From Patescibacteria group bacterium (lineage in GTDB: Bacteria > Patescibacteriota > JAHJAL01), in NCBI GenBank assembly GCA_041648895.1, contig JBAZOB010000001.1, positions 15,093 to 79,092 of the forward strand: a stretch of 64,000 nt of DNA, read 5' to 3'. Positions within the stretch are counted from its first letter, which is position 1, and each line of letters begins with the position of its first letter. The notes under the pieces are model-generated. The model was not told where the DNA came from and ran no database searches. It was given only the letters and a program-made list of their open reading frames with translations. This document shows, piece after piece, positions 1 through 64,000 of the stretch. Position numbers and translations under genes: made by a program.

Positions 1-382
1 CCAGGGCCGATTCGGCTTGGCCAATGGCGACAATAAAGCCCGGATTTACGTCTTGAACTTGGCCGGCGGTAGCAATGTCCACGCCATGCCCATAGAGACC
101 TGTTTCGCCCACTTGTGATTTGATGTATTCATCAATACAATTGCCAATCTCTTCGGTAGAAGGGGCATTTTCCGGATAGGTCAAATCGGCCTCGGCAGTG
201 GAACCGCCGGAACGTAGATTGTCTAGTTTATCCTGATTTTTGATGTTGAGAAAATAAAAAATCGCTCCCAAGGGTAGGAGCATCAGGGCCAAAGACAAGA
301 GCAGCATTAAACATGAACAAATACTACACCAGAGGCACCAGCGTTTTATTTCGTTACTGCTTTCTTGTTTCTCGTCAGCCAT
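1..382 (-). CDS. Partial CDS, 5' end only. N-terminally membrane-anchored hypothetical protein; the gene continues past the window start.
   Basis: Minus-strand ATG at about 380-382, read by hand as MADEKQESSNEIKRWCLWCSICSCLMLLLSLALMLLPLGAIFYF... with one hydrophobic helix. No stop before the window edge. It is not in the supplied ORF track because it is open-ended. Confidence 0.3.
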   Translation of the reverse strand, partial: MADEKQESSNEIKRWCLWCSICSCLMLLLSLALMLLPLGAIFYFLNIKNQDKLDNLRSGGSTAEADLTYPENAPSTEEIGNCIDEYIKSQVGETGLYGHGVDIATAGQVQDVNPGFIVAIGQAESAL

Positions 383-417
383 TTTTTTATTTGGAACTTT
401 TAATTAATTATTCTCTT

Positions 418-535
418 GTGTCATCCCCGCCTTGAGCGGGGACCTCATTATTAAGTTTTTGTAAACGCCTTGTTGATGAGATCCCCGATAGCCGGAGCTC
501 CGCCCTGGGCGGATTCCGGTCGGGGATGACATGAA
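418..535. repeat. GC-rich palindromic MITE/REP-like element, copy 1. Unit TGTCATCCCCGCCTTGAGCGGGGAYCTCAT plus inverted partner with an extra GC hairpin.
   Basis: Inverted repeats TGTCATCCCCGCC...GGCGGGGATGACA flank a spacer. The whole element is about 85% identical to the copy at 29294-29410. Confidence 0.8.
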
Positions 536-579
536 AGATAGTTAATTAGTAAAATTCATTATTTGTAATTCGTAATTTT

Positions 580-2421
580 TTACAAATTCCCGCGCATGGC
601 GATAATTTCCTCCGGGTTGGAGGTGATGAGACGGTGTTCGGTGTAGGAGGCAACGATTTTGATTAGAACGTGGTTGAGGCCGGCAAAGAAAATGCCTTCA
701 CCGACATTGGCTTCCAGCAGGGCCATTTTTTCACCGTCGGTCAGGTTAAATGTGCGGCCAATGAGGTCAATCGAGGCGGGGGATTGTTTGAGCAAAATCT
801 GCATGGCCGAGTTGGAGATCATGGCCTTGCCCCACTTGGAGCCCAAAAAGTCCTCCACGTCTTGGGAAATAGTGGTGACGCCCAGGTAGTATTTACGGGA
901 GCGTTTGGCCAGGTTGTGTAAGAAACGGGCGGAGTCTTCATATTGCATCAGGTTCCAGGCTTCGTCGATGACCATGATGCGGCGTTTTAACTGGGTGCGG
1001 ATTTTGGTCCAGATAAAGTTGGTGATAACGTACATGGCAATCGGGCGGAGTGATTCTTCCAGATCGCGCACGGAGAAGACAATGAAGTTGGCGGACAAGT
1101 CAATGTTGGTGGGGTTGTTTAAGAGGCCGGCGTAGGAACCTTCGGTGTATTTTTGCAAGCGCCGCGCCATGGATTCGGCGCCACTCATGTTCTCCAAGAC
1201 ATTGAATAAATCTTGCAATAGGGGCGGGGGATTTTTGTGAGAAGCCGCGTCTTCAGTAATGTCTTTGAGGGCGTAAGCTTCTTTGATGGCTTTGTCCATG
1301 ACGGCCGATTCTTCCGGAGTGAGTTGCCCGAGCATGATATTCATAATGCCGGAGATGGTGATAATGGCGGTGCGAAGAGCGTTTTCTTCTTCGCCGGCTT
1401 GGGTTTCGGGCAGTTCCAGGGGATTGATTTTACGGTCGGAATTGATGGAAATGGGGATATAGGTGCCGCCGACGGCTTCGCAGAGAGTTTGATATTCATT
1501 TTCCGGGTCGATGATAATGACGTTGGTACCCAGCATAAGATAGCGTAGGCATTCCAGTTTGACGGTGTAACTTTTACCGGCGCCGGAGGTGGCAAAAATG
1601 GTGCAGTTGGGATTGGGCAGGTCAAACCGATCAAAAATAATTAATGATTGATTGTGGCCGTTGAAGCCATAGAAAATACCGTTGTCGCTGGTTAGATCAA
1701 CCGAGGTGAAAGGAAAAGAAGTGGAAATGGCGTCGGTGTCCAGGTTACGGGTGATGTTTAATTCGTCGTTACCCAGGGGTAGGGTGCTGTTGAAACCGGG
1801 TTCTTGTTGGAGAATGGAATTTTTGGTGTAGATGAGAGAGCCGCCCAGGACAGTCTCCAGGTGGTCAATATTGGCTTTGAGTTCTTTTTCACTGTCGGCA
1901 TAGACGGTGAAATATAGTCCATAGAGAAATAGTTTTTCGCTGCCTTGTTGAATGCGATAACGCAATTCTTCGGCGTCCTGAATGGCGGTTTCCAGTTTGG
2001 GATCGGAAACTTCGCCTTTTTCGCGGCCAATGGCGTAGGTGGCCTGCATGCGCCCGACGCGATTGCGCAGGTCTTCCAGGACGGCTTTGGATTCCTGGGG
2101 GTAGATATACATGCTGATATCCATGGTGGCGTCGTAGGCAATGATCGGGGAAAGCCAGTTGGTGTTTAAAAAGCGGGGGTAGGTAAAAACAAACAGCGTC
2201 TGCACGTAGCTGTCGTTGATGATCAGATAGTTGGGGGTAATGCGAAAGGCGGAGGGAGCGACGATATCTTTGAGAGTGGTCATGCCTTCTTCAAAGACAC
2301 GTCGGGCTTCGGCCAGCCGTTTTTTTTCTTCTTCCAGCCGTTTCTTTTCTTCCATCGCGGCCACTTGAGCCGGATCAGTTGGCTTTTTTTTGAAAATGTT
2401 TATTTTGTCGAAAATGCTCAT
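580..2421 (-). CDS. virB4: VirB4/TrbE/CagE-family T4SS ATPase. This ORF carries the C-terminal ATPase portion, with the Walker A and B motifs.
   Basis: Walker A-like IFATSGAGKSYTVK and Walker B-like RRIMVIDEAWNLM. Overall TraC/VirB4 architecture; 613 aa. Confidence 0.8.
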   Translation of the reverse strand: MSIFDKINIFKKKPTDPAQVAAMEEKKRLEEEKKRLAEARRVFEEGMTTLKDIVAPSAFRITPNYLIINDSYVQTLFVFTYPRFLNTNWLSPIIAYDATMDISMYIYPQESKAVLEDLRNRVGRMQATYAIGREKGEVSDPKLETAIQDAEELRYRIQQGSEKLFLYGLYFTVYADSEKELKANIDHLETVLGGSLIYTKNSILQQEPGFNSTLPLGNDELNITRNLDTDAISTSFPFTSVDLTSDNGIFYGFNGHNQSLIIFDRFDLPNPNCTIFATSGAGKSYTVKLECLRYLMLGTNVIIIDPENEYQTLCEAVGGTYIPISINSDRKINPLELPETQAGEEENALRTAIITISGIMNIMLGQLTPEESAVMDKAIKEAYALKDITEDAASHKNPPPLLQDLFNVLENMSGAESMARRLQKYTEGSYAGLLNNPTNIDLSANFIVFSVRDLEESLRPIAMYVITNFIWTKIRTQLKRRIMVIDEAWNLMQYEDSARFLHNLAKRSRKYYLGVTTISQDVEDFLGSKWGKAMISNSAMQILLKQSPASIDLIGRTFNLTDGEKMALLEANVGEGIFFAGLNHVLIKIVASYTEHRLITSNPEEIIAMRGNL

Positions 2422-2440
2422 TGTTTATTTTTTATAATTA

Positions 2441-2508
2441 AAGGATCAAGTATCAAGGATCAAGTGCCAAGTGACTTGAAACTTGATCCTTGATACTTGA
2501 AACTTGAT
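2441..2508. repeat. ACTTGATCC/GGATCAAGT palindromic hairpin element with a 14-bp stem, lying between the two VirB4 halves.
   Basis: ATCAAGGATCAAGT ... ACTTGATCCTTGAT is a perfect inverted repeat. Related copies are at about 3226-3291 and 17803-17855. Confidence 0.75.
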
Positions 2509-2509
2509 G

Positions 2510-3241
2510 TTACTCTTCCTCCTGACTAAGGACACTGCCCACGATATCAGACGTGAGTGATTCAATTTTAAATAAACGTTGGTGGCGAGAGGTGAGGGGG
2601 TTGAAGTGAGCGTACATGAGTTCGGCAATTTCCTGGGTGGTGAGGGTGACGGCGCGTAGGCCCATGGAGCCAATACCATTGGAAATCAGGCCAATGCGTT
2701 CGTTGATTTTTTCTTTGGCTTGCTTGAATTCTTTGGCTTTAACTAATTGTTCATCTTGGCTGGGGAATAATTTTTGCCAAAAACCTTTGGCGGAAACATC
2801 GGGTGGATAGTAGGAAACGATGATAAAGAATTTTTTTTCCATGATGTTAGTAACTTGCAAGAGGCGCTGGATGAAGGAAATATATTCACTCATCTGCATG
2901 CGTAGCAGATCATTTTCTTGCTTGACTTCCAGGTCTTTGAGCTTGGCAATGTATTCGGATAGATCGAGTTTTTTGGATTGCACCACGATTTGGATGGGGA
3001 AGGGGAGGGAATTGAGAAAATTCTGATATTGATAGATAATGGCGTTTTGTTCCTGATCGGACTTCAGGTCAAAATTGATGGCGGAAGTCAGCAGCACACT
3101 GCGCAAGCTGCCATCTTTCATGATGACAAATCCATCGCGTATTTCCTGGAAAGGTAAATACTTTTGAGTGGAGCTTTTGGTGGTGTTTTTGGATTTTTTA
3201 AGTTTTGGTTTCACAATATTTATTAAAGGATCAAGTTCCAA
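2510..3241 (-). CDS. VirB4 N-terminal domain-like protein (CagE_TrbE_VirB region), apparently a separate ORF from the ATPase domain.
   Basis: QEIRDGFVIMKDGSLRSVLL...NFDL...SDQEQ resembles the start of the VirB4 N-terminal domain. 243 aa plus 613 aa is about full VirB4 length. The called start is TTG at 3241, inside the palindrome, so the start is uncertain. Confidence 0.45.
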   Translation of the reverse strand: MELDPLINIVKPKLKKSKNTTKSSTQKYLPFQEIRDGFVIMKDGSLRSVLLTSAINFDLKSDQEQNAIIYQYQNFLNSLPFPIQIVVQSKKLDLSEYIAKLKDLEVKQENDLLRMQMSEYISFIQRLLQVTNIMEKKFFIIVSYYPPDVSAKGFWQKLFPSQDEQLVKAKEFKQAKEKINERIGLISNGIGSMGLRAVTLTTQEIAELMYAHFNPLTSRHQRLFKIESLTSDIVGSVLSQEEE

Positions 3242-3291
3242 GGATCAAGTTTCAAGTCATTTGGCACTTGATTCTTGGTACTTGATACTTG
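3226..3291. repeat. ACTTGATCC-family palindromic element, copy 2.
   Basis: AAGGATCAAGTTCCAAGGATCAAGT...CACTTGATTCTTGGTACTTGATACTTG. It overlaps the putative TTG start of the upstream ORF. Confidence 0.65.
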
Positions 3292-4005
3292 TTATATTTG
3301 TTTCTGTTTATTTAAAATTTCCTCAATAGCGGCTTTTTTGGCATCTCCCATTTCTTTGAGCATGGTGGTGGTGTCGGTGGTGGCGGGTTTTTGGCGTTTG
3401 AACAAGCCGCCGATAATATTACCAATTCCATTACCGGTGGTGGTATCTTTGGGGGTGGGGATTTTGATTTCGGGAACGGCGGCGGTGGGAGTGGATAGAA
3501 CGGTAGCTTTTTTGACATTGGGTTGGGGACGGGTGGCGGGTTTATCTTGTTCGTGTTCGGTCATTTTTTGCCGGACGTCTTTTTCGGGTTCGATCTGGGT
3601 ATCGAGGATGAGGGAGAGTTGTTGTAATTGTGATTTGACTTCGCCGGGGTGACGGATAGCTTCTTTTTCCTTGGCTTTATCGGCTTTACTGGTTTGAGAA
3701 CTGAGTTCAAAAACGGGTGGTGGCTGCTGTTGCCAGAGCATGACTTTGGGGCTGGCCAAAAAGAGTAACAGGTTGGCGATAAATTTGGAAAAGGGCTGTT
3801 CGTTGACGGGTACAAAGGCAAAGGCGATGGCGACCAGGGCGACGGGGATGGACAAGGCGTAGAACAAATTGCCGTAACCGAAATATAGATACACCATATA
3901 TATTATAGCCGAGGCGAACAGTAGGTACAAAAATTGCTCCAAGGTCAGGGGACCAATAATTTGATCTGGCATCTTGATATTTTGGGGGACTTTGTATTGG
4001 AGCAT
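3292..4005 (-). CDS. VirB3/PrgI-like small membrane protein with a Pro/Thr-rich C-terminal tail.
   Basis: Two N-terminal hydrophobic helices (LYLLFASAIIYMVYLYF, ALSIPVALVAIAFAFV) sit immediately upstream of VirB4, as in Gram-positive-type T4SS. No sequence motif confirms the call. Confidence 0.35.
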   Translation of the reverse strand: MLQYKVPQNIKMPDQIIGPLTLEQFLYLLFASAIIYMVYLYFGYGNLFYALSIPVALVAIAFAFVPVNEQPFSKFIANLLLFLASPKVMLWQQQPPPVFELSSQTSKADKAKEKEAIRHPGEVKSQLQQLSLILDTQIEPEKDVRQKMTEHEQDKPATRPQPNVKKATVLSTPTAAVPEIKIPTPKDTTTGNGIGNIIGGLFKRQKPATTDTTTMLKEMGDAKKAAIEEILNKQKQI

Positions 4006-4053
4006 TTGTTTTTATTACGAATGACGAATTATGAGGAACTTGTAGGGGCGGGG

Positions 4054-6714
4054 TTACTTGATAAACATTGCTAGATATGGTTTGAGTTCGTCTAATACGC
4101 CTTGTTGAATTAATTTATTGCGAATTTCGATGCCAGATCTTTTATCGTCGATCATTTTTGCTACAACTGGGTTATTTTGTACAAACTCTTTTTTAAATTC
4201 TTTTGTAGTTTTTGTGTTATTGTCGAAGAAATATTCGACTCTTTTTTCGTGACTATCGGTTTGAAAATTGGTATTACCATCTACCACCTTAAAATTTTCA
4301 CCACCTTGATGATCTTTATAAATATTGTTTATGCCGTTGTAGATTATCTGTTCGGTTGAATTGGCTGATCCTCCATGTGGGGGGACAAAATTTCGTTCAT
4401 TGGTAGTGAAATAATTAGAATTTTGAACAGTATTTTGAACGGATTGTTTGGCTTCCCCCGTTCTTTTGATGGCTTCTTTTATTTGATAATTGACTATGTT
4501 GTTGTCTGGACTACTGATAGCGCCATTTTTGTCGGTGCTAATATCTTTCAACAATTCGTTGAGTTTTTCGGCCCCAGCGTTTCTGGCGATATCTTGTGCG
4601 TTTTTAATATCGCCACCAGGTCTGATTTCGTCCATGATGGCTCTTAACGCAGCGGCACTTAAGTTTCCATGAGCGACACCAAGACGTTCACTGTTAATTC
4701 TGATATTATTTTCAGCATTTGTCTTTATTGTGTTAAATAATTTATTTACGGTAGTAAAATGATTATTAGCGTTTGGTTCGGATTTGTTATAACTTTCGAA
4801 TGCTTTACTTACTAACTGGTCTCCATTGGGGGGTGGAGTTACTCCGAAATTGCCGGCAGCGGCGTTAGCATTTGAAGTTTTAGCAATATTGACTATATCT
4901 GTGTCACTGAGATTTAGGTCTTTGGGATTTTTGGCTACATCGAGTAATGTGCCCTGATTTTCGGGGTTACGTTTGGTTCCTTTGACATTCATATATTCAT
5001 CAAATTCAATACCATTGGCTGTCATGAGTTGACCAAGAAGTTTTTCACCCAAAGCTTTTCTTTCTGGTTTAGCATCGTTTAATGACATTTGTTTTAGGGC
5101 GCCGAACATATTACTCAGGTTTTCTTGAACAGCACCCTCAGTATTTTTGCCATTGATCAAATTGTTGAATCCGGCCGAGTGGTCTTTTTTTGTTTCGTCG
5201 AATGCTCGTTTAAACTGATCTTCGTCCCAACTGTTGTACATGACACTTTCCATGGATTTATCTCTTCGTCTGGCAACGTTTTTCATGTCGCCAAGTCTTT
5301 CTAACTCGGTCATGTTGTTGTATCGTGTGTCGGTGGCCAAGTTTTTTTCAGCTTGGAGTTTGGCGGCTTCTCTACCGGCTCGCAATTTACCAAGACCACC
5401 AAATATACCACGACCACCAAATAATGTTTTTCCTGCCCAGCTTTCAGGCATAGGGGTTCCTAATATTGGAACTTTCTTTGGGAATTTAATACCAGATTCG
5501 GCAAGATGTCCGGCTCCTTCCTTGATACCCATTTGTTCCCAACCATATCCGCCGGCTTTTTTTCCTAGGTTAGTAATACCTGTGATAAGTTGTTGGCCGA
5601 TACCGCCTAGTTGGAAGGGAAGCATGATGGCGGCGATCATGACGGCGACGCCGGCAACATATCTAATGGCGCCATAAATCCAGCTGGTTTCTTGATATCC
5701 GCTAACTGGTGCGGCATGAGCAATGTCAAATATATTAATGTGATGTAATAATGAAGAAGTAGTGGGGTAAGTGTATGTTTGGTCGCCGAATAAGGTGGCT
5801 AGATATAAGAGGAAGAATACGGCTGGAGCCAAAAATATCCAAGTGAATAATTGTTTTACATACGTTTCTCCAAAAGATCGGGTGGGAGGAAATGAGTAAA
5901 AAATAATGGCAATGGGGGCGATGGTGATCAAGATGAAGATAACCATATATCGAGCGAGAAAGACAAGTGAAAGGATAAATAGCAGTATTGTGGGGAGTAG
6001 ATATAAAATAAGGGCGCCAGTGACGACGGCTAGTATTATTATTCCTCCCCATGGGTTAGCGGCACCAGCGATACCGAGGCCCGCGATAGCCCCTATTGGC
6101 CAAAAAAATCCGAACCAATTTGCTAAAGCATCTCCAGTTTTAATAGCATTACCAGTGACAGGGTCAATGGCAAAATCCATACCAGTTGACAGTCTTATTA
6201 GTCGGCAAGCTAAACTGCAAGAGGGATCAGATATGTTGTGTAATAATTCGTTGACGAGTAGGTCGGAAAAATCAAGTAGAACGGATATAATTAGGAAACT
6301 TAAGTTAGCTAATACGAAGCCAGCGATTAGGGACGGCAGAGTTTTCTTAATTTCGTAGGTATTTATTTCCAGTCTGGTAGCGTTGGCAAAGGCGATGGCG
6401 ATTAAAAATAGAACGAAAAATATGTTGACGAAATATATAGAATATTGCCAGCCAGTTTGAAATGAGGTTATGCTGGTGTCGATGTGTGAGGTCCCATCTA
6501 ATAATCTGATGGCAACGTTTGTTAGCCAATAAAGAATATGAAAAACTAGAGCGGCTAGAGTGAAGATACCGTTGACAAGTGTATCTTGCCACCAACTACC
6601 ACCGGCTGCGGCTTGATCGGGAAAGTAGTCTTTCATGGTTGGAGTAGCTGAGATTATATGTATGGCTTGGGAAAAAGATGATTGAATTGTCGATAGGTCT
6701 AACAAATGTTCCAT
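4054..6714 (-). CDS. VirB6/TrbL-like polytopic membrane protein with a large hydrophilic C-terminal domain; paralog of 6755..9025.
   Basis: Multiple TM helices. The block GWQYSIYFVNIFFVLFLIAIAFANATRLEINTYEIKKTLPSLIAGF is shared with the next ORF. Position within the T4SS locus supports the call. Confidence 0.5.
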   Translation of the reverse strand: MEHLLDLSTIQSSFSQAIHIISATPTMKDYFPDQAAAGGSWWQDTLVNGIFTLAALVFHILYWLTNVAIRLLDGTSHIDTSITSFQTGWQYSIYFVNIFFVLFLIAIAFANATRLEINTYEIKKTLPSLIAGFVLANLSFLIISVLLDFSDLLVNELLHNISDPSCSLACRLIRLSTGMDFAIDPVTGNAIKTGDALANWFGFFWPIGAIAGLGIAGAANPWGGIIILAVVTGALILYLLPTILLFILSLVFLARYMVIFILITIAPIAIIFYSFPPTRSFGETYVKQLFTWIFLAPAVFFLLYLATLFGDQTYTYPTTSSLLHHINIFDIAHAAPVSGYQETSWIYGAIRYVAGVAVMIAAIMLPFQLGGIGQQLITGITNLGKKAGGYGWEQMGIKEGAGHLAESGIKFPKKVPILGTPMPESWAGKTLFGGRGIFGGLGKLRAGREAAKLQAEKNLATDTRYNNMTELERLGDMKNVARRRDKSMESVMYNSWDEDQFKRAFDETKKDHSAGFNNLINGKNTEGAVQENLSNMFGALKQMSLNDAKPERKALGEKLLGQLMTANGIEFDEYMNVKGTKRNPENQGTLLDVAKNPKDLNLSDTDIVNIAKTSNANAAAGNFGVTPPPNGDQLVSKAFESYNKSEPNANNHFTTVNKLFNTIKTNAENNIRINSERLGVAHGNLSAAALRAIMDEIRPGGDIKNAQDIARNAGAEKLNELLKDISTDKNGAISSPDNNIVNYQIKEAIKRTGEAKQSVQNTVQNSNYFTTNERNFVPPHGGSANSTEQIIYNGINNIYKDHQGGENFKVVDGNTNFQTDSHEKRVEYFFDNNTKTTKEFKKEFVQNNPVVAKMIDDKRSGIEIRNKLIQQGVLDELKPYLAMFIK

Positions 6715-6754
6715 ATTTTATATAAATATTATTTTTATGAAAAAAATTATTTAA

Positions 6755-9025
6755 TTACGCGGTATTGATTGGTGGAACGGTGTTGTATTTGGGGATGGTG
6801 GTGGAGACGGGGCGGGGAGTGGAGGTGGCGGTGGTGGCGGAAGATGGGGCGGAGGATGGGGTGGCGTCGAGGCCTTTTTGGACGGTGGTGGAAATGTTTT
6901 GGCTAGAAGTAAGTTGAGTGGTGATCTGGTTGAGAGTGGTTAGGGTTTGATAGTTATTGTTGGTTTGCTGGCCTTGTTGGATGAGTTGTTTGAGTTCGGG
7001 GCTAGAGGCGGCGTCAATGGCGGCCTTGATGTCGCCATTGCGGACGCTGGTCATGATGCCGCGGACGTTATCGGCGCTAATATTAGGGTTGTTTTTAATA
7101 ATTTGAGTAGCTTGTTGAGAACCTTTGGATTGAATATCACGGTTGTAGCTGACCAGGTCATTGAGGCTTTGGAGTTTGACACCCTCACCGGTGGTGATAT
7201 TGGCGGCGCTAATGTTGGAGTCATATTGGTTGCGAACTTCGACGGGGATAGATTGAATGATTTTATTGGTTTCGGCCGGAGTTTTGGCGTCAGCCAGAGC
7301 AGCAACGGTGGAGCGGTCGGAAACATAACTGGCGACATTGAATTGAGGGGGAGTGCCACTGGTGAGCTGGTCAACGGCCACGCCCATTTTTTGACTTAAT
7401 TCGTTGCCTTTCCATTCAATCTTTTGGCCGGTACCAGTGCCGGCGCCACCGCCGCTGCCAGTATTGCCAGCACCTCCGGCACTGCCCGCGGCAAGAGGAC
7501 TTATTTTATTTTTTGATGCTTGGGTTTTATCTTTTCTCTGGGCTTCCGCGCCAATTTGTTTAGCTTTTTCGCGCCAGGCGTTGAGCCGTTTTTGGTATTC
7601 CTGGAAAGATCTGGTGAGAGGGTTATTGCGGTCTTGGTTTTTATTTTGTGGTTCTTCGGTCATTACCTCAGCTTCTTTTTCAGTTTTATTAAATCCAGCG
7701 ATGAATTTATTTGACTGGGTTTCGGGAGTGTTTTGGTTGGCGAGCGAAGTGCCGCCGCCGGTGGGGCCAATATAGTTGCCTTGTTCATCAATATTTGTTA
7801 AAGCGGTGCGGGGGAAAGTTGGGGGAGGAGCGACAGTTCCGGTTGATTGTGGGGGCACGCCCCCGCCAATACCACGGGTCATGGGATTGTTGCCGCCGAG
7901 TAGATTGGTGACGGCGCGGAGGGGATTTTGTCCGTAGAGCGGAGCCATCATCAGGTAGCTGGTGATTTGCTGGCCGAAGCTGGAAAGGGATAGGGGGATA
8001 AAAATAGCGAATAAAAGGACAAAAATGCCGGACATGTAGCTGACAATTGTTTGGGTAAAATCATTGTCATTGACGTCGACAGTGGGAGAAAAAATGGTCG
8101 AGAGACCGAGGATAAAAAATATAATGGGCAGGATAAAATTCCAGGTGAGGAAGTAGTTGAGCCATTTTTCGCCAATGGCTTTGGAGGGGGGAAAGAAAAG
8201 TAAGATAATGCCCAGTGGGGCCAGGACGATCAGAATGTACAGGATGATATTGCGGATGATGCTGACAAACGCCAGGACGATAATGGCCAGACAGGGCAAA
8301 GAGTAAAAAAAGGCGGCGATAAGTAAATTGATGATCAGTTTCAGTTCAGCCAGTTCGGCTTCGTCGCCGATGTTGTTTACTGCCAATACGATGGTATTTA
8401 GATCGGTGGAGCTGAAACGGTCGATAAAAGCATTGAGCATGTTGGTATTGGTACCGCTTAAGTCAATACCGATGGTCGTATTTAGTACTTTGTTGATGAT
8501 ATCTCCGCCGAAGATGGTATTGAGTTCAACAATCATCAAGTCGCCAACATCGAGCAGAGCTTTGCAGAGCAATAGACTAAAGTTGGCAATAATGAAGCCG
8601 GCAATCAGGGCAGGCAGAGTTTTTTTGATGGCATAGGTTTCAATGTTCAGGCGCAGGGCGTTGGCCAGAGCAATGGCAATCAGGACAAATATGGCGATAA
8701 TGTTGACAAAGAAAATGGCGTAACCCCAACCGGTTTCCAGCTGGTTGTTTTCCAGGCTGACGTACTGTGAATTTTCCACCACATTGGCGGCCAGTTTGGA
8801 GAAGGTGCCAAGGATACTGAGCCAGCTGATAATTTGTTGGGCAATGGCTTGGGCCAGGGAGGAAATGTGTTCTAAATCTTCGATGTCAAACATCTCAGCA
8901 AATCGCAGCAGGATTTTGCTGAGATTGGAATCTTCCGCCAGGTAACCAATGGCATAAAAACTACTGAGTAGGATTGACGACATTATAGAGATGGCTACAA
9001 TGAATAAATCATAATATTGTACCAA
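6755..9025 (-). CDS. VirB6/TrbL-like polytopic membrane protein, paralog 2, with a Gly/Thr/Pro-rich C-terminal region.
   Basis: ETGWGYAIFFVNIIAIFVLIAIALANALRLNIETYAIKKTLPALIAGF is paralogous to 4054..6714. The called start is TTG at 9025; an in-frame ATG at about 8983 is an alternative. Confidence 0.5.
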   Translation of the reverse strand: MVQYYDLFIVAISIMSSILLSSFYAIGYLAEDSNLSKILLRFAEMFDIEDLEHISSLAQAIAQQIISWLSILGTFSKLAANVVENSQYVSLENNQLETGWGYAIFFVNIIAIFVLIAIALANALRLNIETYAIKKTLPALIAGFIIANFSLLLCKALLDVGDLMIVELNTIFGGDIINKVLNTTIGIDLSGTNTNMLNAFIDRFSSTDLNTIVLAVNNIGDEAELAELKLIINLLIAAFFYSLPCLAIIVLAFVSIIRNIILYILIVLAPLGIILLFFPPSKAIGEKWLNYFLTWNFILPIIFFILGLSTIFSPTVDVNDNDFTQTIVSYMSGIFVLLFAIFIPLSLSSFGQQITSYLMMAPLYGQNPLRAVTNLLGGNNPMTRGIGGGVPPQSTGTVAPPPTFPRTALTNIDEQGNYIGPTGGGTSLANQNTPETQSNKFIAGFNKTEKEAEVMTEEPQNKNQDRNNPLTRSFQEYQKRLNAWREKAKQIGAEAQRKDKTQASKNKISPLAAGSAGGAGNTGSGGGAGTGTGQKIEWKGNELSQKMGVAVDQLTSGTPPQFNVASYVSDRSTVAALADAKTPAETNKIIQSIPVEVRNQYDSNISAANITTGEGVKLQSLNDLVSYNRDIQSKGSQQATQIIKNNPNISADNVRGIMTSVRNGDIKAAIDAASSPELKQLIQQGQQTNNNYQTLTTLNQITTQLTSSQNISTTVQKGLDATPSSAPSSATTATSTPRPVSTTIPKYNTVPPINTA

Positions 9026-9111
9026 ATTTCTTCCCTATCTGTCAAGGTTTATGATTTTTAAATTACCTTATTTTCAATTAAATAGATTATATATTAACAA
9101 GCGGGGGGAAT

Positions 9112-9280
9112 AATTACAAATTAATGGGTTGTACTTATTAGTCATTTCCCCTGTCATCCCCGCCTTGAGCGGGGATCTCATATGTAACGCGTTTATTACA
9201 GTCTTGATGATGAGATCCCCGCTCAAGGCGGGGATGACATATAAAGAGATTAATTCAGACTACTCATTAATTTGTAATTT
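9112..9280. repeat. GC-rich palindromic MITE-like element, copy 2, with AATTACAAAT heptamer-repeat arms.
   Basis: AATTACAAATTAATGGGT ... TGTCATCCCCGCCTTGAGCGGGGATCTCAT - spacer - ATGAGATCCCCGCTCAAGGCGGGGATGACA ... ACTCATTAATTTGTAATT. The outer arms are also inverted repeats. Confidence 0.8.
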
Positions 9281-9322
9281 TATTTATCAATAAAAACAGT
9301 CTCCTGTTTTTAAGGAGACTGT
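9280..9322 (-). terminator. Rho-independent terminator downstream of pilin 9349..9693.
   Basis: ACAGTCTCCT-GTTTTTA-AGGAGACTGT forms a 10-bp stem. On the minus strand it is followed by a TTTTATT tract. Confidence 0.6.
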
Positions 9323-9348
9323 AATGAAAAATATGTGCTTATTTATTA

Positions 9349-9693
9349 CTACCCTCGTCGGATTTCATCAATAATGTAACTTACGATCAGGCTGGCAGAG
9401 ACGATCAGGATGAGGCCGATGACTGACCAGGTGATGGTACTGATGGCTTTTTTGGATTCTTCTGGATTGCCGGTGGCGGTGATGTATTTGTAGCCACCAA
9501 TGATGGCAAAAGCGACCGCAATTAGTCCGGACAGTACAGTGGCCACATTGATCAATGTGCCGAGAAAATCATAGATAGTCACATTTTCGTCCAGTGGATT
9601 GAGTTTTTTTAATTGATCAGCAAAATTGAGGGCAAGTATTGGCCACGGCGTTTGAGCAAGAAAATCGGCGAGCGAATTTATTGGTGGCAACAT
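9349..9693 (-). CDS. TrbC/VirB2-like T4SS pilin of the CPR-type T4SS_pilin family, paralog 1.
   Basis: Family motif IIGGYKYITATGNPEESKKAISTITWSVIGLILIVSA follows an N-terminal hydrophobic leader. Confidence 0.7.
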   Translation of the reverse strand: MLPPINSLADFLAQTPWPILALNFADQLKKLNPLDENVTIYDFLGTLINVATVLSGLIAVAFAIIGGYKYITATGNPEESKKAISTITWSVIGLILIVSASLIVSYIIDEIRRG

Positions 9694-9733
9694 GATATAA
9701 TATTACTTCTTAATTTGGCAGAGGGGCTTCGCG

Positions 9734-10114
9734 TTACTGATTCTCATCTACAACTGTATCTATTAGTTCTGTTCCGGGCAGAGCATTTTGAACTGTGACA
9801 ACAATGGCGTAGGCAGCAAAGATAACAACTAGACCAATAACGGCGTTGAGCAAGGTTTTGGTGGCTTTTTTATTTTGTTCTTCATTACCGCCGGCGGTAA
9901 TGTAGTTGAAACCGCCAATAATGAGGTAGATTACGGCTACCAAACCAGCGGCGCCCAGGATGTAGTTAATAACAGTGAAGGCAAATGTTTCTGCCGTGCC
10001 TTTGAAACCCATAAAAGTGCTGGTGGCGGTGGCGGCATTGGCAGCTAGTGTGCAGTAGACCATTGTATAGGCGGTCAAACCAGCGGCGCTGATTTTTTTG
10101 GCCAGTTTACTCAT
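9734..10114 (-). CDS. TrbC/VirB2-like T4SS pilin paralog 2.
   Basis: IIGGFNYITAGGNEEQNKKATKTLLNAVIGLVVIFAAYAIVVT, with a signal-peptide-like N-terminus. Confidence 0.7.
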   Translation of the reverse strand: MSKLAKKISAAGLTAYTMVYCTLAANAATATSTFMGFKGTAETFAFTVINYILGAAGLVAVIYLIIGGFNYITAGGNEEQNKKATKTLLNAVIGLVVIFAAYAIVVTVQNALPGTELIDTVVDENQ

Positions 10115-10150
10115 AGTTTTTACTCCAAAAAATTATTTAATAATTACAAA

Positions 10151-10528
10151 TTAAAAGGGCCAGGTGCTTGATTGATAGTTAATGGCGTTTTCGATGGAAA
10201 CTTTGATGGCATAGGCGGCGAAAACGACCAGGAGGCCAATGACGGCGAAGGTGAGGGTTTTGGTGGCTTTTTTGTGGGTTTCTTCGTTGCCGGCGGAGGT
10301 AATGTATTGAAACCCGCCGAGGATAATAAAGACAACGGAAACGAGGCCGGCGATACTCAGGGCGTAATTGATGATGGCCATTATCAGGTCGACAGCATTG
10401 TCAAAAGGTAGGGGATTGTCGGGGGTAACGACATTAATTTCCGGTGGGGCAGCCAATATTTTTGGTGGATGCCACATGACCAGGCTGGTAAAAATAAAAG
10501 ACAGGATTGTGTGGTTTATTTTTTTCAT
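10151..10528 (-). CDS. TrbC/VirB2-like T4SS pilin paralog 3.
   Basis: ILGGFQYITSAGNEETHKKATKTLTFAVIGLLVVFAAYAIKV, with a signal peptide. Confidence 0.7.
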   Translation of the reverse strand: MKKINHTILSFIFTSLVMWHPPKILAAPPEINVVTPDNPLPFDNAVDLIMAIINYALSIAGLVSVVFIILGGFQYITSAGNEETHKKATKTLTFAVIGLLVVFAAYAIKVSIENAINYQSSTWPF

Positions 10529-10614
10529 GAGGGAAATATTCGCTGGTCAATTATTAATATATTATGAATAATTACAAATTACAAATGGTATAGATGGTGT
10601 GTTAATTTCTGTTG

Positions 10615-10643
10615 TGTCATCCCCGCTCAAGGCGGGGATGACA
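10615..10643. repeat. Solo GC-rich palindrome TGTCATCCCCGCTCAAGGCGGGGATGACA, a half-unit of the MITE-like family.
   Basis: Perfect 12-bp inverted repeat between pilin genes. Confidence 0.8.
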
Positions 10644-10649
10644 AAGAAG

Positions 10650-10988
10650 TTATTGTTCAATTTCTAATACGAGTTTCAGCGTTTCCAAAATGGTAGCGGC
10701 GGCGAGGACGATGACAAAGCCAATGATGGCATTGGTGATAGATTTTTGTCCTTCTTTGATTTTTTCTTCGTTACCGCCGGAAGTGATATATTTGTAGCCG
10801 CCAAAAATCAGGTAGGCAATCATGATCAGGCCGGCAAAGTAGTAGGCCCAGGTGAAGAGAGCAAAAATTAACTCTTCGACCGAGGCAAAATTACTGAGGG
10901 GATTAAGGCGATCGGGGAGGAGACTTCTTAATTGTTGCATGATGTCATCAGCGGCGGTAAAGGTGATTGGTTTGAATATTTGGTTCAT
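10650..10988 (-). CDS. TrbC/VirB2-like T4SS pilin paralog 4.
   Basis: IFGGYKYITSGGNEEKIKEGQKSITNAIIGFVIVLAA. Confidence 0.7.
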   Translation of the reverse strand: MNQIFKPITFTAADDIMQQLRSLLPDRLNPLSNFASVEELIFALFTWAYYFAGLIMIAYLIFGGYKYITSGGNEEKIKEGQKSITNAIIGFVIVLAAATILETLKLVLEIEQ

Positions 10989-11055
10989 TATCGATAATTA
11001 ATTACAAATTACAAATTTAGTTTGCCATCCTGAATATTAATAATACTTATAGTCA

Positions 11056-11454
11056 TTAATAATTTACCCTATCTAAATCCACCGTGGTGATTTCTTGGAG
11101 GAAGGTTTGGACAATGAGGTAGGCGATGATGGCGACTACGAAGCCAATGATGGCCCAAGTCAGGGTGTTTTTGGCGGCGGTGGCTTGTTCTTGATTGCCT
11201 TTGCTGTAGATTAGTTTGATGCCTCCCCAAATAATAAATATGACGGCGACCAATCCGGCCAGACCGATCAAGTTACTACCGATATAGATAACAAAACGCA
11301 GAATGTCTTCAAATGTGATTTTTTGGGCTTCATGGCCGAAGTCGAAGCCGAATAATTTCAGATTGTCGGCGGCCAAAACTTTTTGGGGGAGGAATGTTAT
11401 TAACAACCCGATGGTGGAGGTAAATGGTAGGAGTTTTTTGGTGATATTTTTCAT
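11056..11454 (-). CDS. TrbC/VirB2-like T4SS pilin paralog 5. Start trimmed to the internal ATG (MKNITKK...) to remove the overlap with the upstream pilin.
   Basis: IWGGIKLIYSKGNQEQATAAKNTLTWAIIGFVVAIIAYLIV. The tracked ORF 11056..11532 overlaps the next gene by 74 nt. Confidence 0.6.
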   Translation of the reverse strand: MKNITKKLLPFTSTIGLLITFLPQKVLAADNLKLFGFDFGHEAQKITFEDILRFVIYIGSNLIGLAGLVAVIFIIWGGIKLIYSKGNQEQATAAKNTLTWAIIGFVVAIIAYLIVQTFLQEITTVDLDRVNY

Positions 11455-11458
11455 AAAA

Positions 11459-11839
11459 TTATTGTCCCACCCCGATCCAGGTTTGGATGGTGCTGATGAT
11501 AACGACGCCGGAAAGGGCAATGATAAAGCCAATGATGGCGTTGACGAGAGATTTTTTGCCTTGTTCGACTTGTTGTTCGTTGCCCTGGGCGGTGACTAAA
11601 AGGTAACCGCTGTAGATAATAAAGCCAATGGCGACAAAGCCGGCCAGGGAAAGCGCGAAGCCGATTATACGCAGAAGAATGGGAGCGAGCATTTCGAATA
11701 GATTACCGTCATAGTTAATATCAAGTCCACTGGTAAAATCTTTGATGTAGTCTCGGGCGAATACTTTTTGGGGGAGGGAGGAGATTAGAAGTCCGAGGGT
11801 TGATATTAGTTGTAGGGATTTTTTTTGGATAGACGGCAT
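11459..11839 (-). CDS. TrbC/VirB2-like T4SS pilin paralog 6.
   Basis: IYSGYLLVTAQGNEQQVEQGKKSLVNAIIGFIIALSGVVII, with a signal peptide ending SLPQKVFA. Confidence 0.65.
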   Translation of the reverse strand: MPSIQKKSLQLISTLGLLISSLPQKVFARDYIKDFTSGLDINYDGNLFEMLAPILLRIIGFALSLAGFVAIGFIIYSGYLLVTAQGNEQQVEQGKKSLVNAIIGFIIALSGVVIISTIQTWIGVGQ

Positions 11840-11890
11840 AAATTAAGAATGAAGAATTAGATACTACTGATGTTTGAGAAAAAAGATATT

Positions 11891-12292
11891 TTATAGTTCT
11901 AGACCATGTTCGATAATTTCGTGTCGATCGCGATTATCCGTTTCAACTGTGCTGCTGGTGGGGGCGGGGTTGTTGATGATTTGGGGGGAAATGATGCGGA
12001 GGACAGTGTAGGCAAGTACCAATAATGCCAGGGAGACGAGGGCGGAGATGATGGTGCCGCGGCCTTTGTTGATCATGTCGGGATTGCCCTGGGAAATAAT
12101 CATGGTGTAACCACCGATTACTATCATGATAATCGAAACAGCGGCGATAAGCCAGATGGCATAGATATAAAAATCACTGACATAATCGGCCAGAGAAGTG
12201 TAGTTGCTGGTGCTTTCATTGATGGGAGCGCGGACGTCAACGCTACCATCGACGGCCAGCCAAGTTAGACTTTGGTAGAGTAAATTGATCAT
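11891..12292 (-). CDS. TrbC/VirB2-like T4SS pilin paralog 7, divergent.
   Basis: IGGYTMIISQGNPDMINKGRGTIISALVSLALLVLAYTVL. The ATGA start/stop overlaps the upstream SBP gene. Confidence 0.55.
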   Translation of the reverse strand: MINLLYQSLTWLAVDGSVDVRAPINESTSNYTSLADYVSDFYIYAIWLIAAVSIIMIVIGGYTMIISQGNPDMINKGRGTIISALVSLALLVLAYTVLRIISPQIINNPAPTSSTVETDNRDRHEIIEHGLEL

Positions 12293-13626
12293 AATTGTTC
12301 TTCTTTGGCCTTGAGCATAATGTCGGAAATATCATTTTGAGCTTTATTGATGGCTTCTTCGGAGGGGATGTTGTTGATGGCCACGTCGTCAATCATTTGC
12401 GTAAAAATGGCGTCAACGCGGTTGGCGTCAATTTTATAGAAGGATTTGGCATAGTAGGCTTGTCTGTCGAAGATAATACTGGAGCTTTGGGCGGTGGATT
12501 TAAGTGAAGTTGGTTTTTTGGTGCGAGTGGTATATATGCCGTTTTCGGCGGTATATTTGAGGAAATCCCAGGCCCAAGCCGCGTTTTTACTTTGTAAACT
12601 AACCGTTTCTCCCCAATAGTTGGCGTAGCTTACCGGGTCGTCAGTGGTAAAAAGTTGGGGCAGGTTGGTGACTTCATAATGGACGTCGGGGTCTTTGAAT
12701 TTATCAATAATTGGTATTTGATAAGCATAGTTAATAGTCATGGCGCTAAGTCCTTTTTCGAAGGACTCAATTGAACCCAACATGGATGGATTCCAGGTGT
12801 AGTTGGTGTTGGCGGGATCGGCAAAACTGGTGTAGAAATCAAGTGAACTTTCACCCGGATAGAAATTTTCGCCGGTGGGAGTCTTGGTGGGTAGAGCAAA
12901 GGAAGAGGTGGTGTTGTCCGGTGAAGTCATGACAGTCCCATTTTGTAGCATCAGGGCGTATAAAATATCGGAGGCGCGGTTAATATTGTTGGCGGTGCCC
13001 ATGGTAATACCGGCCAGATCAACATTGTTGCCTTGTTTAACGGTTAAGGTTTGGGAGTATTCTTCGAGTTGTTCCCAGGTGGCGGGAGGGGAAAAATAAT
13101 TTTGATCTTTGAGTAACTCTTCATTGTAGAAAAGCGCCAAGGTATCTACATAGAGGGGAATAGCATAGGCTTTTTCCTGAAAAATGAAATCTTCGGCAGC
13201 GACCGGGACAAATGTTTCTTGGTATTTATCGACAGTCATGATTTCCTCGGGAATGGGGGAGATGATTTCCCAGTATTTGGGTAGCCAGTCATTATGAATT
13301 TGAAAAATGTCCGGTCCTTTGCCGGCGGCCAGGGCTTTAATCAGTTTTTCTTCGTAATTATTGAAATCAACTTTTTTGTACTCAATGTTGATGGTGGTGT
13401 TGGACTGTTTATCCCATAATTTACTATAAGCATCAATCGTAGTTTGCAAAGTTTCGCGATCATCAAAAAGCCGCCAGACGGTGAGGTTGACTTCGGTGGG
13501 GCAGGGTTTGGTGGGACAGAGTGGATCGGGGGGAGTGGTATTCTCTTGCTCACAACCGGAGAGAGTGGTGGCGGCGAGAAAAATGGTGAGAATTAATAGT
13601 TGGGGGAGTTTTTTTAGTTGGTTCAT
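12289..13626 (-). CDS. Extracellular solute-binding lipoprotein of the ABC sugar/oligosaccharide SBP family 1.
   Basis: Lipobox LSGC follows a hydrophobic leader. Length of about 445 aa, aromatic-rich, with the typical SBP_bac_1 profile. Confidence 0.6.
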   Translation of the reverse strand: MNQLKKLPQLLILTIFLAATTLSGCEQENTTPPDPLCPTKPCPTEVNLTVWRLFDDRETLQTTIDAYSKLWDKQSNTTINIEYKKVDFNNYEEKLIKALAAGKGPDIFQIHNDWLPKYWEIISPIPEEIMTVDKYQETFVPVAAEDFIFQEKAYAIPLYVDTLALFYNEELLKDQNYFSPPATWEQLEEYSQTLTVKQGNNVDLAGITMGTANNINRASDILYALMLQNGTVMTSPDNTTSSFALPTKTPTGENFYPGESSLDFYTSFADPANTNYTWNPSMLGSIESFEKGLSAMTINYAYQIPIIDKFKDPDVHYEVTNLPQLFTTDDPVSYANYWGETVSLQSKNAAWAWDFLKYTAENGIYTTRTKKPTSLKSTAQSSSIIFDRQAYYAKSFYKIDANRVDAIFTQMIDDVAINNIPSEEAINKAQNDISDIMLKAKEEQL

Positions 13627-14486
13627 TATATTTTTAACGATTTTAAATATTTAACAAAGTCTTTTCTCAGGTCAGGCCGGTCGAGGGCGAATTCGACGGT
13701 GGTTTGGAGGTAGTTGAGGGGGTCACCGGTGGTGTGCCATTTGCCTTTGATGGGAGTGGCGATGTAGGATTTGATTTGATTGTGAATACGCATGGCGTCA
13801 GGCAGATGAATTTCATTGTTGATACCCGGTTTGGTTTTAGCCAAGATGGAAAATATTTCCGGCTCCAGAACTAAACGGCCGATGCTGGCCAGGTTGGATG
13901 GAGCTTGGGCCGGGTCGGGTTTTTCAATGATGTCTTCGACAAAATAGATATCTTTTTCTTTTTTGCCTTTGATTATTCCATATTTATTAGTTTCATCATG
14001 AGGCACGGGGACGACGGCCAGGACGGAGGTTTGGTATTGCTCGTACAGTTCACAAATGTCACCGATGCAAGATTTTTTGGATTGGACGAGATCATCACCA
14101 TAGAGAACGGCGAACGGTTCGTTGCCCACAAAGGTGCGGGCTTGCAAGACGGCGTGACCGAGACCGAGGATTTCTTTTTGACGGATGTAGTGGATATTGG
14201 CTAGTTTTTCGATGCGCTGCAATTCTTTCAATAAACTTTCTTTACCTTTTTGTTTGAGGGTGTAGTTGAGTTCGAAAGACTGGTCAAAATGATCCTCAAT
14301 GGCTCTTTTACCGCGGCCGGTAATGATCAGAATTTCTTCAATACCGGCGTCAACGATTTCTTCGACAATATATTGAATAACCGGTTTATCGATCACCGGG
14401 ATCATTTCTTTGGGCATGGCTTTGGTGGCGGGCAGAAAACGAGTGCCAAAACCGGCGGCGGGGATGATGGCTTTTTTTATTTTCAT
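13626..14486 (-). CDS. galU: UTP--glucose-1-phosphate uridylyltransferase.
   Basis: N-terminal KAIIPAAGFGTRFLPATKAMPKEMIPVIDKPVIQYIVEE is the GalU signature. 286 aa. Confidence 0.85.
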   Translation of the reverse strand: MKIKKAIIPAAGFGTRFLPATKAMPKEMIPVIDKPVIQYIVEEIVDAGIEEILIITGRGKRAIEDHFDQSFELNYTLKQKGKESLLKELQRIEKLANIHYIRQKEILGLGHAVLQARTFVGNEPFAVLYGDDLVQSKKSCIGDICELYEQYQTSVLAVVPVPHDETNKYGIIKGKKEKDIYFVEDIIEKPDPAQAPSNLASIGRLVLEPEIFSILAKTKPGINNEIHLPDAMRIHNQIKSYIATPIKGKWHTTGDPLNYLQTTVEFALDRPDLRKDFVKYLKSLKI

Positions 14487-14489
14487 TGG

Positions 14490-14942
14490 TTAAAGGGTTT
14501 TGATTTTCAACGTTTTTGTTTGTACCGACTTGGCTTTGGGTACGCAAATGGTAAGCATGCCGTCTTTGAAAGTGGCGGCGGCATTTTCGGAATCGACGGA
14601 GGTGGGGAAGTTAATTTGGCGCGTGAAAGACCCCCAGTAACATTCTTGCAGGTGGTAGATTCGATCGTCCAGATCGGTGTCTTTTTGTCTTTTGCCGCGA
14701 ATGGCAATAAAATCGTCGTTGAGTTCAATTTCAATATCGTCGGCGACCACGCCGGCGGCGGGAGCGATAATGTAATAGCTATTATTTTTTTCGTACATGT
14801 CGACGATCAATTGTCCTTCTTCATCATCGTCTGATTGGTGATTGCTGGTCTGGTCGGATTTGAATTGGCTGGGATTCCAATTGGCGGAAAGTAGTTTTTG
14901 TAAGGTTTTTAGCGTACTTGATTTTTCTTCAGTCTGTTTCAT
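14490..14942 (-). CDS. Hsp20/alpha-crystallin family small heat-shock protein.
   Basis: Alpha-crystallin domain IAIRGKRQ...GSFTRQINFPTSVDSENAAATFKDGMLTICVPKAK. Confidence 0.75.
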   Translation of the reverse strand: MKQTEEKSSTLKTLQKLLSANWNPSQFKSDQTSNHQSDDDEEGQLIVDMYEKNNSYYIIAPAAGVVADDIEIELNDDFIAIRGKRQKDTDLDDRIYHLQECYWGSFTRQINFPTSVDSENAAATFKDGMLTICVPKAKSVQTKTLKIKTL

Positions 14943-15030
14943 ATTTGTGCCCTCTAATAAATATGATTGTTGAATTCATCTTTTATTATAATCGACAATG
15001 ATTAAATTGTTAAATGGATAAATAATATAT

Positions 15031-15212
15031 TACGAATTATGAATTAACGAGTGGTGTTAATTAATAACTTGATCCACCTACATATGTCATCCCCGCCTTG
15101 AGCGGGGATCTCATTATCAAGACTGCAATATATACGTTACATATGAGATCCCCGCTCAAGGCGGGGATGACAGATAAAGAGATTAATTCATATAACTCGT
15201 TAATTCGTAATT
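15031..15212. repeat. GC-rich palindromic MITE-like element, copy 3 in inverted orientation, with ACGAATTATGAATTAACGAGT arms.
   Basis: TGTCATCCCCGCCTTGAGCGGGGATCTCAT ... ATGAGATCCCCGCTCAAGGCGGGGATGACA. The spacer is the reverse complement of the copy-2 spacer. It lies in the divergent region between Hsp20 and the amidase gene. Confidence 0.8.
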
Positions 15213-15292
15213 TATTATTTATCCATTTACAAAATCATCAAATATTGATACAATATATAGATTTTACAATAAAACAAAAATATAAATTAGAT

Positions 15293-17800
15293 ATGAAAAA
15301 CAAAAGTATTATGGAAGCTTTTAGCGAAGAATATTCTTCAGGTAAGGGGTGGGCGGCCGAACAGGAGAAGAAATCGTGGTTTTTTGTTTGGTCAGCGCGA
15401 ATGGCCAGTTTATTGATGGTACTGCTGATACTTTTTTTGGGGATATTTGCTTTCGGTTATGCCGATAATATTGGTCAGGTTAAGGTGGACAGATTGCAGG
15501 ATACTGATTTTGTGTTGAAAGAAGCCAACGTGCTGTCGACCGACTGGTCGGGTGACGCGGGTGAACAAACTTCAACTTTGACTATTCCAACGGGTCAAAA
15601 TATTTTTTCCTATGTTTCGGACGCGCGGGAAGCCAAGCGTTCTTTCTGGATGATCGCGGCCAAGTTGTCAGCCAAGATTCCGGCGGGGACAAAGGTGGTG
15701 GGAAAAGTTAGAGTTAGTAATGATAGTAGTACTTGGTCGGAGTGGTATGATTTGGATTTGGAGAAGCTATCAAATGAGCAGAACAAAGATGTGACGGAAG
15801 TGCCGATTTTATTGGAAAAGAAATCAAAATATGCTCAATATTCACTGGTTTTGTCGAGCGACGATGTTAATTTAACTCCGGAAATATATGATGTTGATTT
15901 GGTACTGATTGATCCCGATGATAAATTGGCTTTAGTTAAAAAGGGCTGGAGTAGTCTGATGGCTCGAGTTTCGGGTAGTACGGGAGTTGATGTTATTAGT
16001 CGTAGTGAGTGGGGGGCCGATGAATCGATCATGACTTGGGATGATAAAGAATACGCGCCAGTGGAGCAGATTGTGGTTCATCATACCGCTGGTAGTAATA
16101 ATTCACCTTTGGATCCGGCGGCGGTAGTGCGGGGTATATATTATTTTCACGCGGTGGAGAAAGACTGGGGAGATATTGGTTATAACTATATTATTGATCA
16201 AGATGGCAATATTTATGAGGGCCGGGAAGGTGGCTTCGGAGTGGTAGCGGCTCATTCTTCGGGTAACAATTATGGTAGTGTGGGAATTGCGATTATTGGG
16301 AACTATAGTGAAGATGCTCCGGCCAGTCAAAGTATGGACGGCTTAATAAATTTAGTCGAATATATTGGGTATCAAGGTGATTTGGATTTAACCACCAAGC
16401 ATAATTTTGAAGGTAATAATGTACCGGTGGTGGCGGGGCACCGTGATGTTAACCCGACTGAATGTCCAGGCGATGTTTTGTATGCCATGTTGCCGGATGT
16501 AGCAATTGCGGCTAGCCAGGGTGAGAATACTTTACCAGCCAAGACTTACCAGGCACAATTGGTACATCAGTCACAAAAAAGTTTAGATTTAAAATCAGGC
16601 CAAATACAAAAAGTGGTGGTGACTTACAAAAATTCTGGTTCAGCGGTGTGGTTAAAACAAAGAGGGGAAGTAGAGTTGGTGCCGGTTGATCCATATCCGC
16701 GGAGCAGTGGTTTTGCCACTCCGGACTGGGATAGTGTTGAAGTGGTGGGGACAATGAATCAGGTGACGGTGATGTCGGGTAATGAGGCGACATTTGATTT
16801 GCCACTCTTCGGGATCGATCAGGCTGGTCAATATGGGGAAAAATTTGCCTTGCTGGGTCCGGATGGTTTGATTAGTGGGACTGAATTTTCAGTGAATATC
16901 GATAATCAAAAGAGTAGTGTGGACTCGGGTGAAGATAGCAATATTGATAATCAAAATGACCAAATAATTGATGACGATAACGATAGTGACAATAATACCA
17001 ATGATATCAATGATTCCGATACTAGCGTCGTCGAAGCTGATTGGTATCATTCGGCTTGGGTGGCGCAAACTGATCATTTGACTTTGTACCCGGGTGAGGA
17101 AAAATCTGTTTGGATTGATTTTAAAAATACTGGTAAAACTCCTTGGTATAAAGATAGCGATTATCCAGTTCGTTTAGGGACGGCCAATCCTCAAGACAGA
17201 AATAGCGCTTTGGCCGTGGTAGATAGTGGATGGCTCTCGGCTAATCGGATTGAAATGAGTCAATGGAGCGTGGAACCTGGAGAAGTGGCTCGTTTTCGTT
17301 TTACCTTGAAGGCGGGCAATAATAGTTCGGGGGTGTATCAGGAATATTTCCGGCCGGTGGTGGAAAATGTAACCTGGATGGAAGACCAGGGGGTGTATAT
17401 CCAAATTGAAGTGGTGGAGTCGCAATATATGGCTCTGTTTGTGGAACAAAGTGAAAATCCAATCACTTTATCCAGTGGTCGTAAAGCTAGATTGTGGGTG
17501 GAATTAAAAAATACCGGTAACGTGGTTTGGACCAAAGATAGTGATACGCCGGTTCGTTTGGCGACTGATCGTGATCCCGATCGAGCCAGCATTTTTTATT
17601 CACCCGGGTATTGGATCAGTGATAATCGGGCGGCCAGTATGAAAAAAAATGCGGTGTCGCCGGGTGACAGCGTCCGTTTTGAAGTGGTGGTCACGGCTCC
17701 CGATGAGCCGGGTTCGTATCGGGAATATTTTCGACCGGTGGCGGATAATATGCAGTGGATGGATGATTTAGGAATTTATTGGGATATCAATGTGGAGTAA
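15293..17800 (+). CDS. Secreted/membrane-anchored N-acetylmuramoyl-L-alanine amidase (PGRP/Amidase_2 domain) with an acidic linker and 2-3 C-terminal ~110-aa FW-type repeats.
   Basis: VVHHTAG...GDIGYNYIID.DGNIYEGR...AHSSGNNYGSVGIAIIGNY...HRDVNPTECPG (Amidase_2). Repeats of the form WV.FKNTG..W....D.PVRLGT..P.DR.S...W.S.NR......V.PGE.ARF.F...GVYQEYFRPV.EN..WM.D.GVY. The start is taken at the first ATG after the upstream repeat; the tracked ORF begins at 15098 inside the MITE. Confidence 0.75.
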   Translation: MKNKSIMEAFSEEYSSGKGWAAEQEKKSWFFVWSARMASLLMVLLILFLGIFAFGYADNIGQVKVDRLQDTDFVLKEANVLSTDWSGDAGEQTSTLTIPTGQNIFSYVSDAREAKRSFWMIAAKLSAKIPAGTKVVGKVRVSNDSSTWSEWYDLDLEKLSNEQNKDVTEVPILLEKKSKYAQYSLVLSSDDVNLTPEIYDVDLVLIDPDDKLALVKKGWSSLMARVSGSTGVDVISRSEWGADESIMTWDDKEYAPVEQIVVHHTAGSNNSPLDPAAVVRGIYYFHAVEKDWGDIGYNYIIDQDGNIYEGREGGFGVVAAHSSGNNYGSVGIAIIGNYSEDAPASQSMDGLINLVEYIGYQGDLDLTTKHNFEGNNVPVVAGHRDVNPTECPGDVLYAMLPDVAIAASQGENTLPAKTYQAQLVHQSQKSLDLKSGQIQKVVVTYKNSGSAVWLKQRGEVELVPVDPYPRSSGFATPDWDSVEVVGTMNQVTVMSGNEATFDLPLFGIDQAGQYGEKFALLGPDGLISGTEFSVNIDNQKSSVDSGEDSNIDNQNDQIIDDDNDSDNNTNDINDSDTSVVEADWYHSAWVAQTDHLTLYPGEEKSVWIDFKNTGKTPWYKDSDYPVRLGTANPQDRNSALAVVDSGWLSANRIEMSQWSVEPGEVARFRFTLKAGNNSSGVYQEYFRPVVENVTWMEDQGVYIQIEVVESQYMALFVEQSENPITLSSGRKARLWVELKNTGNVVWTKDSDTPVRLATDRDPDRASIFYSPGYWISDNRAASMKKNAVSPGDSVRFEVVVTAPDEPGSYREYFRPVADNMQWMDDLGIYWDINVE

Positions 17801-17802
17801 AG

Positions 17803-17855
17803 AAGTATCAAGTATTAAATACTTAATCCTTGATACTTGAAACTTGATCCTTGGA
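17803..17855. repeat. ACTTGATCC-family palindromic element, copy 3, downstream of the amidase gene.
   Basis: AGTATCAAGTATTAAATACTTAATCCTTGATACTTGAAACTTGATCCTTGG, a nested palindrome. Confidence 0.65.
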
Positions 17856-17883
17856 TAATAATTTGTAATTAAATTAATAACAA

Positions 17884-18321
17884 ATGAAAAAGAATATTAA
17901 AACAAAAAATAAAGTTATGCGAAAAGATGTCAAAGAAAGTGTGGTGGAGATTATGCGGCAGGAATTGAAAGATATTGATTGTTTGCTGGATGATTATTTT
18001 GAAGAGCAGCCCAATGAGATGGGGCAAAAGTGGTTCAGTTTCAATGAATCGAGGGTAATGGGAGCAGATGAAGTGTTGCGGATTAGTGTGTGGGGACTCA
18101 ATGATGATATTGTCAGGCATAATGATTTTTTTGATTCATATTATACCTGGGTGGGTGATATGGTGGCTGGTTTGGACAAGGCGGGAAAATTACAGTTCAA
18201 GCGCGAGAATACTCGTAAGGGTGAGGTAGCCGATGAGATTTTTGAGTTATTCAAAGGCTTTTGTGGGGGCAAGGTGGCGTGCAGTTTTCCGGAAGTAATA
18301 GAACTGAAATTGATAATTTAA
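17884..18321 (+). CDS. Hypothetical protein.
   Basis: 145-aa ORF with a plausible ATG; no motif recognised. Confidence 0.4.
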   Translation: MKKNIKTKNKVMRKDVKESVVEIMRQELKDIDCLLDDYFEEQPNEMGQKWFSFNESRVMGADEVLRISVWGLNDDIVRHNDFFDSYYTWVGDMVAGLDKAGKLQFKRENTRKGEVADEIFELFKGFCGGKVACSFPEVIELKLII

Positions 18322-18369
18322 TTTGATTTTTCAGTAATGCTAATTTAAATGAATATGATAATTTAATAA

Positions 18370-20397
18370 ATGGCGCAAGTCGATAAAAACCAGAATAATC
18401 AGATTGGTTCGTCAGCGGATAAGATATCCAATGTTGGGCGAAATATGATTAATTTTGCCAAGGGAAAAAAGGAAGTATCGGAAGTAAGTAATTTAGATAC
18501 CCCGGTGAAAGATGATGGTGACTATGATATTGCGTCGGCGGGGAATAAGGTGGTGCAGAGTGGCCAAATGATGATTGAAAGCGCAGATGTTGGTAAGAAA
18601 AAAATCGAATCGGCGTGGGATGAGAATCAATATGTCAATAAATTAGACAATGTTGATTATGATTATCGAAAGCATATATTGACAGATATGCAAGAAAAAG
18701 GATCAGTGACGCCTGAGCAATTACAATATTTAAGAGAAAATGATCCGCAGGGGTATAAAGCAGTGACAGGTCTTATCAAATCTCAATCACAAGTTGGAAT
18801 TACTTCACAAGAGAAAGGGGCGCAGGAGACATATAATGAGGCTTTGACTCAAGCAGAAATAGAAGGTGTGCAAGTGGCAGCGATGGGGGGAGTTGGATAT
18901 TTGGTGATGAAGGGGATTGAACTTGGGGGTAAGAAAGTAGTAGTGCCAAAGATACTAGAAACAGCCAAAGTGGAAGAGGAAGATTTAGTAAATCCTGCCG
19001 GGGGCGAAAGTGTGGAAAATTACTTGCTGGTCAAAGTAGGCAAAGGAGAGAAATTATCAACGGAAGAGATAGAATATATCAAGTCACTGCCTCAGGAACG
19101 ACAAGAAAGATTGATGGAGGCGATAGGCGGTATACAAAAATCTAATGTTGAAATCAAAGATACGAGACAGACACAAGAGAGTTATTTAGTCGGAACAAAA
19201 TCAGGTGCTGAATCGGCGGTAGAGACGGCTAGCATGTTGTATAATCCATCAAACAAGCTAGCAGATAAAGTGAGCAAAACTGTCGCGAAAGCGGAAGAAA
19301 AGTTGGTAACTAAAGGTGGAAAAATCGGACTAATGTATGAGGCACTGAACAAAGGATTCGTTGGAACGCAGAAAAAAGTTGTAGGATTTTTGACTAAACC
19401 GATTAGTAATTTGCTTAAGTCAAATAAAGGAAAAATAAATGATGAGATGGGGGAAGCGGCTATAAAAGTTGATGATGCGTTGACTGATAGCAAGGAGATG
19501 GTTAAGGATTTGGAACCTCAGGAGATTAATTATAAATCCGATGATGTAAAGAATAGTGATCCAGTATTGGATGAATTATTGGGAACGGTTGATGAGGAGG
19601 TAACAGAAAAGGGTGGAAAAGTGATGGAAGATGTTATGCAATATGATAATTGGTACTATAATCCTAGCACAGGCGCTAAGGAATATTATGATGAATTTGG
19701 TAAAATAGTGAAAATCGAGCCGCGTACTTATGGGGAAAAATTCCCGGTGGTGTATAATTCGACAGTTATGATTGATGGAATTGAATATAATGTTCTTAAG
19801 GAAAAAGGAAAAGTTATTTTGGACCCAGGCCGCCCCAAGTTAGAGTCTGGGTCAGCGAATTTGCTAAGCATTGATGACTTACAAAGTGGAGAAGTTAAGG
19901 GTTATCTAGCAGATATTGATATGATGCCCAAAAAACTGATAGACAATTTAAAAGAAGGTGGGGTTAATGTGGTCATTGGTAATACAGATGTTCCCGGATT
20001 GTCTAATAATAGGCTTCTCGAGGGTAAACCCAGGGGGTGGGATCAAGATAATATGTCAGGTGTCAAAGCATGTTATGATCCTGTTAATAAGATAGTATAT
20101 GCTGGCGAAGGGATGGGTGCTAGTACGAGCCCGGTTTTACATGAATACGGTCATGCAGTAATTGATTTGTTTGATTCGACTGGCAACCCAAAAATTATTG
20201 AAGCTCATGAACGTTTATATGATAATCTTGGTGATTATTTAAAACAGGGAGGTCCGGGAGGTGAAGCGGGAGTTGATGAGTTTTTTGCTGAGTCTTTTGC
20301 TGATTATATTAAGTTGCCAAAAAAACTTTTTGTAGCAAGATATGATGAACAGTGGCATGGCCAAATGAAAGAAATAATAAAAAATAATTCGCAATAG
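18370..20397 (+). CDS. Large hypothetical protein with a C-terminal HExxH zinc-metallopeptidase-like domain, possibly ATLF/PPEP-like.
   Basis: C-terminal SPVLHEYGHAVIDLF (HExxH), then about 35 aa later DEFFAESFADY, which could supply the third zinc ligand. No signal peptide. Confidence 0.45.
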   Translation: MAQVDKNQNNQIGSSADKISNVGRNMINFAKGKKEVSEVSNLDTPVKDDGDYDIASAGNKVVQSGQMMIESADVGKKKIESAWDENQYVNKLDNVDYDYRKHILTDMQEKGSVTPEQLQYLRENDPQGYKAVTGLIKSQSQVGITSQEKGAQETYNEALTQAEIEGVQVAAMGGVGYLVMKGIELGGKKVVVPKILETAKVEEEDLVNPAGGESVENYLLVKVGKGEKLSTEEIEYIKSLPQERQERLMEAIGGIQKSNVEIKDTRQTQESYLVGTKSGAESAVETASMLYNPSNKLADKVSKTVAKAEEKLVTKGGKIGLMYEALNKGFVGTQKKVVGFLTKPISNLLKSNKGKINDEMGEAAIKVDDALTDSKEMVKDLEPQEINYKSDDVKNSDPVLDELLGTVDEEVTEKGGKVMEDVMQYDNWYYNPSTGAKEYYDEFGKIVKIEPRTYGEKFPVVYNSTVMIDGIEYNVLKEKGKVILDPGRPKLESGSANLLSIDDLQSGEVKGYLADIDMMPKKLIDNLKEGGVNVVIGNTDVPGLSNNRLLEGKPRGWDQDNMSGVKACYDPVNKIVYAGEGMGASTSPVLHEYGHAVIDLFDSTGNPKIIEAHERLYDNLGDYLKQGGPGGEAGVDEFFAESFADYIKLPKKLFVARYDEQWHGQMKEIIKNNSQ

Positions 20398-20408
20398 AGG
20401 ATAATAAA

Positions 20409-20615
20409 ATGATAATGATTTCAAAAGGTAAAGATAATGAGTTATATGTGCCGATAAGGGTCGAGGGAGGAGGAATGATTGGAGATGGCATGAAGGTGGT
20501 ACGTCCTGCTGATGAGGATTATGAGATGTATTTTGAGAAATATCAACGTGATCAGAAGCTGGAAGAACAGTTTCAAAAAGAGATTTCAAAATACATGAAG
20601 AAAAATATTGGCTAG
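20409..20615 (+). CDS. Small hypothetical protein of 68 aa, immediately downstream of the HExxH protein.
   Basis: Tightly spaced same-strand ORF, followed by the terminator-like hairpin AAACTGTATTTTTACAGTTTT. Confidence 0.35.
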   Translation: MIMISKGKDNELYVPIRVEGGGMIGDGMKVVRPADEDYEMYFEKYQRDQKLEEQFQKEISKYMKKNIG

Positions 20616-20763
20616 GTAAAGTTTAGTAATCAGCTAAGTGATTTAGGGGTATTGTGGATTAGTTTTTATATAAAACTGTATTTTTACAGTTTTTATTTTG
20701 TTTTAAGCTTACTTTGATAGAATTAATATAGAATAATTTATCAGATTAAAATTTGTAATTCGT

Positions 20764-20793
20764 CCGCCCGAGGCGGATGCGCCTTGGGCGCAT
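20764..20793. repeat. GC-rich double hairpin (CCGCCCGAGGCGG, ATGCGCCTTGGGCGCAT) flanked by AATTTGTAATT heptamer motifs, upstream of the SpoIID-domain gene.
   Basis: Same composite of AATTWGTAATT arms plus GC hairpins as the MITE-like family. Confidence 0.6.
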
Positions 20794-20814
20794 AATTTGT
20801 AATTAAAAAGTTGT

Positions 20815-23013
20815 ATGAAAAAGAATATTTTGTTTTTAGCGCTGATATTAACCATGCTAATGTCAAATTTGAATATGGTGCGGGCGGCTGATTATCAGGC
20901 GCAGTGGACAGGGCAAAGTGAGTATTTGACCATGACAGAAGGTGAGGAACAGACGGTGTGGGTGGAGTTTAAAAATACCGGTAGTGCCGATTGGCGGCAA
21001 ACTGGTCAGAACGCGGTGCATTTGGGAACGGCGAAAAATCTAGACCGGGCCAGTTCTTTTTATGATAATACTTCGTGGTTAACCAGTAATCGGATTGAGA
21101 TGAAGCAATCGGTGATTCATCCCGGTGAAACGGCTCGTTTTGAGTTTAAGATTAAGGCTCCATATAACTCGGGTGTTTATCAAGAATATTTTCGATTGGT
21201 AGCGGAGAATGTATCTTGGTTAAATGATGTCGGTTTATATTGGGAATGGCGGGTGATCGGGGCGGCCGGTTATGAGGACATGTGTATGAGTCGGGATAGC
21301 GTGGTTCAGTCAAGCGGGTGTGTGGTGCCCGAGCCGTGGATGTATGATTCGACTTGGAATGGTCAAAGTAAATATTTAACTTTGGCTCCGGGCGAGAGTC
21401 GAGAAGTGTGGGTGGAATTTGTTAATGATGGGGTAGCGACTTGGTATCAGAACGGTGATTTTGCGGTTCATTTAGGTACCGCCAATCCAATTGATAGAAA
21501 TAGTAATTTTGTCGATACTGATTGGCTTTCTACCAATCGGTTGGTTTTGGAACAAACCAGCGTTAAGCCGGGCGAGACGGGTCGTTTTTCTTTTACGGTT
21601 AAGGCTCCAACTAAAACGGGTGTTTATTATGAATATTTCCGGCCGGTGGTAGAAAATGTATCTTGGTTGCGCGATCAGGGGGTGTATTGGATGTTTGAAG
21701 TAGCGAACGCGGCCAATGATGATTCTTCGGATGATGATGCGGTTAGCGATAGTTGGGCGGCTAAGTTGATTGAACAAACTGGAAATCCGACTTTTGTGGT
21801 CGGTGAGGAAGCGGAAGAATATTTAACAGTGAAATACAAAAATATTGGCCAAACGACATGGGAAAAAAGTGGCAGTAACGTGGTCCAGTTGGCGACTAGC
21901 CAACCCAATGACCGCAATAGCGGTTTTATGACGAGTGATTGGCTCAATAGTCATCGGATTGCAATGCAGGAGAGTAGTGTGGCGCCGGGTGAGTACGCGA
22001 CTTTTAAATTTCGGGTATCTCCGGGGGAGACAGTAGCTCTGGGGACGCATAATGAACATTTTAATTTGGTGGCCAATGACAATTTCTGGTTTAGCGGGGT
22101 GGGGGTGGCCTGGAACATGGTTTTGGCGGGGGTGTCGGATGCGGTGGTAGTGACGGCCGATGGTAATTTTGATGTGAAAGATGGGGTAACGGGCAGTGTT
22201 TTGGCCACTTTGAGTTCAGGGCAAAAAGTTAATGTCAAATATGCTGGTGGCAATTATCAAATAACTTGGCCGGGTGGGTCTAAAAGTACTAGTAACTATG
22301 TGCGGCTAACGGGTAAAAATGGGGCGATTATGGAGGTAGTTTCATATAACGATATTAAATCATGGAATAGCAGTCTCAATGATAATAAATTTCGGGATAC
22401 GATTGAGGTGCGTTATTCGACCAATACCAATCAATTGTGGGTGATCAATGAATTACCCTTGGAAGATTATGTGGCGGGAGTGGCGGAGACGGGTAACTCT
22501 TCACCGACAGAATTTTTAAAAGCCATGACGATTGCTGAGCGAACTTACGTGATTTATCATCATAACCGTGGGGGACGTCATCCGGAAAATTATGTTGATC
22601 TGTACAATAGCGTCAACGGAAATGGTGATGACCAGGTTTATCGCGGCTATGGCTTTGAACAGCGCAATGATGAGGTGACCGAGGCAGCTGCCGATACAGT
22701 TGGTAAAGTGGTGACATATAACAATAATGTAGTCGTGACACCCTATTTTTCACATGCCGATGGCCGCACTCGCAGCTACAAAGAGGTGTGGGGTAGTGAC
22801 GTGGCCTGGTGTGTGTCAGTTGACGATCCTTATACAGCGGGGATGAGTTTGCTTGGTCATGGCGTAGGTATGAGTGCTTTAGGGGCGCAGATGTTTGCGG
22901 AAAAAGAGGGCAAAACTTATGACTGGATTTTAAAATATTATTATACTGGTATCGATATCTCCAATTATGATACAGCGAGTGAGAGAATCAGGGTCGGGAT
23001 TTATCATTTGTAA
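20815..23013 (+). CDS. Secreted SpoIID/LytB-domain protein (amidase enhancer / lytic transglycosylase-like) with three N-terminal FW-type repeats.
   Basis: Signal peptide MKKNILFLALILTMLMSNLNMVRA. Three roughly 115-aa repeats are homologous to those in the amidase. The C-terminal SpoIID domain reads ELPLEDYVAGV...ERTYVIYH...YGFEQRN...TPYFSHADGRTRSYKEVWG. Confidence 0.75.
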   Translation: MKKNILFLALILTMLMSNLNMVRAADYQAQWTGQSEYLTMTEGEEQTVWVEFKNTGSADWRQTGQNAVHLGTAKNLDRASSFYDNTSWLTSNRIEMKQSVIHPGETARFEFKIKAPYNSGVYQEYFRLVAENVSWLNDVGLYWEWRVIGAAGYEDMCMSRDSVVQSSGCVVPEPWMYDSTWNGQSKYLTLAPGESREVWVEFVNDGVATWYQNGDFAVHLGTANPIDRNSNFVDTDWLSTNRLVLEQTSVKPGETGRFSFTVKAPTKTGVYYEYFRPVVENVSWLRDQGVYWMFEVANAANDDSSDDDAVSDSWAAKLIEQTGNPTFVVGEEAEEYLTVKYKNIGQTTWEKSGSNVVQLATSQPNDRNSGFMTSDWLNSHRIAMQESSVAPGEYATFKFRVSPGETVALGTHNEHFNLVANDNFWFSGVGVAWNMVLAGVSDAVVVTADGNFDVKDGVTGSVLATLSSGQKVNVKYAGGNYQITWPGGSKSTSNYVRLTGKNGAIMEVVSYNDIKSWNSSLNDNKFRDTIEVRYSTNTNQLWVINELPLEDYVAGVAETGNSSPTEFLKAMTIAERTYVIYHHNRGGRHPENYVDLYNSVNGNGDDQVYRGYGFEQRNDEVTEAAADTVGKVVTYNNNVVVTPYFSHADGRTRSYKEVWGSDVAWCVSVDDPYTAGMSLLGHGVGMSALGAQMFAEKEGKTYDWILKYYYTGIDISNYDTASERIRVGIYHL

Positions 23014-23028
23014 TTCCTAATTTCTAAC

Positions 23029-23589
23029 ATGAGATTATTTTCTAAAATTGGCAAAAGGAAACGACGGACGGGGCGGATGAAGCAGAAGTCCAGTTGGTTG
23101 GATGGTATTCTTAAGAAAGCCAAACGGACAAATAAACGGGTAATCAAGCGAACGGTGCGAGGGGGGAATGGGCCGGCGGTTAAATCTTTTTTTGACTACC
23201 GTACTTTTTTGCGGTCGCGGCTTTTTAATGTTTCATTGATGATAGTGGCTGGCTATATGATATTTTTGACGGGACGGGAGGCTTTGGCCAATTACTATCA
23301 GTCAAAACAAATTGCCAAGATTGAAACGGAAAATAAAACTATTGAACAGAAAAATGAGGAATTAAAGTATCTTTTGGAGTATTATAAGACTGAGACCTTT
23401 GCGGAATTGGAGGCCAGACGGTATTTGAATTTAAAAAAACCGGGAGAAAGTGTGGCGATTGTTCCAGTTGATATGAATGAGATGCCGGTTGATGAGGGAC
23501 AACAACCGCCAGAATTAAAAGCGCGACCCAATTATAAGAAGTGGATCGATTTTATTTTTGCCGATATTAGTTCACTGCCGGATAATTAA
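23029..23589 (+). CDS. FtsB/DivIC-like septum formation initiator.
   Basis: Single TM helix (VSLMIVAGYMIFLTG), then coiled-coil IETENKTIEQKNEELKYLLEYYKTETFAELEARRYLNLKKPGE, typical of the Septum_form family. Confidence 0.6.
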   Translation: MRLFSKIGKRKRRTGRMKQKSSWLDGILKKAKRTNKRVIKRTVRGGNGPAVKSFFDYRTFLRSRLFNVSLMIVAGYMIFLTGREALANYYQSKQIAKIETENKTIEQKNEELKYLLEYYKTETFAELEARRYLNLKKPGESVAIVPVDMNEMPVDEGQQPPELKARPNYKKWIDFIFADISSLPDN

Positions 23590-23816
23590 TTACAAATGAC
23601 AAATGGCAGATTACAAATCACGAATGACGAATTGAATTAGTCATATATCATTTATTTTAATTAATGGCAGCAAAAGTTTGGTCGGTGGTGTTAATATGGA
23701 TCTATTTAATAATAGTAAGTTTTATGGCTAGCCATATAATTAAAATAAATGATATATGACTAATTCAATTCGTCATTCGTGATTTGTAATCTGCCATTTG
23801 TCATTTGTAATTAATT
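23585..23816. repeat. Large palindromic element A, about 230 bp. Arms of about 50 bp carry AATTACAAATG heptamer periodicity and flank a conserved ~100-nt core that contains TATAAT.
   Basis: AATTACAAATGACAAATGGCAGATTACAAATCACGAATGACGAATTGAATTAGTCATATATCATTTATTTTAATTAA ... core ... exact reverse complement. The core is about 85% identical to element B at 32671-32867. Confidence 0.8.
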
Positions 23817-23819
23817 TAA

Positions 23820-23906
23820 GGAAGGGTGGGAGAGCGGTTTAATCCGCACGCTTGGAAAGCGTGTATGGCCGCAAGGTCATCGAGGGTTCAAATCCCTCCC
23901 CTTCCG
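23820..23906 (+). tRNA. tRNA-Ser (anticodon GGA), type II with a long variable arm; no encoded CCA.
   Basis: Hand fold: acceptor GGAAGGG/CCCTTCC, anticodon stem CACGC/GCGTG with loop TTGGAAA, T-arm GAGGG-TTCAAAT-CCCTC, long variable arm. Confidence 0.8.
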
Positions 23907-23960
23907 TTTATATAAAAGGGATGCGAAATTTACACCCCTCTTTCTTAAATCAATATCAAA

Positions 23961-23981
23961 GGGTGAATCCCTCCCCTTCCG
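23961..23981 (+). repeat. Duplicate of the tRNA-Ser 3' end (GGGTGAATCCCTCCCCTTCCG), about 55 bp downstream of the tRNA.
   Basis: 19 of 21 nt match the T-arm/acceptor 3' half of the adjacent tRNA. Confidence 0.6.
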
Positions 23982-24083
23982 TCTTCGACCGCCATAGCTT
24001 GAGCGACGGCGGGTTTTGTTATCATAATAATTGTTTTTTCAGGGGTGAGATTTTTTAGCGTATTCGTAATTCCTATTTTTTTT

Positions 24084-25370
24084 ATGAAAAAGCGTCATTT
24101 TCAAAACAAATTAATTGCTGAGTTATTGAGTAATTGTCAAAAGGTTCCGGCTCGCTGTCCGCATTTTTTGGATTGTGGTGGGTGTAGCTATCAGGATTTT
24201 ACCTATGGTGATCAAATTAAGGTTAAGGAAAAAAAATTAAAGGAACTGTTTGGTGATTTGACGGCTGATACAAATGTATCATTTCAGGGCGGGCAGGAGT
24301 ATGGTTACCGGACGCGGATGGATTATATTGTTTCCAGTCAGGGATTGGGCCTGCGGCGCAAGCGGCGTTTTGATCAAGTGGTGGATTTACATGAATGTCA
24401 TCTGATTGATCCGGCGATATTTGGTTTTTTAAGATCAATCTATGAAGAGGGGATAAAGATCGGATTAATACCGTATGATTTGCAGTCAAAAACGGGATTT
24501 TGGCGATATCTTTCGGTGCGGGTCAATGAGAAAAATGATTTTATGGTTATAGTCAATACGACCAGTGATGAGAAATTGTATCCCTTGGTGGATGAATTAA
24601 TTGAAAAAATTACAAATAATATTGTCGGGGCGGGTTTTTCCCGCCTGCAATTGTGTGAGAAAGGGCGGGAGAACCCCGCCCGTACGAAAGTGGGTAATTT
24701 AGTTTCAATATATCATCTGATCAATGATGGATTAAATGATGACAATTTTGGTGAGGTGAGGCGGTGGTGGGGGGAAGAATTTTTAAAATTTAAAATTTTA
24801 AATCCTGGATCCGTGTCCAGGACAAGCTTTAAATTTAAAATAGGGCCGAATACTTTTTTTCAAAATAGTATAGAATTGTTGAATGGTCTAATAACTAAAT
24901 TGGTCGGATATATTGATGCCGATGATCAAGTGTTGGATTTGTATTGCGGGGTGGGAACGTTGTCATTGCCGGTGGCCAAAAAAGCGAAGCAAGTTTTGGG
25001 GGTGGAATTGATGGCGGAGAGTATTGAGTTGGCGAAGTTAAATGCGATAGATAATGGTATAACCAATGTTGATTTTGTGGTGGGAGAGGTGGAAAAAATA
25101 ATTACGAATGACGAATTACGAATTAGGAATTATGATGCATTAGTTTTGGATCCGCCACGTAAAGGACTGGAAAAGGCAGCCAGTGAGATAATGGAAATGG
25201 ATTTACAGAAAATTGTGTATATGTCATGCAATCCACTGACTTTAAAGAAAGATCTGGAGGTTTTAACAAAAAAATATCGATTGGTGGAAGCAAGCTGGTG
25301 GGATCTTTACCCGCAGACACCACATGTGGAAGGTTTGTGTTTATTGGTGGGCGATGGTGTCGAACTCTAG
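24084..25370 (+). CDS. RNA (uracil-5)-methyltransferase of the RlmC/RlmD/TrmA family with an N-terminal Fe-S cysteine cluster.
   Basis: CPHFLDCGGCSYQD cluster. SAM motifs LDLYCGVGTLSLP, VLDPPRKGL and YMSCNP. Start set at the internal ATG (MKKRHF). The CDS carries in-frame repeat insertions. Confidence 0.7.
   Translation: MKKRHFQNKLIAELLSNCQKVPARCPHFLDCGGCSYQDFTYGDQIKVKEKKLKELFGDLTADTNVSFQGGQEYGYRTRMDYIVSSQGLGLRRKRRFDQVVDLHECHLIDPAIFGFLRSIYEEGIKIGLIPYDLQSKTGFWRYLSVRVNEKNDFMVIVNTTSDEKLYPLVDELIEKITNNIVGAGFSRLQLCEKGRENPARTKVGNLVSIYHLINDGLNDDNFGEVRRWWGEEFLKFKILNPGSVSRTSFKFKIGPNTFFQNSIELLNGLITKLVGYIDADDQVLDLYCGVGTLSLPVAKKAKQVLGVELMAESIELAKLNAIDNGITNVDFVVGEVEKIITNDELRIRNYDALVLDPPRKGLEKAASEIMEMDLQKIVYMSCNPLTLKKDLEVLTKKYRLVEASWWDLYPQTPHVEGLCLLVGDGVEL
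24637..24683. repeat. GC-rich twin hairpin (GGGGCGGGTTTTTCCCGCC / GGGCGGGAGAACCCCGCCC) inserted in frame inside the rlmC-like CDS.
   Basis: About 70% GC in a roughly 38% GC gene. It encodes GAGFSRLQLCEKGRENPAR. The motif AATTACAAATAAT lies immediately upstream, the same architecture as the MITE-like family. Confidence 0.7.
25095..25135. repeat. Heptanucleotide periodic repeat (ATTACGA ATGACGA ATTACGA ATTAGGA ATTATGA) in frame inside the rlmC-like CDS.
   Basis: Five or six imperfect 7-bp units identical in type to the MITE and palindrome arm motifs, translated as ITNDELRIRNYDA. Confidence 0.7.
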
Positions 25371-25964
25371 TGGTATTATTTGGTAATTGGCTTGTGCAAG
25401 TAGTTGGTGACTGTCTTTTTTTTCTGATGTGGTTAAGTGGCGGTGTTCATAGTGAATGATATCAGGTTTAATCAGGGAAAAATCAATTGATTTTATAATT
25501 TGATAATCATAGCCCTCTGTGTCGATTTGGAGTAGATTTAGTTGGTCAATATGATGATCTTGGATAAGATTATTGAATGTTTGGCTGGGAACCGTGATCG
25601 ATTCAATTTCATTGGTATTCATCCGGCCAATATCGCCCCGATCGCGAGCCATAGTGGCAAAGCAGTTTTTCCAGTTTTCGGTGAGAGTATCCTGTTTGGG
25701 GCGATATAGTTTGACTGGTTGGTTATGATTGGAAATAGCCAGGTTCAATATTTTTATTTGTGGTGGTTGGTATTTTTTGGTTAATTGAGAGTAGTATTCC
25801 GGCTGGGGTTCGATGATTATCCCTGACCAGTGGTATGGTTGAATAAATTGATGGATAGGGTCATCAAAGACACCATCAAAACCACCAATTTGGATAAAAA
25901 ACATATTTTGGCGGCGGGATGGAGGAAGTTGATTAATAAATTGGGCAAAAGTTTTTACAGGCAT
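25341..25964 (-). CDS. FkbM-family methyltransferase.
   Basis: FIQIGGFDGVFDDP and LQIDTEGYDYQIIK match the Methyltransf_21 motifs. Convergent 30-nt overlap with the rlmC-like gene. Confidence 0.6.
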   Translation of the reverse strand: MPVKTFAQFINQLPPSRRQNMFFIQIGGFDGVFDDPIHQFIQPYHWSGIIIEPQPEYYSQLTKKYQPPQIKILNLAISNHNQPVKLYRPKQDTLTENWKNCFATMARDRGDIGRMNTNEIESITVPSQTFNNLIQDHHIDQLNLLQIDTEGYDYQIIKSIDFSLIKPDIIHYEHRHLTTSEKKDSHQLLAQANYQIIPLEFDTIAHQ

Positions 25965-25986
25965 ATGTAATTATTATAAACCAAAT

Positions 25987-26775
25987 ATGAGAGGAAACAG
26001 CGATCGATTTTATATCAAAAAAGGATTGGGGGAAGATTTATTATTGATTAATGATTTTGGCTTGATTAAGCAATGGCGGCGGGTATTGCGGTTGAATGAG
26101 GGTGACGTGTTGCGGTTGTTTGATGGCAGTGGTTGGGAATATATTTACGAAATAATATTAGCCCATGGTAATGGTAGGGGCACGGTGCCCGTGCCCAAAA
26201 CCGCGGGGATAAATTTGCAATTAGTCAATAAAAGATATGTCAAAGAGACAAAGAATAAAATAATTTTGGGATTTGGTTTATTGAAAAATCATGAACGAAC
26301 CGAGTGGATAATCGAGAAATGTACGGAGTTGGGGGTAGATGAATTTCAACCATTAATTACCGAGTATTCGCAAATTAACATCTTTAAAAATCGGACCAGG
26401 TTGGAGAAAAAAATTGTTGAAGCCAGTGAGCAGTCCGGCCGGGTACGTTTACCAAAAATGAATGACGAATTACAAATGACGAATTATAAACCAAATGATC
26501 AAAATATTAATGTGTGCATGGATGTAGGGGCGACCCTCGCGGTCGCCCAGGGCGGGCGCCAGGCCCGCCCCTACAATAATGGTGGCGCCGGGGTTATCCC
26601 GCCCGATTTTACCGGTAATATTTTGTTATTGGTTGGTCCGGAAGGAGGCTGGAGCGAGACAGAAAGAAAATGGTTAAGCGATCAGAAATTTAAATTCTGG
26701 TCAATTAATAATAATATTCTCCGGGCCGAGACGGCGGCGGTGGTGGGCGTGGGGATTTTAAAATGTCACCTTTGA
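25987..26775 (+). CDS. rsmE: 16S rRNA (uracil1498-N3)-methyltransferase RsmE with an in-frame palindromic insertion.
   Basis: C-terminal LLLVGPEGGWSETE...ILRAETAAV is the RsmE signature. The roughly 50-aa insert KMNDELQMTNYKPND...GATLAVAQGGRQARPYNNGGAG is not typical of the family. Confidence 0.7.
   Translation: MRGNSDRFYIKKGLGEDLLLINDFGLIKQWRRVLRLNEGDVLRLFDGSGWEYIYEIILAHGNGRGTVPVPKTAGINLQLVNKRYVKETKNKIILGFGLLKNHERTEWIIEKCTELGVDEFQPLITEYSQINIFKNRTRLEKKIVEASEQSGRVRLPKMNDELQMTNYKPNDQNINVCMDVGATLAVAQGGRQARPYNNGGAGVIPPDFTGNILLLVGPEGGWSETERKWLSDQKFKFWSINNNILRAETAAVVGVGILKCHL
26455..26490. repeat. Heptanucleotide periodic repeat (AATGACG AATTACA AATGACG AATTATA) in frame inside rsmE.
   Basis: Same 7-bp motif class as the arms of the palindromic elements. 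Confidence 0.7.
26524..26574. repeat. Perfect nested GC-rich palindrome of 51 nt (17 codons) in frame inside rsmE.
   Basis: GTAGGGGCG[ACCCTCGCGGTCGCCC AGGGCGGGCGCCAGGCCCGCCC]CTAC has outer 9-bp inverted repeats and two inner 8-bp hairpins. About 80% GC. Confidence 0.8.
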
Positions 26776-26809
26776 GCAAAGGTGACATTTTTCATTTATT
26801 TATAATTTA

Positions 26810-27451
26810 TTATGGGGCGTACCAGTCGATGGGATCGACGTTTTGGTAGTGGTCGCTGTCTTCGACAACGATATCGATATAATCGTGGGAGGGGCAACCA
26901 ATGTCCAAGCCACAAGTGACAAATTCGCTGTAGTAGGCTTTGTAGCTTGAGTCACCCAAGTAGGCATAGATGTTATAGGTGCCGGGTGGGACGACTAACT
27001 TGTAGCCGCGGCCGGCGGTGTATTTGGGGTCATCGATTAGATTAATAGTGCAAATATCATTGAAATTACCGGAGGTCTCTTGAGCGCAAACGGTCATGTC
27101 GGGAATAACTTCAGAGGGGTAAGAAAGGCTGCCTTCAATGGTGCCCGATGGGTTTGATTCTTCAATTGAATTTTTATCAACACTGGGATCGGTTTGATCG
27201 GAATCATCGTTTAATTTTTCCAGTTCTTTTTCGAGTTTCTCCAGTTCATCGGTAAAGGAATTGTCGAGTTGGTTGTTGGTTGTTTCCTGGACTATCTTTT
27301 GGCTGACAAAATAACCGCCGGCGATAGCCAGTATCGCGGATAGTATTGCCAAGATAACGGGTATAAGAATACAGGCGCCAATTATCCACCAGATGGTGTT
27401 ATTTTTGGAAGGAGAAGCTTGATTGGAATTAGGGGTTTGGTTGGCTGACAT
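26810..27451 (-). CDS. Membrane-anchored hypothetical protein: N-terminal TM helix, coiled-coil/acidic linker, C-terminal domain.
   Basis: WWIIGACILIPVILAILSAILAIAGGYF is the TM helix. ELEKLEKELEKL is the linker repeat. Confidence 0.5.
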   Translation of the reverse strand: MSANQTPNSNQASPSKNNTIWWIIGACILIPVILAILSAILAIAGGYFVSQKIVQETTNNQLDNSFTDELEKLEKELEKLNDDSDQTDPSVDKNSIEESNPSGTIEGSLSYPSEVIPDMTVCAQETSGNFNDICTINLIDDPKYTAGRGYKLVVPPGTYNIYAYLGDSSYKAYYSEFVTCGLDIGCPSHDYIDIVVEDSDHYQNVDPIDWYAP

Positions 27452-27466
27452 ATTTCTAATTTGTAA

Positions 27467-29119
27467 TTATTTAAGGCTGTGTTTAATAAAATTAACAAAA
27501 AGTGGATGGGGGGCAAGGGGGCGGGATTTGTATTCGGGGTGAAATTGAACGCCGACAAAGAAGGGATGAATTTTATTGGATAGTTCGATGGCTTCGACTA
27601 GCTCGCCGTCGGGGGAGGTGCCGGCAATAATGAGACCGGCTTTTTCGAGTTGTTTGCGGTATTTATTATTGAATTCGTAGCGGTGGCGGTGTCTTTCACT
27701 GACAATGTATTGGTTGGTGGCTGATTTATCAGTTGAATATTTAAGATATGATTCGGCTAGTTTAGTTTTGGGTTGAAGCACGCAGGGATAGGCGCCGAGG
27801 CGAATAGTGCCGCCGTACTGATGTTTGGCGAGATATTCTTTTTGACGGGGCATAATGTGAATGACGGGATATTTGGTTTGAGAATTAACTTCTTCGCTGT
27901 TGGCTTGGTCGAGCCGGCAAACATGACGGGCAAATTCAATCACGGCCATTTGCATACCGAAACAAAGTCCTAAAAATGGTATTTTTTTCTCCCGCAGGTA
28001 TCTGATAGCGGCAATTTTGCCTTCCACGCCGCGTGATCCCCAGCCTTGCGGGATGATGACGCCATCAAAATCGGCTAATTTTTTGACGTTGGCGGGATTT
28101 TTTTCAAAATCGGCCGAATTAATCCAGGTAAATTCCGGTTGTACCTGGTTGGCCCAGGCGCCGTGTTTGACAGCTTCGATAACTGATATATACGAATCAG
28201 ATAAGGTAAAGTTGCCAATGTCGAAATATTTCCCTACCATGGCGATTTTGACTGTTTTTTTGATGCCGTCAATTTTCTTGATCAGATTGTGCCAGGTGGA
28301 AAATTCATTTTTTTTCGGTTGAAGATTTAGTTTTTTGATAATTTTGTCATCCAGTTGTTGATCTTTGAATATACCGGGAATGCGGTAGATAGTATCGACG
28401 TTGGGGTTGGAGATGATGTTTTCGACGTCGATACTGCAGTTGCGAGCCAAGGTGGCGCGGCGCGGTTCGTCCATATAGGTGTCGGCGCGGCCGATGATGA
28501 AATCAGGCATGACGCCGGAGCTCATCAGGGTGCGGACGGAGGTTTGAACGGGTTTAGATTTCATTTCGCCCAGGAAAGAAGGGATAGGAAGATAGCCAAC
28601 ATGGACATGAATGACGTCGTTTTTGTGGCGGTATTTCATGATACGGTTGGCTTCAATAAATAATATATTTTGATATTCACCGACGGTGCCACCAATTTCA
28701 ATGAGTACTACCTCAGCTTTACTAACCCGGCCGGCTTCTTCAAAGCGGCGGATCATTTCCTCGGGGACATGGGGCACAATTTCCACGTCTTCGCCTTCAT
28801 ATTCAAAAGCTCTTTCTTTGCGAATAATTTCTTGATAGACCATGCCATTGGTGAGGTAGTTGGCACGTTTTAGATCGCTGTTTATAAATCTCTCATAGTT
28901 GCCAATGTCCTGGTCGCATTCTAGGCCGTCGTCGGTAACAAAAACTTCGCCGTGTTCCTGTGGGCGGATGGTGCCGGCGTCGACGTTCATGTAGGCGTCG
29001 CATTTGACGCAAGTAACGCGGATGCCTTTGGATTTTAGTAGTAGAGCAATGGAAGCGGTGGTAATTCCTTTTCCTAAACCCGAAATTACCCCACCGGAGA
29101 CAAATATGTATTTGGTCAT
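27467..29119 (-). CDS. pyrG: CTP synthase.
   Basis: MTKYIFVSGGVISGLGKGITTASIALLL at the N-terminus. The C-terminal glutamine amidotransferase domain has GLCFGMQ and the HRHRYE motif region. The start is moved to the ATG matching the canonical MTKYIF N-terminus; the tracked ORF uses an upstream TTG. Confidence 0.85.
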   Translation of the reverse strand: MTKYIFVSGGVISGLGKGITTASIALLLKSKGIRVTCVKCDAYMNVDAGTIRPQEHGEVFVTDDGLECDQDIGNYERFINSDLKRANYLTNGMVYQEIIRKERAFEYEGEDVEIVPHVPEEMIRRFEEAGRVSKAEVVLIEIGGTVGEYQNILFIEANRIMKYRHKNDVIHVHVGYLPIPSFLGEMKSKPVQTSVRTLMSSGVMPDFIIGRADTYMDEPRRATLARNCSIDVENIISNPNVDTIYRIPGIFKDQQLDDKIIKKLNLQPKKNEFSTWHNLIKKIDGIKKTVKIAMVGKYFDIGNFTLSDSYISVIEAVKHGAWANQVQPEFTWINSADFEKNPANVKKLADFDGVIIPQGWGSRGVEGKIAAIRYLREKKIPFLGLCFGMQMAVIEFARHVCRLDQANSEEVNSQTKYPVIHIMPRQKEYLAKHQYGGTIRLGAYPCVLQPKTKLAESYLKYSTDKSATNQYIVSERHRHRYEFNNKYRKQLEKAGLIIAGTSPDGELVEAIELSNKIHPFFVGVQFHPEYKSRPLAPHPLFVNFIKHSLK

Positions 29120-29293
29120 GAAGTGTTTTAATTTGTACAAGATAATATTGTAACGTTAATGAACAAAAGTCGGAAGTGAAATCAATATAATATTAATTTA
29201 ATCTCGAGGTTATTTTTTATTAATCAGGTATTTGATAATATTGATATGGACTTAATTAATGAGTAGTGTGAATTAATAATATGATCTACTTGG

Positions 29294-29410
29294 ATGAGAT
29301 CCCCGCCTTGAGCGGGGATGACATCATCAAGTTTATTATAAACGCCTTATTGATGAGATCCCCGATAACCGGAGCGCTCCGCTATGCTCCGCTTCCGGTC
29401 GGGGATGACA
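29294..29410. repeat. GC-rich palindromic MITE-like element, copy 4, closely related to copy 1.
   Basis: ATGAGATCCCCGCCTTGAGCGGGGATGACA ... GATCCCCGATAACCGGAGCGCTCCGCTATGCTCCGCTTCCGGTCGGGGATGACA, in the divergent pyrG/dnaG region. Confidence 0.8.
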
Positions 29411-29468
29411 TGAGGGATAGTTAATTAGCACAATTCATTAATTAATGAATAATTAATAATTATTTTTT

Positions 29469-31196
29469 GTGAACGAAATTGAAGATATAAAAAGTCGGAT
29501 CGATATTGTCGAATTGGCCAAAGAGTACATGACACTCCGGCCGGCGGGGCGCAATATGAAGGCGATTTGTCCGTTGCATAGCGAGAAGACGCCTTCGCTG
29601 ATGATTGCCAAAGATAAACAGATCTGGCGGTGTTTTGGTTGTGGCGAAGGCGGCGATATTTTCACCATGGTGCAAAAAATGGAAGGGGTGGATTTTTATG
29701 AAGCGCTAAAAATACTGGCTGAAAAGGTGGGAGTGGAGTTAAAAAAAGATCCGGGATTTATTAAATACAAGCAGCAAGAGCAGGTCATGGCCGATATCAA
29801 CGCGGTGGCGATGGAATTTTATCATCAGGCTTTTTTGCGGAGCAAATCGGGTCAAGTGGCTCGAGATTATATTGCTGGGAGAGGTTTAGACCAGCCGACG
29901 GTGGCTAAATTTAAAATTGGTTTCGCGCCTAATCTTTGGGAGGCTTTGACATCATTTTTGGCAAAGAGAAAGTATTCATTGGACCAGATTGTTAAAGTTG
30001 GGCTGGGTTCGTATACCAAAAAAAGAACCGTGGTGGACCGGTTTCGGGGGCGGGTGATGTTTCCGATCTGGAATGAGCGAGGGCGGGTGGTGGGGTTTAC
30101 GGGTCGGGTGTTGGACGAAAAAGATAATCCTAAATATTTGAATACGGCGGCGACCAGTTTGTTTGACAAGAGTCGATTGTGGTATGCCATGAATCTGGCC
30201 AAGAATAAAATCCGGGAAAAAAGGGAAGCGATAATTTGTGAGGGGCAAATGGATGTGATCACTTGTCATCAATTTGGCTTTGACTGGGCGGTATGCAGTT
30301 CGGGTACGGCCGTCTCCAATTATCAAATGCGGCAAATCAAGCGCTTGGCGGATACAATTTTATTGGCTTTTGATAACGATGAAGCCGGGCGTAAATCAGG
30401 TTATCGTTTGACGGAGATGGCTTTGGAAGAGGGATTGATGGTCAAAGTGATTGATATGGGCAAATATAAAGATCCGGACGAGTTTATTCGGGCTGATTTA
30501 TCTGGTTGGCAGCAGTCAATGACCGGGGCGTTGGGTTTTGTGGAGTATTTTTTGCAGGCTTTTGGCCATAATTTACAGAACGCTAAAGATAAAAGCCAGC
30601 TAGCCGATAATATTATTCCTTTGATTTATCGAGTCAAAGATGAAATTGGACGGGGACATTATATTTCGGAGTTGGCGGAACGTTTGAGTGTGGATGAACA
30701 GTTTGTGTTGCAGAAATATAATTCTTATCAACCGCGAGCGGCGGCCGGCCAGCAAAAAGAAGCTGGTCCGGTTAAAAAGATAACTTATGAGGAACGGTTG
30801 GTGGCGTTGCTGATATTGTTGGCTGATATGTTTGGCGAGGTGAAGTTTGATTTGCAGGACGAAATATTGTCTGATAAAATGATAAAGATAATGCAAGTAT
30901 TGAAAAAGAATGCTAATCAGAAATTTACCTGGGATTGGTTTCGAGATTTGTCGGGAGAAGATTTGAGTCGATGGCAGCAGCTGGTGATGACGGTGGAAAA
31001 GGATTATGACCAGGTTGACAAGGAGATGCTTTTGACAGAGATAGGGATGTTGGCGGATCGGATAAAAGAGGCCAATAAAGATGAACAGAAAGGTAATCTG
31101 GAGCAGGCAATTGTTGAGGCCGAATCAAGTGGTGACCGGGAGAAGGTAAAAGACTATATTAGGAGGTTGCAGGACTTGATTATTAACGATAAGTAG
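29469..31196 (+). CDS. dnaG: DNA primase.
   Basis: CHC2 zinc finger CPLHSEKTPSLMI...WRCFGCGEGGDIF. TOPRIM region EGQMDVITCHQFG...LAFDNDEAG. GTG start. Confidence 0.85.
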   Translation: MNEIEDIKSRIDIVELAKEYMTLRPAGRNMKAICPLHSEKTPSLMIAKDKQIWRCFGCGEGGDIFTMVQKMEGVDFYEALKILAEKVGVELKKDPGFIKYKQQEQVMADINAVAMEFYHQAFLRSKSGQVARDYIAGRGLDQPTVAKFKIGFAPNLWEALTSFLAKRKYSLDQIVKVGLGSYTKKRTVVDRFRGRVMFPIWNERGRVVGFTGRVLDEKDNPKYLNTAATSLFDKSRLWYAMNLAKNKIREKREAIICEGQMDVITCHQFGFDWAVCSSGTAVSNYQMRQIKRLADTILLAFDNDEAGRKSGYRLTEMALEEGLMVKVIDMGKYKDPDEFIRADLSGWQQSMTGALGFVEYFLQAFGHNLQNAKDKSQLADNIIPLIYRVKDEIGRGHYISELAERLSVDEQFVLQKYNSYQPRAAAGQQKEAGPVKKITYEERLVALLILLADMFGEVKFDLQDEILSDKMIKIMQVLKKNANQKFTWDWFRDLSGEDLSRWQQLVMTVEKDYDQVDKEMLLTEIGMLADRIKEANKDEQKGNLEQAIVEAESSGDREKVKDYIRRLQDLIINDK

Positions 31197-31257
31197 GAAT
31201 ATTTTTTAAAAACCTTTGGTATGACAAGGGTTTGTTGTTGTTTGTATAATAATTTTT

Positions 31258-32673
31258 ATGAAAAAAGCGTCTAAAAAAAGTTTGACCAAAAAGTTGAAAA
31301 AGAAAAAAAACCAGCCGAAATTGAAAAAAAAGCCGGTAGGCAAGAAAGCTAGATTGAAAGTTAAAACCAAGAAGAAAATAGTTAAAAAAATAGTTAAGAA
31401 GAAAATTGTTAAAAAGCCGCCAAAGCCGGTGATAGTTAAGAAAAAGCCTTTGGTGAAGCCAGCCAGTAAAGCAATTACCAAAGTGGAAGAGACGCCGGTC
31501 AAAAAAAGATCAAGAGCCAAAAAGAAAGTGGGGTTGTCTAAAGACGAGATTTTGGCCAAGATAACCACGGAAATTTATGGTGACAATGTCGATAAAGTTA
31601 GTGAACTGGTGAGCAAAGGGCGGGAGCAGGGATTTATCACGCAGCGGGAAATCATGCAAACCCTGCCGACGATTGAAGATGATATTGAGCTGCTGGATGA
31701 ATTTTATTCTTTGCTCTCGGAAGCGGGTATTGAAATGATGGAGAGTGAGGAAAAGTTGAAAGATGTGGTGGCGCCCTCGGAAATGGAATTATTACAGTCG
31801 GCGGCGGAATATGAGGCGGAAGTGAAGGAAGAAGCTTTGCAGGATGTTTCTCGTGATTCGGTCCGATTATATTTGCGCGAGATTGGTCGGGTAGCTCTGC
31901 TGAAACCTCACGAAGAGGTGGAATTGGCTAAACGGATGGAAAAGGGTGACCAATTGGCTAAACAGAAATTGATTGAAGCCAATTTACGTCTGGTGGTCAG
32001 TATTGCCAAACGTTATGTGGGGCGGGGGTTGAGTTTACTCGATCTGATCCAAGAAGGTAATACTGGTTTATTACGAGCCGTAGAGAAGTTTGATTACCGT
32101 AAAGGGTACAAATTTTCGACCTATGGTACGTGGTGGATCAGACAAGCGATTACGCGGGCGATTGCTGACCAAGCGCGGACCATTCGGATTCCGGTACATA
32201 TGGTGGAGACGATCAATAAACTAACTCGGGTGCAACGGCATTTGGTACAGGCCTTGGGACGCGAGCCGTTGCCGGAAGAAATCGCGGCCGAGATGGGGAT
32301 TGAGCTGGACAAGGTCCGCTATGTCCTGAAAATTTCGCAAGAAACTGTTTCATTGGAAGCGCCGGTGGGCGAAGAAGAAGACAGTTATTTGGGTGATTTT
32401 TTGGAGGACAAGGTAACTCTATCACCCAAGGATTCGGCGACGGTTCAGTTGTTGAAAGATCATCTGGCTAAGGTTTTGGAATTATTGTCCCCGCGGGAAA
32501 AACGTATTTTGGAGATGCGGTTTGGTTTGGTGGACGGGACGACTCGCACTTTGGAAGAGGTGGGGAAGGAGTTTGGGGTGACGCGTGAACGTATCCGTCA
32601 AATTGAAGCCAAGGCCTTGATGCGACTGCGCCGCAATCGGGAAAGTCGGCAGTTGCTTGATTATTTGAGATAA
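31258..32673 (+). CDS. rpoD: RNA polymerase sigma-70 factor with a roughly 100-aa lysine-rich N-terminal extension.
   Basis: Region 2 [29 protein letters not shown], region 3 and region 4 ([23 protein letters not shown]). The N-terminus is [43 protein letters not shown]. Confidence 0.85.
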
Positions 32674-32867
32674 TTACGAATTAGGAATTAGGAAGGACGA
32701 ATTGGATTGGTCATACATCATTTTTTTAATTAATGGCAGCGAAGGTTTGGTCGGTGTTGTGTTATGGTGGAACTGTATAATAATAGTTAGTTTTATGGCT
32801 AGCCATATAATAAAAAAAATGATGTATGACCAATCCAATTCGTCCTTCCTAATTCGTAATTCGTAAT
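32671..32867. repeat. Large palindromic element B, about 197 bp, homologous to element A in its core. Its arms differ from A but remain self-complementary.
   Basis: AATTACGAATTAGGAATTAGGAAGGACGAATTGGATTGGTCATACATCATTTTTTTAATTAA ... core TTAATTAATGGCAGCGAAGGTTTGGTCGGTG...AGTTTTATGGCTAGCCATATAAT ... reverse-complement arm. Confidence 0.8.
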
Positions 32868-32870
32868 TTT

Positions 32871-34097
32871 ATGTTTGGTTTTTCCAATATTTTTCGTCGG
32901 ATTAAAAGTAGTAATAAATCAGCCAGATTATTGTATCTGGCTGTTTTAATGTTGTTTTTCTTTTGTTTATTCGATGGTTTGCTAACCAATTTGATGCCAC
33001 TTTTAATGACTCAAAATGGCATATCGGAAACATTGATGGGGACGATTATTGGTTTTTCAGCGATGTTTGGTCTGTTTTTTGATTTTTGGTTGTGTCGGCT
33101 TTTGAAAAATGTGCATTATCGACGAATATATTTGTTGATGTTTTTGATCGCGGCCGTGTTTTTATTGTTGTTGTGGCAAGCAGAAACGGTTACGGTTTTT
33201 TTGCTGGGGATGGCTTTGTGGGGTTTATATTATGATTTGTTTAGCATTGCCAATATTGATCTGGTGACCGACACTACTACTAAAAGTGATTATTCATCTG
33301 GGTTCGGCTGGCTGCGGGTTTTTGTGGGGTTGGGATATTTGGTGGCGACGGTGGTGGCGGGTTTTTTTATGTCTCAGCGGGTGGGAGCGAGTTTTTTTGT
33401 GACAACGGGTATGGTTTGGATTTTGGCCATGATTGTTTGGGTGGTTTTAAATTTGGCTGGCAATGAGCACAAGCCGATTTCCATGGTTGAGAAAAAAATT
33501 GGTTTGGGGCGAGAGCTTGGGCTTTGGTCCAGGATCGGCCGGCGAATTTTCCCCGTCTTATTGATTACTTTTTTAATCAATGTGATTGATGCTTTTTTCT
33601 GGGTGGTGGGGCCGTTGTTGGTGCATGATTTGCTGCGTGAACACAGTTGGGGGGCGTGGTTTATTACTTTATATTTATTGCCACTTTTGATTACTGGTTG
33701 GTTGGTGGGTCGGGTGAGTGCCAGGTTGGGCAAAAAAAAGACGGCGCTGGTGGCTTTGGGGTTGGGTTTTGTGGTGCTCGGTTTATTTGTTTATTTTGAT
33801 CAGTCAGGGTGGCTGCTGGTGTTAAGTTTCTTATCTTCCTTTTTTATTTCTTTTGCCTGGCCGGCGGTGACGGGGGCCTATGCGGACTATGTTCAGGAAA
33901 ATCCGGCATTGGCCAGGGAGATTGAGACCTTGCAAGATTCTTTTACCAATCTTGGTTTTGTGGTGGGACCGGTGCTGGCTGGCTGGTTGGCTGAATCCTA
34001 TGGTCATGTCTGGAGTTTTTCGGTATTGGGTTGGATGGGATTGGTGATGGTGACGGTTTTGTGGCTGGCGATGCCGCGGCGAATTAGTTTGTCATGA
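32871..34097 (+). CDS. MFS-family transporter.
   Basis: About 12 predicted TM helices in 408 aa with a central cytoplasmic loop; typical MFS topology. Confidence 0.6.
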   Translation: MFGFSNIFRRIKSSNKSARLLYLAVLMLFFFCLFDGLLTNLMPLLMTQNGISETLMGTIIGFSAMFGLFFDFWLCRLLKNVHYRRIYLLMFLIAAVFLLLLWQAETVTVFLLGMALWGLYYDLFSIANIDLVTDTTTKSDYSSGFGWLRVFVGLGYLVATVVAGFFMSQRVGASFFVTTGMVWILAMIVWVVLNLAGNEHKPISMVEKKIGLGRELGLWSRIGRRIFPVLLITFLINVIDAFFWVVGPLLVHDLLREHSWGAWFITLYLLPLLITGWLVGRVSARLGKKKTALVALGLGFVVLGLFVYFDQSGWLLVLSFLSSFFISFAWPAVTGAYADYVQENPALAREIETLQDSFTNLGFVVGPVLAGWLAESYGHVWSFSVLGWMGLVMVTVLWLAMPRRISLS

Positions 34098-34209
34098 TGG
34101 GGGATAATTTTCGTGACTGATGGTTTGAATTGTCATTTGGTTTGATGTAATATTTGATTTGTAGGAAAATTTAATGACCCGTTATTGCCAAGGCTAAAAA
34201 CGGGCGCGG

Positions 34210-34283
34210 TCCGGAGTAGCTCAGCTGGTTAGAGCGACTGACTGTTAATCAGTAGGTCGTGGGTTCGAGTCCCACCTCCGGAG
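34210..34283 (+). tRNA. tRNA-Asn (anticodon GTT); no encoded CCA.
   Basis: Hand fold: acceptor TCCGGAG/CTCCGGA, D-arm GCTC-AGCTGGTTA-GAGC, anticodon stem ACTGA/TCAGT with loop CTGTTAA, T-arm GTGGG-TTCGAGT-CCCAC. Confidence 0.8.
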
Positions 34284-35768
34284 TTTGTAAGAACACTCTT
34301 TAGCCTGCAGAAGAAGGTCGAAGGGTGTTTTTAGTTTGTAGATTATGTTTTCGTCTTTCAGTTGTAAGTTCGAAAATACGAATTTGAGTAATTGCCGTTT
34401 TTTGTCTATTTCCGAACTTTTGGCAAAAATTTGAGGAGCTTTGGAACAGACATTTAGTAGAAAGGTAACTGATTTTACGAATTTTTCATCAGCCTCAGTA
34501 TGATCTTTCATAGACTGAGTAATTTCATATTGTCTATTTTTTAAATCTTTGGCTTTTTTGTCATATTCATCTTGAGTAATACTCCTATTAATACAGAGGT
34601 CCAAGAGTGTATCAAGAGAGGTTTGAATTTTGGTGTATTCGGTTTGAAGTTCGGTAATACTATTTTTATGGTATTCAATTTTGGCTTGGTGAGTTTGGTT
34701 AACTTGATTAATTAGATCGGCGAGGATATCGTCCGGAATAACTAATAAATCGAGTATTTTATTGATTTGTTTTAATAATTGCTTTTCTTCCATTCTTTTG
34801 GCTCCGTGTTTGCCTTTTGATTCGGTACATTTGAGATAGATATATTTATTTTTCTTTTTGTCTGATGAGATAGCACATCCACAATCAGCACATTCAATCA
34901 TTCCTCGACCTAAAACTGAAGCATGGATAGTGGACCATTTGAAGGGTTTTTTGTGATAACCTTGGATAACATCCTGACAGCGATCAAATAATTCTTTAGT
35001 AATTAGATTACCGTGATTGTGCGGTGCTATATTTTCTTTAACTTTCATCATTCCGTAATAAAACGGATTGGTAATGACATGGTTTAACCGACTGTGGGAT
35101 AAATAATTATAGGGAGGTTTGTTGTTGGTAAGACCTTTCTTTTTCATTAAATTTGCTAATCCGCGGATGGAATAACTGCCGGTAGCATATAGGTTGAATA
35201 TTTCTTGGACCAAATACGCTCTTTGTTTGTCTATAATAATAATTTTTCTTTTTGTGATTGGGTCTTCTTCATTTAGATAACCAATTGGTGCTTTAGTTAG
35301 CCATTCGCCACGTTTGATTTTTCCTTCGAATGCGCGTTTGACGTTGTCGCTTATTGCATCGGAATAGTATTTGGCTAGTCCAAGATTCATGGCGAAATGA
35401 AATTTTTCAACGGCGGATATATTGGAATTAATAACAAGGTTATCTGAAACAAAGTGCATTTCAATTTTATCCAACATTGTCATCTCGTACAGGTTGGATA
35501 TTCTTTTATCAAAAACATTTCGGGAAAATCTATCAACTTTATCAAAACAAATTACTAATTTTTCTTTTGATTTTTTGATGTAATCAATCATTTTGTCAAA
35601 ATCATCTCTTTTGTTTCGATATGCTCCTTCGTCAAAACTGTATTGTTTAACGATGGGGAGGTCTTTTTTTTGACAATATTTAATCATCCGATCAGTTTGA
35701 GCTGGTAGGGAATTACCAGCGTCTTTTTGCTCTTCGGTTGATACTCTGGCTAATATTATGGCTTTCAT
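34245..35768 (-). CDS. Large serine recombinase (resolvase catalytic domain, recombinase domain, zinc ribbon); integrase of the downstream island. The 3' end overlaps tRNA-Asn.
   Basis: N-terminal MKAIILARVSTEEQ...SLPAQ (catalytic Ser). FDKVDRFSRNV. Zn ribbon CADCGCAIS...C. The last roughly 13 codons run through the tRNA-Asn 3' half on the opposite strand. Confidence 0.75.
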   Translation of the reverse strand: MKAIILARVSTEEQKDAGNSLPAQTDRMIKYCQKKDLPIVKQYSFDEGAYRNKRDDFDKMIDYIKKSKEKLVICFDKVDRFSRNVFDKRISNLYEMTMLDKIEMHFVSDNLVINSNISAVEKFHFAMNLGLAKYYSDAISDNVKRAFEGKIKRGEWLTKAPIGYLNEEDPITKRKIIIIDKQRAYLVQEIFNLYATGSYSIRGLANLMKKKGLTNNKPPYNYLSHSRLNHVITNPFYYGMMKVKENIAPHNHGNLITKELFDRCQDVIQGYHKKPFKWSTIHASVLGRGMIECADCGCAISSDKKKNKYIYLKCTESKGKHGAKRMEEKQLLKQINKILDLLVIPDDILADLINQVNQTHQAKIEYHKNSITELQTEYTKIQTSLDTLLDLCINRSITQDEYDKKAKDLKNRQYEITQSMKDHTEADEKFVKSVTFLLNVCSKAPQIFAKSSEIDKKRQLLKFVFSNLQLKDENIIYKLKTPFDLLLQAKECSYKLRRWDSNPRPTD

Positions 35769-35866
35769 TTGGTAAAAAAGTGATTATTGTTATAAAATTG
35801 AAGTAGTGTTTATAATCTAATGTTATCAAATGTTATCATATTTATCAAAAATGAGATAAAAATATT

Positions 35867-36076
35867 ATGGATAAAAAAATAGACAATGATGTGAATCCGG
35901 AAATGTCAAAATTACTTACTTTGAAGCAGGCTTGTGAGATATTGCAATGTCATCCCAATACTTTGAGGCAGTGGGATAAAAAGGGCATATTGAAAGCGAT
36001 AAGAATTGGTATTAAAAAAGCGAGAAGGTATAGGAGAGAGGATATAGAGGAGTTTATTAATAAGAAGTATGATTAA
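35867..36076 (+). CDS. Excisionase/AlpA-like helix-turn-helix DNA-binding protein.
   Basis: LLTLKQACEILQCHPNTLRQWDKKGILKAIRIG is a MerR/excisionase-type HTH in a 69-aa protein next to the integrase. Confidence 0.55.
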   Translation: MDKKIDNDVNPEMSKLLTLKQACEILQCHPNTLRQWDKKGILKAIRIGIKKARRYRREDIEEFINKKYD

Positions 36077-36130
36077 TTGTTCGATTTTTTAATACTGGTT
36101 TGATATAAATATGTATTAGCTAAAGATGTA

Positions 36131-39100
36131 ATGAATAAAGTATTAGATAACAAAAAATCCAAGGTATCGGATGTATTGCTGGCGGAAATAAAAGATAAAG
36201 CCAAATTATCTGTCATTTCAGCATATTTTACTATCTATGCATTTGAAAAACTGAAGAAATCTTTGTCGAAGATTGATTCTTTGCGATTCCTTTTTGTTGA
36301 GCCAACTTTCACTAAAGAGCAGGAAGAAACACGGGAATTTTATATCGATAAACTTGATCGTGAGAAACAATTGTCCGGAACTCAGTACGAGATCAAATTG
36401 AGAAATGAATTGACTCAGTCAAAAGTGGCCAAAGAGTGTGCTGATTGGATTAGAAGCAAAGTGGATTTTCGATCGTTGAAGAAGTCTGATTTGTCTCGGG
36501 CGAGAGCGATTCATGTACAAAATCCGGATTCGGAATTTATAGTACAAGGAACACTTGATTTTACTTCTTCCGGATTGGGTTTTTCCAATTCAAACAAATT
36601 GGAGATGAATGTTTATTCTGATGATCAGGATGCGACGCGTGAGATGCTCACTTGGTTTGACGAAATTTGGAATGATGAAATGCTAGTGGAAGATGTAAAA
36701 GAGGAGGTACTCAAAAGTATCCAGACGATATATAAAGAAAATACGCCGGAATTCATATATTATGTAACTTTGTATAACTTGTTTAAGGAGTATCTGGATG
36801 AATTGACGGAAGAAAATATCATCAAGGTGAAAACCGGAGTTAAGGATTCAATCATCTGGAAGAAGTTATTCAAATTTCAGAAAGATGGTGTAATGGGAGT
36901 TATTGATAAGTTGGAGAAGCATAACGGTTGTATTCTGGCAGATAGTGTTGGATTGGGTAAGACCTTTGAAGGATTGGCGGTAATAAAATACTATGAATTG
37001 AGAAATTATCGAGTATTGGTCCTTTGTCCGAAGAAGTTACGAGATAACTGGATGATGTATCGGTCAAATGATGTGCGGAATATTTTTGCAGAAGATCGGT
37101 TTGGGTATGATATTTTGAATCATACTGATTTGAGTAGGGAAAAAGGAATGTCCGGGGATATTAATCTGGAGACAATTAATTGGGGTAATTATGATTTGGT
37201 TTTGATTGATGAGTCACATAATTTCAGAAATAATGATTCCTTAAAAAACAAGAAAACAAGATATAGGAAGTTGATGGATGATATTATCCGGACCGGGGTA
37301 AAGACTAAGGTATTGATGTTGTCAGCTACGCCGGTAAATAACAGGATGAATGATTTGAAGAATCAAATTGCTTTTATTACTGAAGGTAATGATGAAGCGT
37401 TGTTGGATGAAGGGGTGAAGAATATAGGTAATACTTTTAGGTTGGCGCAATATCAATTCAATAAGTGGTTAGATCGGCCTCTGAATGACAGGGGGCTGGA
37501 CTCTTTGTTGGCTAGTTTGAATGTTGACTACTTTAAGTTATTAGATGCGTTGACTATAGCTCGATCCCGGAAGCATATCGAAAAATATTATGATTTGTCG
37601 GAAGTGGGCCGTTTTCCTGATCGACTTAAGCCGTTGAATATTAAATCAAAGGTGGATTTGAAAGGTGATTTTCCCAGTTTTGAAGATATAAACGATTCGA
37701 TTAAAAGGTTGTCGATGGCGATATATTCACCTTTGCAGTATGTCAGGTCGGACCGGGTGAAGAAATATCAGAAGAAATATGATCGAGAGGTTAAGGGTGG
37801 ATCTTATTTTCGGCAGACAGATCGAGAGAAAAATATTGTTAATCTAATGCGGGTAAATATTTTGAAGAGATTAGAAAGCTCGATTTTTTCATATAATCTG
37901 ACATTGACTAGACTAGCGGGTAAGATAGAAGAAATATTGCAAATGATTGATGATTTTCATGATTCTGGTAGATATAGTTTGGATTTAGATGATGCACCGG
38001 AGAGTATTGATGGAGATGATGAACAGTTGGAATCAATGACGGTTGGTAACAAGATTAGTGTAGAGTTGGCCGATATGGATCTGATCCGATGGAAAGATGA
38101 TTTGCAGTCTGATTTAACCAGATTGAAAGATTTGATAAGTTTTGCGGAGCCAATTAATACAGATTCTGATGCTAAACTGGCAGATTTGAAGAAAATAATT
38201 GCTGATAAAATTAGCAATCCGATTAATGATAATAATAAGAAGGTGGTGGTTTTCAGTGCTTTTTCTGATACGGCGGAGTATTTGTATAAATACATTTCCG
38301 AATGGTTGGAAAATAAATTTAACCTACATTCAGCTTTGGTAACTGGTGGCACTACTAATAAAACAACTTCTGACGAGATTAAAACTGATTTGAATAGTAT
38401 TTTGACTAATTTTTCGCCGGTATCAAAAGAAAAGGCAAAAGTTTTTCCGGGAGTGAAAGATGAAATTGATGTTTTGATTGCAACGGATTGCGTATCAGAA
38501 GGCCAGAATTTGCAAGATTGTGATTATTTAATAAACTATGACATCCATTGGAATCCGGTGCGGATTATCCAGCGTTTTGGGCGTATTGATCGAATTGGGT
38601 CCGTTAATGAAAAAATTCAACTGGTTAATTTTTGGCCGGATATGGAGCTGGATGAATATATTAATTTGGAACAACGGGTCCGAGGGCGGATGATATTACT
38701 TAATGCCAGCGCGACGGGTGAAGAGGACATTATCAATGAAACTGATAAAGATGTGATGAATGATATCGAGTATCGTAAGAATCAATTGACCAGATTGCAG
38801 GAGGAGGTTTTGGACCTGGAGGATATTTCGGGGAATATTTCGATTACAGATATGACTATGAGTGATTTTAAGATGGATTTGATGGAGTATCTCAAAGATA
38901 ATCGTGAATTATTGGAAAGATCGGCGCTTGGTATGTATGCGATTGTGTCAAAGGATGAGTCTTTGGAAGATTTGTCGTCGGGGGTGATATTTACCTTGCG
39001 ACAGGTGGATTTTTCAGAAGCGAAATCTGGAGAGACAAATGCGATTCATCCATATTATATGGTCTATATTGGTGATAATGGAGAGGTAAAATTGACTTAT

Positions 39101-39385
39101 TTGCAGGCCAAGTATGTGCTGGATATATTCAAAAAACTTTGCAATGGTAATAATCTGGTTCATCGAGATTTGGTAGAATTGTTTGATAAAGAGACTCAAG
39201 AAGCCAAAGACATGTCAAAATATTCAGATTTATTGAGGCAGTCAATTGAGCATATTATCGGAGAGAAGCAAGAAAAAGGGATTGAAGATATTTTCAGCAG
39301 TCTGGGAAAGACAAATATTGCCAAAGATGCCTCGTTGTCGTGGATTGATGATTTTGAGTTGATTTCATTTTTGATTATCAAATAG
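36131..39385 (+). CDS. SNF2-family helicase with a roughly 230-aa N-terminal non-catalytic domain.
   Basis: Motif I ILADSVGLGKT. Motif II LVLIDESHNFRN. Motif III LMLSATPVNN. Helicase-C motif VI QRFGRIDRIGS. Confidence 0.8.
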   Translation: MNKVLDNKKSKVSDVLLAEIKDKAKLSVISAYFTIYAFEKLKKSLSKIDSLRFLFVEPTFTKEQEETREFYIDKLDREKQLSGTQYEIKLRNELTQSKVAKECADWIRSKVDFRSLKKSDLSRARAIHVQNPDSEFIVQGTLDFTSSGLGFSNSNKLEMNVYSDDQDATREMLTWFDEIWNDEMLVEDVKEEVLKSIQTIYKENTPEFIYYVTLYNLFKEYLDELTEENIIKVKTGVKDSIIWKKLFKFQKDGVMGVIDKLEKHNGCILADSVGLGKTFEGLAVIKYYELRNYRVLVLCPKKLRDNWMMYRSNDVRNIFAEDRFGYDILNHTDLSREKGMSGDINLETINWGNYDLVLIDESHNFRNNDSLKNKKTRYRKLMDDIIRTGVKTKVLMLSATPVNNRMNDLKNQIAFITEGNDEALLDEGVKNIGNTFRLAQYQFNKWLDRPLNDRGLDSLLASLNVDYFKLLDALTIARSRKHIEKYYDLSEVGRFPDRLKPLNIKSKVDLKGDFPSFEDINDSIKRLSMAIYSPLQYVRSDRVKKYQKKYDREVKGGSYFRQTDREKNIVNLMRVNILKRLESSIFSYNLTLTRLAGKIEEILQMIDDFHDSGRYSLDLDDAPESIDGDDEQLESMTVGNKISVELADMDLIRWKDDLQSDLTRLKDLISFAEPINTDSDAKLADLKKIIADKISNPINDNNKKVVVFSAFSDTAEYLYKYISEWLENKFNLHSALVTGGTTNKTTSDEIKTDLNSILTNFSPVSKEKAKVFPGVKDEIDVLIATDCVSEGQNLQDCDYLINYDIHWNPVRIIQRFGRIDRIGSVNEKIQLVNFWPDMELDEYINLEQRVRGRMILLNASATGEEDIINETDKDVMNDIEYRKNQLTRLQEEVLDLEDISGNISITDMTMSDFKMDLMEYLKDNRELLERSALGMYAIVSKDESLEDLSSGVIFTLRQVDFSEAKSGETNAIHPYYMVYIGDNGEVKLTYLQAKYVLDIFKKLCNGNNLVHRDLVELFDKETQEAKDMSKYSDLLRQSIEHIIGEKQEKGIEDIFSSLGKTNIAKDASLSWIDDFELISFLIIK

Positions 39386-39386
39386 G

Positions 39387-40163
39387 ATGAAGGAACAAGT
39401 AATACAATTGATGGGATTGAGGCGGGACAAGATTTTGCAGGACAAAAAAATTGCCAAGACCAAGTTTTATGAGCTGGATGATTTTGATAACGGAAAGAAA
39501 AAGATATTTACAGATGAGATTGTAGATATTACTTTGTTGGCGATTCTCAATGAAGAAACGATCAATATTGCATCTTATAAAGATAATGAAGTGAATTATA
39601 GTGAAGTGTATGTTGTCTATGTAGAATTGAAGAAGAATCAAAATATAGGCAAGATTGTTGAGAGTATTCAGAAGAATATTATCAATCCGGTGATTGTGGT
39701 GTTTGGTTGGCAGGATCGCATTTGTTTGGCGACAGCGCGTAAAAGATTGAGTTTGAATGAAAAAGGTAAACAGGTAGTGGAAAGTGAGCAGATGACAGAT
39801 TGGTTGTCTTTGTCGGATCAAACACAGCCGGTGCGGGATTACTTGATGGGACTGGATATTGCCAATTTTTCTTTTCTGAATTTGTATGAGTTTTATCGGG
39901 AATATTCTTTGTATGTTTATCAATCGGTTTTGATGCAATTTGAATCCGGTTTTCATTTCCGCAAGCAGTTGGTGATTGATCAGATCAAGCCGGAGATTGA
40001 GCTATGTGTGGCAAAAAGTGTTGAGGTCAAACGATTGCAGGATGAAGAGAAAATGGCGATCAATTTTGGGGACCGGATTGCGGTTCATCAGAAGTTGATT
40101 GAGGCGCAAAAGGAAGAGGTGGAAGTTAGGGAAAATATTAAGAAAAAATTAATAAATACTTAA
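39387..40163 (+). CDS. Hypothetical protein, possibly DUF4391-like, translationally coupled between the SNF2 helicase and the methyltransferase.
   Basis: Start is 1 nt after the helicase stop. 258 aa with no catalytic motifs. The family assignment is from memory of gene-neighbourhood associations only. Confidence 0.4.
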   Translation: MKEQVIQLMGLRRDKILQDKKIAKTKFYELDDFDNGKKKIFTDEIVDITLLAILNEETINIASYKDNEVNYSEVYVVYVELKKNQNIGKIVESIQKNIINPVIVVFGWQDRICLATARKRLSLNEKGKQVVESEQMTDWLSLSDQTQPVRDYLMGLDIANFSFLNLYEFYREYSLYVYQSVLMQFESGFHFRKQLVIDQIKPEIELCVAKSVEVKRLQDEEKMAINFGDRIAVHQKLIEAQKEEVEVRENIKKKLINT

Positions 40164-40187
40164 GTTGGATTTGATAAAATTATAACT

Positions 40188-42089
40188 ATGAAAAAAATTG
40201 ACGGTAAAACAAGTGATTTGATTGCAGAAAATATCGAGAAGTTGAAACAACTTTTTCCGGAGATTTGGGAAGAGGGGAAAGTTGATTTGGAAATGTTGAA
40301 GAAGTTATTGGGTGAGAAAGTGGAGACGGATCGAGAGCGATATTGTTTTTCTTGGCATGGCAAGTCGGATGCAATCAAGATGGCTTTGAAGCAATCGACG
40401 GGGACTTTGAGGCCAAAGAAGGCGGATAGTAAAGATTGGGACAAGACGAATAATCTGTATATTGAGGGTGATAATCTGGAGGTGTTGCGGGTGTTGCAGG
40501 ATAGTTATCGGGGTAAAGTAAAAATGATATATATCGACCCCCCTTACAACACAGGGAAGGATTTTGTGTATGAGGATAATTTTGCGGATAATATCCAGAA
40601 TTACAAGGAAAAGGTGGGAGATACGATGAAAGCCAATGCGGATTCGAGTGGGCGAAAGCATACCAATTGGCTCAATATGATGTATCCGAGGTTAAGGTTG
40701 GCGAGGAATTTGCTTAAGGATGATGGAGTGATATTTATATCGATTGATGATAATGAGCAGGCGAATTTGAAGAAGGTTTGTGATGAGATTTTTGGGGAGG
40801 AGAATTTTATAGAAAATTATATTTGGGAAAGTACTTTTCGTCCGGATAATAGTTCTTCAATTGAACGAAAAAATGCTCAGTATGTTACTAGTTTTGCAAA
40901 GGATAAAAATTTAATTAATCAATTAATTGGTGGTCCAAAAAAAACTGAAGGACTTCCTTCATTAACTAAGAATTCAATGAAGGAGGGAATTCTAAATTTT
41001 CCGTCTAATACAGTTAAAATATTGTTTAATGATGGTATATATTTAGCGGGTAAGAAGGATTCGGGATACGAGCTTCTTGATAATGTTGAGGTAGTTTCGG
41101 GAGTAAATTTGAATTCATTTAGATTAAAAGGTCGTATGATATGGAGTCAAGATTATCTCGAGAATGAATTGAACAATGGTACTGAGATTATTTTTAAAGG
41201 AGAAAATTTTGTCCCATATTCAAAAAAATTAGAAGTGGGAATTTTGGCTCCAACAAAGATTATACCTAAAGATTATGTACAGGATGTGCTTGCTGGACGT
41301 GCAGAATTAAAATCAATTTTGGGACAATCAATATTTGATTATCCCAAGCCTTTGTCTTTGATTAATTATTTGCTTAGCTTTCTTGAGTGTGAAGAAGAAT
41401 GTATTGTTTTAGATTTCTTTTCAGGTTCGGCAACGACTGCCCATTCGGTGATGCAGTTGAATGCGGAGGATGGGGGGAATAGGAAGTTTGTTATGGTCCA
41501 GTTGCCGGAGGTTACGCAGGAAGATAGTGAGGCGAGGAAGGCGGGGTATAAAAATATTTGTGAGATTGGGAAGGAGAGGATTAGACGGGCGGGGGAGAAG
41601 ATTGTGAAGGAGTTGAAGGAGAAGCAAGATAAAAAACAGGAAAAATTGATTGAAGGTGGGGAGAAGGTGGTGAATCCGGATGATTTGGATGTTGGGTTCA
41701 AGGTGTTTGAGTTGGATGAGACCAATTTTACGAAGTGGGATCCAAATACGCAGGATGTCGAGAAGTCGATGATGGACCAATTGACACCGATCAAAGCAGA
41801 TCGAGCGGATGAGGATGCGGTTTATGAGATTATGTTGAAATATGGAGTTGATTTGACGATGCCGATTGAGGAGTTGAAATTGGCGGGGAAGAAAGTATTT
41901 TCTTTGGCTGGAAATTATTTGTTGCTATGTTTGGAAAAGCAGATTGGTTTGGAGACGGTTGGCGAGATGGCAAAACTGAGTCCGCATCGAGTAGTTTTCT
42001 TTGATGATGGATTTGCGGATGATACAGTCAAAGCCAATGCGGAGCAGACTTTGAAGAAGGCGGGGGTTGAGGAGATATTGGTAATCTAA
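40188..42089 (+). CDS. N6-adenine/N4-cytosine DNA methyltransferase, type III Mod-like, of the beta-class N6_N4_Mtase family.
   Basis: Motif IV IYIDPPYNTGKDF precedes motif I LDFFSGSATTAHS (beta-class order). 633 aa. Confidence 0.8.
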   Translation: MKKIDGKTSDLIAENIEKLKQLFPEIWEEGKVDLEMLKKLLGEKVETDRERYCFSWHGKSDAIKMALKQSTGTLRPKKADSKDWDKTNNLYIEGDNLEVLRVLQDSYRGKVKMIYIDPPYNTGKDFVYEDNFADNIQNYKEKVGDTMKANADSSGRKHTNWLNMMYPRLRLARNLLKDDGVIFISIDDNEQANLKKVCDEIFGEENFIENYIWESTFRPDNSSSIERKNAQYVTSFAKDKNLINQLIGGPKKTEGLPSLTKNSMKEGILNFPSNTVKILFNDGIYLAGKKDSGYELLDNVEVVSGVNLNSFRLKGRMIWSQDYLENELNNGTEIIFKGENFVPYSKKLEVGILAPTKIIPKDYVQDVLAGRAELKSILGQSIFDYPKPLSLINYLLSFLECEEECIVLDFFSGSATTAHSVMQLNAEDGGNRKFVMVQLPEVTQEDSEARKAGYKNICEIGKERIRRAGEKIVKELKEKQDKKQEKLIEGGEKVVNPDDLDVGFKVFELDETNFTKWDPNTQDVEKSMMDQLTPIKADRADEDAVYEIMLKYGVDLTMPIEELKLAGKKVFSLAGNYLLLCLEKQIGLETVGEMAKLSPHRVVFFDDGFADDTVKANAEQTLKKAGVEEILVI

Positions 42090-42201
42090 GTTAGTTATAG
42101 ACTGCACAAACTAAAACTAAAAATAACAAAGAAATTAGGTATTTTTTGATTTCATATCTGTTACAAGACTACACAGACTAAAGTCGACTAAACAATTTAT
42201 A

Positions 42202-45200
42202 ATGACAAAATTAAAATTACAATTTGATGCCAATCAGGAATTTCAAAAACAAGCTGTGGATGCGATAGTTGATGTTTTTGACGGGCAACCTTTGAAGCAA
42301 TCAAAGTTTACGGTATCAGTGGCGGATGGTTCGTTGTTTGGTAAAAATACGGAGTTGGGGTATGCCAACAAATTGGATTTGATGCCGGAAGATTTGTTGA
42401 AAAATGTGATCAAGATTCAGGACCGGAATCATTTGAAAAGAAGTGAGGGTTTGTTGGATGCGGATTATGGAGTGCCAAACTTTGCGATTGAGATGGAGAC
42501 GGGGACTGGCAAGACTTATGTATATACGCGGACTATATTGGAATTGAATAATAAATACGGTTTTACCAAGTTTATCGTCGTGGTCCCAAGTGTGGCTATC
42601 CGTGAAGGCGTGAATAAATCTTTGGATATTACCAAGGATCATTTTGAAGAGTTGTATCAAGGGCAGAAGTTTAATTATTTTGTATATAATTCAGATCGTT
42701 TGACGGAAGTGCGCAATTTTGCGACCAGTGATTCAATCGAAATCATGGTTATCAATATTGATGCATTTCGCAAAGGATTTGAAGAGGACAACAAGAGTAA
42801 CAAGAATGCGACAAGGATACACAAAGAACAGGATAAGTTGGAAGGACGACGGCCGATTGAATTTATCCGTGATACCAATCCAATTGTGATTATTGATGAG
42901 CCACAGTCGGTTGATAATACCGAGAAATCCAAAGAGGCAATCAAGGCGCTCAATCCAATGTGTATCGTGCGGTATTCGGCTACTCATAGAAATACCTATA
43001 ATTTGATGTATCGACTTGGTCCGATCGAGGCTTATGAAAATAAATTGGTAAAAAAGATTGAGGTGGTAGCGGTGGAAGGAATGGGCAGTGGTCCATATAT
43101 GAAGCTGGAAAAAGTACAAAAAGCGCCTAATGGATCTTATTCGGCGGATGTGGTTTTGAGCGTGTTGGATAAAAAAGGCGAAGCGAAAATAAAGAGAGTA
43201 AAAATCAATACCGGTAAGCGTAAGAGTTTTTTTGATGTGTCCGGACAAAATGAGATATACAAAAATTATGTGGTGACAAATATCAGTATTGAATCCGGAA
43301 TGGAATATATTGAGTTTGAGACGGGTGATATCTTGAAGCTGAATCAAAATACAGATGATTTGGAAATTAAGCGTACTCAAATCAGGTCCACAATCGAATC
43401 ACATTTGGAAAAGGAATTGAGATTGTTGGATAAAAATATCAAAGTTTTGTCACTTTTCTTTTTGGATCGAGTAAATAATTATCGGGAATATCTTAATGAA
43501 GGTGGATTCAAGAAGGGAAAATACGCGCAGATTTTTGAGGAAGAATATGTGAAGATAATTAAATTGCCAAAATATAATCAACTTTTTGTAACTGAAAAAT
43601 CCAAACAATATGCTTTGTGTGAGGATGTTGACAAAATTCATGATGGATATTTTGCGCAGGATAAGAAGGGTGTATTCAAAGAATCGCGAGGCGAGGGTTC
43701 GAGTCAAGCTGATGAGAGTGCGTATGATTTGATCATGAAAGAAAAAGAGACACTATTGAGTTTTGATACTCCATTGAGATTTATTTTTTCGCATTCAGCT
43801 TTGAAAGAAGGTTGGGACAATCCAAATGTGTTTCAGATTTGTACCTTGGTGGAGAGTGCAGACACCATGACCAAAAGGCAGAAGGTGGGGCGGGGTTTGC
43901 GGTTGCCGGTCAATCAATCCGGAGAAAGAATATTTGATGACAATATCAATATTTTGACGGTGGTGGCCAATGAGAGTTTTCAGAGTTTTGCTGAGAATTT
44001 GCAAAGAGAGATTGAAAAGGATACCAATACCAAATTTGGAGTAGTGGAAGAGCGATTGTTTGAGAATATTTTGTTTGAAAAAGAAGGTAAGGTCGGAGAG
44101 TTGGGTTATAAAGAGTCAAAAGAAATTTGTGAGTATTTGAGAGAGCAAGGTCTGGTGGACAAAAATGGTAAAGTGAAGGACGAATTGAGACAAATAGTGG
44201 CTCGGGAAGAAAGTGGCGAAGATGCCTTGGTTTTGCCAATGAAGTTTGTACCAATCAAAAAGAAAATAGTGGAACAGATAAAGACAACATTGAAACGATT
44301 GCCAATAGTAGATAGCAAAAAGAAAGAAAAGGTATCGATCAATAAGCAGGTGTTTTTGAGTGATGATTTCGTTGAATTGTGGAATAGGATCAAATACAAG
44401 ACTGTCTATAAGTTGGACTTTAATAGTGCAACATTGATTGAGAATTGTATTCATGAGGTCCGAAAGATGCCGGAAATTAGGTCCAATGCGATCGTGGCGC
44501 GCTGGATTGATTTGCAGATTGACAAGAGGGGCGTGACATTCGATGAACCAAAAAAGATTCGTGATTATGTGCGTGAAAAATATGACCAAAAGCAGTTGCC
44601 GGATATTTTGCGTTTTATTGCCACTTATACAGGACTTAAAAAAAGATCGATCGCGGATATCTTGCTAAGGTCCCAGACCATAGATGCTTTTTATATCAAT
44701 CCGCAGGAATATATGGAGCAAGTGATTCAGATAATCAATATTGAGAAAAGAAAGCTGATTGTGGACGGTATTAAATATGACAAGATTGGTGACGATGTTT
44801 TTTATCAACAAGAATTGTTTGAAAATGAAGAGTTGATTGGTTATCTCAAGGACAATGCTATTCAGGTAGAAAAGAGTGTTTATTCTCATGTGATTTATGA
44901 TTCGGATATTGAGATGACTTTTGCCGAAAGACTGGAAAATGATGTTGATGTAAAACTTTACGCCAAATTACCTGATTGGTTTAAAATTGAAACTCCATTG
45001 GGTGATTACAATCCGGATTGGGCGATATTGTTGGAAAAGAATGGAGTTGAGAAGTTGTATTTTGTGATCGAGACAAAGGGGTCTATTTTGTCGGAAGATT
45101 TGCGACCGATAGAGCAGGGAAAGATAGAGTGCGGGCAGAAGCATTTTAAAGCGCTAGGGACCGGAGTGAAGTTTGAGAAGGTGAGAAGTTATGAGGAGTG

Positions 45201-45219
45201 GCGAGGCATAATTAGATAA
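42202..45219 (+). CDS. Type III restriction enzyme Res subunit: SF2 helicase domain plus C-terminal PD-(D/E)xK nuclease.
   Basis: Motif I METGTGKTYV. Motif II VIIDEPQS. C-terminal YNPDWAILLE...YFVIETKG nuclease motif. 1005 aa. Confidence 0.8.
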   Translation: MTKLKLQFDANQEFQKQAVDAIVDVFDGQPLKQSKFTVSVADGSLFGKNTELGYANKLDLMPEDLLKNVIKIQDRNHLKRSEGLLDADYGVPNFAIEMETGTGKTYVYTRTILELNNKYGFTKFIVVVPSVAIREGVNKSLDITKDHFEELYQGQKFNYFVYNSDRLTEVRNFATSDSIEIMVINIDAFRKGFEEDNKSNKNATRIHKEQDKLEGRRPIEFIRDTNPIVIIDEPQSVDNTEKSKEAIKALNPMCIVRYSATHRNTYNLMYRLGPIEAYENKLVKKIEVVAVEGMGSGPYMKLEKVQKAPNGSYSADVVLSVLDKKGEAKIKRVKINTGKRKSFFDVSGQNEIYKNYVVTNISIESGMEYIEFETGDILKLNQNTDDLEIKRTQIRSTIESHLEKELRLLDKNIKVLSLFFLDRVNNYREYLNEGGFKKGKYAQIFEEEYVKIIKLPKYNQLFVTEKSKQYALCEDVDKIHDGYFAQDKKGVFKESRGEGSSQADESAYDLIMKEKETLLSFDTPLRFIFSHSALKEGWDNPNVFQICTLVESADTMTKRQKVGRGLRLPVNQSGERIFDDNINILTVVANESFQSFAENLQREIEKDTNTKFGVVEERLFENILFEKEGKVGELGYKESKEICEYLREQGLVDKNGKVKDELRQIVAREESGEDALVLPMKFVPIKKKIVEQIKTTLKRLPIVDSKKKEKVSINKQVFLSDDFVELWNRIKYKTVYKLDFNSATLIENCIHEVRKMPEIRSNAIVARWIDLQIDKRGVTFDEPKKIRDYVREKYDQKQLPDILRFIATYTGLKKRSIADILLRSQTIDAFYINPQEYMEQVIQIINIEKRKLIVDGIKYDKIGDDVFYQQELFENEELIGYLKDNAIQVEKSVYSHVIYDSDIEMTFAERLENDVDVKLYAKLPDWFKIETPLGDYNPDWAILLEKNGVEKLYFVIETKGSILSEDLRPIEQGKIECGQKHFKALGTGVKFEKVRSYEEWRGIIR

Positions 45220-45363
45220 TAAAATACCATATTAGTCAACTAAATATTAAAACATAATGTTTAGGTATTGCATAGGTTTATATGGTTTGTTAAAATAATA
45301 ATAGAGTATCAAAAATTATAGTAGATTTTTGGATGATGCTCTTATTATTATTTTTTTTGTGAG

Positions 45364-46479
45364 GTGATTATGGTAAAAAGAGGTTATCGTATTTATAAGT
45401 TAAAAAAGTGGCCGGAAGACAGAGAATGGAAACATATTTTTGTTGCTGAGGTAGCATTAAAGAAAGGTCGAAAAAAGAAAGTTGAAGTGAAAATGTTTCG
45501 TAAAGATGATAACTCTAATGTTTTTAATTTTGAGTTAGAACAAGGATCTGGTAATAGTTGGAATTTAGTGGAAAAAGAAAAACAAAAGAAAAATACAAAA
45601 TGGTTTGATGCGTTTTTCGGTCCAAATTTTGTGCATGTTTATAAACATATTTCTAAGCAGGTGTATGTAATAAGTGTTGAGGATTCATGTCCTGATGCTA
45701 ATGATGATTTTTTATTGTTAGGAAATTATATTGTATTTAGTGATGAGATGAGTAGGAAAGACATTGATAATGAGATCAAGAAGTTAAATTGTGTGGTTAG
45801 GGGTCAAGTTAATTTTTATGATGTTGTTATGATTAAGAATTATAGTTTTTACGGGAAAAAAATAAGAGCGAATGATTGTTTTAAGATAACTGGTTCGAAG
45901 GGTCAATCAACAAGAAGGTTTGTGGATTCTGTCACTAATTACCTTTATCCAGCCGAAGTTGATTATTTAACATATAAATATCTTATGCAAAAAAATGAAT
46001 TGGTTTTACCGGCTTTAGTACATTATCAGCAAGCTATTGAGAAGTATTTCAAGTTTTTTAGTTGGTATTTTTATAATATAGAACCTACAACCGGTGCGGA
46101 TACTCATAAATTTGAGAAAGTTATCGAGGGAACTGATTTGGGAGATGTAATTCCTATAAAGACAAAGGAAATTTTTAAGGAAATTTGTGATGAGTTTTAT
46201 GGTTATCGTTATTATAATGGGAAATTAAAGCCTAAAAAGATAGAAGAAATAGAAAATGCTTTGGATGATTTTGTTTGTGAGTTTTGGGTATTACTTATGA
46301 GTTCAATATTTCCGTATCATTATAAAATATTTAGGTCGGCTGGGTATTCTCATGCAATATTGTTGCCGAGAATTTACCAGTCTAATGGCAAATTGAGAGA
46401 GAAATATTTACATATAGTAAAGAGGAATAATGCGCATTTTGAGAAAATGGGGAAATTATTTAAGAAAAGTAAATTTTGA
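45364..46479 (+). CDS. Hypothetical protein.
   Basis: 371-aa ORF in the AT-rich island; no motif recognised. Confidence 0.4.
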   Translation: MIMVKRGYRIYKLKKWPEDREWKHIFVAEVALKKGRKKKVEVKMFRKDDNSNVFNFELEQGSGNSWNLVEKEKQKKNTKWFDAFFGPNFVHVYKHISKQVYVISVEDSCPDANDDFLLLGNYIVFSDEMSRKDIDNEIKKLNCVVRGQVNFYDVVMIKNYSFYGKKIRANDCFKITGSKGQSTRRFVDSVTNYLYPAEVDYLTYKYLMQKNELVLPALVHYQQAIEKYFKFFSWYFYNIEPTTGADTHKFEKVIEGTDLGDVIPIKTKEIFKEICDEFYGYRYYNGKLKPKKIEEIENALDDFVCEFWVLLMSSIFPYHYKIFRSAGYSHAILLPRIYQSNGKLREKYLHIVKRNNAHFEKMGKLFKKSKF

Positions 46480-46488
46480 GGAGTTAGT

Positions 46489-46806
46489 ATGAATGATGAA
46501 GAGCTGATTTTGAAGGTTTTATACGAAAAACCCAATAAACCAGAAAATGTTGTTAAAAGTAAGCATGTTAAATTTGAAGAGTTGAAGATTGCATATTTTG
46601 ATGATGATAATGTGCCGGATTCCAAATTGCCGGATTATGAGAACAGAATAAATTCATTATTGGATGATTTGAGAGAACTCAAAGAGAGAAGCTTAATTGA
46701 ATTTGTAGGTGGCACAAATGCAGTTGAGCCACTTAATATCTTTATTACTGAAAAAGGGAAAGAATACTATGTTGAAATGTATAGGAATGAAAATCATGAC
46801 GAATAG
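46489..46806 (+). CDS. Hypothetical protein.
   Basis: 105-aa ORF tightly following the previous gene. Confidence 0.35.
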   Translation: MNDEELILKVLYEKPNKPENVVKSKHVKFEELKIAYFDDDNVPDSKLPDYENRINSLLDDLRELKERSLIEFVGGTNAVEPLNIFITEKGKEYYVEMYRNENHDE

Positions 46807-46818
46807 ATAGTATTAAGA

Positions 46819-47964
46819 CTATTCTATTTTAAGATCTGTAATTTTTGTTGGTATAAATTCATTTAATCGCTTTCTTATATCAATTAACAGATTATATTTA
46901 CTGTTTTCGGGGATGTGGAGTTTGAAAATTTTTCTTTTCAGTCTGTACCAATAGCTATGATCGGGGCCGGAATCAATAATATTTCTCAGCCGATCATAAC
47001 TGCCGGAATTTATGGCCAAAATTACCGCGGATAATTCAAGTAAATCGCGGTTTTTTAATTTGGGGTTGTTTTGCCTGATGGTTTCAATGGTCTCGATGGC
47101 GGATTTGTCTTGGAGTAATAGGATTGCTTTGTTTTCGGTGAGTATGGACCAGTAGTAAAGCAGGATTTTTTGAGAGATTGACTGACTGAATAGTTGTTTG
47201 AAGCTTAATTCGGTTCTGATATTGATTTTTTTGAATATTGATTTGATTTTGGAGGTCTTATTTAACCTGATTTCCAGCCGGAGGATGTTGCGGTGTTTGG
47301 GTTGGTTTAATTCATCTAACAGATTAAGCTGGATGGAATTGTCATTTTCAATTGATCGCTTGTCGGATATTTTAGCCAGTCCCAATTCTTTGATTTTGTC
47401 GTATATGGCTATTTCGTAGCTGTTGGCGTGATAATGAAGTGATTGTCCGCCGTTTTTGAAGCGCTCACGATTGGCTTCGAGTCGTGGTAGGGGATTCAAT
47501 TTGGCAAGGTCGGATATGATCATCGAGGGGGTGGTGTGGTATGGGAGAGGGACGTTTTTTGAATAGTGGATGGAGGTAATCGGGGCGTTGTCGAGTTGGA
47601 TATCGAATAATTCAACTCCCATTTCTTTTAGTGTTTTTTGAAGATGGTCATGGATTTTCTGATAGTCATTGTCTGTTAATTCATCGAAGTTGTTATTGAA
47701 TAGTAATTTTGGCAATGATAATTCAATCCGGAGTTTGGGAATTATACCAAATTGACCCATGACAACGATCAAGGTTAGGCGTGGTTTGTAAATTCCGGCT
47801 GATAATTCTCTTTTGCTTGGATTTTGGGTAGCTTTGATATATTCGCGCGGTTTCATATTGTTGGCTTGGTCCCAGAATCTTTTTTCTGATTTGATTGAGA
47901 ACTTACTCCAATCCCAAATTGAGAATTTACCGTGTGGCAATGTTATGACTGTTGTATCGATCAT
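46819..47964 (-). CDS. Hypothetical protein; the context near SpoVG-like suggests a plasmid/phage replication or partition function, but this is unsupported by motifs.
   Basis: 381-aa ORF. The start region overlaps the downstream SpoVG-like ORF by 38 nt, so the real start may be internal. Confidence 0.35.
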   Translation of the reverse strand: MIDTTVITLPHGKFSIWDWSKFSIKSEKRFWDQANNMKPREYIKATQNPSKRELSAGIYKPRLTLIVVMGQFGIIPKLRIELSLPKLLFNNNFDELTDNDYQKIHDHLQKTLKEMGVELFDIQLDNAPITSIHYSKNVPLPYHTTPSMIISDLAKLNPLPRLEANRERFKNGGQSLHYHANSYEIAIYDKIKELGLAKISDKRSIENDNSIQLNLLDELNQPKHRNILRLEIRLNKTSKIKSIFKKINIRTELSFKQLFSQSISQKILLYYWSILTENKAILLLQDKSAIETIETIRQNNPKLKNRDLLELSAVILAINSGSYDRLRNIIDSGPDHSYWYRLKRKIFKLHIPENSKYNLLIDIRKRLNEFIPTKITDLKIE

Positions 47965-48241
47965 CAGAATGCATTACTTTTTTATACTGCTTAATAATTG
48001 CTCGCTCGATCAGTGTGGATGTTTCTTTATTAATGGGGTGAAATAGTTGAATATGGTTATTGCTTACCTTTTTGGTGGGGTAGGTGAGACGATATCCGTC
48101 TTGGGTTAGTTTGCTGTGAATTCCGACCGAGCTGAGGTATATTTTGTTGTCCAATACAAAGCTGGCGAAGGCAAGCAGGCCATTATGGGGTTTGATCGGG
48201 ATTATTTGGATTTCCGTTACTTTGGTTGTTGCTTTTTTCAT
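47927..48241 (-). CDS. SpoVG-family nucleic-acid-binding protein.
   Basis: IQIIPIKPHNGLLAFASFVLDNKIYLSSVGIHSKLTQDGYRLTYPTKK...HIQLFHPINKETSTLIERAII matches the SpoVG pattern (I.V......GL.A.AS...D..F.V.D..V.....G.........DG.FR.....HPI...TR..I). Confidence 0.55.
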   Translation of the reverse strand: MKKATTKVTEIQIIPIKPHNGLLAFASFVLDNKIYLSSVGIHSKLTQDGYRLTYPTKKVSNNHIQLFHPINKETSTLIERAIIKQYKKVMHSDDRYNSHNIATR

Positions 48242-48464
48242 TATCTTGGTCCATCTCGATTAATAAATTGACATAGTTAAATAGATTTTCAAATGCATCT
48301 TCCGCCTCAGTTTCGTTGAGGTTGGGGAAATACTTATCGGCAAGTTGTCGGCGGTTTTCGGAGAGCATAAAAAAATCGACTTACTTAATTGCAAGTCGAT
48401 GATAATAAAGAAAAATTCTGAAACAGGCTATTTCTACTACTTCATAACAAATCTACTAAATCTA

Positions 48465-49196
48465 CTATTTTAAATCTTTAGTTGAGATAATGTTAATTTT
48501 GCTTTTATTGAGCTGTTCTTGGGTTATTGGATTAATAAATTGGATGCCTTCCGATGAGATATTGAAAAAGAGGTCTAGCAGTTTGCCTTTAAAGCCTAAG
48601 TCGTTAATTATTCCGTTAATAGTTCTGTTTTTATCCAGTTTAGTTTCTTTGATAACCTCTGAAGTTATTAATTCTTCGTTTTGATGCTGGAAGAGGTATT
48701 CAATGAGTCGATGCCCGTTTTTGTTGAAATCGGGTGTGCTTAATAAAATATTGTTTAAAGTTAGTTGGCGCGTATTATCGTTAAAGTCTATTTTATAAAT
48801 GACATTATCTAAATTTATGGGGTTTTGAGTAGGTTTTTGTTTAGTAAATTTCTTTTTTAGTTTGTTATGAAGGATATCAAAATTTGATAATAACATCAGT
48901 TCATAACCATCTGAATCTCTAAAGATAAAATTACGATCATGAGGTCTGCCATTTCCATCAAATGAAGTTATCGTGTTTTCGTGAGAATTGGCTAATGTTA
49001 ATGCGTTAGTAGTGTATCTTGAAACCAGTTTAGCAACTTTGAAATCAATAATAAGTTTGGAAATAATTGGTTGAAACAGTCTTGGCTCTATGGTGGTATT
49101 GTCAGGTTCAATTCTTACAATTTCATTTTTTGGAGTTATTTTTGATAGCTCATGTAATTCTGATACAATTAACCACATTTTTTCTTCGTAGTTCAT
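48465..49196 (-). CDS. Hypothetical protein.
   Basis: 243-aa ORF divergent from the ATPase gene across an extremely AT-rich spacer. Confidence 0.4.
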   Translation of the reverse strand: MNYEEKMWLIVSELHELSKITPKNEIVRIEPDNTTIEPRLFQPIISKLIIDFKVAKLVSRYTTNALTLANSHENTITSFDGNGRPHDRNFIFRDSDGYELMLLSNFDILHNKLKKKFTKQKPTQNPINLDNVIYKIDFNDNTRQLTLNNILLSTPDFNKNGHRLIEYLFQHQNEELITSEVIKETKLDKNRTINGIINDLGFKGKLLDLFFNISSEGIQFINPITQEQLNKSKINIISTKDLK

Positions 49197-49343
49197 AATA
49201 CATTACTTTTTTATATATATAAAATTCACATCGATTATATTTTTTGATATCCATAACAATTATATCTTATAAATCATTCATTATGATATATAAATAATAA
49301 ATATGATATTATATATATAGATTAAATCTATTTATATATTAGT

Positions 49344-50702
49344 ATGTCTAAGGTGAATTGGCAAAATTTTGGTTTGAAGAGTAATCCTTATCTAACCGAT
49401 CCTTTAGTGGAGGGTGGGCAATTAAACATAGATAAGGCATTTGTTGGTAGGCAAGTTGAAATACGTACTATCAATGATCAGATTGAGAGTTTAAATAATT
49501 TGTGCATGATTATAAGTGGTGATGTAGGTGTAGGAAAAACTAGTTTAGTTAATTATGTAAAATATTTTTGGAAGCATAAAGGTAGAGATAAATATTTGTT
49601 TTCATCACGGAGAGAAATTGAGGCAAACGAGAATATTTTAGATAAAAGCTCTTTTTTACTCGAAGTTATAGGTTCGATTATTGGAGAAATTGAATTGTTG
49701 GATCCTGATTTAATGAAGGATCCATTACTTGATAAAGTTAAACAATTAATAGATGTTACGCAGTCTATTTCATATAGTGGTGAGTTTTCTTTAGCTGGTT
49801 TTGGAGGTGGGGGTGGAAAAGAAACTCAGATTTCTCAACCAATTAAATTACCTTATTCGATATTGGAGAGTTATTATAAAAAATTACTAGATTTTGTTTG
49901 TCAACATAAGATTAATTCAGTTGTTAATAGTGGATTGATTATTCATGTAAACAATTTTGATGTTGTGATGATGGAGAAGACTTCAAAGAAGAAAGTAATA
50001 AGGTTTTTTAATGAAATAAGGGATATTTTACAACAAGATAAAGTGTATTATTTCTTTTTAGGACCAAGAAATTTTTATAAGGATATTATATCTACTCAGA
50101 AAAGGGTAAAAGGAGTATTTTTTCAATCCCCATTACAAATTAAACCATTGAGCAAGAACGATGTTGTGTCGGCATTAAATGAGAGAATGTTTTTGTTAAA
50201 ATCTGAGGGAGTAGAAAAATTTATTAAACCGATTGATGATAAGGTAGTTTATCAGCTTTATGATTTGTATGACGGTGATATTAGGATGGTTCTTTGTTCT
50301 TTGTATAATATTCTTACTCAAGTTAATGTTGCTTCTTCGAAAACTATTGGCGCAGATCGTTCGAAGGCATATCTTTGTGAGTGGTGTTGGGAGAATGTTG
50401 AGAAGTGTCTTAAAATTACTGACAAACAGAAAGATATTTTGAAATATATTTCGAGTGTAGACAAAGACATAACTCAAAACGATATAGCTAAGGAATTTAA
50501 AATTGTTCAAACGAATGTGTCTGGTTATTATATGAAACCGTTGAGGGAAAATAATATTATTGAAGAAAAGAAGAAGGAAGGTAAATTAACTTATTGGGGT
50601 TTGACTCGGGAATATTTGCCTCTAAAATGGATGAATGAAGTTAAAGAAAACATGGTAGATGAAAAAAAGATTGTCGAGACGCAACTAAAATTATTTGGCT
50701 AA
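49344..50702 (+). CDS. AAA+/P-loop ATPase with a C-terminal winged-helix DNA-binding domain (Orc1/Cdc6- or archaeal-ATPase-like).
   Basis: Walker A ISGDVGVGKTSLVNYV. Walker B-like IIHVNNFDVV. C-terminal DILKYISSVDKDITQNDIAKEFKIVQTNVSGYYMKPLRENNII is wHTH-like. Confidence 0.55.
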   Translation: MSKVNWQNFGLKSNPYLTDPLVEGGQLNIDKAFVGRQVEIRTINDQIESLNNLCMIISGDVGVGKTSLVNYVKYFWKHKGRDKYLFSSRREIEANENILDKSSFLLEVIGSIIGEIELLDPDLMKDPLLDKVKQLIDVTQSISYSGEFSLAGFGGGGGKETQISQPIKLPYSILESYYKKLLDFVCQHKINSVVNSGLIIHVNNFDVVMMEKTSKKKVIRFFNEIRDILQQDKVYYFFLGPRNFYKDIISTQKRVKGVFFQSPLQIKPLSKNDVVSALNERMFLLKSEGVEKFIKPIDDKVVYQLYDLYDGDIRMVLCSLYNILTQVNVASSKTIGADRSKAYLCEWCWENVEKCLKITDKQKDILKYISSVDKDITQNDIAKEFKIVQTNVSGYYMKPLRENNIIEEKKKEGKLTYWGLTREYLPLKWMNEVKENMVDEKKIVETQLKLFG

Positions 50703-50868
50703 GTGAATATCATTTGACGTAAAGGTGTTTGTGATAGTCGATATATTAATATAATATCTGAATAGTATTTAGTTCGAAACATGTCAATAAGGGGGAGTTT
50801 CGTTTTGAAAGCACGCTGATGAGGCGTGTTTTTGGTATAATTAAACAAATAAAATTAATATTCTGGTA
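50703..50868. repeat. Conserved intergenic module, copy 0, upstream of the radical SAM gene: hairpin TTTGAAAGCACGCTGATGAGGCGTGTTTTTGGTATAATTAAAC.
   Basis: The CACGC-N7-GCGTG hairpin, T-run and TATAAT recur before most genes between 50.7 and 57.9 kb. Confidence 0.6.
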
Positions 50869-51885
50869 ATGGGTATAGAAAATTCGAAAGAAAAATATTT
50901 TGGTTTGGAGAATGTGCCTGTTGGCAAGGGTGCTGTGTTAAGAGGTTGGAATTTGCCCGAAGACTATTTTCGTAATCCGGATAATTTGCCGGTTGTAGAT
51001 TTCAGGGCGATGACGCATGAGTGTCGTCATAATTGTTTTCATTGTTTTACTGACAAGAATAAAAAAACTCTGCCTTTATCAAAGATTAAAAGTGTAATTG
51101 ATGAGTTGGCTAACTATAACACGTTTGCCATAAATTATCTTGGGGAGGGTGAGCCGACTTTAGATAAGGATTTTTTTGAAATTGTGGAATATACCAAGGG
51201 AAAAAACATTCAGCCGATTGTATTTACGGATGGAGCGACCAAATTAACTAACAGGAAATTTGTCCGAAGATTGAAAGAGTCGGGGGCTTCAGTGTGTCCA
51301 AAATGTGACAGTCTTTGGAATGCTGAGTATCAAAATATGGTGGTGAGTGATAAGAATGGAAAATATTTTAAGGCGAGGAATAAAGCGGTACAGATATTAA
51401 TTGAGGAGGGATTCAATCAGCCTAGTGATGATGGTACTACTAGACTAGGTTTTGATATGGTAGTTACTAAAGCTAATATGCATGAGGTGTCTAAAACGTT
51501 AAGGTATTGTAGAGAAAATAACATTTGGATAGTTTTTGCTTTTTATTTGCCTTCTGGCAGAAGTGGTACGGAGTATTTTGATAAAGAGTTGGTTTTGACG
51601 TTTGATGAGAAGAAGTATTTGTGTAGTCAGATTAAGCGAATAGATGAGAAAGAATATGGTTTTTATCATCAAGTGATTAATAATTTTGCCACAATACCTT
51701 GTGTTGAATTGATGCAGATATATGGTGATGGGCGGGTGAGTCCTTGTCCTGGCAATGAGAATGTAGTCGGAAATGTGGAAAAGGATTCTATCAAGGATTT
51801 GAAAAAGAAGATAATTGATAAATATCCGGTTCATGAGCAAAAGAGTTTTGATGGATATTGCCCTTATCGAGAAAGATTGGAATAA
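50869..51885 (+). CDS. Radical SAM enzyme with a C-terminal Cys-rich (twitch/SPASM-like) region.
   Basis: CX3CX2C motif ECRHNCFHC near the N-terminus. GEPTL glycine-rich SAM motif. C-terminal PCVELMQIYGDGRVSPCPG...CPYRE cysteines. Confidence 0.7.
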   Translation: MGIENSKEKYFGLENVPVGKGAVLRGWNLPEDYFRNPDNLPVVDFRAMTHECRHNCFHCFTDKNKKTLPLSKIKSVIDELANYNTFAINYLGEGEPTLDKDFFEIVEYTKGKNIQPIVFTDGATKLTNRKFVRRLKESGASVCPKCDSLWNAEYQNMVVSDKNGKYFKARNKAVQILIEEGFNQPSDDGTTRLGFDMVVTKANMHEVSKTLRYCRENNIWIVFAFYLPSGRSGTEYFDKELVLTFDEKKYLCSQIKRIDEKEYGFYHQVINNFATIPCVELMQIYGDGRVSPCPGNENVVGNVEKDSIKDLKKKIIDKYPVHEQKSFDGYCPYRERLE

Positions 51886-52115
51886 CTAGTGAGCAAGGGT
51901 GTGGGGTCCTTCGGCAGGCTCAGGATAAATAACTAAGCTGTAACCATAAAACAGGTTCGAACATCGTGTATTGCACGGAGTTTTGGTAAAATTACGAACT
52001 AGTGATAATTTTTGAAAGCACGCTTATTGGGCGTGTTTTGGTTTGTTTGCTATATGTTTTTGGAAAATAATGAAATATAATATTAGTAGGCTGGTGTATT
52101 CTTATTCATTTAATA
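51886..52115. repeat. Conserved intergenic module, copy 1: AGTGAG..GGTGTGGGGT box, GGTTCGAACATCGTGTATTGCACGGAGTTTT box, then the GAAAGCACGCT..GGCGTGTTTT hairpin.
   Basis: Aligns block-by-block with 52914-53074, 53702-53934 and 55715-55896. Confidence 0.7.
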
Positions 52116-52913
52116 ATGTCACTTATGATTATTGATGCTCATACTCATATTTACGATGACAAAAAATATCGGGACTATCAGGCTAAAGCAAAAGACAGAA
52201 TTTTAAAAATGATAGTGTTAGGTTGGTACAAAGATAAGTTGGTTGATTATCTAAAATTTGCTGATACAGAGGTTAATCTGTTTTTTACTGGAAGTGTGGA
52301 TATGGATAGAAATGTTGCAAAGCAATTGAAGTTAATTGAGAAAACACTTAAGGAAAATAAGATTTATGGCGTAAAGCTGTATCCTGGCTATCAGTATTTT
52401 TTTCCGTCTGATGAAAAAGTTTATCCGATAGCTGAGCTTTGTCAAAAGTATGACAAACCGTTGATATTTCACAGTGGTGATGTTTGGAATCCCGAAGGTG
52501 ATGCTATTTTGAAATATTCTCATCCGATATATATCGACGAGTTGGCGGTTAAGTTTCCAAAATGCAAGATGATTATTTCTCACTTTGGTTTTCCTTATAT
52601 CTTGGAGACGGTTAATGTGGTGAGTAAAAATAAAAATGTTTTTACCGAGATATCTGGCACTATTGAAAAGGATAAAAACAGTTCTGATAAAGAGACAGAG
52701 GAATTGGCTGAGCAATATATCAAAGATTTGAAGCGGGTGTTTGCTTATTTTCCTGGAGTAAAGAAAAAGACAATGTTTGGTACGGACTATGGTGGCGAGA
52801 ATACTCCGCTTAATCAAATTGAGCCTTATATGAAGGTTGTGGAGTCAGTGTTTACGGATGAGGAGCAGAAGAGTGTTTTTGGGGGTCTGGCTGAAAGATT
52901 GTTTTTTGAATGA
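52116..52913 (+). CDS. Amidohydrolase-family (TIM-barrel metal-dependent hydrolase, Amidohydro_2-like) protein.
   Basis: N-terminal IIDAHTHIYDD metal-binding His pair. Later HSGD and ISHFGFPY motifs. Confidence 0.6.
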   Translation: MSLMIIDAHTHIYDDKKYRDYQAKAKDRILKMIVLGWYKDKLVDYLKFADTEVNLFFTGSVDMDRNVAKQLKLIEKTLKENKIYGVKLYPGYQYFFPSDEKVYPIAELCQKYDKPLIFHSGDVWNPEGDAILKYSHPIYIDELAVKFPKCKMIISHFGFPYILETVNVVSKNKNVFTEISGTIEKDKNSSDKETEELAEQYIKDLKRVFAYFPGVKKKTMFGTDYGGENTPLNQIEPYMKVVESVFTDEEQKSVFGGLAERLFFE

Positions 52914-53074
52914 TATAGTGAGTGAAGGTGTGGGGTAACTAAGCCGTAACTAACAAAGTGGTTCTAACTTCGTGTATTCACGCGGAGTTTTTGACACGAA
53001 GCTCGAACCTTATTTGGTCCGGGTTTTTTAGTATAATAAATTGGTAAGAGTTGTTTATTGTTAATGCAAAATAG
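52914..53074. repeat. Conserved intergenic module, copy 2: AGTGAGTGAAGGTGTGGGGT ... GGTTCTAACTTCGTGTATTCACGCGGAGTTTTTGACACGAAGCTCGAACC ... TTTTTTAGTATAATAAATTGG.
   Basis: Contains the inverted repeat ACTTCGTGT/GACACGAAG flanking ATTCACGCGGAGTTTTT. Confidence 0.7.
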
Positions 53075-53701
53075 ATGTTAGTTTTTATAGATGAATCAGG
53101 TGATTCTGGCTTCAAGTTGCAAAAAGGTTCAACTACCAGTTTTGTGGTGGCTTTGGTGATATTTAATGAAAATTTAGATGCAGAAGAGACGGCAGTTGAA
53201 ATTAAAAAGTTTAGAAAAAAGATTGGCAAAACTGACCGGTTTGAATTTAAGTTTAATAAATGTAATAAAGAATTGAGAGTCGGTTTTCTAAAAGCAGTTA
53301 AGAAGTGTAATCTTCGGATAAGGGTAATTGTGTTTGATAAGGAAAAAATATATAGCATTCATTTAAAAAGGAAAACGGAGACTTTTTATAAGTTTGCCAT
53401 ACGTCAGGTTTTGCAGCACAATGGCAAGACTATCAAGAATGCCAAGATAAAATTGGATGGTTTGGGTGAGCGTAAGTTTAGGAAAGCTTTGACAACTTAT
53501 TTACGGAAATATTTGAATACTGATTATGAGAGGATTATGGATAATTTGCGTTTTGTTGATTCCAAGAGCAATGTATTGATTCAATTGGTGGATATGGTGG
53601 CTGGAGCTATAAGGATTAGTTATGATGCCAATCGTAAAGATGCTGGTGAATATAAAAAAATCATCAAGAATAGAATTGATGATTTGTGGGAGTTTGAATA
53701 A
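53075..53701 (+). CDS. DUF3800-family protein.
   Basis: N-terminal MLVFIDESGDSGFK is the diagnostic DUF3800 FIDESG motif. 208 aa. Confidence 0.6.
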   Translation: MLVFIDESGDSGFKLQKGSTTSFVVALVIFNENLDAEETAVEIKKFRKKIGKTDRFEFKFNKCNKELRVGFLKAVKKCNLRIRVIVFDKEKIYSIHLKRKTETFYKFAIRQVLQHNGKTIKNAKIKLDGLGERKFRKALTTYLRKYLNTDYERIMDNLRFVDSKSNVLIQLVDMVAGAIRISYDANRKDAGEYKKIIKNRIDDLWEFE

Positions 53702-53934
53702 AGTTTGATCTCGTTTCTATCCTAAGGATTCTTAGGAACGCTGCCATACGGCAACAGTTCGAAAACGAGATCTTTGTATTTAAAATTTATCATATTTGGG
53801 ATGATTTTTCAATAAAGCGGTTCGAACATCGTGTATTCACGCGGAGTTTTTGACACGAAGCTTGAATCTGTTTTGGTTTAGGTTTTTTTATATTTGATAT
53901 AGTTAGATTTGTAATAGGAGATAAGGAAATTGGA
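53702..53934. repeat. Conserved intergenic module, copy 3. It begins with a 66-nt multi-hairpin element, then GGTTCGAACATCGTGTATTCACGCGGAGTTTTTGACACGAAGCTTGAATC.
   Basis: GATCTCGTTT...AAACGAGATC is a 10-bp closing stem around the CCTAAG/CTTAGG and TGCC/GGCA hairpins. The downstream box is near-identical to copies 1 and 2. Confidence 0.7.
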
Positions 53935-54156
53935 ATGAAGTTTATTAAGGAAAATTTGCTGGTTTTGTCAATTTTGCTGATTGTAATTGGTTTTTTGGTA
54001 GGTAGCATGGTTCTTGTTTGTCCAATAATCGGACCATGTTTCTATGTTCATGACTATTATAAAATTTTGGTATATGTTTTATTTGCTGTAGGGTTTTTGT
54101 CGCTAATCTTTTCTTTTATTTTGCGGTTGATATATATATTTCAAAGAAAAAAATAA
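53935..54156 (+). CDS. Small membrane protein of 73 aa with two TM helices.
   Basis: LLVLSILLIVIGFLVGSMVLV and ILVYVLFAVGFLSLIFSFIL. It sits between two copies of the conserved intergenic module. Confidence 0.4.
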   Translation: MKFIKENLLVLSILLIVIGFLVGSMVLVCPIIGPCFYVHDYYKILVYVLFAVGFLSLIFSFILRLIYIFQRKK

Positions 54157-54290
54157 AAAGGTTTGAGCTTTGTGTCTGGCGCGGAGTTTAGTTTTTGAAG
54201 ATAACACGCTTGATGAGCGTTTTTTTATGGATTGGGATGGTTTTAGTATAATTAATTGGTCGATAATAATAATTTTGTATGGAAGAAATT
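54157..54290. repeat. Conserved intergenic module, copy 4, degenerate: CGCGGAGTTT ... TTGAAGATAACACGCTTGATGAGCGTTTTTTT ... GGTTTTAGTATAATTAATTGG.
   Basis: Shares the CGCGGAG box, the hairpin-plus-T-run and the TAGTATAATTAATTGG -10-like box with the other copies. Confidence 0.6.
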
Positions 54291-54437
54291 GAAAACAAAA
54301 ATAGTTTAGAGATAGTTAAGCCACTATTGAGTAAATTGTCTGAGGATTATCAGAAAGTTTTGGATGACAATTTTGTGGGTTTCTATGTCTTTGGATTTGG
54401 TTGGAAGATGTTTGTGCCATGAATGAATCTGTAGTGG

Positions 54438-54707
54438 TTAATCTAAATTTTCATATTTATTGATATATGTGATGGTAGTGTGGTAATACTCCTCAAAATG
54501 TTCTTGTTTAACTTGGTCCAATGACTTCAGGTCAATATTTTTAATCTCTTCATCTAGTTTTCTTTCTTCTTTGTTTAGAGACTCTCTTTGCTCATTATTA
54601 TACTTTCGCTCTTGTTGGTACATGATGAGTCTGTGATAAAATTCGCGGGCTTTTTGGATTTTATCTTCTATATCTGAATTATTTTCTGATGGGTTTTTTG
54701 AAAGCAT
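54438..54707 (-). CDS. Small charged/coiled-coil hypothetical protein.
   Basis: 89 aa; the only minus-strand gene inside the cassette-like array. Confidence 0.35.
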   Translation of the reverse strand: MLSKNPSENNSDIEDKIQKAREFYHRLIMYQQERKYNNEQRESLNKEERKLDEEIKNIDLKSLDQVKQEHFEEYYHTTITYINKYENLD

Positions 54708-54877
54708 ATAATGGTGATAATTATTATTAATATTATGTTATCGTATCTTTTAATGATTTACTAGTTTGTGGGTGGAATAACTATTATCTAATTAGTAAAC
54801 AGGCTTAAACTAAATTGGATTGCAATACCCCAAGGGGCCGCTTATTGCTATAATATAAAAAAACATTTATTGAATTT

Positions 54878-55714
54878 ATGAAAATTATTGAGAAATTACC
54901 AGGTTTTTCGTCAAAAGTTTTTCTGGTTGATTTGGATGGTGAGAAATGTGTTTTAAAACAAATGAACGGTCCAGATGAAGTGCAAACTGAGAAAAAATTT
55001 ATGGAGATGATGGCAAATAATGGTTTGCCATATTTGAAGGTGTTTAGTGAGGCTGGTTTAAAACCAAATGAAATATTACTGGAATATGTTGGGGGTTCAG
55101 TTATTCTTGGTAATAGATTTGATGAACGGAATGCATACAAATGGGGAGAATTAGCTAAAAAAATTCACAGTATAAAATATGATCAGTGTTTTAAGTATGA
55201 TCAGTATCGAAATAAGAATAATTTGAGTTGGGGCCAGTTTTTACATGATAAGCATGAGCGTTCGTTGGCTAAAGCTGAAGAATATGACAACTATGGATTT
55301 GGCCAAGGGCGAGTGAATGAGATTAGTGATTTTGTGAACTCTTTGTTTAATCTGATTTTAAAAGAGTATTCGTTAATCCATGGCGATTTCCACACTTCTA
55401 ATGTACTAATTAGGGGTAGCGATTTGGTGTTATTTGATGGCGATCCCACTATTTTTTCCGGTGATCCGCTATATGATTTGGCAATTGCTTGGATGGAAAT
55501 GCCGAACGGGTCTTTGATATCTATTGATGATCCGGAATATGCTAATGATAAAAATTGTTTAGATGCTTTTATTGATGGTTATGGTAAAGACTTTACAAAT
55601 AATGTGAATTTGAAAAAATATATTGTTTTAATCGCATTTAGCCGTTTGTACACACCGTTTGCCAGAAATTATAAGAATATTATTGAGAATATATTGAATC
55701 GAACTGGGAACTAG
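54878..55714 (+). CDS. Aminoglycoside phosphotransferase / choline-kinase-like small-molecule kinase (APH fold).
   Basis: Catalytic-loop motif LIHGDFHTSNVLI plus a downstream D-rich segment LFDGDPTIFSGDPLYD. Confidence 0.6.
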   Translation: MKIIEKLPGFSSKVFLVDLDGEKCVLKQMNGPDEVQTEKKFMEMMANNGLPYLKVFSEAGLKPNEILLEYVGGSVILGNRFDERNAYKWGELAKKIHSIKYDQCFKYDQYRNKNNLSWGQFLHDKHERSLAKAEEYDNYGFGQGRVNEISDFVNSLFNLILKEYSLIHGDFHTSNVLIRGSDLVLFDGDPTIFSGDPLYDLAIAWMEMPNGSLISIDDPEYANDKNCLDAFIDGYGKDFTNNVNLKKYIVLIAFSRLYTPFARNYKNIIENILNRTGN

Positions 55715-55896
55715 AGAGTGAGGGTGTGGGGTTAGATGATCAAACGGCTTTTACTAATCAATAGTTCATAAGTTGTCTTTGCTGGAGTATTTTTTGAAAG
55801 CACGCTCTCTGTGGCGTGTTTTGATTTATGGGCGTATTTATGTTATGGTGACTGGCATGTCAATGTTATTGCATTAGAGAAAGTTAAGGATAAACT
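55715..55896. repeat. Conserved intergenic module, copy 5: AGAGTGAGGGTGTGGGGT ... TTTTTTGAAAGCACGCTCTCTGTGGCGTGTTTTG.
   Basis: Same stop-proximal GTGAG-GGTGTGGGGT box and CACGC/GCGTG hairpin. Confidence 0.65.
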
Positions 55897-57759
55897 ATGA
55901 AAAAATTGGGAATGCCGGATAAATTAGAATTTTGTGATCAAAATAATAATTCTCCCGCTGACAATTATTATGAAGAAAAGGTTGCTTCGGAGGCAGCTTT
56001 GAAAAATGAGTTTGTGGGGAGTGAAAACTATTGTGCCGAAAAAATTGAGGGGAAAAGTGACCTTGGGCTGGAAGAAGCAGATAATATCCGGCAGATTGAG
56101 CGGATTGGAGAAGAGATAAAAGAGTACAGAGAGAAAAAAGATTCCGAAATTCAAAATGAGTCAAGTATTGGTATTGATTATGAAAAGTTTGATAGATTTT
56201 ATGATAATTATGTTTCGGGTCTTCCGCGGCCGAAAGGTGTGTGGCAGAGAATGAAACAATGGTGGAATAGTCCGGATAAAGGCTGGCGCCGGAGTATTAT
56301 TGATTTGAATGATGCGATATTTCGTTTTCCTTTGGCGCGGTATAGCCGTTTTGCTGGTGTGATTGAGGAAAGTACGGATGAAGATTCGAGTTCCGAAGAA
56401 TTGGCCGCGTCACTGGCGGCTATTGACCGGTTTTGGAAAGAATATGGCTATGGTGGCGCTGACGATTATGGAACAATACGTTTATTAAGAGAACACCGGA
56501 GGTTGACGGAAACTTTAATAAAAAGAAGCAGCCTGGAGGATAAAGAAGGTGGACGGGATAAACAATTGGCGAAAGTGAGCGCTGGATTTGTCCGGGAAGA
56601 TGGCAGAGAAATATTAAAAATTGGATTTGTCGAAACCGATTCCAAACAGTGCCAGAATAAGTCTGCACAAGATATGGAGGCGCTGGTTGAGCAGATAATG
56701 GATAAATATCGATACTGGCGCGGGATTAAAAAGCGAAAGGTGAATCACGACAGATTTGATACCGCCGGGTCCAAAATGTCAGAATTTGAAAAAACTCTAC
56801 TGGCCATTAACTGTGTTTTGGGGCTGGGGGCGTTGTTGGTGACTTCTTGGTCGAATGATAAAAAAATGGAAACGAATGTCTCGTCCTGGCCTAAATCAAA
56901 GAGCGCGATCAATGTCAGGGTGGATAAAGCCGGAAGTGAGTCAGTCGGTGTTGAAAGTAGGCAGGATTTTTATTGGAAGAGGATAGTAAAGTTGGCCAGG
57001 GAAAAGGGAATTGATGTTAATCAATATGTTAAAGCAGCAATGACGGATAAATTCTCCTGGGAAATGATGGATTCGGAAAACGAAAATCTGCTGTTAAATA
57101 ATACCGATTTGATCCCGGGAAATTATGAGACGTTTGACCAATTCAAGCTGGTTTGTGTTTTTCGTTCTTTACACCGGCAGTATTTCGATACACACAAAAA
57201 GTATTTAAAGTTGATGACAAAACATCCCAATTCGATTTGGGGTGTGGAGACGATTGGTGAGTTTTTGTGGCGTTTGCGTATTTTGAGGACTGATCGTCAG
57301 ATGATGGAAAATGAAGTTGCTGTTCGTGGCCAAGATCTATCAAAACCATCTTTGGTAAACAATGACCGAGTTAATTATATTAATAATAATTCGGCCGGGG
57401 TAAATATTACCAAAATTGATCATTCCGGCACTCCTTTACCCGGCCGAGAGTTGACGACGGAAATGATATGTAAATTGGCGTTTGAAAATTTGGGATTGGT
57501 GGACGAGTTGGGCTATGACAATACCAAACCTCCCGAAGTTCCTCCACCCATACCCGGGGTACCGTTACCATTGACCGGTTCTTGGTCCGGGGCCAAAGAG
57601 GAAAATAAGAATTTTAAGCCGGAAATCCCGCAATTGCCCGGATTGGCATCGGAAAAATCCATACCAAAACCTCCTTCTTCAATTGATCCTTCGCAGCTGG
57701 GAAGTAATTTGCCCGGAGTGAATGAAACTTCATCCGGTAATAAAGAGGGTGAAAAATAA
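55897..57759 (+). CDS. Large hypothetical protein with a Pro-rich C-terminal tail.
   Basis: 620 aa. C-terminal PPEVPPPIPGVPLPLTG...PKPPSSIDPS. No catalytic motif recognised. Confidence 0.4.
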   Translation: MKKLGMPDKLEFCDQNNNSPADNYYEEKVASEAALKNEFVGSENYCAEKIEGKSDLGLEEADNIRQIERIGEEIKEYREKKDSEIQNESSIGIDYEKFDRFYDNYVSGLPRPKGVWQRMKQWWNSPDKGWRRSIIDLNDAIFRFPLARYSRFAGVIEESTDEDSSSEELAASLAAIDRFWKEYGYGGADDYGTIRLLREHRRLTETLIKRSSLEDKEGGRDKQLAKVSAGFVREDGREILKIGFVETDSKQCQNKSAQDMEALVEQIMDKYRYWRGIKKRKVNHDRFDTAGSKMSEFEKTLLAINCVLGLGALLVTSWSNDKKMETNVSSWPKSKSAINVRVDKAGSESVGVESRQDFYWKRIVKLAREKGIDVNQYVKAAMTDKFSWEMMDSENENLLLNNTDLIPGNYETFDQFKLVCVFRSLHRQYFDTHKKYLKLMTKHPNSIWGVETIGEFLWRLRILRTDRQMMENEVAVRGQDLSKPSLVNNDRVNYINNNSAGVNITKIDHSGTPLPGRELTTEMICKLAFENLGLVDELGYDNTKPPEVPPPIPGVPLPLTGSWSGAKEENKNFKPEIPQLPGLASEKSIPKPPSSIDPSQLGSNLPGVNETSSGNKEGEK

Positions 57760-57862
57760 AACTGATTCGTTGATTATGAAACAGGAGGACTACTAAGTAG
57801 TGGTTCTTTAGTGGCGTGTTTTTTATGTGTGTTACAATGAAGAAAATTGTAATAAAGTTTTT
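57760..57862. repeat. Conserved intergenic module, copy 6, partial: GGTTCTTTAGTGGCGTGTTTTTTATG.
   Basis: Retains the GGCGTGTTTT half of the hairpin and a GGTTC box. It marks the right edge of the array. Confidence 0.45.
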
Positions 57863-58375
57863 ATGAAAATATATCTAGCCGGTAGTGTGCCCAAGGGTGA
57901 TAAAGATGCTAAATCTTTTGATGATTGGCGGGTTAGATATCGACAGGCGGTGAGTGAATATATTGATGCGGAATATATTGACCCATATGAAAGGGATCTG
58001 CCGGAAGATGATTTTTTGTGTATTTTTGGTAAAGACTGTTTACAGGTGGAAAGTGCTGATTTACTACTGGTTTGTGCCGAAAATAAACCGGGAGTGGGAA
58101 CTTCTCAAGAGTTAGTGATTGCCAAAATGTTTAAGAAACCGGTGATTACTGTATTGCCGAAAGATTCACCCAGTCGGAGATCAAATGTTGTTTTTCGGGG
58201 GAAGATGATCAAAGATTGGATTCATCCGTTTATTTTTGCCTTTTCGGATGTGATTATTGAAGATATTGCCGAGATTGGAAGAGTCCTGCCGGAGTTGAAA
58301 GAGATGGTTCCAAAAGATATTTCGATAGTGGAGGAGGCAATGGAACATTGCCGATCGATTGAGGGAAATGGGTGA
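57863..58375 (+). CDS. Nucleoside 2-deoxyribosyltransferase-like protein.
   Basis: N-terminal MKIYLAGS, then later acidic residues. The start is trimmed to the internal ATG. Assignment is tentative. Confidence 0.4.
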   Translation: MKIYLAGSVPKGDKDAKSFDDWRVRYRQAVSEYIDAEYIDPYERDLPEDDFLCIFGKDCLQVESADLLLVCAENKPGVGTSQELVIAKMFKKPVITVLPKDSPSRRSNVVFRGKMIKDWIHPFIFAFSDVIIEDIAEIGRVLPELKEMVPKDISIVEEAMEHCRSIEGNG

Positions 58376-58430
58376 GTTTGTTGTTATAATTAATCTAGTG
58401 AGTATTATTTTTTTAATTGATGGAGGTTTT

Positions 58431-58829
58431 ATGAAAAATCCGATTATCCATTTTGAAATTCCCGTCGATGATGTGGAGCGGGCGAGGAAATTTTATGGTG
58501 AATCGTTCGGCTGGGGGTTTAGTCGGTTTGAGATGCCGGAAGACGAGTATTGGCTGGTGCAAACGACGGAAATGGATGAGAAAATGAAGCCAACATCGCC
58601 GGGGATCAATGGTGGAATGATGAAACGTAAAGACCCCTCTCAGCCGTTTATGAATTATATCACAGTTGAGTCGATCGATGAGATGATAAAAGTGATCGAA
58701 AAGAATGGTGGCTTGATGGTGATGCCCAAGATGGAAATTGGTCAAGGCATGGGTTATATGGCCGCTTTTAAGGATACGGAAGGTAATCTAATGGGATTGC
58801 ATCAGGAAGAGAAGAAGATGACGGAATAG
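58431..58829 (+). CDS. VOC/glyoxalase-bleomycin-resistance family protein.
   Basis: MKNPIIHFEIPVDDVERARKFYGESFGW; C-terminal GYMAAFKDTEGNLMGL. GGAGG RBS 8 nt upstream. Paralog at 61240. Confidence 0.65.
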   Translation: MKNPIIHFEIPVDDVERARKFYGESFGWGFSRFEMPEDEYWLVQTTEMDEKMKPTSPGINGGMMKRKDPSQPFMNYITVESIDEMIKVIEKNGGLMVMPKMEIGQGMGYMAAFKDTEGNLMGLHQEEKKMTE

Positions 58830-59027
58830 GCTACTTAAAAAGACTTAGCGTTTAATGGCTGAGGTTTTTTGATTTTTGCGTCGAAATCTTTCTGGACATT
58901 GATTTTAGTAGTTTATTTTTCCAGCCAGGTTTGGCTTGGGTAGCTATAATAATAGGTATTTTTTTTGTTTAGATTATAGTTTGTTATAGTGAAAACGGGG
59001 ATAATTTTTTTGAGGAATGTTCATATC

Positions 59028-60725
59028 ATGAAAAATATATGGGTGTGGGTGGTAGTATTGGGATTAAATTTTTTTAATCTGCCGGCAGTGTTGGCGGATA
59101 GTGAGGGATATACTATAGAAAATATAACTTCTAGAGCGATTTCACCTTCAACGGCTATGGGAAATGCGGAAATGCAGGTTTCCGGTCATAAAGTCTATTA
59201 TCTTTGGCATCAGTTTGATGGAACATATTGGCAAATGTGGATGGCTGTTTCAGATCTTGATGGAAGTAATTTTGCCGCTGCTTTGTTGACAACGGGCAAT
59301 GTTAATACTTTATATGGACAATTCGAAGTAGAAGGAGAAAAAATATATTATGTTTATGGTCGATTAATTGGGCGGTGGGAAATTCATACAGCAACTTCTG
59401 ATTTGGATGGTAGTAATTTTGTGCCGGTTCAGCAAACTTTCAATGATGGCTTTCGAAATTATTATGGCTATCAATTAGATGTGCATGAAAATAATATATA
59501 TTATACTTTTGTTTGTGATTATCCCAGCTATCCCATTTATACTGCGGTGGCTGATAGGAATGGGGGAAACTGGTCAGCAACTATCAAGGTAGCGTCTAGT
59601 GGTCAATGGGATCGTGGACCGCAATTGATTGTGTCTGAATCAAAAATATATTATGTCTGGCAGGTGAGTGATGGATCTTCTGATCAAATATGGACATCTG
59701 TTTCCGACTTGAATGGTTCTAATTTTGTGACGACTAAGAGAACAACTACAGCCGGACATAAATATGGTAATCAATTCGTGATTGATGGGACGAAATTATA
59801 TTATGCATGGGTGGAGAGTGATGGGGCGAATTATCAGATTTGGACTGCATCAATGAATACTGATGATAGTGGTTGGATGCCGACAAAATTGACTAATATA
59901 CCATATGACAGTGTCGGTCCGAGAATAATGGTTAACAGATCAAAATTATATTACCTTTATACCACCAGTGATGGTACAAATTTTCAGGTTTGGTTGGGCA
60001 ATGCCAATTTTGATGGGACGGGGTTTTTAACTGAACAAAAGACTTTTTCGGCATTTTCGAAAAGATATGTGTCTTTATGGGTTGATGAGACCAACATACA
60101 TTATTTGTGGGATGAGTTGCACACTCCGAATCGTCAAATTATGTGGGCTAATGGACATTATCAAATTATCCAAGATGAATCTACCACTGTTACTGCCAGT
60201 GTTCCCTCGACTTTAACTTTTACAGTCGCTGGTGTATCCAGTGGCAATGCCTGTGCCAACTCGGGTGGTAGCGCCAGTGTGACAACCACTGCTTCAACCA
60301 TTCCCTTTGGAACATACACTGGCGCCCAAACCAAGATTGCTTGCCAGACTCTGACAATTTCGACTAACGCGACAAGTGGTTATGCCGTGACGGTGCAGCA
60401 AAATCAGGATTTGACTTCGGCTAATGCTGATGTCATGGATAAATTTTCTGGGACTTATGGGTCACCAACGATCTGGTCAATGCCGCCGGGAAGTGGCACG
60501 GAATCGTATTTTGGTTTTACGACCGATGATAATGATTATGTAGATTTTCAAGTTAATAAATATGGTTCTTTTGGGACTAATGATACGCCATACAATATGG
60601 TAGTAGAAACTGATCCGGCGGTGGATGAAGTGAATGTGGTGAGTTATCAACTGGAGGTGACGGATCTGCAGGAGAGTGGTGTTTATACTAATAATATTAT
60701 GTATATTGCCACGGCTATATATTAA
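59028..60725 (+). CDS. Secreted repeat protein, likely a beta-propeller with degenerate Asp-box (BNR-like) repeats, plus a C-terminal Thr/Ser-rich domain.
   Basis: Signal peptide MKNIWVWVVVLGLNFFNLPAVLA. Six repeats contain KIYYVW/KLYYAW followed by S-D-L-D-G-S-N-F type motifs. Start trimmed to the internal ATG. Confidence 0.5.
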   Translation: MKNIWVWVVVLGLNFFNLPAVLADSEGYTIENITSRAISPSTAMGNAEMQVSGHKVYYLWHQFDGTYWQMWMAVSDLDGSNFAAALLTTGNVNTLYGQFEVEGEKIYYVYGRLIGRWEIHTATSDLDGSNFVPVQQTFNDGFRNYYGYQLDVHENNIYYTFVCDYPSYPIYTAVADRNGGNWSATIKVASSGQWDRGPQLIVSESKIYYVWQVSDGSSDQIWTSVSDLNGSNFVTTKRTTTAGHKYGNQFVIDGTKLYYAWVESDGANYQIWTASMNTDDSGWMPTKLTNIPYDSVGPRIMVNRSKLYYLYTTSDGTNFQVWLGNANFDGTGFLTEQKTFSAFSKRYVSLWVDETNIHYLWDELHTPNRQIMWANGHYQIIQDESTTVTASVPSTLTFTVAGVSSGNACANSGGSASVTTTASTIPFGTYTGAQTKIACQTLTISTNATSGYAVTVQQNQDLTSANADVMDKFSGTYGSPTIWSMPPGSGTESYFGFTTDDNDYVDFQVNKYGSFGTNDTPYNMVVETDPAVDEVNVVSYQLEVTDLQESGVYTNNIMYIATAIY

Positions 60726-60922
60726 AAGTTGGTGTGCCGATATATCGTATGTTTCAATAAATATGGGATAAATATGGTAGTTTTACGGAAATATTCCGGG
60801 CGGTTAATTCGTCCGGAATTTTAATTGATTTGTAATATTATTTTAATTCAATTGAAATTTCAGCTGATCGGGAATCCGGTACAATAAAGGTAAGAAGAAG
60901 ATTTATTTATTAATTTATCAAT

Positions 60923-61222
60923 ATGTATATCATCCGGGAAGTGTTTACGGCCAAGCCAGGACAGGCTTCGAAATTGGCGGTGATGTTTAAAAAATGGGGG
61001 AAAGGGGCGAAGTTTCGGGTAATGACCGATATGGTGGGCAACTACAATACGGTGGTGATGGAGATGGAGGTGGGTAGTCTGGCCGAGTTTGAAAAGGAAA
61101 TGCAGCAGTACCGGTCAGGGGAGGCGGAAAAGAAGATGTCAAAAAAAGATCATCAGGAGATGAAAAAGTATCAGGAAATGTATCTCACCGGCCGGCGGGA
61201 AATTTATCAAATAGTCGAGTAA
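60923..61222 (+). CDS. Hypothetical small protein.
   Basis: 99-aa ORF; no motif recognised. Confidence 0.4.
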   Translation: MYIIREVFTAKPGQASKLAVMFKKWGKGAKFRVMTDMVGNYNTVVMEMEVGSLAEFEKEMQQYRSGEAEKKMSKKDHQEMKKYQEMYLTGRREIYQIVE

Positions 61223-61239
61223 ATCAAAAAAGGAGATAT

Positions 61240-61638
61240 ATGAATAAAATGAGTCCAGTAGTTCATTTTGAAATGCCTTATGAAGATCATGAGCGATTAA
61301 AGAAGTTTTATGAAGGCGTGTTTGGTTGGCAGATGAATAAATTGGGGGAGGAAATGGGGCAATATGTGCTGGCGACCACCGCCGAGACAGATGAAAAGCA
61401 GATGATTAAACAACCGGGGGCGATCAATGGTGGTTTTTTCCCACAGGATCCGGCCAAGCCGTTGGTGCCGTCGGTGGTTATTGCAGTTGAGGATATCAAG
61501 GGGGCAATGGCTAATATCAAGATGGCGGGGGGAGAGGTACTGGGGGAGCCGATGGAGATTCCGGGGATTGGGCACTATGTTTCTTTTCGGGATACAGAGG
61601 GGAATCGGGTGGGCATACTCCAGCCGGTGAGTAAATAG
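61240..61638 (+). CDS. VOC/glyoxalase family protein, paralog of 58431..58829.
   Basis: MSPVVHFEMPYEDHERLKKFYEGVFGW...GHYVSFRDTEGNRVGIL. Confidence 0.65.
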   Translation: MNKMSPVVHFEMPYEDHERLKKFYEGVFGWQMNKLGEEMGQYVLATTAETDEKQMIKQPGAINGGFFPQDPAKPLVPSVVIAVEDIKGAMANIKMAGGEVLGEPMEIPGIGHYVSFRDTEGNRVGILQPVSK

Positions 61639-61657
61639 TCACGTTAATCTCAAAAAT

Positions 61658-62041
61658 ATGACAAAAGCGAATTATGTAGATGGTTTTGTACTGGTAGTGC
61701 CGAAAGAGAAAGTGTCGGCGTATCGCCGGATGGCTTTGGAAGCGGGAAAAATTTGGAAAAAATTTGGTGCTTTGGATTATAAGGAATGTATGCTTGATGA
61801 TGTCAAGCCTGAATGGGTGACTTTAACTTTTCCGAAATTGGCTAAAGCTAAAAAAGACGAAACTGTCTGGTTTTCCTATATTACTTTTAAATCCCGCGCT
61901 CACCGTGATCAGGTTAACGCGCGGGTGATGCAGGCAATGGAAAAGAAGTATGACCATCAGGACAAAAAGCAAATGGAAAAGATGCCTTTTGACATGAAAC
62001 GGATGGCCTATGGTGGATTCAGAGTAATGGTAGATGCCTAA
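61658..62041 (+). CDS. DUF1428/YbaA-like protein.
   Basis: MTKANYVDGFVLVVPKEK...VWFSYITFKSRAHRD resembles the DUF1428 family. Tentative. Confidence 0.4.
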   Translation: MTKANYVDGFVLVVPKEKVSAYRRMALEAGKIWKKFGALDYKECMLDDVKPEWVTLTFPKLAKAKKDETVWFSYITFKSRAHRDQVNARVMQAMEKKYDHQDKKQMEKMPFDMKRMAYGGFRVMVDA

Positions 62042-62225
62042 GTTTTTTGAAAATTAAAACAATTATTGATAAATAAAAGAGAAAACAGCGTGGTTTCCTC
62101 TTTTATTTATTTTCAACTTGCTTAAATAGTAATGCCATCGATGATAAAATGAAATCATGGATCAGTGGTGTTGGCCTGGGTGACGGAGATTAGTGTTAAT
62201 GAATATATATTATATTGTTTAAATT

Positions 62226-62639
62226 ATGTCGGCCTTACTCTATTTGTTAATTTTCTTAGTATTGTTGATATATTGTTGTTATCAGGTGATAACCATCAAT
62301 AAAGATAGTGTGAATATATATTTGTGGCTGCTTAATTTGTTGTTTTGGATATTTTTGATCGTGGTTAGTGGTGGTGAAGCCATGTTATCAGCAGAGGAGA
62401 TGGTAACATTTTGGATAAAGATTTTTTTGGCTGTTTTGGCAGTGTTGATAACCACTTTCGTCGTCAAAGATATAATTTATTATTTGCTGGCTGGTCAGAA
62501 AAAACAAGTTAGAAAAATGGGGGTAGTTTTGGTTTGGGCCTTGGTGGGCTGGGGAATAATTTTTGCTTTCTATGCTATTTTAGTAACAGTCACTACGCAT
62601 TCGCCATACTCGGACATGACTAATTTAATTGTTAATTGA
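62226..62639 (+). CDS. Hypothetical membrane protein with about four TM helices.
   Basis: Hydrophobic throughout. Its C-terminal GWGIIFAFYAILVTV is reminiscent of the pilin C-termini, but it lacks the GG.YITAGGNEE motif. Confidence 0.4.
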   Translation: MSALLYLLIFLVLLIYCCYQVITINKDSVNIYLWLLNLLFWIFLIVVSGGEAMLSAEEMVTFWIKIFLAVLAVLITTFVVKDIIYYLLAGQKKQVRKMGVVLVWALVGWGIIFAFYAILVTVTTHSPYSDMTNLIVN

Positions 62640-62646
62640 AAAGTTG

Positions 62647-62985
62647 ATGAAAAAAATTAATATTGCTGATGTAATTGAAATGGGGGTCAGACAAAACCCC
62701 AAGATCAAAAAGAAAGTGTTGATTGATCGGGGTGAGGTGCCGCGATTGATGGTATTTGGCCAGGCGACTTTTCAGCCCGGACAGACGGTGGCGGAACATC
62801 AGCACGAGACCATGTTTGAAATATTCTTTATTCAATCCGGGCGAGCAGATTTTATCATTGATGGTCAGAAAGTGGAATTAAAAACTGGTGATTGTTTAAC
62901 CATTGTGCCGGGTGAGATGCACGCTCAAACAAATCCATATGATGAAAAAGTGACTTGGTTGTATTTTGGTGTCGCCACGGAATAA
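62647..62985 (+). CDS. Cupin-domain protein.
   Basis: QPGQTVAEHQHETMFEIFFIQSGRADFIIDGQKVELKTGDCLTIVPGEMHA has the cupin_2 pattern with two His/Glu motifs. Confidence 0.55.
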   Translation: MKKINIADVIEMGVRQNPKIKKKVLIDRGEVPRLMVFGQATFQPGQTVAEHQHETMFEIFFIQSGRADFIIDGQKVELKTGDCLTIVPGEMHAQTNPYDEKVTWLYFGVATE

Positions 62986-62996
62986 AATTACTAATA

Positions 62997-63335
62997 ATGT
63001 TAATCAAGAAATTACAAACCAGGCAGAAGGTTAATTCAAAGACTTGTCGGGTCTTCGAATATGATTTTCACCGGCCAAATTTGGGGGTGGCCCAAGTGGA
63101 AATTAATGGTAATTATCCGGAATATGGTTGGGCGATGAATAAAGAGTCTGATCAGATTATTTATTGTTTGACGGGAAAATTGGTGGTCGAGTGTAATCAA
63201 GATAAATATGAATTGGGACCGGATGACGCGGTGTTTATTGATAAAGGTGATAAGTATTGGTTAAATGGTCAGTGTGTTTTGGTGGTGATCAATAGTCCGG
63301 AGTGGACACTGGAACAATATTGCATTATTCGCTAG
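62997..63335 (+). CDS. Cupin-domain protein, second copy.
   Basis: GKLVVECNQDKYELGPDDAVFIDKGDKYWL is cupin-like. Start trimmed to MLIKKLQ. Confidence 0.45.
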   Translation: MLIKKLQTRQKVNSKTCRVFEYDFHRPNLGVAQVEINGNYPEYGWAMNKESDQIIYCLTGKLVVECNQDKYELGPDDAVFIDKGDKYWLNGQCVLVVINSPEWTLEQYCIIR

Positions 63336-63406
63336 GGGGGGGTAGCAGTTGTTGATGGAAGAAATATTATTAATAAAAGACCAGTCTAGCTGGTCTTTTC
63401 TGTTAT

Positions 63407-64000
63407 TTATCGACTATGTTTTCGGTGGTGACGGGGACGGAATTTTTTCTTTTCATACTGATAGTCGGAGTGGGGTGAGTCGGGTGGAGCCGGAGGTAGG
63501 GGGGGCAGGGTAAGTATGGGCAGAGATTGTCGGATGAGGCGTTCAATTTTTTTAATACTAAATTTCTGAGCGGGGGTGACAAAGGAAATGGCTTTACCGG
63601 AACGACCGGCGCGGCCGGTGCGGCCGATGCGGTGGACATAGTCTTCCAGATTATCGGGTAGGTCAAAATTGATCACCATATCAATATCTTTGACGTCAAT
63701 CCCGCGGGCGGCAATGTCGGTGGCGACCATAATGCGAAATTCACCAGTGGAGAATCCCTTCATGGCTAGTTTTCTTTGGGCTTGCGAGCGGTTGGAATGG
63801 ATTTCGGTGGCGGTGTGACCCAAGCGGCGGATATCGCTGGCGATACGTTTGGCGCCATGTTTGGTACGAGCGAAAATCAGGGCTTTATGTTGGGGGTATT
63901 GCTGCAACAGAGAATCAATCAGTCGCATTTTATTATTTTTGGGAATGATAAATATTTCTTGGGTGATATTGTCGGCGGAAGTACCCTGGGGAGCAATTTC
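63407..64000 (-). CDS. DEAD-box RNA helicase, C-terminal portion; the gene continues beyond the window end.
   Basis: ALIFARTKHGAKRIASDI...ATDIAARGIDVKDIDMVINFDLP...HRIGRTGRAGRSG covers motifs V-VI. The reading frame stays open to position 64000. Confidence 0.75.
   Translation of the reverse strand, partial: EIAPQGTSADNITQEIFIIPKNNKMRLIDSLLQQYPQHKALIFARTKHGAKRIASDIRRLGHTATEIHSNRSQAQRKLAMKGFSTGEFRIMVATDIAARGIDVKDIDMVINFDLPDNLEDYVHRIGRTGRAGRSGKAISFVTPAQKFSIKKIERLIRQSLPILTLPPLPPAPPDSPHSDYQYEKKKFRPRHHRKHSR

Follow-up and report, generated by a model that had tools for sequence, protein, structure and literature searches.

The minus-strand gene cluster at positions 1-12292 of the window (the whole 64-kb stretch of DNA that was analysed) very probably encodes a chromosomal type IV secretion system (T4SS) of the Patescibacteria clade, derived from the conjugation machinery of monoderm MPF-FATA systems, with a contact-pilus or conduit role and a set of old, non-interchangeable pilins. 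The cluster comprises seven PF18895 pilin genes, genes for two VirB6-like proteins, a PrgI/VirB3 protein and a TrsD-like protein, virB4, and the start of a gene for an M23 hydrolase. The ORFs all lie on the minus strand and are closely spaced, and none of the 12 reading frames within the window is interrupted. A preliminary description had reported a T4SS locus with VirB4 in two ORFs, a VirB3-like gene, two VirB6 paralogs, and seven VirB2-like pilins, and profile searches confirmed each of these components. The locus is a typical further example of a kind of cluster already described across ultrasmall Patescibacteria, for which the entire architecture, including arrays of 2-11 pilins, has been published (Wang 2023, PMC10633639; Quinonero-Coronel 2025, PMC12102498). 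The present analysis adds collinear one-to-one pilin orthologues that evolve much faster than VirB4, a VirB6 duplication limited to a sublineage, terminator-like and promoter-like sites between the pilin array and the machinery genes, and one pilin that passes a Mycoplasma-ICE model.

The identification of the seven small ORFs as VirB2-like pilins was borne out by a search against PF18895, in which all seven exceeded the Pfam gathering cut-off (32-55 bits versus 26.6). In order of transcription these are p1 (133 aa, 11891..12292, minus strand as for all features given here; 9.8e-8), which is the most divergent at 32.4 bits against 26.6 and whose start overlaps the stop of an upstream solute-binding-protein gene by 4 nt; p2 (126 aa, 11459..11839; 1.3e-9); p3 (132 aa, 11056..11454; 3.3e-12), whose start is the ATG at 11454, the listed ORF opening at an upstream TTG within p2; p4 (112 aa, 10650..10988; 1.8e-14), with a short uncharged leader; p5 (125 aa, 10151..10528; 6.5e-11); p6 (126 aa, 9734..10114; 1.2e-12); and p7 (114 aa, 9349..9693; 1.2e-14), the last in the array and without a classical signal peptide. 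Each of the seven contains two hydrophobic helices by hydropathy. Judged by eye, a classical Sec-type signal peptide is present in four (p2, p3, p5, and p6) and not recognizable in the other three. Pilin p6 was also above the cut-off of PF04956 TrbC/VirB2 (32.1 bits versus 27.9), and p7 passed the NCBIfam equivalog NF045849, "Mbov_0395 family pilin-like" (49.6 bits versus a cut-off of 40), with p5 near it at 37.7. The motif GG(Y/F)xYIT(A/S)xGNxE...KKA, previously attributed to all seven, occurs literally in just three or four of them; the invariant core is G-x7-GN.

The order pilins, VirB6, PrgI, TrsD, VirB4 is common to the relatives L003, L004, and L005 and to a Saccharibacteria MAG (L006), whose VirB4 is ~55% identical to the one described here, and the hydrolase gene follows virB4 also in L005 and L007. 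The pilin paralogs have collinear one-to-one orthologues in L003 and L005, with core identities of 41-83% compared with 85-91% for VirB4. Most likely, then, the seven pilins are old, non-interchangeable paralogs held in a fixed order, either specialised subunits or host-range variants. The gene-for-gene order kept in the relatives leans towards fast-evolving specialised subunits rather than the antigenic diversification that had also been suggested. Past the stop of p7, by 27 nt, lies an intrinsic-terminator-like hairpin with a 10-bp stem followed by a T run (9296..9322; consensus match only). Beyond it, upstream of virB6b, is a sigma-70-like promoter candidate, TTGACA-18-TACAAT with a TG extension (9016..9045; 11 of 12 consensus matches). 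Promoter-like sites, likewise consensus matches only, also precede the HSP20 gene, the first in this run of same-strand genes, and occur within the pilin array. From these signals we infer that the pilin array may be a separate transcription unit with higher output, and the machinery genes seem to be transcribed from a promoter of their own.

The PrgI/VirB3-like protein (237 aa, 3292..4005; PF12666 PrgI 6.7e-8, 33.4 bits versus a cut-off of 27) has two N-terminal membrane helices followed by a long hydrophilic tail according to its hydropathy profile. The two large polytopic VirB6-like proteins are paralogous, as had been proposed: their membrane domains align over 331 residues at 30% identity (E 2e-43), and the C-terminal halves bear no relation to each other. 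VirB6a (886 aa, 4054..6714) matched TrbL (PF04610) at 4.4e-5, just under the cut-off, and is assigned to TrbL_3 in the existing annotation; hydropathy indicates about seven membrane helices in residues 46-367 and then a C-terminal hydrophilic region of ~500 aa. VirB6b (756 aa as the ORF, 6755..9025) matched PF04610 at 1e-9, above the cut-off, and TrwI/VirB6 in the PDB at E 0.01. Its translation probably begins at the ATG at 8983, given that the candidate -10 box falls within the ORF as called. Only one VirB6 is encoded in each of the close relatives L003 and L004, compared with two extended paralogs here; VirB6 is duplicated only in the sublineage of the present locus. At the other end of the cluster, a membrane-anchored peptidoglycan hydrolase gene begins at 382 (1..382 in the window) and continues past the window edge. 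The full gene, of 564 aa, is visible in the overlapping sequence L001 (100% identical to window 1-6716). It matched PF01551 Peptidase_M23 at 1.4e-19 as well as NCBIfam M23 endopeptidase models. This multi-domain M23 hydrolase directly downstream of virB4, missed in the preliminary description, supplies the VirB1-type function.

The VirB4 ATPase (613 aa, 580..2421) is made up of the second N-terminal subdomain and the P-loop ATPase domain. It matched PF19044 P-loop_TraG at 2.9e-31 and AAA_10 in Pfam, passed NCBIfam NF045971, "VirB4-like conjugal transfer ATPase, CD1110 family" (382 bits, cut-off 325), and matched the VirB4 structure 4ag5 at 1.4e-47 with its Walker-type P-loop domain aligned end to end; homologues of 590-700 aa cover 92-100% of it. 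The neighboring TrsD-like or "TraC-like" protein (234 aa counted from the ATG, 2510..3214; the ORF itself opens at a TTG at 3241) corresponds to a free-standing first N-terminal VirB4 subdomain. It had no match in the local Pfam copy and is PF26593 "TraC-like" in the existing annotation; in NCBIfam it matched NF041427 TrsD (2.8e-10) and the N-termini of four full-length VirB4 models. Its AF2 model has a pLDDT of 78.6. Both ORFs gave weak collinear matches to TrwK, and the AF2 models of both match TrwK. On the CD1110, Mbov_0397, and TIGR00929 models, the shorter ORF occupies positions 2-119 of 752, 91-233 of 894, and 4-166 of 792, and the longer one positions 173-730, 292-892, and 245-726, respectively. 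The split is an old, conserved two-gene arrangement of the TrsD/TrsE type, neither a frameshift nor a disruption. The division into an N-domain ORF and an ATPase ORF thus stands as an architecture, with the amendment that the ATPase ORF also retains part of the VirB4 N-terminal region.

Alternatively, the 234-aa ORF could be an extra copy, a paralog arisen by duplication, of the N-terminal domain of an already complete VirB4 and not a split half. The AF2 model of this ORF and that of residues 1-262 of the longer protein have a similar strand and helix order, the top 14 PDB matches of each are all TrwK/VirB4, and a pairwise BLAST aligned residues 65-122 of the former with 74-132 of the latter at E 0.038. 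Profile comparisons between the two were not significant, however (hmmsearch E 0.17; hhalign probability 0.3%), and the Foldseek matches to TrwK carry no target ranges, so each model may fit a different stretch of TrwK's long N-terminal region. With the successive, non-overlapping placement on three full-length VirB4 models also against it, a duplication is unlikely. Still less likely is an ordinary ICE, of which the cluster would be the mating-pair-formation module, with relaxase and coupling protein (T4CP) outside the examined sequence; VirB4 lends this reading something by passing a conjugal transfer ATPase equivalog. Domain searches of the window ORFs of 110 aa or longer recovered no relaxase, T4CP, or VirB8-11, as previously described, and the same held for the 8.5 kb past its left edge in L001, so that no conjugative gene set adjoins the cluster from -8.5 kb to +50 kb. 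Beyond L001 the source contig has three further genes (locus tag WC570_00040). The setting is chromosomal, since the cluster is flanked by genes for HSP20, GalU, CTP synthase, DnaG, and RpoD, with GC content and GC skew continuous over cluster and flanks. A large serine recombinase is encoded at 34245-35768, as part of a defence island of low GC content that lies apart from the cluster, 22 kb off and past dnaG and rpoD. The recombinase would suit an ICE, but its distant position does not, nor do the 72 kb without relaxase or T4CP, the housekeeping flanks, or the conserved gene order among relatives. In a published survey, only 103 genomes of Patescibacteria encoded a relaxase, which lay near virB4 in only 15 cases, and VirD4 homologues were distant from virB4 in many Patescibacteria (PMC12102498); a distant VirD4 or relaxase may likewise exist in the present genome.

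The system probably serves host interaction rather than classical conjugation. In Southlakia, the homologous cluster SEML1_0006-0019, pilins included, is essential for epibiotic growth and contains no relaxase or T4CP (PMC10633639), and the survey found TrsD, PrgI, VirB6, and VirB2 arrays of 2-11 genes near virB4 with very few relaxases (PMC12102498). Of the earlier suggestion of host attachment or DNA uptake, the non-conjugative host role agrees with these two studies, by way of a relative, and DNA uptake is disfavoured by Wang 2023. Import of DNA or nucleotides from the host by a ComB-like or Ced-like machine could be argued from the weak similarity that NCBIfam models of the archaeal DNA-import ATPases CedB (2.9e-8) and CedD (2.6e-7) show to VirB4, from the probable auxotrophy of the organism, like that of other Patescibacteria, and from the absence of an export-specific coupling protein nearby. 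Yet the Ced matches are far under cut-off and reflect the generic ATPase fold only. Southlakia, moreover, becomes competent by way of type IV pili and ComEC, and it survives the deletion of comEC, whereas the T4SS is essential, according to the passage of PMC12857230 that summarises PMC10633639. We regard uptake as very unlikely. The chance that these genes are a nonfunctional remnant in decay is minimal: VirB8-like and T4CP genes are missing and VirB6a falls just under its Pfam cut-off, but the frames are intact and tightly packed, orthologue order is conserved in several species, the P-loop domain of VirB4 is of full extent, and the Southlakia counterpart is essential. For a host-interaction system, general T4SS knowledge and the Southlakia genetics suggest that VirB4 and TrsD would dock onto PrgI and VirB6 in the membrane, pull pilins out of it, and polymerise them into a pilus or conduit. 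This structure would pass through a gap opened by the hydrolase and touch the host bacterium, and the cargo may be proteins or other material, not plasmid DNA. The channel model is incomplete because a VirB8-like component was not found.

Among known systems, the T4SS of Southlakia epibionticum ML1 and the Patescibacteria clade is likewise chromosomal. It has an MPF-FATA-like VirB4 with a TrsD homologue next to it, as well as PrgI/VirB3, VirB6, cell-wall hydrolase genes right after virB4, and a divergent VirB2-like pilin array, and its cluster lacks a relaxase and a T4CP. Southlakia has six pilins instead of seven, and its cluster is known to be essential. With monoderm MPF-FATA systems (pGO1 trs, with TrsC/TrsD/TrsE; CTn2, of the CD1110 family; pCF10 prg, with PrgI, PrgH, and PrgJ) the locus shares a CD1110-passing VirB4, a separate N-terminal protein of the TrsD type as in pGO1, a PrgI-family VirB3, and a dedicated peptidoglycan hydrolase. 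The monoderm systems differ in having a relaxase, a T4CP, VirB8-like proteins, and surface adhesins in place of VirB2 pilins (PMC12102498); the window has none of the first three and seven pilins. The best solved relative of the present VirB4 is that of Thermoanaerobacter, 4ag5. The Mycoplasma ICE, with Mbov_0395 (pilin-like) and Mbov_0397 (VirB4), carries a single pilin-like gene. Its pilin model is the one passed by p7, and VirB4 scored 278 bits on NF045975, under the cut-off of 590, with the TrsD-like ORF matching the N-terminus of that model. Patescibacteria are therefore not alone in having a PF18895-type pilin-like protein next to an MPF-FATA-like VirB4; the Mycoplasma element is a conjugative ICE according to the NCBIfam model names. 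The R388 Trw and Agrobacterium VirB systems (MPF-T) share the VirB4 (TrwK) fold, the weak VirB6 (TrwI) match, and the TrbC/VirB2 Pfam match of p6, but have VirB4 as a single 823-aa protein, one pilin gene, an outer-membrane core complex, VirB5, VirB8, VirB11, and VirD4. The rvh T4SS of Rickettsiales (Rickettsia, Anaplasma) likewise has several extended VirB6 paralogs in tandem, which bear large hydrophilic extensions, as well as a number of divergent VirB2 paralogs (PMC12102498), also in a reduced-genome, host-dependent bacterium. It belongs, however, to the diderm MPF-T systems, has VirB7-11 and VirD4 but neither TrsD nor PrgI, and targets eukaryotic cells; the resemblance is convergent.

In the ORF listing, the window opens with a single run of minus-strand genes about 15 kb long. 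HSP20 (14490-14942) stands at its head, followed by a GalU-type nucleotidyl transferase (13626-14486), an orphan solute-binding protein (12289-13626) and seven small pilin genes, hereafter p1 to p7 in order of transcription (11891-12292 for p1 down to 9349-9693 for p7). Downstream of these are the genes for two large polytopic membrane proteins resembling VirB6 (VirB6b, 6755-9025, and VirB6a, 4054-6714), a 237-aa VirB3 of the PrgI family (3292-4005), a 234-aa TrsD-like protein (2510-3214) and the 613-aa ATPase VirB4 (580-2421). The gene for a 564-aa M23 peptidoglycan hydrolase runs from position 382 past the window edge and was completed on L001, a public contig that is 100% identical to the window over positions 1-6716 and reaches 8.5 kb beyond it. 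This peptidase gene begins 198 nt past virB4 and corresponds to a dedicated peptidoglycan hydrolase, the analogue of VirB1.

The preliminary description of these genes as a type IV secretion system (T4SS) locus was borne out, and its interpretation is supported by family matches of the pilins, VirB3, VirB6 and VirB4. VirB4 scored 382 bits, above the threshold of 325, with the equivalog model NF045971, 'VirB4-like conjugal transfer ATPase, CD1110 family', and the top PDB relative of its ATPase domain is the Thermoanaerobacter VirB4 structure 4ag5 (1.4e-47). The VirB3 protein scored 33.4 bits with the PrgI model (cut-off 27), and the TrsD-like protein carries a precomputed assignment to PF26593, TraC-like. 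With the TrbL/VirB6 model, VirB6b scored 38.9 bits against a cut-off of 25.9 and VirB6a fell slightly under it at 23.8; the membrane domains of the two proteins are 30% identical (E 2e-43), and their hydrophilic C-terminal halves are unrelated. The solute-binding protein belongs to SBP_bac_1, is of the sugar type with weak similarity to MalE and GanS, and has no permease or ATPase gene close by. Its stop codon overlaps the first pilin start by 4 nt (ATGA), which suggests that it is co-translated with the pilin array. In the same operon, after the hydrolase (L001 8044-15183), are genes for two conserved proteins of 496 and 1874 amino acids that lack a family assignment; neither gave a significant PDB or Pfam match. 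The shorter one is membrane-anchored, with weak matches to TolB/DPP-IV propellers, and is by its sequence not NTF2-like. The longer one is rich in Asn and Thr, and its N-terminus is acidic and of low complexity. In the relatives' loci L005 and L007 both are conserved, at just 38-41% identity, and they are candidates for surface or effector components of the T4SS.

All seven of the small proteins described as VirB2-like pilins scored above the gathering cut-off of the T4SS pilin family PF18895 in the HMM search. The corresponding check with the TrbC/VirB2 model PF04956 was passed only by p6; the other pilins gave 17-23 bits or no match. Two hydrophobic segments were found in each pilin by Kyte-Doolittle scan, and a conserved GN-x-E...K loop sits between the two helices. 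The motif GG(Y/F)xYIT(A/S)xGNxE...KKA, previously attributed to all seven, is literally present in three or four of them, and what is invariant is G-x7-GN. A profile of the seven pilins found no solved structure in a sequence search. The paralogs share 21-58% identity over the core domain (mean 34%). By eye, p2, p3, p5 and p6 have Sec-type leaders with a basic n-region, a hydrophobic core and an A-x-A-like site; the leaders of p1, p4 and p7 are short and uncharged and end in L-A, as do those of their orthologues. Two loci of relatives allowed the arrays to be compared: L003 carries eight pilins, and six are visible in L005 at the edge of the locus. The best matches of the window pilins to both loci fall on a diagonal, each position with its own orthologue at 41-83% identity, against 85-91% for VirB4, and both loci hold additional copies of the p5/p6 type. 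Because the orthologues correspond position by position and share their leaders, the pilins are old paralogs in fixed order that evolve fast, and not recent copies. In L003, the orthologues of p1 and p2 form the C-terminal ends of 482-aa and 315-aa ORFs (180-2529) whose upstream parts are rich in Pro, Gly and Thr; these may be pilin domains with large N-terminal extensions, or over-extended ORF calls.

The pilin pattern bears on the suggestion that the array reflects antigenic or functional diversification. Specialised subunits would fit it better than simple antigenic switching, and the pattern proves neither. A bolder proposal, which we consider rather unlikely, is that the pilins, with their two leader types, conserved gene order and single orthologue per position in related species, are fixed, non-interchangeable, specialised subunits of a heteromeric pilus or conduit standing on a heteromeric channel of two different extended VirB6 proteins, with their fast change tracking host surfaces. 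If this were true, the filament would follow a principle unlike that of single-pilin conjugative pili.

The division of VirB4 between two ORFs was confirmed with three full-length VirB4 models from NCBIfam, of which the 234-aa and 613-aa ORFs occupy successive, non-overlapping stretches. The respective positions are 2-119 and 173-730 of the CD1110 model (752 positions), 91-233 and 292-892 of the Mbov_0397 model (894 positions), and 4-166 and 245-726 of TIGR00929 (792 positions). The 234-aa ORF also matched the TrsD model NF041427 from end to end (2.8e-10), yet with 40 bits it falls short of the curated cut-off, 200. The 234-aa ORF was initially taken for an extra copy of the N-domain beside a complete VirB4, because AlphaFold2 (AF2) models of both proteins match TrwK, the VirB4 of plasmid R388: the top 14 PDB matches of the 234-aa model (pLDDT 78.6) are all TrwK/VirB4 of R388, and TrwK is also matched by a model that covers residues 1-262 of the 613-aa protein. 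This reading was withdrawn after the serial placement on the NCBIfam models and stays a minor rival. The ATPase ORF retains the second part of the VirB4 N-terminal region, and its profile is collinear with TrwK (residues 305-376, weakly, and 446-733). Sequence comparisons of the two ORFs with each other were uninformative about their similarity, with an E-value of 0.17 when the TraC-like profile was run against VirB4 with hmmsearch and a probability of 0.3% from hhalign; the same profile had no match among PDB sequences. Relative to long-form VirB4, the gene really is in two pieces, in keeping with the preliminary description, and this is an old, conserved arrangement and not a frameshift, since the two genes are separate in every relative examined and the 234-aa ORF has free-standing homologues. 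The trsD-like gene lies 88 nt upstream of virB4, and spacers of 88-350 nt separate the two genes in the loci L002-L006. The 588 homologues detected for the 234-aa ORF are, among those listed, free-standing proteins of about 200-380 aa. The pair corresponds to TrsD and TrsE of pGO1, as described in a survey of Patescibacteria (PMC12102498). The spacer itself (2422-2509) forms a very stable hairpin of -37.7 kcal/mol (z -9) with an outer stem of about 20 bp and a small inner stem; a regulatory role for it was dropped because the structure is not kept in relatives.

The nearest VirB4 homologues are all from Patescibacteria, the closest being proteins of 'Patescibacteria group' MAGs at 84-92% identity. 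Identity is 57-60% in Berkelbacteria, Kazan and CPR3, 55% in a Saccharibacteria MAG and about 50% in Peribacteria. The order of pilins, VirB6, PrgI, TrsD-like protein and VirB4 is common to L003, L004, L005 and the Saccharibacteria locus L006, and the M23 hydrolase and the 496-aa and 1874-aa proteins are also present downstream in L005 and L007. Two VirB6 genes were found only in the window and L005; there is one in each of L003, L004 and L006. The Peribacteria loci are without adjacent TrsD, PrgI and VirB6 genes, and their two or three pilins are encoded on the opposite strand at a distance of 6-9 kb, in agreement with published class-level differences (PMC12102498).

Every window ORF of 110 aa or more and the three L001 genes past its left edge were scanned for conjugation genes, a reach of -8.5 kb to +50 kb. 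The reported lack of a relaxase, a coupling protein and VirB8, VirB9, VirB10 and VirB11 held in these Pfam scans, and no conjugative gene set lies directly outside the window on the left or within the 50 kb to the right. No convincing Walker A motif was seen among the unassigned ORFs. VirB8-like proteins (PrgL/TcpC/TraM) gave no Pfam hit, and the tight packing of genes in the cluster leaves no room for one. The flanking genes are housekeeping genes, including those for CTP synthase, DnaG, RpoD and rRNA and tRNA methyltransferases, and GC content and GC skew run on unbroken between the cluster and its neighbours. Plus-strand GC skew is +0.10 to +0.46 over all 64 kb, unusually strong, uniform and independent of the coding strand; on this reading the T4SS operon would lie on the lagging strand. 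A replication origin beside the cluster, as reported for some genomes in the literature, was considered and set aside, as the skew keeps its sign throughout the window and the 8.5 kb leftward on L001.

The only recombinase in the scanned region is a large serine recombinase (34245-35768) beside tRNA-Asn, at the head of a separate low-GC island (34210-56000, 31-39% GC). Besides the recombinase, this probable integrated defence island encodes an HKD+Snf2 helicase, DUF4391 and DUF3800 proteins, an APH-type kinase, a viperin-like radical SAM protein (50869-51885) and, at 40188-45219, the Mod and Res proteins of a type III restriction-modification system; no att-type direct repeats of tRNA-Asn bounding it were found. 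Within it, successive small genes at 51884-55802 are separated by recurring intergenic elements that are 24-83 nt long and contain inverted repeats (families D1-D3, D5 and D7, near 51.9, 52.9, 53.8 and 55.7 kb), an arrangement resembling a cassette array. The DUF3800 gene is adjoined by a DUF3800-IX RNA (Rfam RF02968, 62 bits; 53703-53772). Divergent from the run that leads from HSP20 to the T4SS, the plus strand at 15098-23013 encodes three large, probably secreted, cell-wall-active proteins: an Amidase_2 and Ig-like protein of 900 aa, an anthrax-lethal-factor-like metalloprotease of 675 aa and a SpoIID and Ig-like protein of 732 aa. These are candidates for action on the host envelope.

Transcription signals were assigned as consensus matches only. 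By this measure the top minus-strand terminator-like hairpin (9322-9296) lies 27 nt past the last pilin gene, and the two best promoter-like sites are TTGACA-18-TACAAT directly before virB6b (9045-9016) and a site before HSP20; weaker TTGTAA-type sites precede p4 and p5. The hairpin after the array and the promoter-like sites suggest that the pilin and machinery genes are probably separate transcription units. An Rfam scan gave no match in the T4SS region. Two kinds of repeat are also present. Seven copies of an intergenic hairpin repeat, ATCCCCGCCTTGAGCGGGGAT, are present in the window, with none expected by chance (423-443, 9156-9176, 9215-9235, 10619-10639, 15089-15109, 15148-15168 and 29299-29319), and copies border segments of the T4SS operon. 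In two places (9150-9240 and 15085-15170) the repeat forms an inverted pair at a spacing of 59 nt, where the matching arms are longer, and the paired form resembles a small MITE/REP-type element. A tandem heptamer motif, TTTGTAATTTGTAATTA, was matched 18 times where 1.4 matches were expected (562-578, 10141-10157, 10569-10585, 10999-11015, 23587-23603, 23797-23813, 27453-27469 and further sites as far as 33 kb). All are intergenic and fall in the native, higher-GC portion of the window only, and they include the spacers before p4, p5 and p6. The same spacers in relatives, including those before virB4 in L003-L006, hold different heptamer or octamer tandem repeats of similar style (TTGGAAA, TTGAAAT, CTTGATA), and such repeats could be promoter or regulator sites.

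The locus itself provides a parts list and the conservation of that list. How the parts might work together is inferred from what T4SS research has established (structures of the R388 and pKM101 systems) and from the genetics of Southlakia epibionticum ML1, a relative. A VirB4 hexamer, completed by the TrsD-like subunit, would dock on PrgI and VirB6 in the single membrane and spend ATP on extracting pilins from the membrane and polymerising them; the M23 hydrolase would open the cell wall, and the resulting filament or conduit would contact a host bacterium and move proteins or other cargo. Wang et al. (2023) reported that the Southlakia genes SEML1_0006-0019, a pilin series included, are essential for epibiotic growth (PMC10633639), a requirement known only for Southlakia. 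The alternative that the T4SS serves DNA uptake is disfavoured, because a Southlakia comEC mutant is viable and the T4SS is still essential (PMC12857230). The Patescibacteria T4SS is one of few molecular handles on host exploitation by ultrasmall epibiotic bacteria, and it is the sole T4SS reported to be essential to its own carrier. As its gene set, pilin arrays and missing relaxase have all been published, the locus adds no new principle; what it offers is a clean and complete case from a lineage far removed from Saccharibacteria. It suggests four details, namely position-specific pilin conservation, two classes of pilin leader, a lineage-specific VirB6 duplication and separate transcription of pilin and machinery genes, which could help in choosing the subunits for deletion or imaging in relatives that are tractable.

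The Southlakia cluster resembles Gram-positive conjugative T4SSs and is without recognisable coupling or relaxase proteins (PMC10633639). The Patescibacteria survey of Quinonero-Coronel et al. (2025) described a VirB4 clade related to MPF-FATA, with PrgI/VirB3 and VirB6, a TrsD adjoining virB4 in 1,664 cases, very few relaxases and 441 VirB2 arrays of 2-11 genes with a mean identity of about 25% (PMC12102498), and a 2025 review restates the findings on the Patescibacteria T4SS (PMC12857230). Compared with conjugative MPF-FATA T4SSs and ICEs, the locus has the hydrolase, whereas the relaxase (MOB), the coupling protein (T4CP; VirD4/TcpA) and a VirB8-like protein are absent from the region scanned. 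One link to the Mycoplasma ICE is a point not stressed in PMC10633639 or PMC12102498: p7 passes the NCBIfam 'Mbov_0395 pilin-like' equivalog, so PF18895-type proteins beside an MPF-FATA-like VirB4 are not confined to Patescibacteria. With the Patescibacteria clade the locus shares the MPF-FATA-related VirB4 with an adjacent TrsD homologue, PrgI/VirB3 and VirB6 near virB4, the divergent array of VirB2-like pilins, the chromosomal context and the lack of a relaxase in the scanned -8.5 to +50 kb. Judged by its gene content, which lacks the defining features of a conjugative element and includes every feature of the clade that could be tested, the locus is a further, typical member of the recently described Patescibacteria T4SS.

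Follow-up and report, generated by a model that had tools for sequence, protein, structure and literature searches.

A dispersed family of mosaic palindromic repeats built on oriented NTS/SRM-type hairpins in a Patescibacteria genome

The 64-kb stretch of DNA analysed here (the window) contains five loci that are dispersed, non-coding repeat copies in a Patescibacteria (CPR) genome. All five sites listed in an earlier note on this DNA exist and lie far above chance: TCATCCCCGCCTTGAGCGGGGAT, with up to three mismatches, has seven matches in the window against 0.00 expected from 100 shuffles, and a repeat finder recovered the element families together with their inverted arms. Eight units and one solo hairpin (nine units in all) are present. 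The doublets, three inverted and one direct, have a conserved spacer of 27-28 nt and AT-rich inverted arms outside; the elements are about 110-210 nt long, with heptamer repeats at the ends of the arms. These arms are longer than first noted, reaching about position 577 in copy 1 and extending copy 5 to 29254-29462.

The core unit, (T)GTC-ATCCCCGC-CTTGA-GCGGGGAT-C-TCAT, is oriented and 30 nt long. That every copy consists of a unit and its inverted partner around a 28-nt spacer is true of 9112-9280 and 15025-15222 only; the other three are built differently. Copy 2 comprises a left arm at 9112-9151 (variant v1, heptamer AATTACAAATTA followed by ATGGGTTGTACTTATTAGTCATTTCCCC), a canonical unit TGTCATCCCCGCCTTGAGCGGGGATCTCAT on the plus strand (9152-9181), the 28-nt spacer ATGTAACGCGTTTATTACAGTCTTGATG (9182-9209), a second canonical unit on the minus strand (9210-9239) and a right arm of variant v3 with a TTTGTAATT heptamer (9240-9280). 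Copy 4 follows the same plan: left arm ATTACGAATTATGAATTAACGAGTGGTGTTAATTAATAACTTGATCCACCTACATA of variant v4 (15025-15084), canonical units on the plus (15085-15114) and minus (15143-15172) strands, and a right arm at 15173-15222 (variant v3 with TTAATTCGTAATTT heptamers) that is 92% identical to that of copy 2. On sequence comparison its 28-nt spacer (15115-15142) is reverse-complementary to that of copy 2, which was delimited by sequence reading. The four canonical units, as well as the first unit of copy 1, were called by pattern match, folding and a hairpin detector, and the four arms of copies 2 and 4 by the repeat finder. Arms, spacers and the copy 3 features are given without strand.

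In copy 1, the left arm (397-418, from sequence reading) is short, truncated and AT-rich, and is devoid of the AAYGAGTTGTG arm motif present in other copies. It is followed by the unit TGTCAT-CCCCGC-CTTGA-GCGGGG-ACCTCAT with one mismatch (GGGGAC) at 419-448, plus strand in the GTC…C reading, and by a 27-nt spacer (449-475) homologous to that of copy 5. The next unit (476-531, minus strand in SRM orientation; detector and a fold of -19.8 kcal/mol) is expanded to 56 nt, ATGAGAT-CCCCGA…nested hairpin…TCGGGG-ATGACA. The right arm, with TGAAAGATAGTTAATTAGTAAAATTCAT and TTTGTAATTCGTAATT heptamers, occupies 532-577; it was delimited, like the spacer, by the repeat finder. Copy 3 is a solo hairpin with symmetric flanks, TGTCAT-CCCCGC-TCAAG-GCGGGG-ATGACA (10615-10643, fold of -15.1 kcal/mol), without the post-palindrome C of the SRM format; a one-sided heptamer- or arm-like stretch, AATTATGAATAATTACAAATTACAAATGG…, was read at 10549-10614. 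In copy 5, a left arm TTAATTAATGAGTAGTGTGAATTAATAATATGATCTACTTGG resembling variant v5 (29254-29293, sequence reading and arm comparison) precedes a unit with swapped flanks, ATGAGAT-CCCCGC-CTTGA-GCGGGG-ATGACAT (29294-29324, minus strand in SRM orientation), the sole such case among 79 units, with its loop flipped relative to the canonical form. Because of this swap the two units of copy 5 are direct and not inverted. The second, expanded unit (29353-29410, minus strand) is a 45-nt hairpin with a nested CCGGAGCGCTCCG…CCGG; both units were identified by folding and the detector. The 28-nt spacer CATCAAGTTTATTATAAACGCCTTATTG (29325-29352) and the right arm TGAGGGATAGTTAATTAGCACAATTCATTAATTAATGAATAATTAATAATT of variant v2 (29411-29462) were found by the repeat finder.

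The family is not confined to this locus, the case that the earlier note had named as refuting it. Further contigs of the same Patescibacteria MAG, 377 kb in total, carry at least 58 more elements with 103 units. The earlier description of a dispersed, non-autonomous palindromic family in intergenic DNA is borne out. One orthologous site is empty: between pyrG and dnaG, a relative with an 85% identical PyrG has no element but only an 87-nt heptamer palindrome, and this insertion polymorphism counts in favour of the reading preferred below. Hairpins of 17, 35, 43-45 and 56 nt occur in the family; eleven 45-nt expanded units besides that of copy 5 were counted in the MAG loci and the window. Six arm variants, the hairpin sizes and the core orientation combine freely, and cores of other kinds, a second SRM type among them, are found between the same arms. 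The spacers of copies 2 and 4 are indeed reverse complements, as had been reported, but their right arms align better as direct repeats, so that the core is flipped relative to the arms and the element as a whole is not inverted. Such flipping is also present across the wider family. The AATTACR/AATGACR heptamers do exist and are inverted where the elements end, yet they are not element-specific: they are common in the intergenic DNA of this genome generally and occur even within genes.

The unit retains both the GTC 5' of the palindrome and the C 3' of it, and differs from the Neisseria NTS/dRS3 hairpin (CGTC-ATTCCCGC-loop-GCGGGAAT-C; NTS reference sequence CGTCATTCCCGCGMAVGCGGGAATCYRG) by one compensated stem pair. 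With a detector set to ‘GTC + 7-bp palindrome arms + C’, the window yielded 14 sites, compared with 6.4 in shuffled sequence. Eight of these sites correspond to units; the ninth unit, the solo hairpin of copy 3, was not detected. As single-stranded DNA each unit folds with -9 to -20 kcal/mol (z-scores -3 to -8.5), and for the inverted doublets the lowest-energy fold of a single strand has the units paired with each other in one long hairpin, rather than two local hairpins. No literal match to the published degenerate SRM string occurs in the 64-kb window; with one mismatch allowed, it matches only one of the nine units, and the mismatches fall on one loop position (R) and on the last position (B).

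Hairpins of this format are known targets of small nucleases. SsnA, a GIY-YIG nuclease of 94 aa, acts specifically on single-stranded DNA, and both the GTC preceding the palindrome and the C following it matter for its cleavage and binding (Chenal et al. 2025, PMC11893778). Ssn nucleases bind hairpin repeats in single-stranded DNA only and cut a few nucleotides upstream (PMC11893778), whose main text makes no mention of CPR or Patescibacteria. Loci fetched by the unit pattern contained 19 small GIY-YIG ORFs (PF01541 confirmed), and correctly oriented hairpins stood on both sides of 13 of these, compared with 33 of 4054 control ORFs. An independent sample of homologues was picked by protein alone, not by repeat, from Thermodesulfovibrio, Curtissbacteria, Melioribacter, Sedimentibacter and a deltaproteobacterium; all have GTCAT-stem-loop-stem-ATCTC upstream and (G)AGAT-stem-loop-stem-ATGAC(A) downstream, with lineage-specific stems. 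NCBIfam has no specific Ssn model (the Ssn-defining CDD family is cd10448), and no solved structure matched by sequence.

No ssn gene was found in the 64-kb window. On another contig of the same MAG (L143), a 98-aa GIY-YIG gene (886-1182, protein MFA4930325.1) stands between a unit (780-809) and a doublet (1197-1325). Window proteins include MFA4930258, MFA4930270 and MFA4930295, and those of five other element-bearing contigs run from MFA4930514 to MFA4931221, the numbers rising as the contigs become shorter. All bear the name ‘Patescibacteria group bacterium’, and the ordered series points to a single MAG for the window, L143 and the five contigs. Accession order and shared repeats indicate a link between the GIY-YIG gene and the window through a common MAG, within which binning errors are possible.

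We therefore consider the five loci, with a probability of about 0.75, to be members of a non-autonomous mosaic palindromic family whose building block is a 30-nt oriented hairpin of the NTS/SRM class. By its sequence, this hairpin is of the type recognised by small GIY-YIG ‘Ssn’ nucleases, and cleavage by such an enzyme is predicted here. Hairpins would form where single-stranded DNA is exposed, for instance during lagging-strand synthesis or in DNA that is entering the cell or recombining, and an inverted doublet would offer one correctly oriented hairpin per strand. The cognate Ssn, presumably acting in trans, would bind the hairpin and nick upstream of it. Nicking might alter the fate of the single-stranded DNA in recombination or integration, as in Neisseria, and this could be the biological role of the system; by analogy with REP/RAYT, Ssn may also be behind the spread and reshuffling of units. 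The arms carry unrelated cores, and the composite may thus be moved by something other than Ssn.

BIMEs of E. coli are clusters of REP sequences with fixed inter-REP motifs. Like these and the NIMEs of Neisseria, the present elements combine intergenic hairpin repeats with a few short modules in variable order and orientation (see also the discussion in PMC11893778), although the module sequences are unrelated and the outer modules here are AT-rich arms with heptamer ends. The kind of element is already known, the SRM-Ssn system having been described in 2025, and the family is another example, in Patescibacteria. Several features are common to it, to NTS/dRS3 with SsnA and to the SRM-Ssn pairs in general (PMC11893778): the hairpin is oriented, measures about 28-30 nt and has GTC(A/T) before and C after the palindrome, the repeat has many copies, and units flank a gene for a single-domain GIY-YIG protein (about 95-100 aa) in the order unit-gene-unit. 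Unlike in the published pairs, the host is a Patescibacteria MAG, the loop has 5 nt (CTTGA) and the SRM string is not matched literally; the units are mainly paired in doublets, with a conserved spacer between them and conserved arms around them, and there are expanded variants with nested hairpins.

The likeness to Correia/RPE-type miniature elements proposed earlier did not hold up. Correia and Rickettsia palindromic elements are likewise small, palindromic, multicopy and mostly intergenic, but no TA or other target duplication and no IHF or promoter features were detected here, and the GC-rich core is a hairpin of the NTS/SRM type associated with a GIY-YIG Ssn nuclease gene. A classical MITE would be a deletion derivative of an IS whose DDE-type transposase acts on the AAYGAGTTGTGYKAATTA inverted arms, with the GC hairpins as cargo. 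Arms common to about 30 element pairs with different cores inside, the size and the intergenic location speak for it, as does the empty orthologous site between pyrG and dnaG. We nevertheless regard this origin as unlikely, since all 30 arm pairs in the window and the 377 kb of MAG contigs are spaced by 86-212 nt with no longer, transposase-bearing copy among them, the window itself has no transposase, no target-site duplication could be defined and the arms pass gradually into variable heptamer repeats at their ends. Nor is flipping of the core against the arms expected of a rigid cut-and-paste unit. An excision footprint was not found. REP sequences or REPINs moved by a RAYT, an IS200/IS605-like transposase, would account well for clustered mosaic elements with two inverted hairpin repeats around a short spacer, and share the inverted doublet as replicating unit and a repeat-flanked nuclease gene. 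This is very improbable, as the gene found between inverted units encodes a GIY-YIG protein (PF01541) and not a Y1 HUH transposase, and the conserved 5' flank is GTCAT instead of the GTAG tetranucleotide.

The unit had also been called CRISPR-repeat-like although not arrayed, which agrees with our data. Degenerate or orphan CRISPR mini-arrays, for which one could cite the 30-nt unit, the palindromic centre as in type I-E repeats and the spacers of about 28 nt, have a negligible probability: spacers homologous between copies and mostly inverted units rule them out, elements have at most two units (three in one copy), and neither arrays nor cas genes were seen in the window. A primary role in RNA, as terminator, 3'-end stabiliser or small RNA, in the way that REP affects mRNA decay, is quite unlikely. 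It would fit the stable hairpins, the position of copy 3, which starts 6 nt past the stop codon of a pilin gene (10650-10988, minus strand), and the location of elements between genes of one operon-like cluster. Against it, the hairpins have no U-tract, the three element regions scanned contain no terminator-like site, Rfam gave no match, and units occur on both strands whatever the gene direction; copies 4 and 5, located upstream of divergent promoters, would not be transcribed there as 3' ends, and RNA is not a substrate of SsnA (PMC11893778). The suggestion that the elements carry promoters or terminators was not upheld either, the best sigma-70-like promoters and the one intrinsic terminator being situated just outside them. 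Beside the proposed Ssn role, effects on RNA may arise as a side effect.

Nine hairpin units, most of them about 30 nt long and all but one with the oriented build GTC, palindrome and C, are present at five sites of the window (copies 1 to 5, at 397-577, 9112-9280, 10549-10643, 15025-15222 and 29254-29462). Reading all five sites confirmed that GC-rich hairpins are set in intergenic DNA that is rich in AT, and the repeat finder recovered the units, the spacers and the outer inverted arms. The core TCATCCCCGCCTTGAGCGGGGAT was matched seven times in the window with up to three mismatches, against 0.00 in 100 dinucleotide-preserving shuffles. All nine units fold as single-stranded hairpins at -9 to -19.8 kcal/mol (z-scores -3.1 to -8.5), in keeping with the hairpin-forming inverted repeats of 20-50 nt that characterise the Ssn-related motifs (SRM). 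GTCAT stands 5' of the palindrome in every unit, giving the oriented, non-palindromic GTC(A/T) flank of SRM, and cytosine follows immediately 3' in eight of the nine, which we counted as agreeing with the SRM description. The exception is the solo hairpin of copy 3 (10615-10643), where G follows the palindrome on both strands. Polarity is otherwise strict: 73 of 79 short units with a CTTGA/TCAAG loop are canonical. Rearranged forms are rare, and the window has two of them, copy 3 and the left unit of copy 5.

The arrangement proposed earlier, a unit and an inverted unit around a 28-nt spacer, holds for the copies at 9112-9280 and 15025-15222 and does not describe copies 1, 3 and 5. The second unit of copies 1 and 5 is an expanded hairpin of 43-45 nt with a nested stem. 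In copy 5 the flanks of the left unit are swapped, so that its two units are direct, and copy 3 consists of one hairpin alone, flanked symmetrically. As single-stranded DNA the inverted doublet favours one long hairpin (-54 kcal/mol, z -13.6); the direct doublet of copy 5 folds as two local hairpins inside an arm stem.

Most of the loci listed for the unit pattern are contigs of metagenome Ga0265297, with GC content and skew equal to those of the window. The window encodes MFA4930258, MFA4930270 (the CTP synthase PyrG, identical) and MFA4930295, and five other element-bearing contigs encode MFA4930514, MFA4930699, MFA4930825, MFA4931203 and MFA4931221, all named 'Patescibacteria group bacterium'; the shorter the contig, the higher these numbers. 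The PyrG record lies on a contig of 135,224 bp (ENA ERZ27247363 k141_1703301), in which the window takes up about 39.1-103.1 kb. The gap of 55 accessions from PyrG to the nuclease described below fits the genes up to the end of the window's contig plus the first few of the next. On account of this accession series, the element-bearing contigs were treated as the remainder of the window's genome; together with the window they probably represent one metagenome-assembled genome (MAG), a grouping that depends on binning. Orthologous sites among the metagenome loci were not found, since those contigs probably belong to the same genome. The 377 kb of other MAG contigs hold 103 further units, grouped as 43 doublets, 14 singlets and one triplet (58 elements in all), which, with seven core matches against none expected in the window, upholds the claim of a real, multicopy palindromic family. 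As in SRM, there are many copies per genome, enriched over chance. With about 111 hairpins in 441 kb, they are among the main repeat classes of this genome of about 1 Mb.

The unit closely resembles the 28-nt NTS of Neisseria, CGTCATTCCCGCGMAVGCGGGAATCYRG, which includes the dRS3 repeat (Chenal et al. 2025, PMC11893778). SsnA, a 94-aa GIY-YIG protein, binds the NTS only as single-stranded DNA and cuts it a few nucleotides upstream; cleavage depends on the three bases before the palindrome, binding depends most on the C after it, and loop identity is without importance (PMC11893778). The Neisseria SsnA/NTS pair modulates natural transformation, and ssn genes typically have SRM on their flanks (PMC11893778). 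In the window unit a compensated change turns a single stem pair of the NTS from T-A to C-G, the loop is 5 nt long, and both GTC and C are kept. The published SRM search string, HGTCWYN(0-2)YYVSBRHN(0-5)WNVSBRGN(0-2)RNCYNB, was drawn up by hand on the basis of 29 genomes in 4 phyla (PMC11893778). It has no exact match in the window; with one substitution allowed it matches one of the nine units (419-448), against a background of 3 per shuffle, and the mismatches fall on the base that opens the loop (R in the string, C/T in the units) and on the final base (B against A). The literal string thus fails; the functional determinants and the gene association appear, on sequence grounds, to be in place.

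That association emerged from a metagenome scan with the pattern ATGAGATCCCCG-N(7-37)-CGGGGATGACA, which returned at least 114 loci, many of them, among the matches listed, from unrelated organisms of 30-64% GC. Beside the fixed part the stems compensate (C-G, G-C or A-T), and small ORFs were seen between inverted units. A profile built from three of these ORFs and searched against 215 loci and the window found 19 small GIY-YIG ORFs in the loci and none in the 64-kb window. They are single-domain GIY-YIG proteins, an assignment that rests on Pfam PF01541, and are candidate members of the Ssn clade, CDD family cd10448; NCBIfam has no specific model for the protein, and a search of PDB by sequence found no relative. 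Correctly oriented 'GTC + palindrome + C' hairpins stand on both sides of 13 of the 19 GIY-YIG ORFs, against 33 of 4054 control ORFs from the same loci. Homologues picked by protein similarity alone, from Thermodesulfovibrio, Curtissbacteria, Melioribacter, Sedimentibacter and a deltaproteobacterium, show the same hairpin-gene-hairpin layout when read by eye, with (T)GTCAT-stem-loop-stem-ATCTC upstream and (G)AGAT-stem-loop-stem-ATGAC(A) downstream. Their stems are lineage-specific, often with tandem G·A mismatches, and a strict hairpin detector misses them. At locus L143, which we take to belong to the same MAG, a unit (780-809), a 98-aa GIY-YIG gene (886-1182, MFA4930325.1) and a doublet (1197-1325) follow one another, so that the repeat lies on both sides of a single-domain GIY-YIG gene (780-1325). 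A second ssn paralogue of this MAG, at L107 (4555-4990), is flanked by other hairpin types, GTCATCCTGAA… and …TTTGGGATGAC, ending in ATCCAG / CTGGAT. The core is best placed, with good probability, among the NTS/SRM hairpins of Ssn nucleases, and the same MAG carries a putative nuclease gene of the cognate type. This puts the recently described Ssn/hairpin-repeat system in the Candidate Phyla Radiation (CPR); the manner in which the units spread, and the action of Ssn in a CPR bacterium, are inferred. The novelty is modest: a new phylum for a kind described in 2025, plus architectural features absent from that paper's discussion.

Several further observations concern ssn loci and unit sites. 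In several lineages the 3' hairpin half and its ATGAC flank are repeated in tandem beside ssn genes with a period of about 23 nt (…CCCTCGGAATGACA repeated), at L216 (both sides of 1001-1309), L149, L210, L043, L095 and L143 (1326-1348). This pattern, which the main text of the Ssn paper does not mention (PMC11893778), might record a copying mechanism. In unrelated metagenome contigs a unit lies inside an apparent T9SS C-terminal sorting domain ORF (…NPFNPVTKIRFDV-MRSPTGTFGDDK-LVVIKVFDVRGREV…; L117 93-126, L118 7111-7144, L137 1639-1672), which suggests that units can lie in frame within genes. The idea that the 28-nt spacer is a remnant of a deleted ssn gene was dropped, as no convincing similarity was seen to the sequences beside the ssn-flanking hairpins of L143. 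A viral origin was rejected, with 0 matches in IMG/VR, and Rfam gave no match at the elements at gathering thresholds. Literature searches for the exact core sequence, for GIY-YIG with palindromic, hairpin or selfish terms, for YhbQ and for repetitive extragenic palindromes returned nothing relevant. The loose pattern ATCCCCGCYYWRRGCGGGGAT, run on the genome collection, gave mostly unrelated terminator-like hairpins among the matches listed, more than half of which have an extra TC flank.

Anchoring 40 doublets on their units showed that each side of the composite element has three parts: variable AT-rich heptamers (AATTACR, AATGACR, AATTAGG), the conserved arm motif AAYGAGTTGTGYKAATTA and an inner segment that exists in about six variants. 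The arm variants occur in free combination with hairpins of different size (17, 35, 43-45 and 56 nt) and with either orientation of the spacer, and the loops of the long variants have a common motif, GGAGCGCT(A/C)CGCTTCC. Between fixed v1/v2 arms both orientations of the core 'short unit, spacer, long unit' are seen; the same arms can also hold a solo symmetric hairpin, an unrelated AT-rich palindromic core or a doublet of another SRM type, such as the third type (ATCCTGGA…) at L112 (2267-2451) in the same MAG. As a mosaic, the composite resembles NIMEs, BIMEs and REPINs.

These repeats are open to misreading as either of the two things noticed at first, a miniature transposable element or a CRISPR repeat. 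A MITE of the Correia/RPE type would have terminal inverted repeats, and these are present: the arms are 76-81% complementary within copies (two inverted pairs in the window) and AAYGAGTTGTGYKAATTA is common to 30 arm pairs. A transposase-encoding parent with the same ends was not found, however, and all 30 of these pairs lie 86-212 nt apart in the 441 kb, with no autonomous copy seen; we consider this reading less well supported. The same applies to a REP/REPIN system mobilised by a RAYT, since the gene between the repeats encodes a GIY-YIG protein and not a Y1 (HUH) transposase, and the 5' flank is GTCAT, not GTAG. A CRISPR array would consist of three or more direct repeats with unique spacers, whereas the units form doublets, mostly inverted, their spacers are homologous between copies, and no cas domains were found in the window; it too is less well supported, as is a role exerted purely at the RNA level.

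The 2025 paper does not settle the spread of such hairpins (PMC11893778). In a relative whose PyrG is 85% identical, the divergent dnaG/pyrG arrangement and the upstream ATTTGATAATATTGATA motif are the same as in the window, and the site holds only an 87-nt heptamer-repeat palindrome, against an element of about 210 nt in the window. By sequence comparison, this site is an insertion/absence polymorphism, and heptamer palindromes may be older occupants of such sites. Element ends grade into variable heptamer repeats, and neither a clean junction nor a target duplication was readable in the single filled/empty pair compared. Concrete material on hairpin spread comes from the doublet/arm/heptamer mosaic, together with inverted cores, expanded hairpins and an orthologous site without the element. 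One could imagine that the Ssn nuclease and its hairpins make up a genuine mobile system, built on GIY-YIG and equivalent to RAYT/REPIN or to IS200/IS605 'peel and paste', a speculation that we regard as unlikely. The nuclease would then be the mobilising enzyme and the inverted hairpin doublet the non-autonomous replicating unit, whose insertion, either way round, would be at the midpoint of AT-rich heptamer palindromes already in place; the system would also shape intergenic DNA and gate incoming single-stranded DNA in tiny, uptake-dependent CPR genomes. Window positions 9228-15111 are matched at 100% identity by an independent assembly of this strain, and both its ends break exactly inside hairpins, as short-read assemblies do at these repeats.

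Heptamers and palindromes also occur apart from the GC-rich core. AATTACG/AATGACG heptamers lie in frame in two conserved genes of the window (25100-25132 and 26461-26490), where they account for some 10-11 extra residues (e.g., IITNDELRIRNY). The genes encode a TrmA-like methyltransferase (24045..25370; heptamers within the PF05958 match) and an RsmE-like methyltransferase (25987..26775; heptamers within PF04452). Heptamer palindromes of a second type (AAGGATC/ACTTGAT), without the GC core, occupy intergenic positions in the T4SS-like cluster and a position following the amidase gene (2437-2506, 3222-3291 and 17819-17862). A second palindromic element family is represented at 23584-23816 and 32672-32868, and elsewhere in the MAG at L178, L140, L180, L106, L120 and L206; the copy at 23584-23816 has 80-nt perfectly complementary arms, a heptamer start and a 73-nt centre, and lies directly beside a tRNA gene (23820-23906). 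Downstream of this gene, at a distance of about 55 nt, at ~23960-23983, lies a partial repeat of the tRNA 3' end (…gaatccctccccttccg…), which may be an integration-site remnant.

The suggestion that the elements carry promoters or terminators was not sustained in the three element regions scanned. The best promoter-like sites lie just outside them, at 9045-9016 and 15013-14985 on the minus strand (11 of 12 matches each) and at 15226-15254 on the plus strand (10 of 12), as does the one intrinsic terminator found (9322-9296, minus strand); weak matches inside copy 5 are no better than those in shuffles. The elements sit in neutral gaps between transcription signals, all five within the first 30 kb of the window. 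The window encodes a VirB4/TraG-like ATPase, a PrgI-like protein, two TrbL/VirB6-like proteins and six T4SS-pilin paralogues, as well as Hsp20, cell-wall hydrolases, PyrG, DnaG and RpoD. GC skew is strongly positive in every 2-kb bin of the window (1-64000; 0.10-0.46), despite minus-strand genes at 0.5-15 kb. A low-GC island (34210-56000; 31-39% versus 40-48%), which contains no hairpin units, makes up most of the second half. The island encodes a serine recombinase (34245..35768) whose gene overlaps a tRNA, an SNF2 helicase, a DUF4391 protein, a DNA methylase and a type III restriction endonuclease (36131-45219), and a DUF3800 protein with a DUF3800-IX RNA (53703-53772). This last gene and its associated RNA motif are bracketed by an 83-nt direct repeat of 84% identity (52952-53034 and 53811-53893).

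Follow-up and report, generated by a model that had tools for sequence, protein, structure and literature searches.

Two adjoining genes of an uncultured Patescibacteria bacterium predicted to encode a wall amidase and a glycan-cutting enzyme with three FW repeats each

In the window, the 64 kb stretch of DNA from a Patescibacteria MAG that was analysed as a whole, two adjoining genes (A and B) are predicted to encode a wall amidase and a glycan-cutting enzyme, each with three FW repeats. Together they look like a two-gene version of the classic two-step autolysin. The FW arrays probably hold both enzymes on the wall, a putative binding suggested by the architecture, and the target is most likely the wall of the organism itself while it grows and its daughter cells separate, as suggested by the ftsB/divIC gene directly downstream of B. 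Both open reading frames were found at the positions listed in Table 1. A is the deposited NCBI MAG protein P0052 (835 aa, same length and sequence) and B the deposited NCBI MAG protein P0004 (732 aa, 100% identity); both proteins and their Pfam assignment are already public in databases.

Table 1 Features of the A/B locus, with positions in the window
Feature	Position	Strand	Evidence or remark
Gene A, predicted membrane-anchored PGRP-type N-acetylmuramoyl-L-alanine amidase, three C-terminal FW repeats, 835 aa	15293..17800	+	Pfam Amidase_2 and N_BRCA1_IG above cut-offs
Hydrophobic segment of A, about residues 29-57, signal anchor or long signal peptide	15377..15463	+	sequence WFFVWSARMASLLMVLLILFLGIFAFGYA
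N-terminal extracytoplasmic domain of A, residues 59-235, jelly-roll beta-sandwich, CBM-like	15467..15997	+	
Amidase_2/PGRP catalytic domain of A, residues 236-405	15998..16507	+	PF01510 59.3 bits, cut-off 26
FW repeat A-R1, residues 416-540, divergent amidase-proximal type	16538..16912	+	no Pfam match alone; family profile 72 bits, E 8e-22
Acidic Asp/Asn-rich low-complexity linker of A, residues 541-581	16913..17035	+	read from sequence; net charge -14.5
FW repeat A-R2, residues 582-709	17036..17419	+	PF16158 21 bits alone; family profile 126 bits
FW repeat A-R3, residues 709-835	17417..17797	+	PF16158 33.0 bits alone (cut-off 28); family profile 114 bits
Variable island between A and B	17884..20615	+	content differs among relatives
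145-aa ORF	17884..18321	+	45%-identical homologue at same place in L001
675-aa ORFan, ATLF-like HExxH C-terminal domain	18370..20397	+	ATLF PF07737 29.1 bits, cut-off 27.4
68-aa ORF	20409..20615	+	
Gene B, predicted secreted SpoIID/LytB-type lytic transglycosylase, three N-terminal FW repeats, 732 aa	20815..23013	+	Pfam and NCBIfam matches
Signal peptide of B, residues 1-24	20815..20886	+	MKK, hydrophobic core, VRA/AD; A/ADYQ junction kept in orthologues
FW repeat B-R1, about residues 24-149	20887..21261	+	PF16158 34.2 bits alone; family profile 130 bits
FW repeat B-R2, residues 173-298	21331..21708	+	PF16158 28.5 bits alone; family profile 142 bits
FW repeat B-R3, residues 311-439, divergent SpoIID-proximal type	21745..22131	+	no PF16158 match alone; family profile 98 bits, E 6e-30
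SpoIID/LytB domain of B, residues 440-732	22132..23010	+	TIGR02669 116.4 bits, cut-off 83.3
ftsB/divIC-like divisome gene	23029..23589	+	PF04977 DivIC 36 bits; starts 15 bp after B

Catalytic domains, secretion and gene neighbourhood

Gene A had been read in the initial annotation as a PGRP-type amidase, which was borne out by the Pfam Amidase_2 match and by alignment to its best PDB sequence match, Drosophila PGRP-LB (1OHT/7NSX; E 4e-21): the His-His, Tyr, His and Cys of the zinc/catalytic site were aligned, with HH, DIGY, GHR and TECPG conserved, and against the active amidase 1OHT the stretches VVHHTAG, DIGYNY and GHRDVNPTECPG were conserved. The aligned His, His and Cys are presumably zinc ligands and the Tyr catalytic, as assumed from T7 lysozyme and PGRP-LB. 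With these residues intact, A is assigned by sequence to the extracytoplasmic Amidase_2/PGRP enzymes, and MurNAc-L-Ala hydrolysis is predicted for it. The hydrophobic segment of A (best 15-residue Kyte–Doolittle window 3.18) is preceded by 28 polar residues; in two orthologues the same segment lies right at the N-terminus. Whether it acts as signal anchor or as long signal peptide, the catalytic domain and the repeats would be placed outside the cytoplasm.

B carries a classical signal peptide, MKKNILFLALILTMLMSNLNMVRA/ADYQ, whose A/ADYQ junction recurs in the four orthologues compared, in one of them as AQSDY. Secretion of both proteins, the lack of which would have spoken against the initial annotation, is thus consistent with the signal peptide of B and the hydrophobic segment of A. 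The SpoIID/LytB assignment of B likewise stood, with the TIGR02669 match listed in Table 1 and 57.4 bits for PF08486 (cut-off 23). B was aligned to the SpoIID structures 4RWR, 5I1T and 5TXU, and its Glu558 was aligned with Glu101 (5I1T chain index plus 24, equal to 5TXU numbering), the catalytic residue of C. difficile SpoIID (PMC6221140); the zinc site of that enzyme is not conserved in B. At 98 bits, B remains below the SpoIID equivalog TIGR02870 (cut-off 234.75), and its substrate preference is therefore extrapolated from distant relatives. B is accordingly classed as a SpoIID/LytB-domain protein rather than the sporulation orthologue, a putatively secreted enzyme with the catalytic Glu intact and predicted cleavage activity.

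Upstream of the pair, at a distance of 0.4–14 kb, a T4SS cluster was found (TraG/VirB4-like ATPase, PrgI, two TrbL, pilins), separated from it by genes for SBP, a UDP-sugar pyrophosphorylase-like NTP_transferase and HSP20; the pair is transcribed divergently. Terminator and promoter scans yielded little else than a promoter-like site at 15226–15254 and a GC-rich double hairpin at 20765–20793. No riboswitch or other known RNA was found upstream of A or B, the matches being a tRNA-Ser and spurious ones to miRNA models, which sit on a long palindrome.

The two enzymes had also been described as bracketing a HExxH-domain protein, which is correct for the window and does not hold as a conserved trait: the island that contains it is absent in the related locus L003, where the two genes are directly adjacent, has other content in L001 and L015 (in the latter a TrwB/DUF87 ATPase), and in L004 the pair is replaced by a fusion. 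The HExxH protein itself returned only its self-match among 5.8 billion sequences and has no homologue at the corresponding place in L001. As an ORFan in an island that is absent or different in relatives, it was rejected as a conserved third partner, and the island is not part of the autolysin system.

The FW repeats and their family

The repeat regions of A (residues 412–832) and B (residues 20–435) were aligned at E 8e-64 with 35% identity, and at E 9e-57 when shifted by one repeat. Pairwise identity among the six copies is 24–54%; the three copies proposed for B were recovered, and A has three as well, instead of the "2-3" proposed. The repeat pattern written out in the initial annotation matched the consensus of the six copies and that of 589 non-redundant repeats from 241 proteins. 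Its FW/NBR1-like identity, put forward with a question mark, was supported by PF16158 at 49.5 bits for whole A and 56.2 bits for whole B (cut-off 28), with A-R3, B-R1 and B-R2 passing singly and A-R2 staying below. An independent family profile was built from 36 diverse repeats, B-R2 being the sole member from the window; all six copies were matched at 72–142 bits (E 8e-22 to 2e-43), and no match was obtained in the other ORFs of the 64 kb window. Judged by the sequence match to this profile, A-R1 and B-R3 are clear members of the repeat family.

Structure prediction of a single repeat, suggested beforehand as a check, agreed with this assignment: the AlphaFold model of A-R2 (pLDDT 85.4) is a beta-sandwich of about 110 residues with Ig-like/fn3 topology and fits solved FW structures more closely than other folds, its top PDB matches being the NBR1 and ILRUN FW domains (4OLE, 6VHI). 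The best PDB sequence match of the 36-sequence profile was 4OLE (E 1e-5); with a profile of the six repeats, the matches were confined to antibody light chains (E above 0.004) and were discarded as generic Ig-like noise. The likeness to FW domains had originally been drawn from four conserved Trp together with PGE/GVY motifs, and of the Trp argument only the second NBR1 Trp (NTGxxW) stood, as the sole one matched by a Trp in the repeats (99% conserved in 589 repeats). In the profile alignment to 4OLE, which at 17–19% identity may be off by one residue, the fourth Trp was aligned with Phe and the first and third with Val and Gly, so that the four-Trp likeness is partly coincidental and the four name-giving Trp of the FW domain are not all present in the repeats. 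The remaining Trp conserved in the bacterial repeat are located near the C-terminus and in a conserved 13-residue insert (P-x-D-R-x-S-x-F-x3-W) that is absent from NBR1 and whose polar loop residues (D, R, S, W, R) are 63–90% conserved over the 589 repeats.

Across three genomes the repeats group by position, not by genome (bootstrap 0.74–1.0). A-R1 forms a positional clade of its own, joined by its orthologues at bootstrap 1.0 and by the first repeat of a fused protein at 0.87, and B-R3 forms one with its L003 orthologue (1.0). This clustering ruled out recent gene conversion or concerted evolution as the cause of the shared repeats. The deeper branching of the tree, and hence the direction of fusion versus fission, received bootstrap values of 0.2–0.7.

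With a profile of the six window repeats, the family comprised 6,452 clusters at 50% identity; arrays of 1–13 copies occurred among the 241 members examined, and the named members are mostly Patescibacteria. A search for related loci with a three-repeat alignment gave seven, too small a set for a taxonomic census, of which six belong to Patescibacteria, Microgenomates or Saccharibacteria and one is a weak Ochrobactrum match. A word-indexed search with the six-repeat alignment gave three proteins; an exhaustive representative search and a search with full-length B were used instead. Bacterial FW domains with "strikingly diverse" architectures were noted already in 2012 (PMC3357945), while in papers on NBR1 the FW domain's function is described as "enigmatic", with no more than a mention of its presence in some bacterial proteins. 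Literature searches on PF16158/NBR1 with peptidoglycan or Patescibacteria, and on SpoIID with Patescibacteria, found no paper on the present architecture and none linking FW domains to wall hydrolases.

Relatives of the pair and readings of its function

In a query-biased sample of 244 family proteins, the order [NT]-amidase-FWn was found in 27, FWn-SpoIID in 30 and an amidase-FW(2-5)-SpoIID fusion in 18; the reverse domain order was never seen. A fusion of 1185 aa occupies the L004 locus orthologous to the A/B pair and is faced by a left flank (T4SS pilins, SBP, NTP_transferase, HSP20) of a type common to the window, L003, L014 and L015, although the L015 locus begins at the SBP gene and its pilin genes are out of view. 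The ftsB/divIC gene follows the SpoIID gene in L001, L003 and L015, as in the window.

It is considered about an even bet that A and B together make up one modular autolysin, Atl-like but genetically split into two halves, with the FW arrays as shared targeting module. A would strip stem peptides from peptidoglycan, and B would then cut the resulting bare glycan strands, like characterised SpoIID; the arrays would bind to a ligand in the cell envelope, most probably some feature of glycan or peptidoglycan, and would put both enzymes to work at the same place, in the role played elsewhere by GW/SH3b, LysM or SLH repeats. SpoIID is inactive on peptidoglycan until an amidase has made denuded strands (PMC6221140), and in Atl GlcA needs AmiA first, processing leaving repeats on each half as AmiA-R1R2 and R3-GlcA (PMC7679415). 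Several points argue for targeting: an N-terminal hydrophobic segment occurs in 81% of family members against 24% of the other window proteins, LysM, SH3b, PG_binding, SLH, SPOR and CW_binding domains were found in none of 93 homologues, and the cargo is varied, with arrays also borne by S8 proteases, M23 peptidases, GH6 and lectin domains. The conserved polar residues of the insert and the separate orthologous clade of each repeat position were counted to the same effect. The repeats of this organism are acidic (pI 4.6–5.0), which makes an Atl-like electrostatic interaction with anionic polymers unlikely. Against the split-autolysin reading stand the sole FW domain with a defined ligand, fungal Nbr1, which binds a protein N-terminal peptide and not a glycan (PMC9233695), the missing ftsB linkage at five of nine loci (L004, L005, L006, L014, L016), and one locus with FW-SpoIID and no adjacent amidase.

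The same enzymes, acting in the same order, might instead attack a host wall, as an episymbiont's weapon or feeding tool at the contact site, with FW arrays that recognise the host surface. The organism is probably an episymbiont, and all cultivated members of the group are reported to be episymbionts (PMC12206443); moreover, the pair adjoins a conserved T4SS cluster, the variable island holds the ATLF-like metalloprotease here and the TrwB/DUF87 ATPase in L015, and FW arrays also occur on secreted S8 and M23 peptidases. Such use is nevertheless held to be unlikely, since A appears tethered by its hydrophobic segment to the producer's own membrane, no signs of diversification were seen among the repeats, whose positions evolve as stable orthologues, and the pair or its fusion is widespread, positionally conserved and ftsB/divIC-linked in four loci, which suits a housekeeping autolysin better than a fast-evolving host-specific effector. 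Highly improbable, by comparison with the other readings, is a VirB1/PrgK-like accessory function in which the pair would open the wall locally for assembly of the neighbouring T4SS: although the T4SS neighbourhood is kept in L003, L004 and L014 and two-domain peptidoglycan hydrolases are used by monoderm T4SSs (PMC12102498), the three genes in between are unrelated and the pair is divergently transcribed, relatives of the pair also lie away from any T4SS genes (L005, L006, L016), and a survey of Patescibacteria T4SSs reports VirB1 homologues of other types, mentioning neither amidase nor SpoIID.

That the FW repeats are passive Ig-like spacers, a stalk or linker for the catalytic domains with no ligand of their own, is rather improbable: the array of A is C-terminal, past the catalytic domain and distal to the membrane anchor instead of between the two, B would be left without any means of staying on the cell after cleavage of its signal peptide, the family-specific loop insert has conserved polar residues, and every repeat position is kept as a distinct orthologue. 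Similarly improbable is protein–protein docking, in which the arrays would associate with one another, with peptide termini or with a protein of the S-layer or a pilus, and join A and B as SpoIIM scaffolds SpoIIP and SpoIID. The FW domain of Nbr1 takes up the N-terminal tail of a protein in a pocket formed between its beta1 and beta6 strands (PMC9233695), in sporulating bacteria SpoIID and SpoIIP depend on a scaffold (PMC6221140), and one array found across many secreted enzymes of unrelated kinds would fit with a shared docking site; yet no conserved candidate partner gene lies beside the pair across the loci examined, and with the 13-residue insert and three of the four NBR1 Trp positions changed, one to Phe, the Nbr1 pocket is not to be assumed. 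A wider proposal, which is doubtful, holds that tandem FW arrays are the general cell-envelope anchoring module of Patescibacteria. Their conserved D-R-x-S-x-F...W insert or the beta1/beta6 pocket would recognise a peptidoglycan feature, such as denuded glycan or the end of a stem peptide, and a bacterial domain for wall binding would be the ancestor of the FW domain with which NBR1, the autophagy receptor of eukaryotes, binds its cargo.

The locus shows a major bacterial form of the FW domain, an extracellular tandem array on Patescibacteria wall hydrolases and proteases, and offers a concrete test pair, an amidase and a SpoIID-type enzyme with the same arrays that are one fused protein in relatives. 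If the arrays bind the wall, a wall-targeting module would for the first time be identified in this large uncultured phylum, the FW domain would gain a plausible ancestral function, and the splitting of the septal wall in these minimal cells would be further explained; if they do not, the pair consists of ordinary, already annotated hydrolases.

Comparison with known systems

With FW/NBR1-like domains (PF16158; human NBR1 4OLE, ILRUN 6VHI, bacterial XRE-FW) the repeats share the Pfam match, the fold and NTGxxW. They differ in being extracellular, tandem and placed on wall hydrolases or proteases, whereas bacterial FW proteins described so far are cytoplasmic regulators of the XRE family with a single copy of the domain. 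Like LysM, SH3b, GW, SLH and CWB2 modules, the arrays are tandem non-catalytic repeats N- or C-terminal to diverse secreted hydrolases; the folds of those modules are unrelated to FW, and the two kinds were mutually exclusive in the sample of 93 homologues. We know of no ligand for the FW arrays.

The source organism is, to our knowledge, not known as a spore former, unlike the bearers of SpoIIP-SpoIID. In that machine of endospore formers (SpoIIP-SpoIID(-SpoIIM)), an amidase makes denuded glycan that SpoIID cleaves (PMC6221140), and B belongs to the same fold family as SpoIID and has its catalytic Glu. B is, however, far under the equivalog cut-off and lacks the zinc site of the C. difficile enzyme, A belongs to the Amidase_2/PGRP enzymes where SpoIIP is Amidase_3-like, and no SpoIIM scaffold was identified in the window; instead of a membrane scaffold, the shared FW arrays would bring A and B together.

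The staphylococcal Atl/AtlE (SP-propeptide-AmiA-R1R2 / R3-GlcA) has the same order of PGRP-like Amidase_2, repeat array and glycan-cleaving domain, and exactly this order was found in the fused A/B relatives. Its split product has repeats on each enzyme, as A and B do, and its amidase acts first and its glycan cleaver on naked strands, the order of action proposed for A and B. Unlike in Atl, the repeats are FW/NBR1-type Ig-like sandwiches and not GW/SH3b-like half-barrels, their acidity makes binding to lipoteichoic acid unlikely, and the glycan cleaver is a SpoIID-type lytic transglycosylase instead of a GH73 glucosaminidase; no Pfam match to GW, SH3 or Glucosaminidase was found in A or B, FW repeats and SpoIID being found instead. 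The division, brought about by proteolysis in Atl, lies at gene level here, with a signal peptide of its own on B. By its predicted activity, the A/B pair would work like Atl and is not a member of the Atl family; the resemblance is one of convergent design, not of whole-protein homology.

Enzymes, repeats and family

The open reading frames of the amidase protein (A) and the SpoIID/LytB protein (B) were recovered exactly where the initial annotation had placed them, and its enzyme assignments were upheld. A carries an Amidase_2 domain (59 bits, Pfam) and aligned best with the active amidase PGRP-LB, sharing its His-His, Tyr, His and Cys residues. For B, PF08486 scored 57 bits (Pfam) and TIGR02669 116 bits at a cut-off of 83 (NCBIfam); the sporulation equivalog TIGR02870 was not reached (98 bits, cut-off 234.75). 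Three SpoIID crystal structures align to B. Glu558 of B matches Glu101, the catalytic residue of C. difficile SpoIID, whose zinc site is not kept in B (residue roles from PMC6221140). Each domain of the two proteins belongs to a curated family, and both are deposited and named: B is 100% identical to the NCBI MAG protein 'SpoIID/LytB domain-containing protein [Patescibacteria group bacterium]', and A is the 835-aa 'N-acetylmuramoyl-L-alanine amidase' of the same 135,224-bp contig.

The repeat-bearing regions of A and B aligned with each other at E 8e-64. Three copies are present in B, as first described, and three also in A, where two or three had been counted, the first (A-R1) being divergent. 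The six copies are 24–54% identical pairwise; the divergent ones, the amidase-proximal A-R1 and the SpoIID-proximal B-R3, were undetected by Pfam when scanned as single repeats. A profile built on 36 diverse members of the repeat family, of which a single one came from the window, matched all six copies at 72–142 bits and nothing else in the window. In a tree, repeats grouped by position across genomes, not by genome (bootstrap 0.74–1.0). The copies have not been homogenised recently, and every position is maintained on its own.

Judged on sequence, the repeats satisfy the operational definitions of the FW domain family (Ig-like, NBR1-type). Both deposited entries already carry a precomputed PF16158 match; whole-protein scores here were 49.5 and 56.2 bits (cut-off 28), and three single repeats passed it alone in the Pfam check initially proposed. 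The human NBR1 FW structure 4OLE was the top PDB sequence match of the 36-sequence profile (E 1e-5). The FW-like resemblance noted at the outset is borne out by PF16158 and 4OLE, but the four-tryptophan likeness only in part: in the profile alignment to 4OLE, only the Trp of NTGxxW coincides with any of NBR1's four, so that the likeness in Trp count is partly coincidental. The P-x-D-R-x-S-x-F-x3-W segment forms, in the same alignment, a 13-residue insert absent from NBR1, its residues being 63–90% conserved among 589 non-redundant repeats.

With a six-repeat profile and E <= 1e-3, 6,452 clusters formed at 50% identity were retrieved through their representatives (3,291 at E <= 1e-10, 829 at E <= 1e-30). 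Among 241 members, arrays comprised 1–13 copies, most commonly three. In an unbiased sample, 46 of 49 representatives matched PF16158, and the partner domains were SpoIID (9), Amidase_2 (8), Peptidase_S8 (6), CARDB (5), M23 (1) and C39-like (1). The homologue list of B added GH6, B_lectin and fn3 and held no LysM, SH3b, PG_binding, SLH, SPOR or CW_binding. An N-terminal hydrophobic segment was found in 81% of family members versus 24% of other window proteins. Ten of the 12 homologues with an organism name are from the Patescibacteria group (Saccharimonadales, Peribacteraceae, Falkowbacteria and others), one is from KSB1 and one is labelled just 'bacterium'; 6/7 genome loci recovered are Patescibacteria. 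The one remaining locus of the genome scan lies in the alphaproteobacterium Ochrobactrum sp. CGA5 and resembles an FW repeat only weakly (40% identity across 56 residues, E 7e-6).

Domain order and locus organisation

Domain order was invariant among 244 family proteins (a query-biased sample): [jelly-roll]-amidase-FWn in 27, FWn-SpoIID in 30 and amidase-FW(2–5)-SpoIID fusions in 18, the array never standing before the amidase or after the SpoIID domain. The locus is conserved: the autolysin gene(s) are transcribed away from a set of genes that share the opposite strand, namely T4SS pilins, SBP, NTP_transferase and HSP20. On comparison, four states were seen: genes split with a variable island between them (the window and related loci L001 and L015), split and directly adjacent with no genes between (L003), fused into a single 1185-aa protein (L004), and FW-SpoIID alone (L014). 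That both proteins bear the repeats is explained most simply if A and B are halves of one amidase-FWn-SpoIID unit that came apart, or was put together, within the array.

Variable cargo accumulates between the amidase and SpoIID genes, an insertion hotspot. The bracketing of the HExxH gene by A and B holds as to position but not as to membership of the system. Its product ends in a domain that matches ATLF marginally (29.1 bits, cut-off 27.4; Pfam), lacks a signal peptide, and has no homologue but itself among 5.8 billion proteins; the large island protein of L001 is unrelated to it. Since it is an ORFan and relatives lack the island or fill it differently, a part in the autolysin system was rejected in favour of variable-island cargo. 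The 145-aa protein encoded just upstream is conserved in L001. With a T4SS encoded alongside, the ATLF-like protein could serve as an effector or toxin that the cell secretes.

Surrounding features of the window

The T4SS cluster, of Patescibacteria type, is followed by SBP, NTP_transferase and HSP20, an order that recurs in L003, L004 and L014. The GC-rich palindromic unit TGTCATCCCCGCCTTGAGCGGGGATCTCAT occurs in 7 intergenic copies (0 expected), single or in inverted pairs, and looks REP- or MITE-like. For the inverted pair that separates HSP20 from the amidase gene, the folding energy is −64.6 kcal/mol (z −12.7); Rfam matches of miRNA models to it were discarded as spurious. The B start codon is preceded at ~25 nt, within a 417-bp intergenic region, by two adjoining GC-rich hairpins, CCGCCCGAGGCGG and ATGCGCCTTGGGCGCAT. 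They are without a proper T-tract and could represent a leader or else terminate the island genes weakly. A DUF3800-IX RNA (Rfam) scored 62.2 bits (gathering score 36.8, E 4e-11). GC skew was strongly positive throughout (+0.10 to +0.46 per 2 kb) regardless of gene strand and greater where genes lie on the + strand, an asymmetry unusually large for a bacterium. GC content drops to 0.31–0.39 over one stretch, which suggests acquired DNA.

Positions of the features described (window coordinates unless a protein or another locus is named)
Feature	Position	Strand	Remarks
T4SS cluster	580-12292	-	
TraG P-loop/VirB4-like ATPase	580..2421	-	
PrgI	3292..4005	-	
TrbL/VirB6, two genes	4054..6714, 6755..9025	-	
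Small ORFs	9734..12292	-	at the place taken by T4SS pilin genes in related loci
TGTCATCCCCGCCTTGAGCGGGGATCTCAT 17-mers	425, 9158, 9217, 10621, 15091, 15150, 29301		
Paired TGTCATCCCCGCCTTGAGCGGGGATCTCAT copy	9127-9267		near-identical to the HSP20/amidase pair
Composite hairpin	15082-15175		nested in larger inverted repeats, 15011-15229
A	15293..17800	+	
A-R1	A residues 416-540		
A-R2	A residues 582-709		
A-R3	A residues 709-835		
Window island	17884-20615		145-aa protein, 675-aa ORFan with ATLF-like HExxH domain, 68-aa ORF
L001 island	L001 2896-9792		six genes (390, 137, 638, 97, 40, 933 aa), including a 2H-SAK/HD_4 protein
L015 island	L015 5221-8889		214 aa, TrwB/DUF87 ATPase 758 aa, 235 aa
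CCGCCCGAGGCGG/ATGCGCCTTGGGCGCAT hairpins	20765-20793		
B	20815..23013	+	
B-R1	B residues 24-149		
B-R2	B residues 173-298		
B-R3	B residues 311-439		
Low-GC stretch	~34 kb to 56 kb		
Restriction-modification- or defence-like cluster	36131-45219		SNF2/ResIII helicase 1084 aa; N6_N4 DNA methylase 633 aa; ResIII helicase with C-terminal RE_endonuc domain, 1005 aa
DUF3800-IX RNA	53703-53772	-	
Positive GC skew	1-64000		
Ochrobactrum match (L013)	NZ_VCIG01000042.1 6001-6162		

Proposed target wall and comparison with staphylococcal Atl

The diversity of architectures among bacterial FW domains has been on record since 2012 (PMC3357945), and the one FW domain whose ligand is known binds the N-terminal peptide of a protein (PMC9233695). 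The literature search found no paper tying PF16158 or NBR1-like domains to peptidoglycan hydrolases or Patescibacteria, and both amidase and SpoIID go unmentioned in a survey of T4SS genes in Patescibacteria. The pair is a clear, testable lead on the role of bacterial FW domains, with binding putative. The repeats of A and B are acidic (pI 4.6–5.0) and aromatic-rich (9–17% Trp, Tyr and Phe), a composition that would argue weakly against teichoic-acid-type electrostatic binding and may, as weakly, be compatible with carbohydrate stacking.

A role in cell separation on the organism's own wall is favoured, because A is membrane-tethered, the pair is positionally conserved and ftsB/divIC lies immediately downstream in 4/9 loci. 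The same points speak against action on a host wall, a conceivable but less favoured reading to which the lifestyle of the phylum, the T4SS cluster adjoining the pair and the effector-like genes of the island would lend themselves.

An order of action is offered by analogy. SpoIID is without effect on peptidoglycan until an amidase yields denuded strands (PMC6221140), and in staphylococcal Atl amidase action is required ahead of the glucosaminidase, a sequence mirrored by the domain order AmiA-repeats-GlcA (PMC7679415). The chemistry of these two best-studied analogues points to the same order, in which A would strip peptides from peptidoglycan and the bare glycan would then be cut by B, the FW arrays holding both on the same substrate. 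Proteolysis of Atl gives AmiA-R1R2 and R3-GlcA, so that repeats stay on each enzyme, and these direct the enzymes to the septum (PMC7679415). We infer that A and B constitute an Atl-like modular autolysin made of FW repeats and a SpoIID domain, reproducing the design with different parts: FW repeats stand where Atl has GW/SH3b repeats, a SpoIID-type enzyme where Atl has GH73, and the pair is split at gene level, B having a signal peptide of its own, whereas Atl is split by proteolysis.
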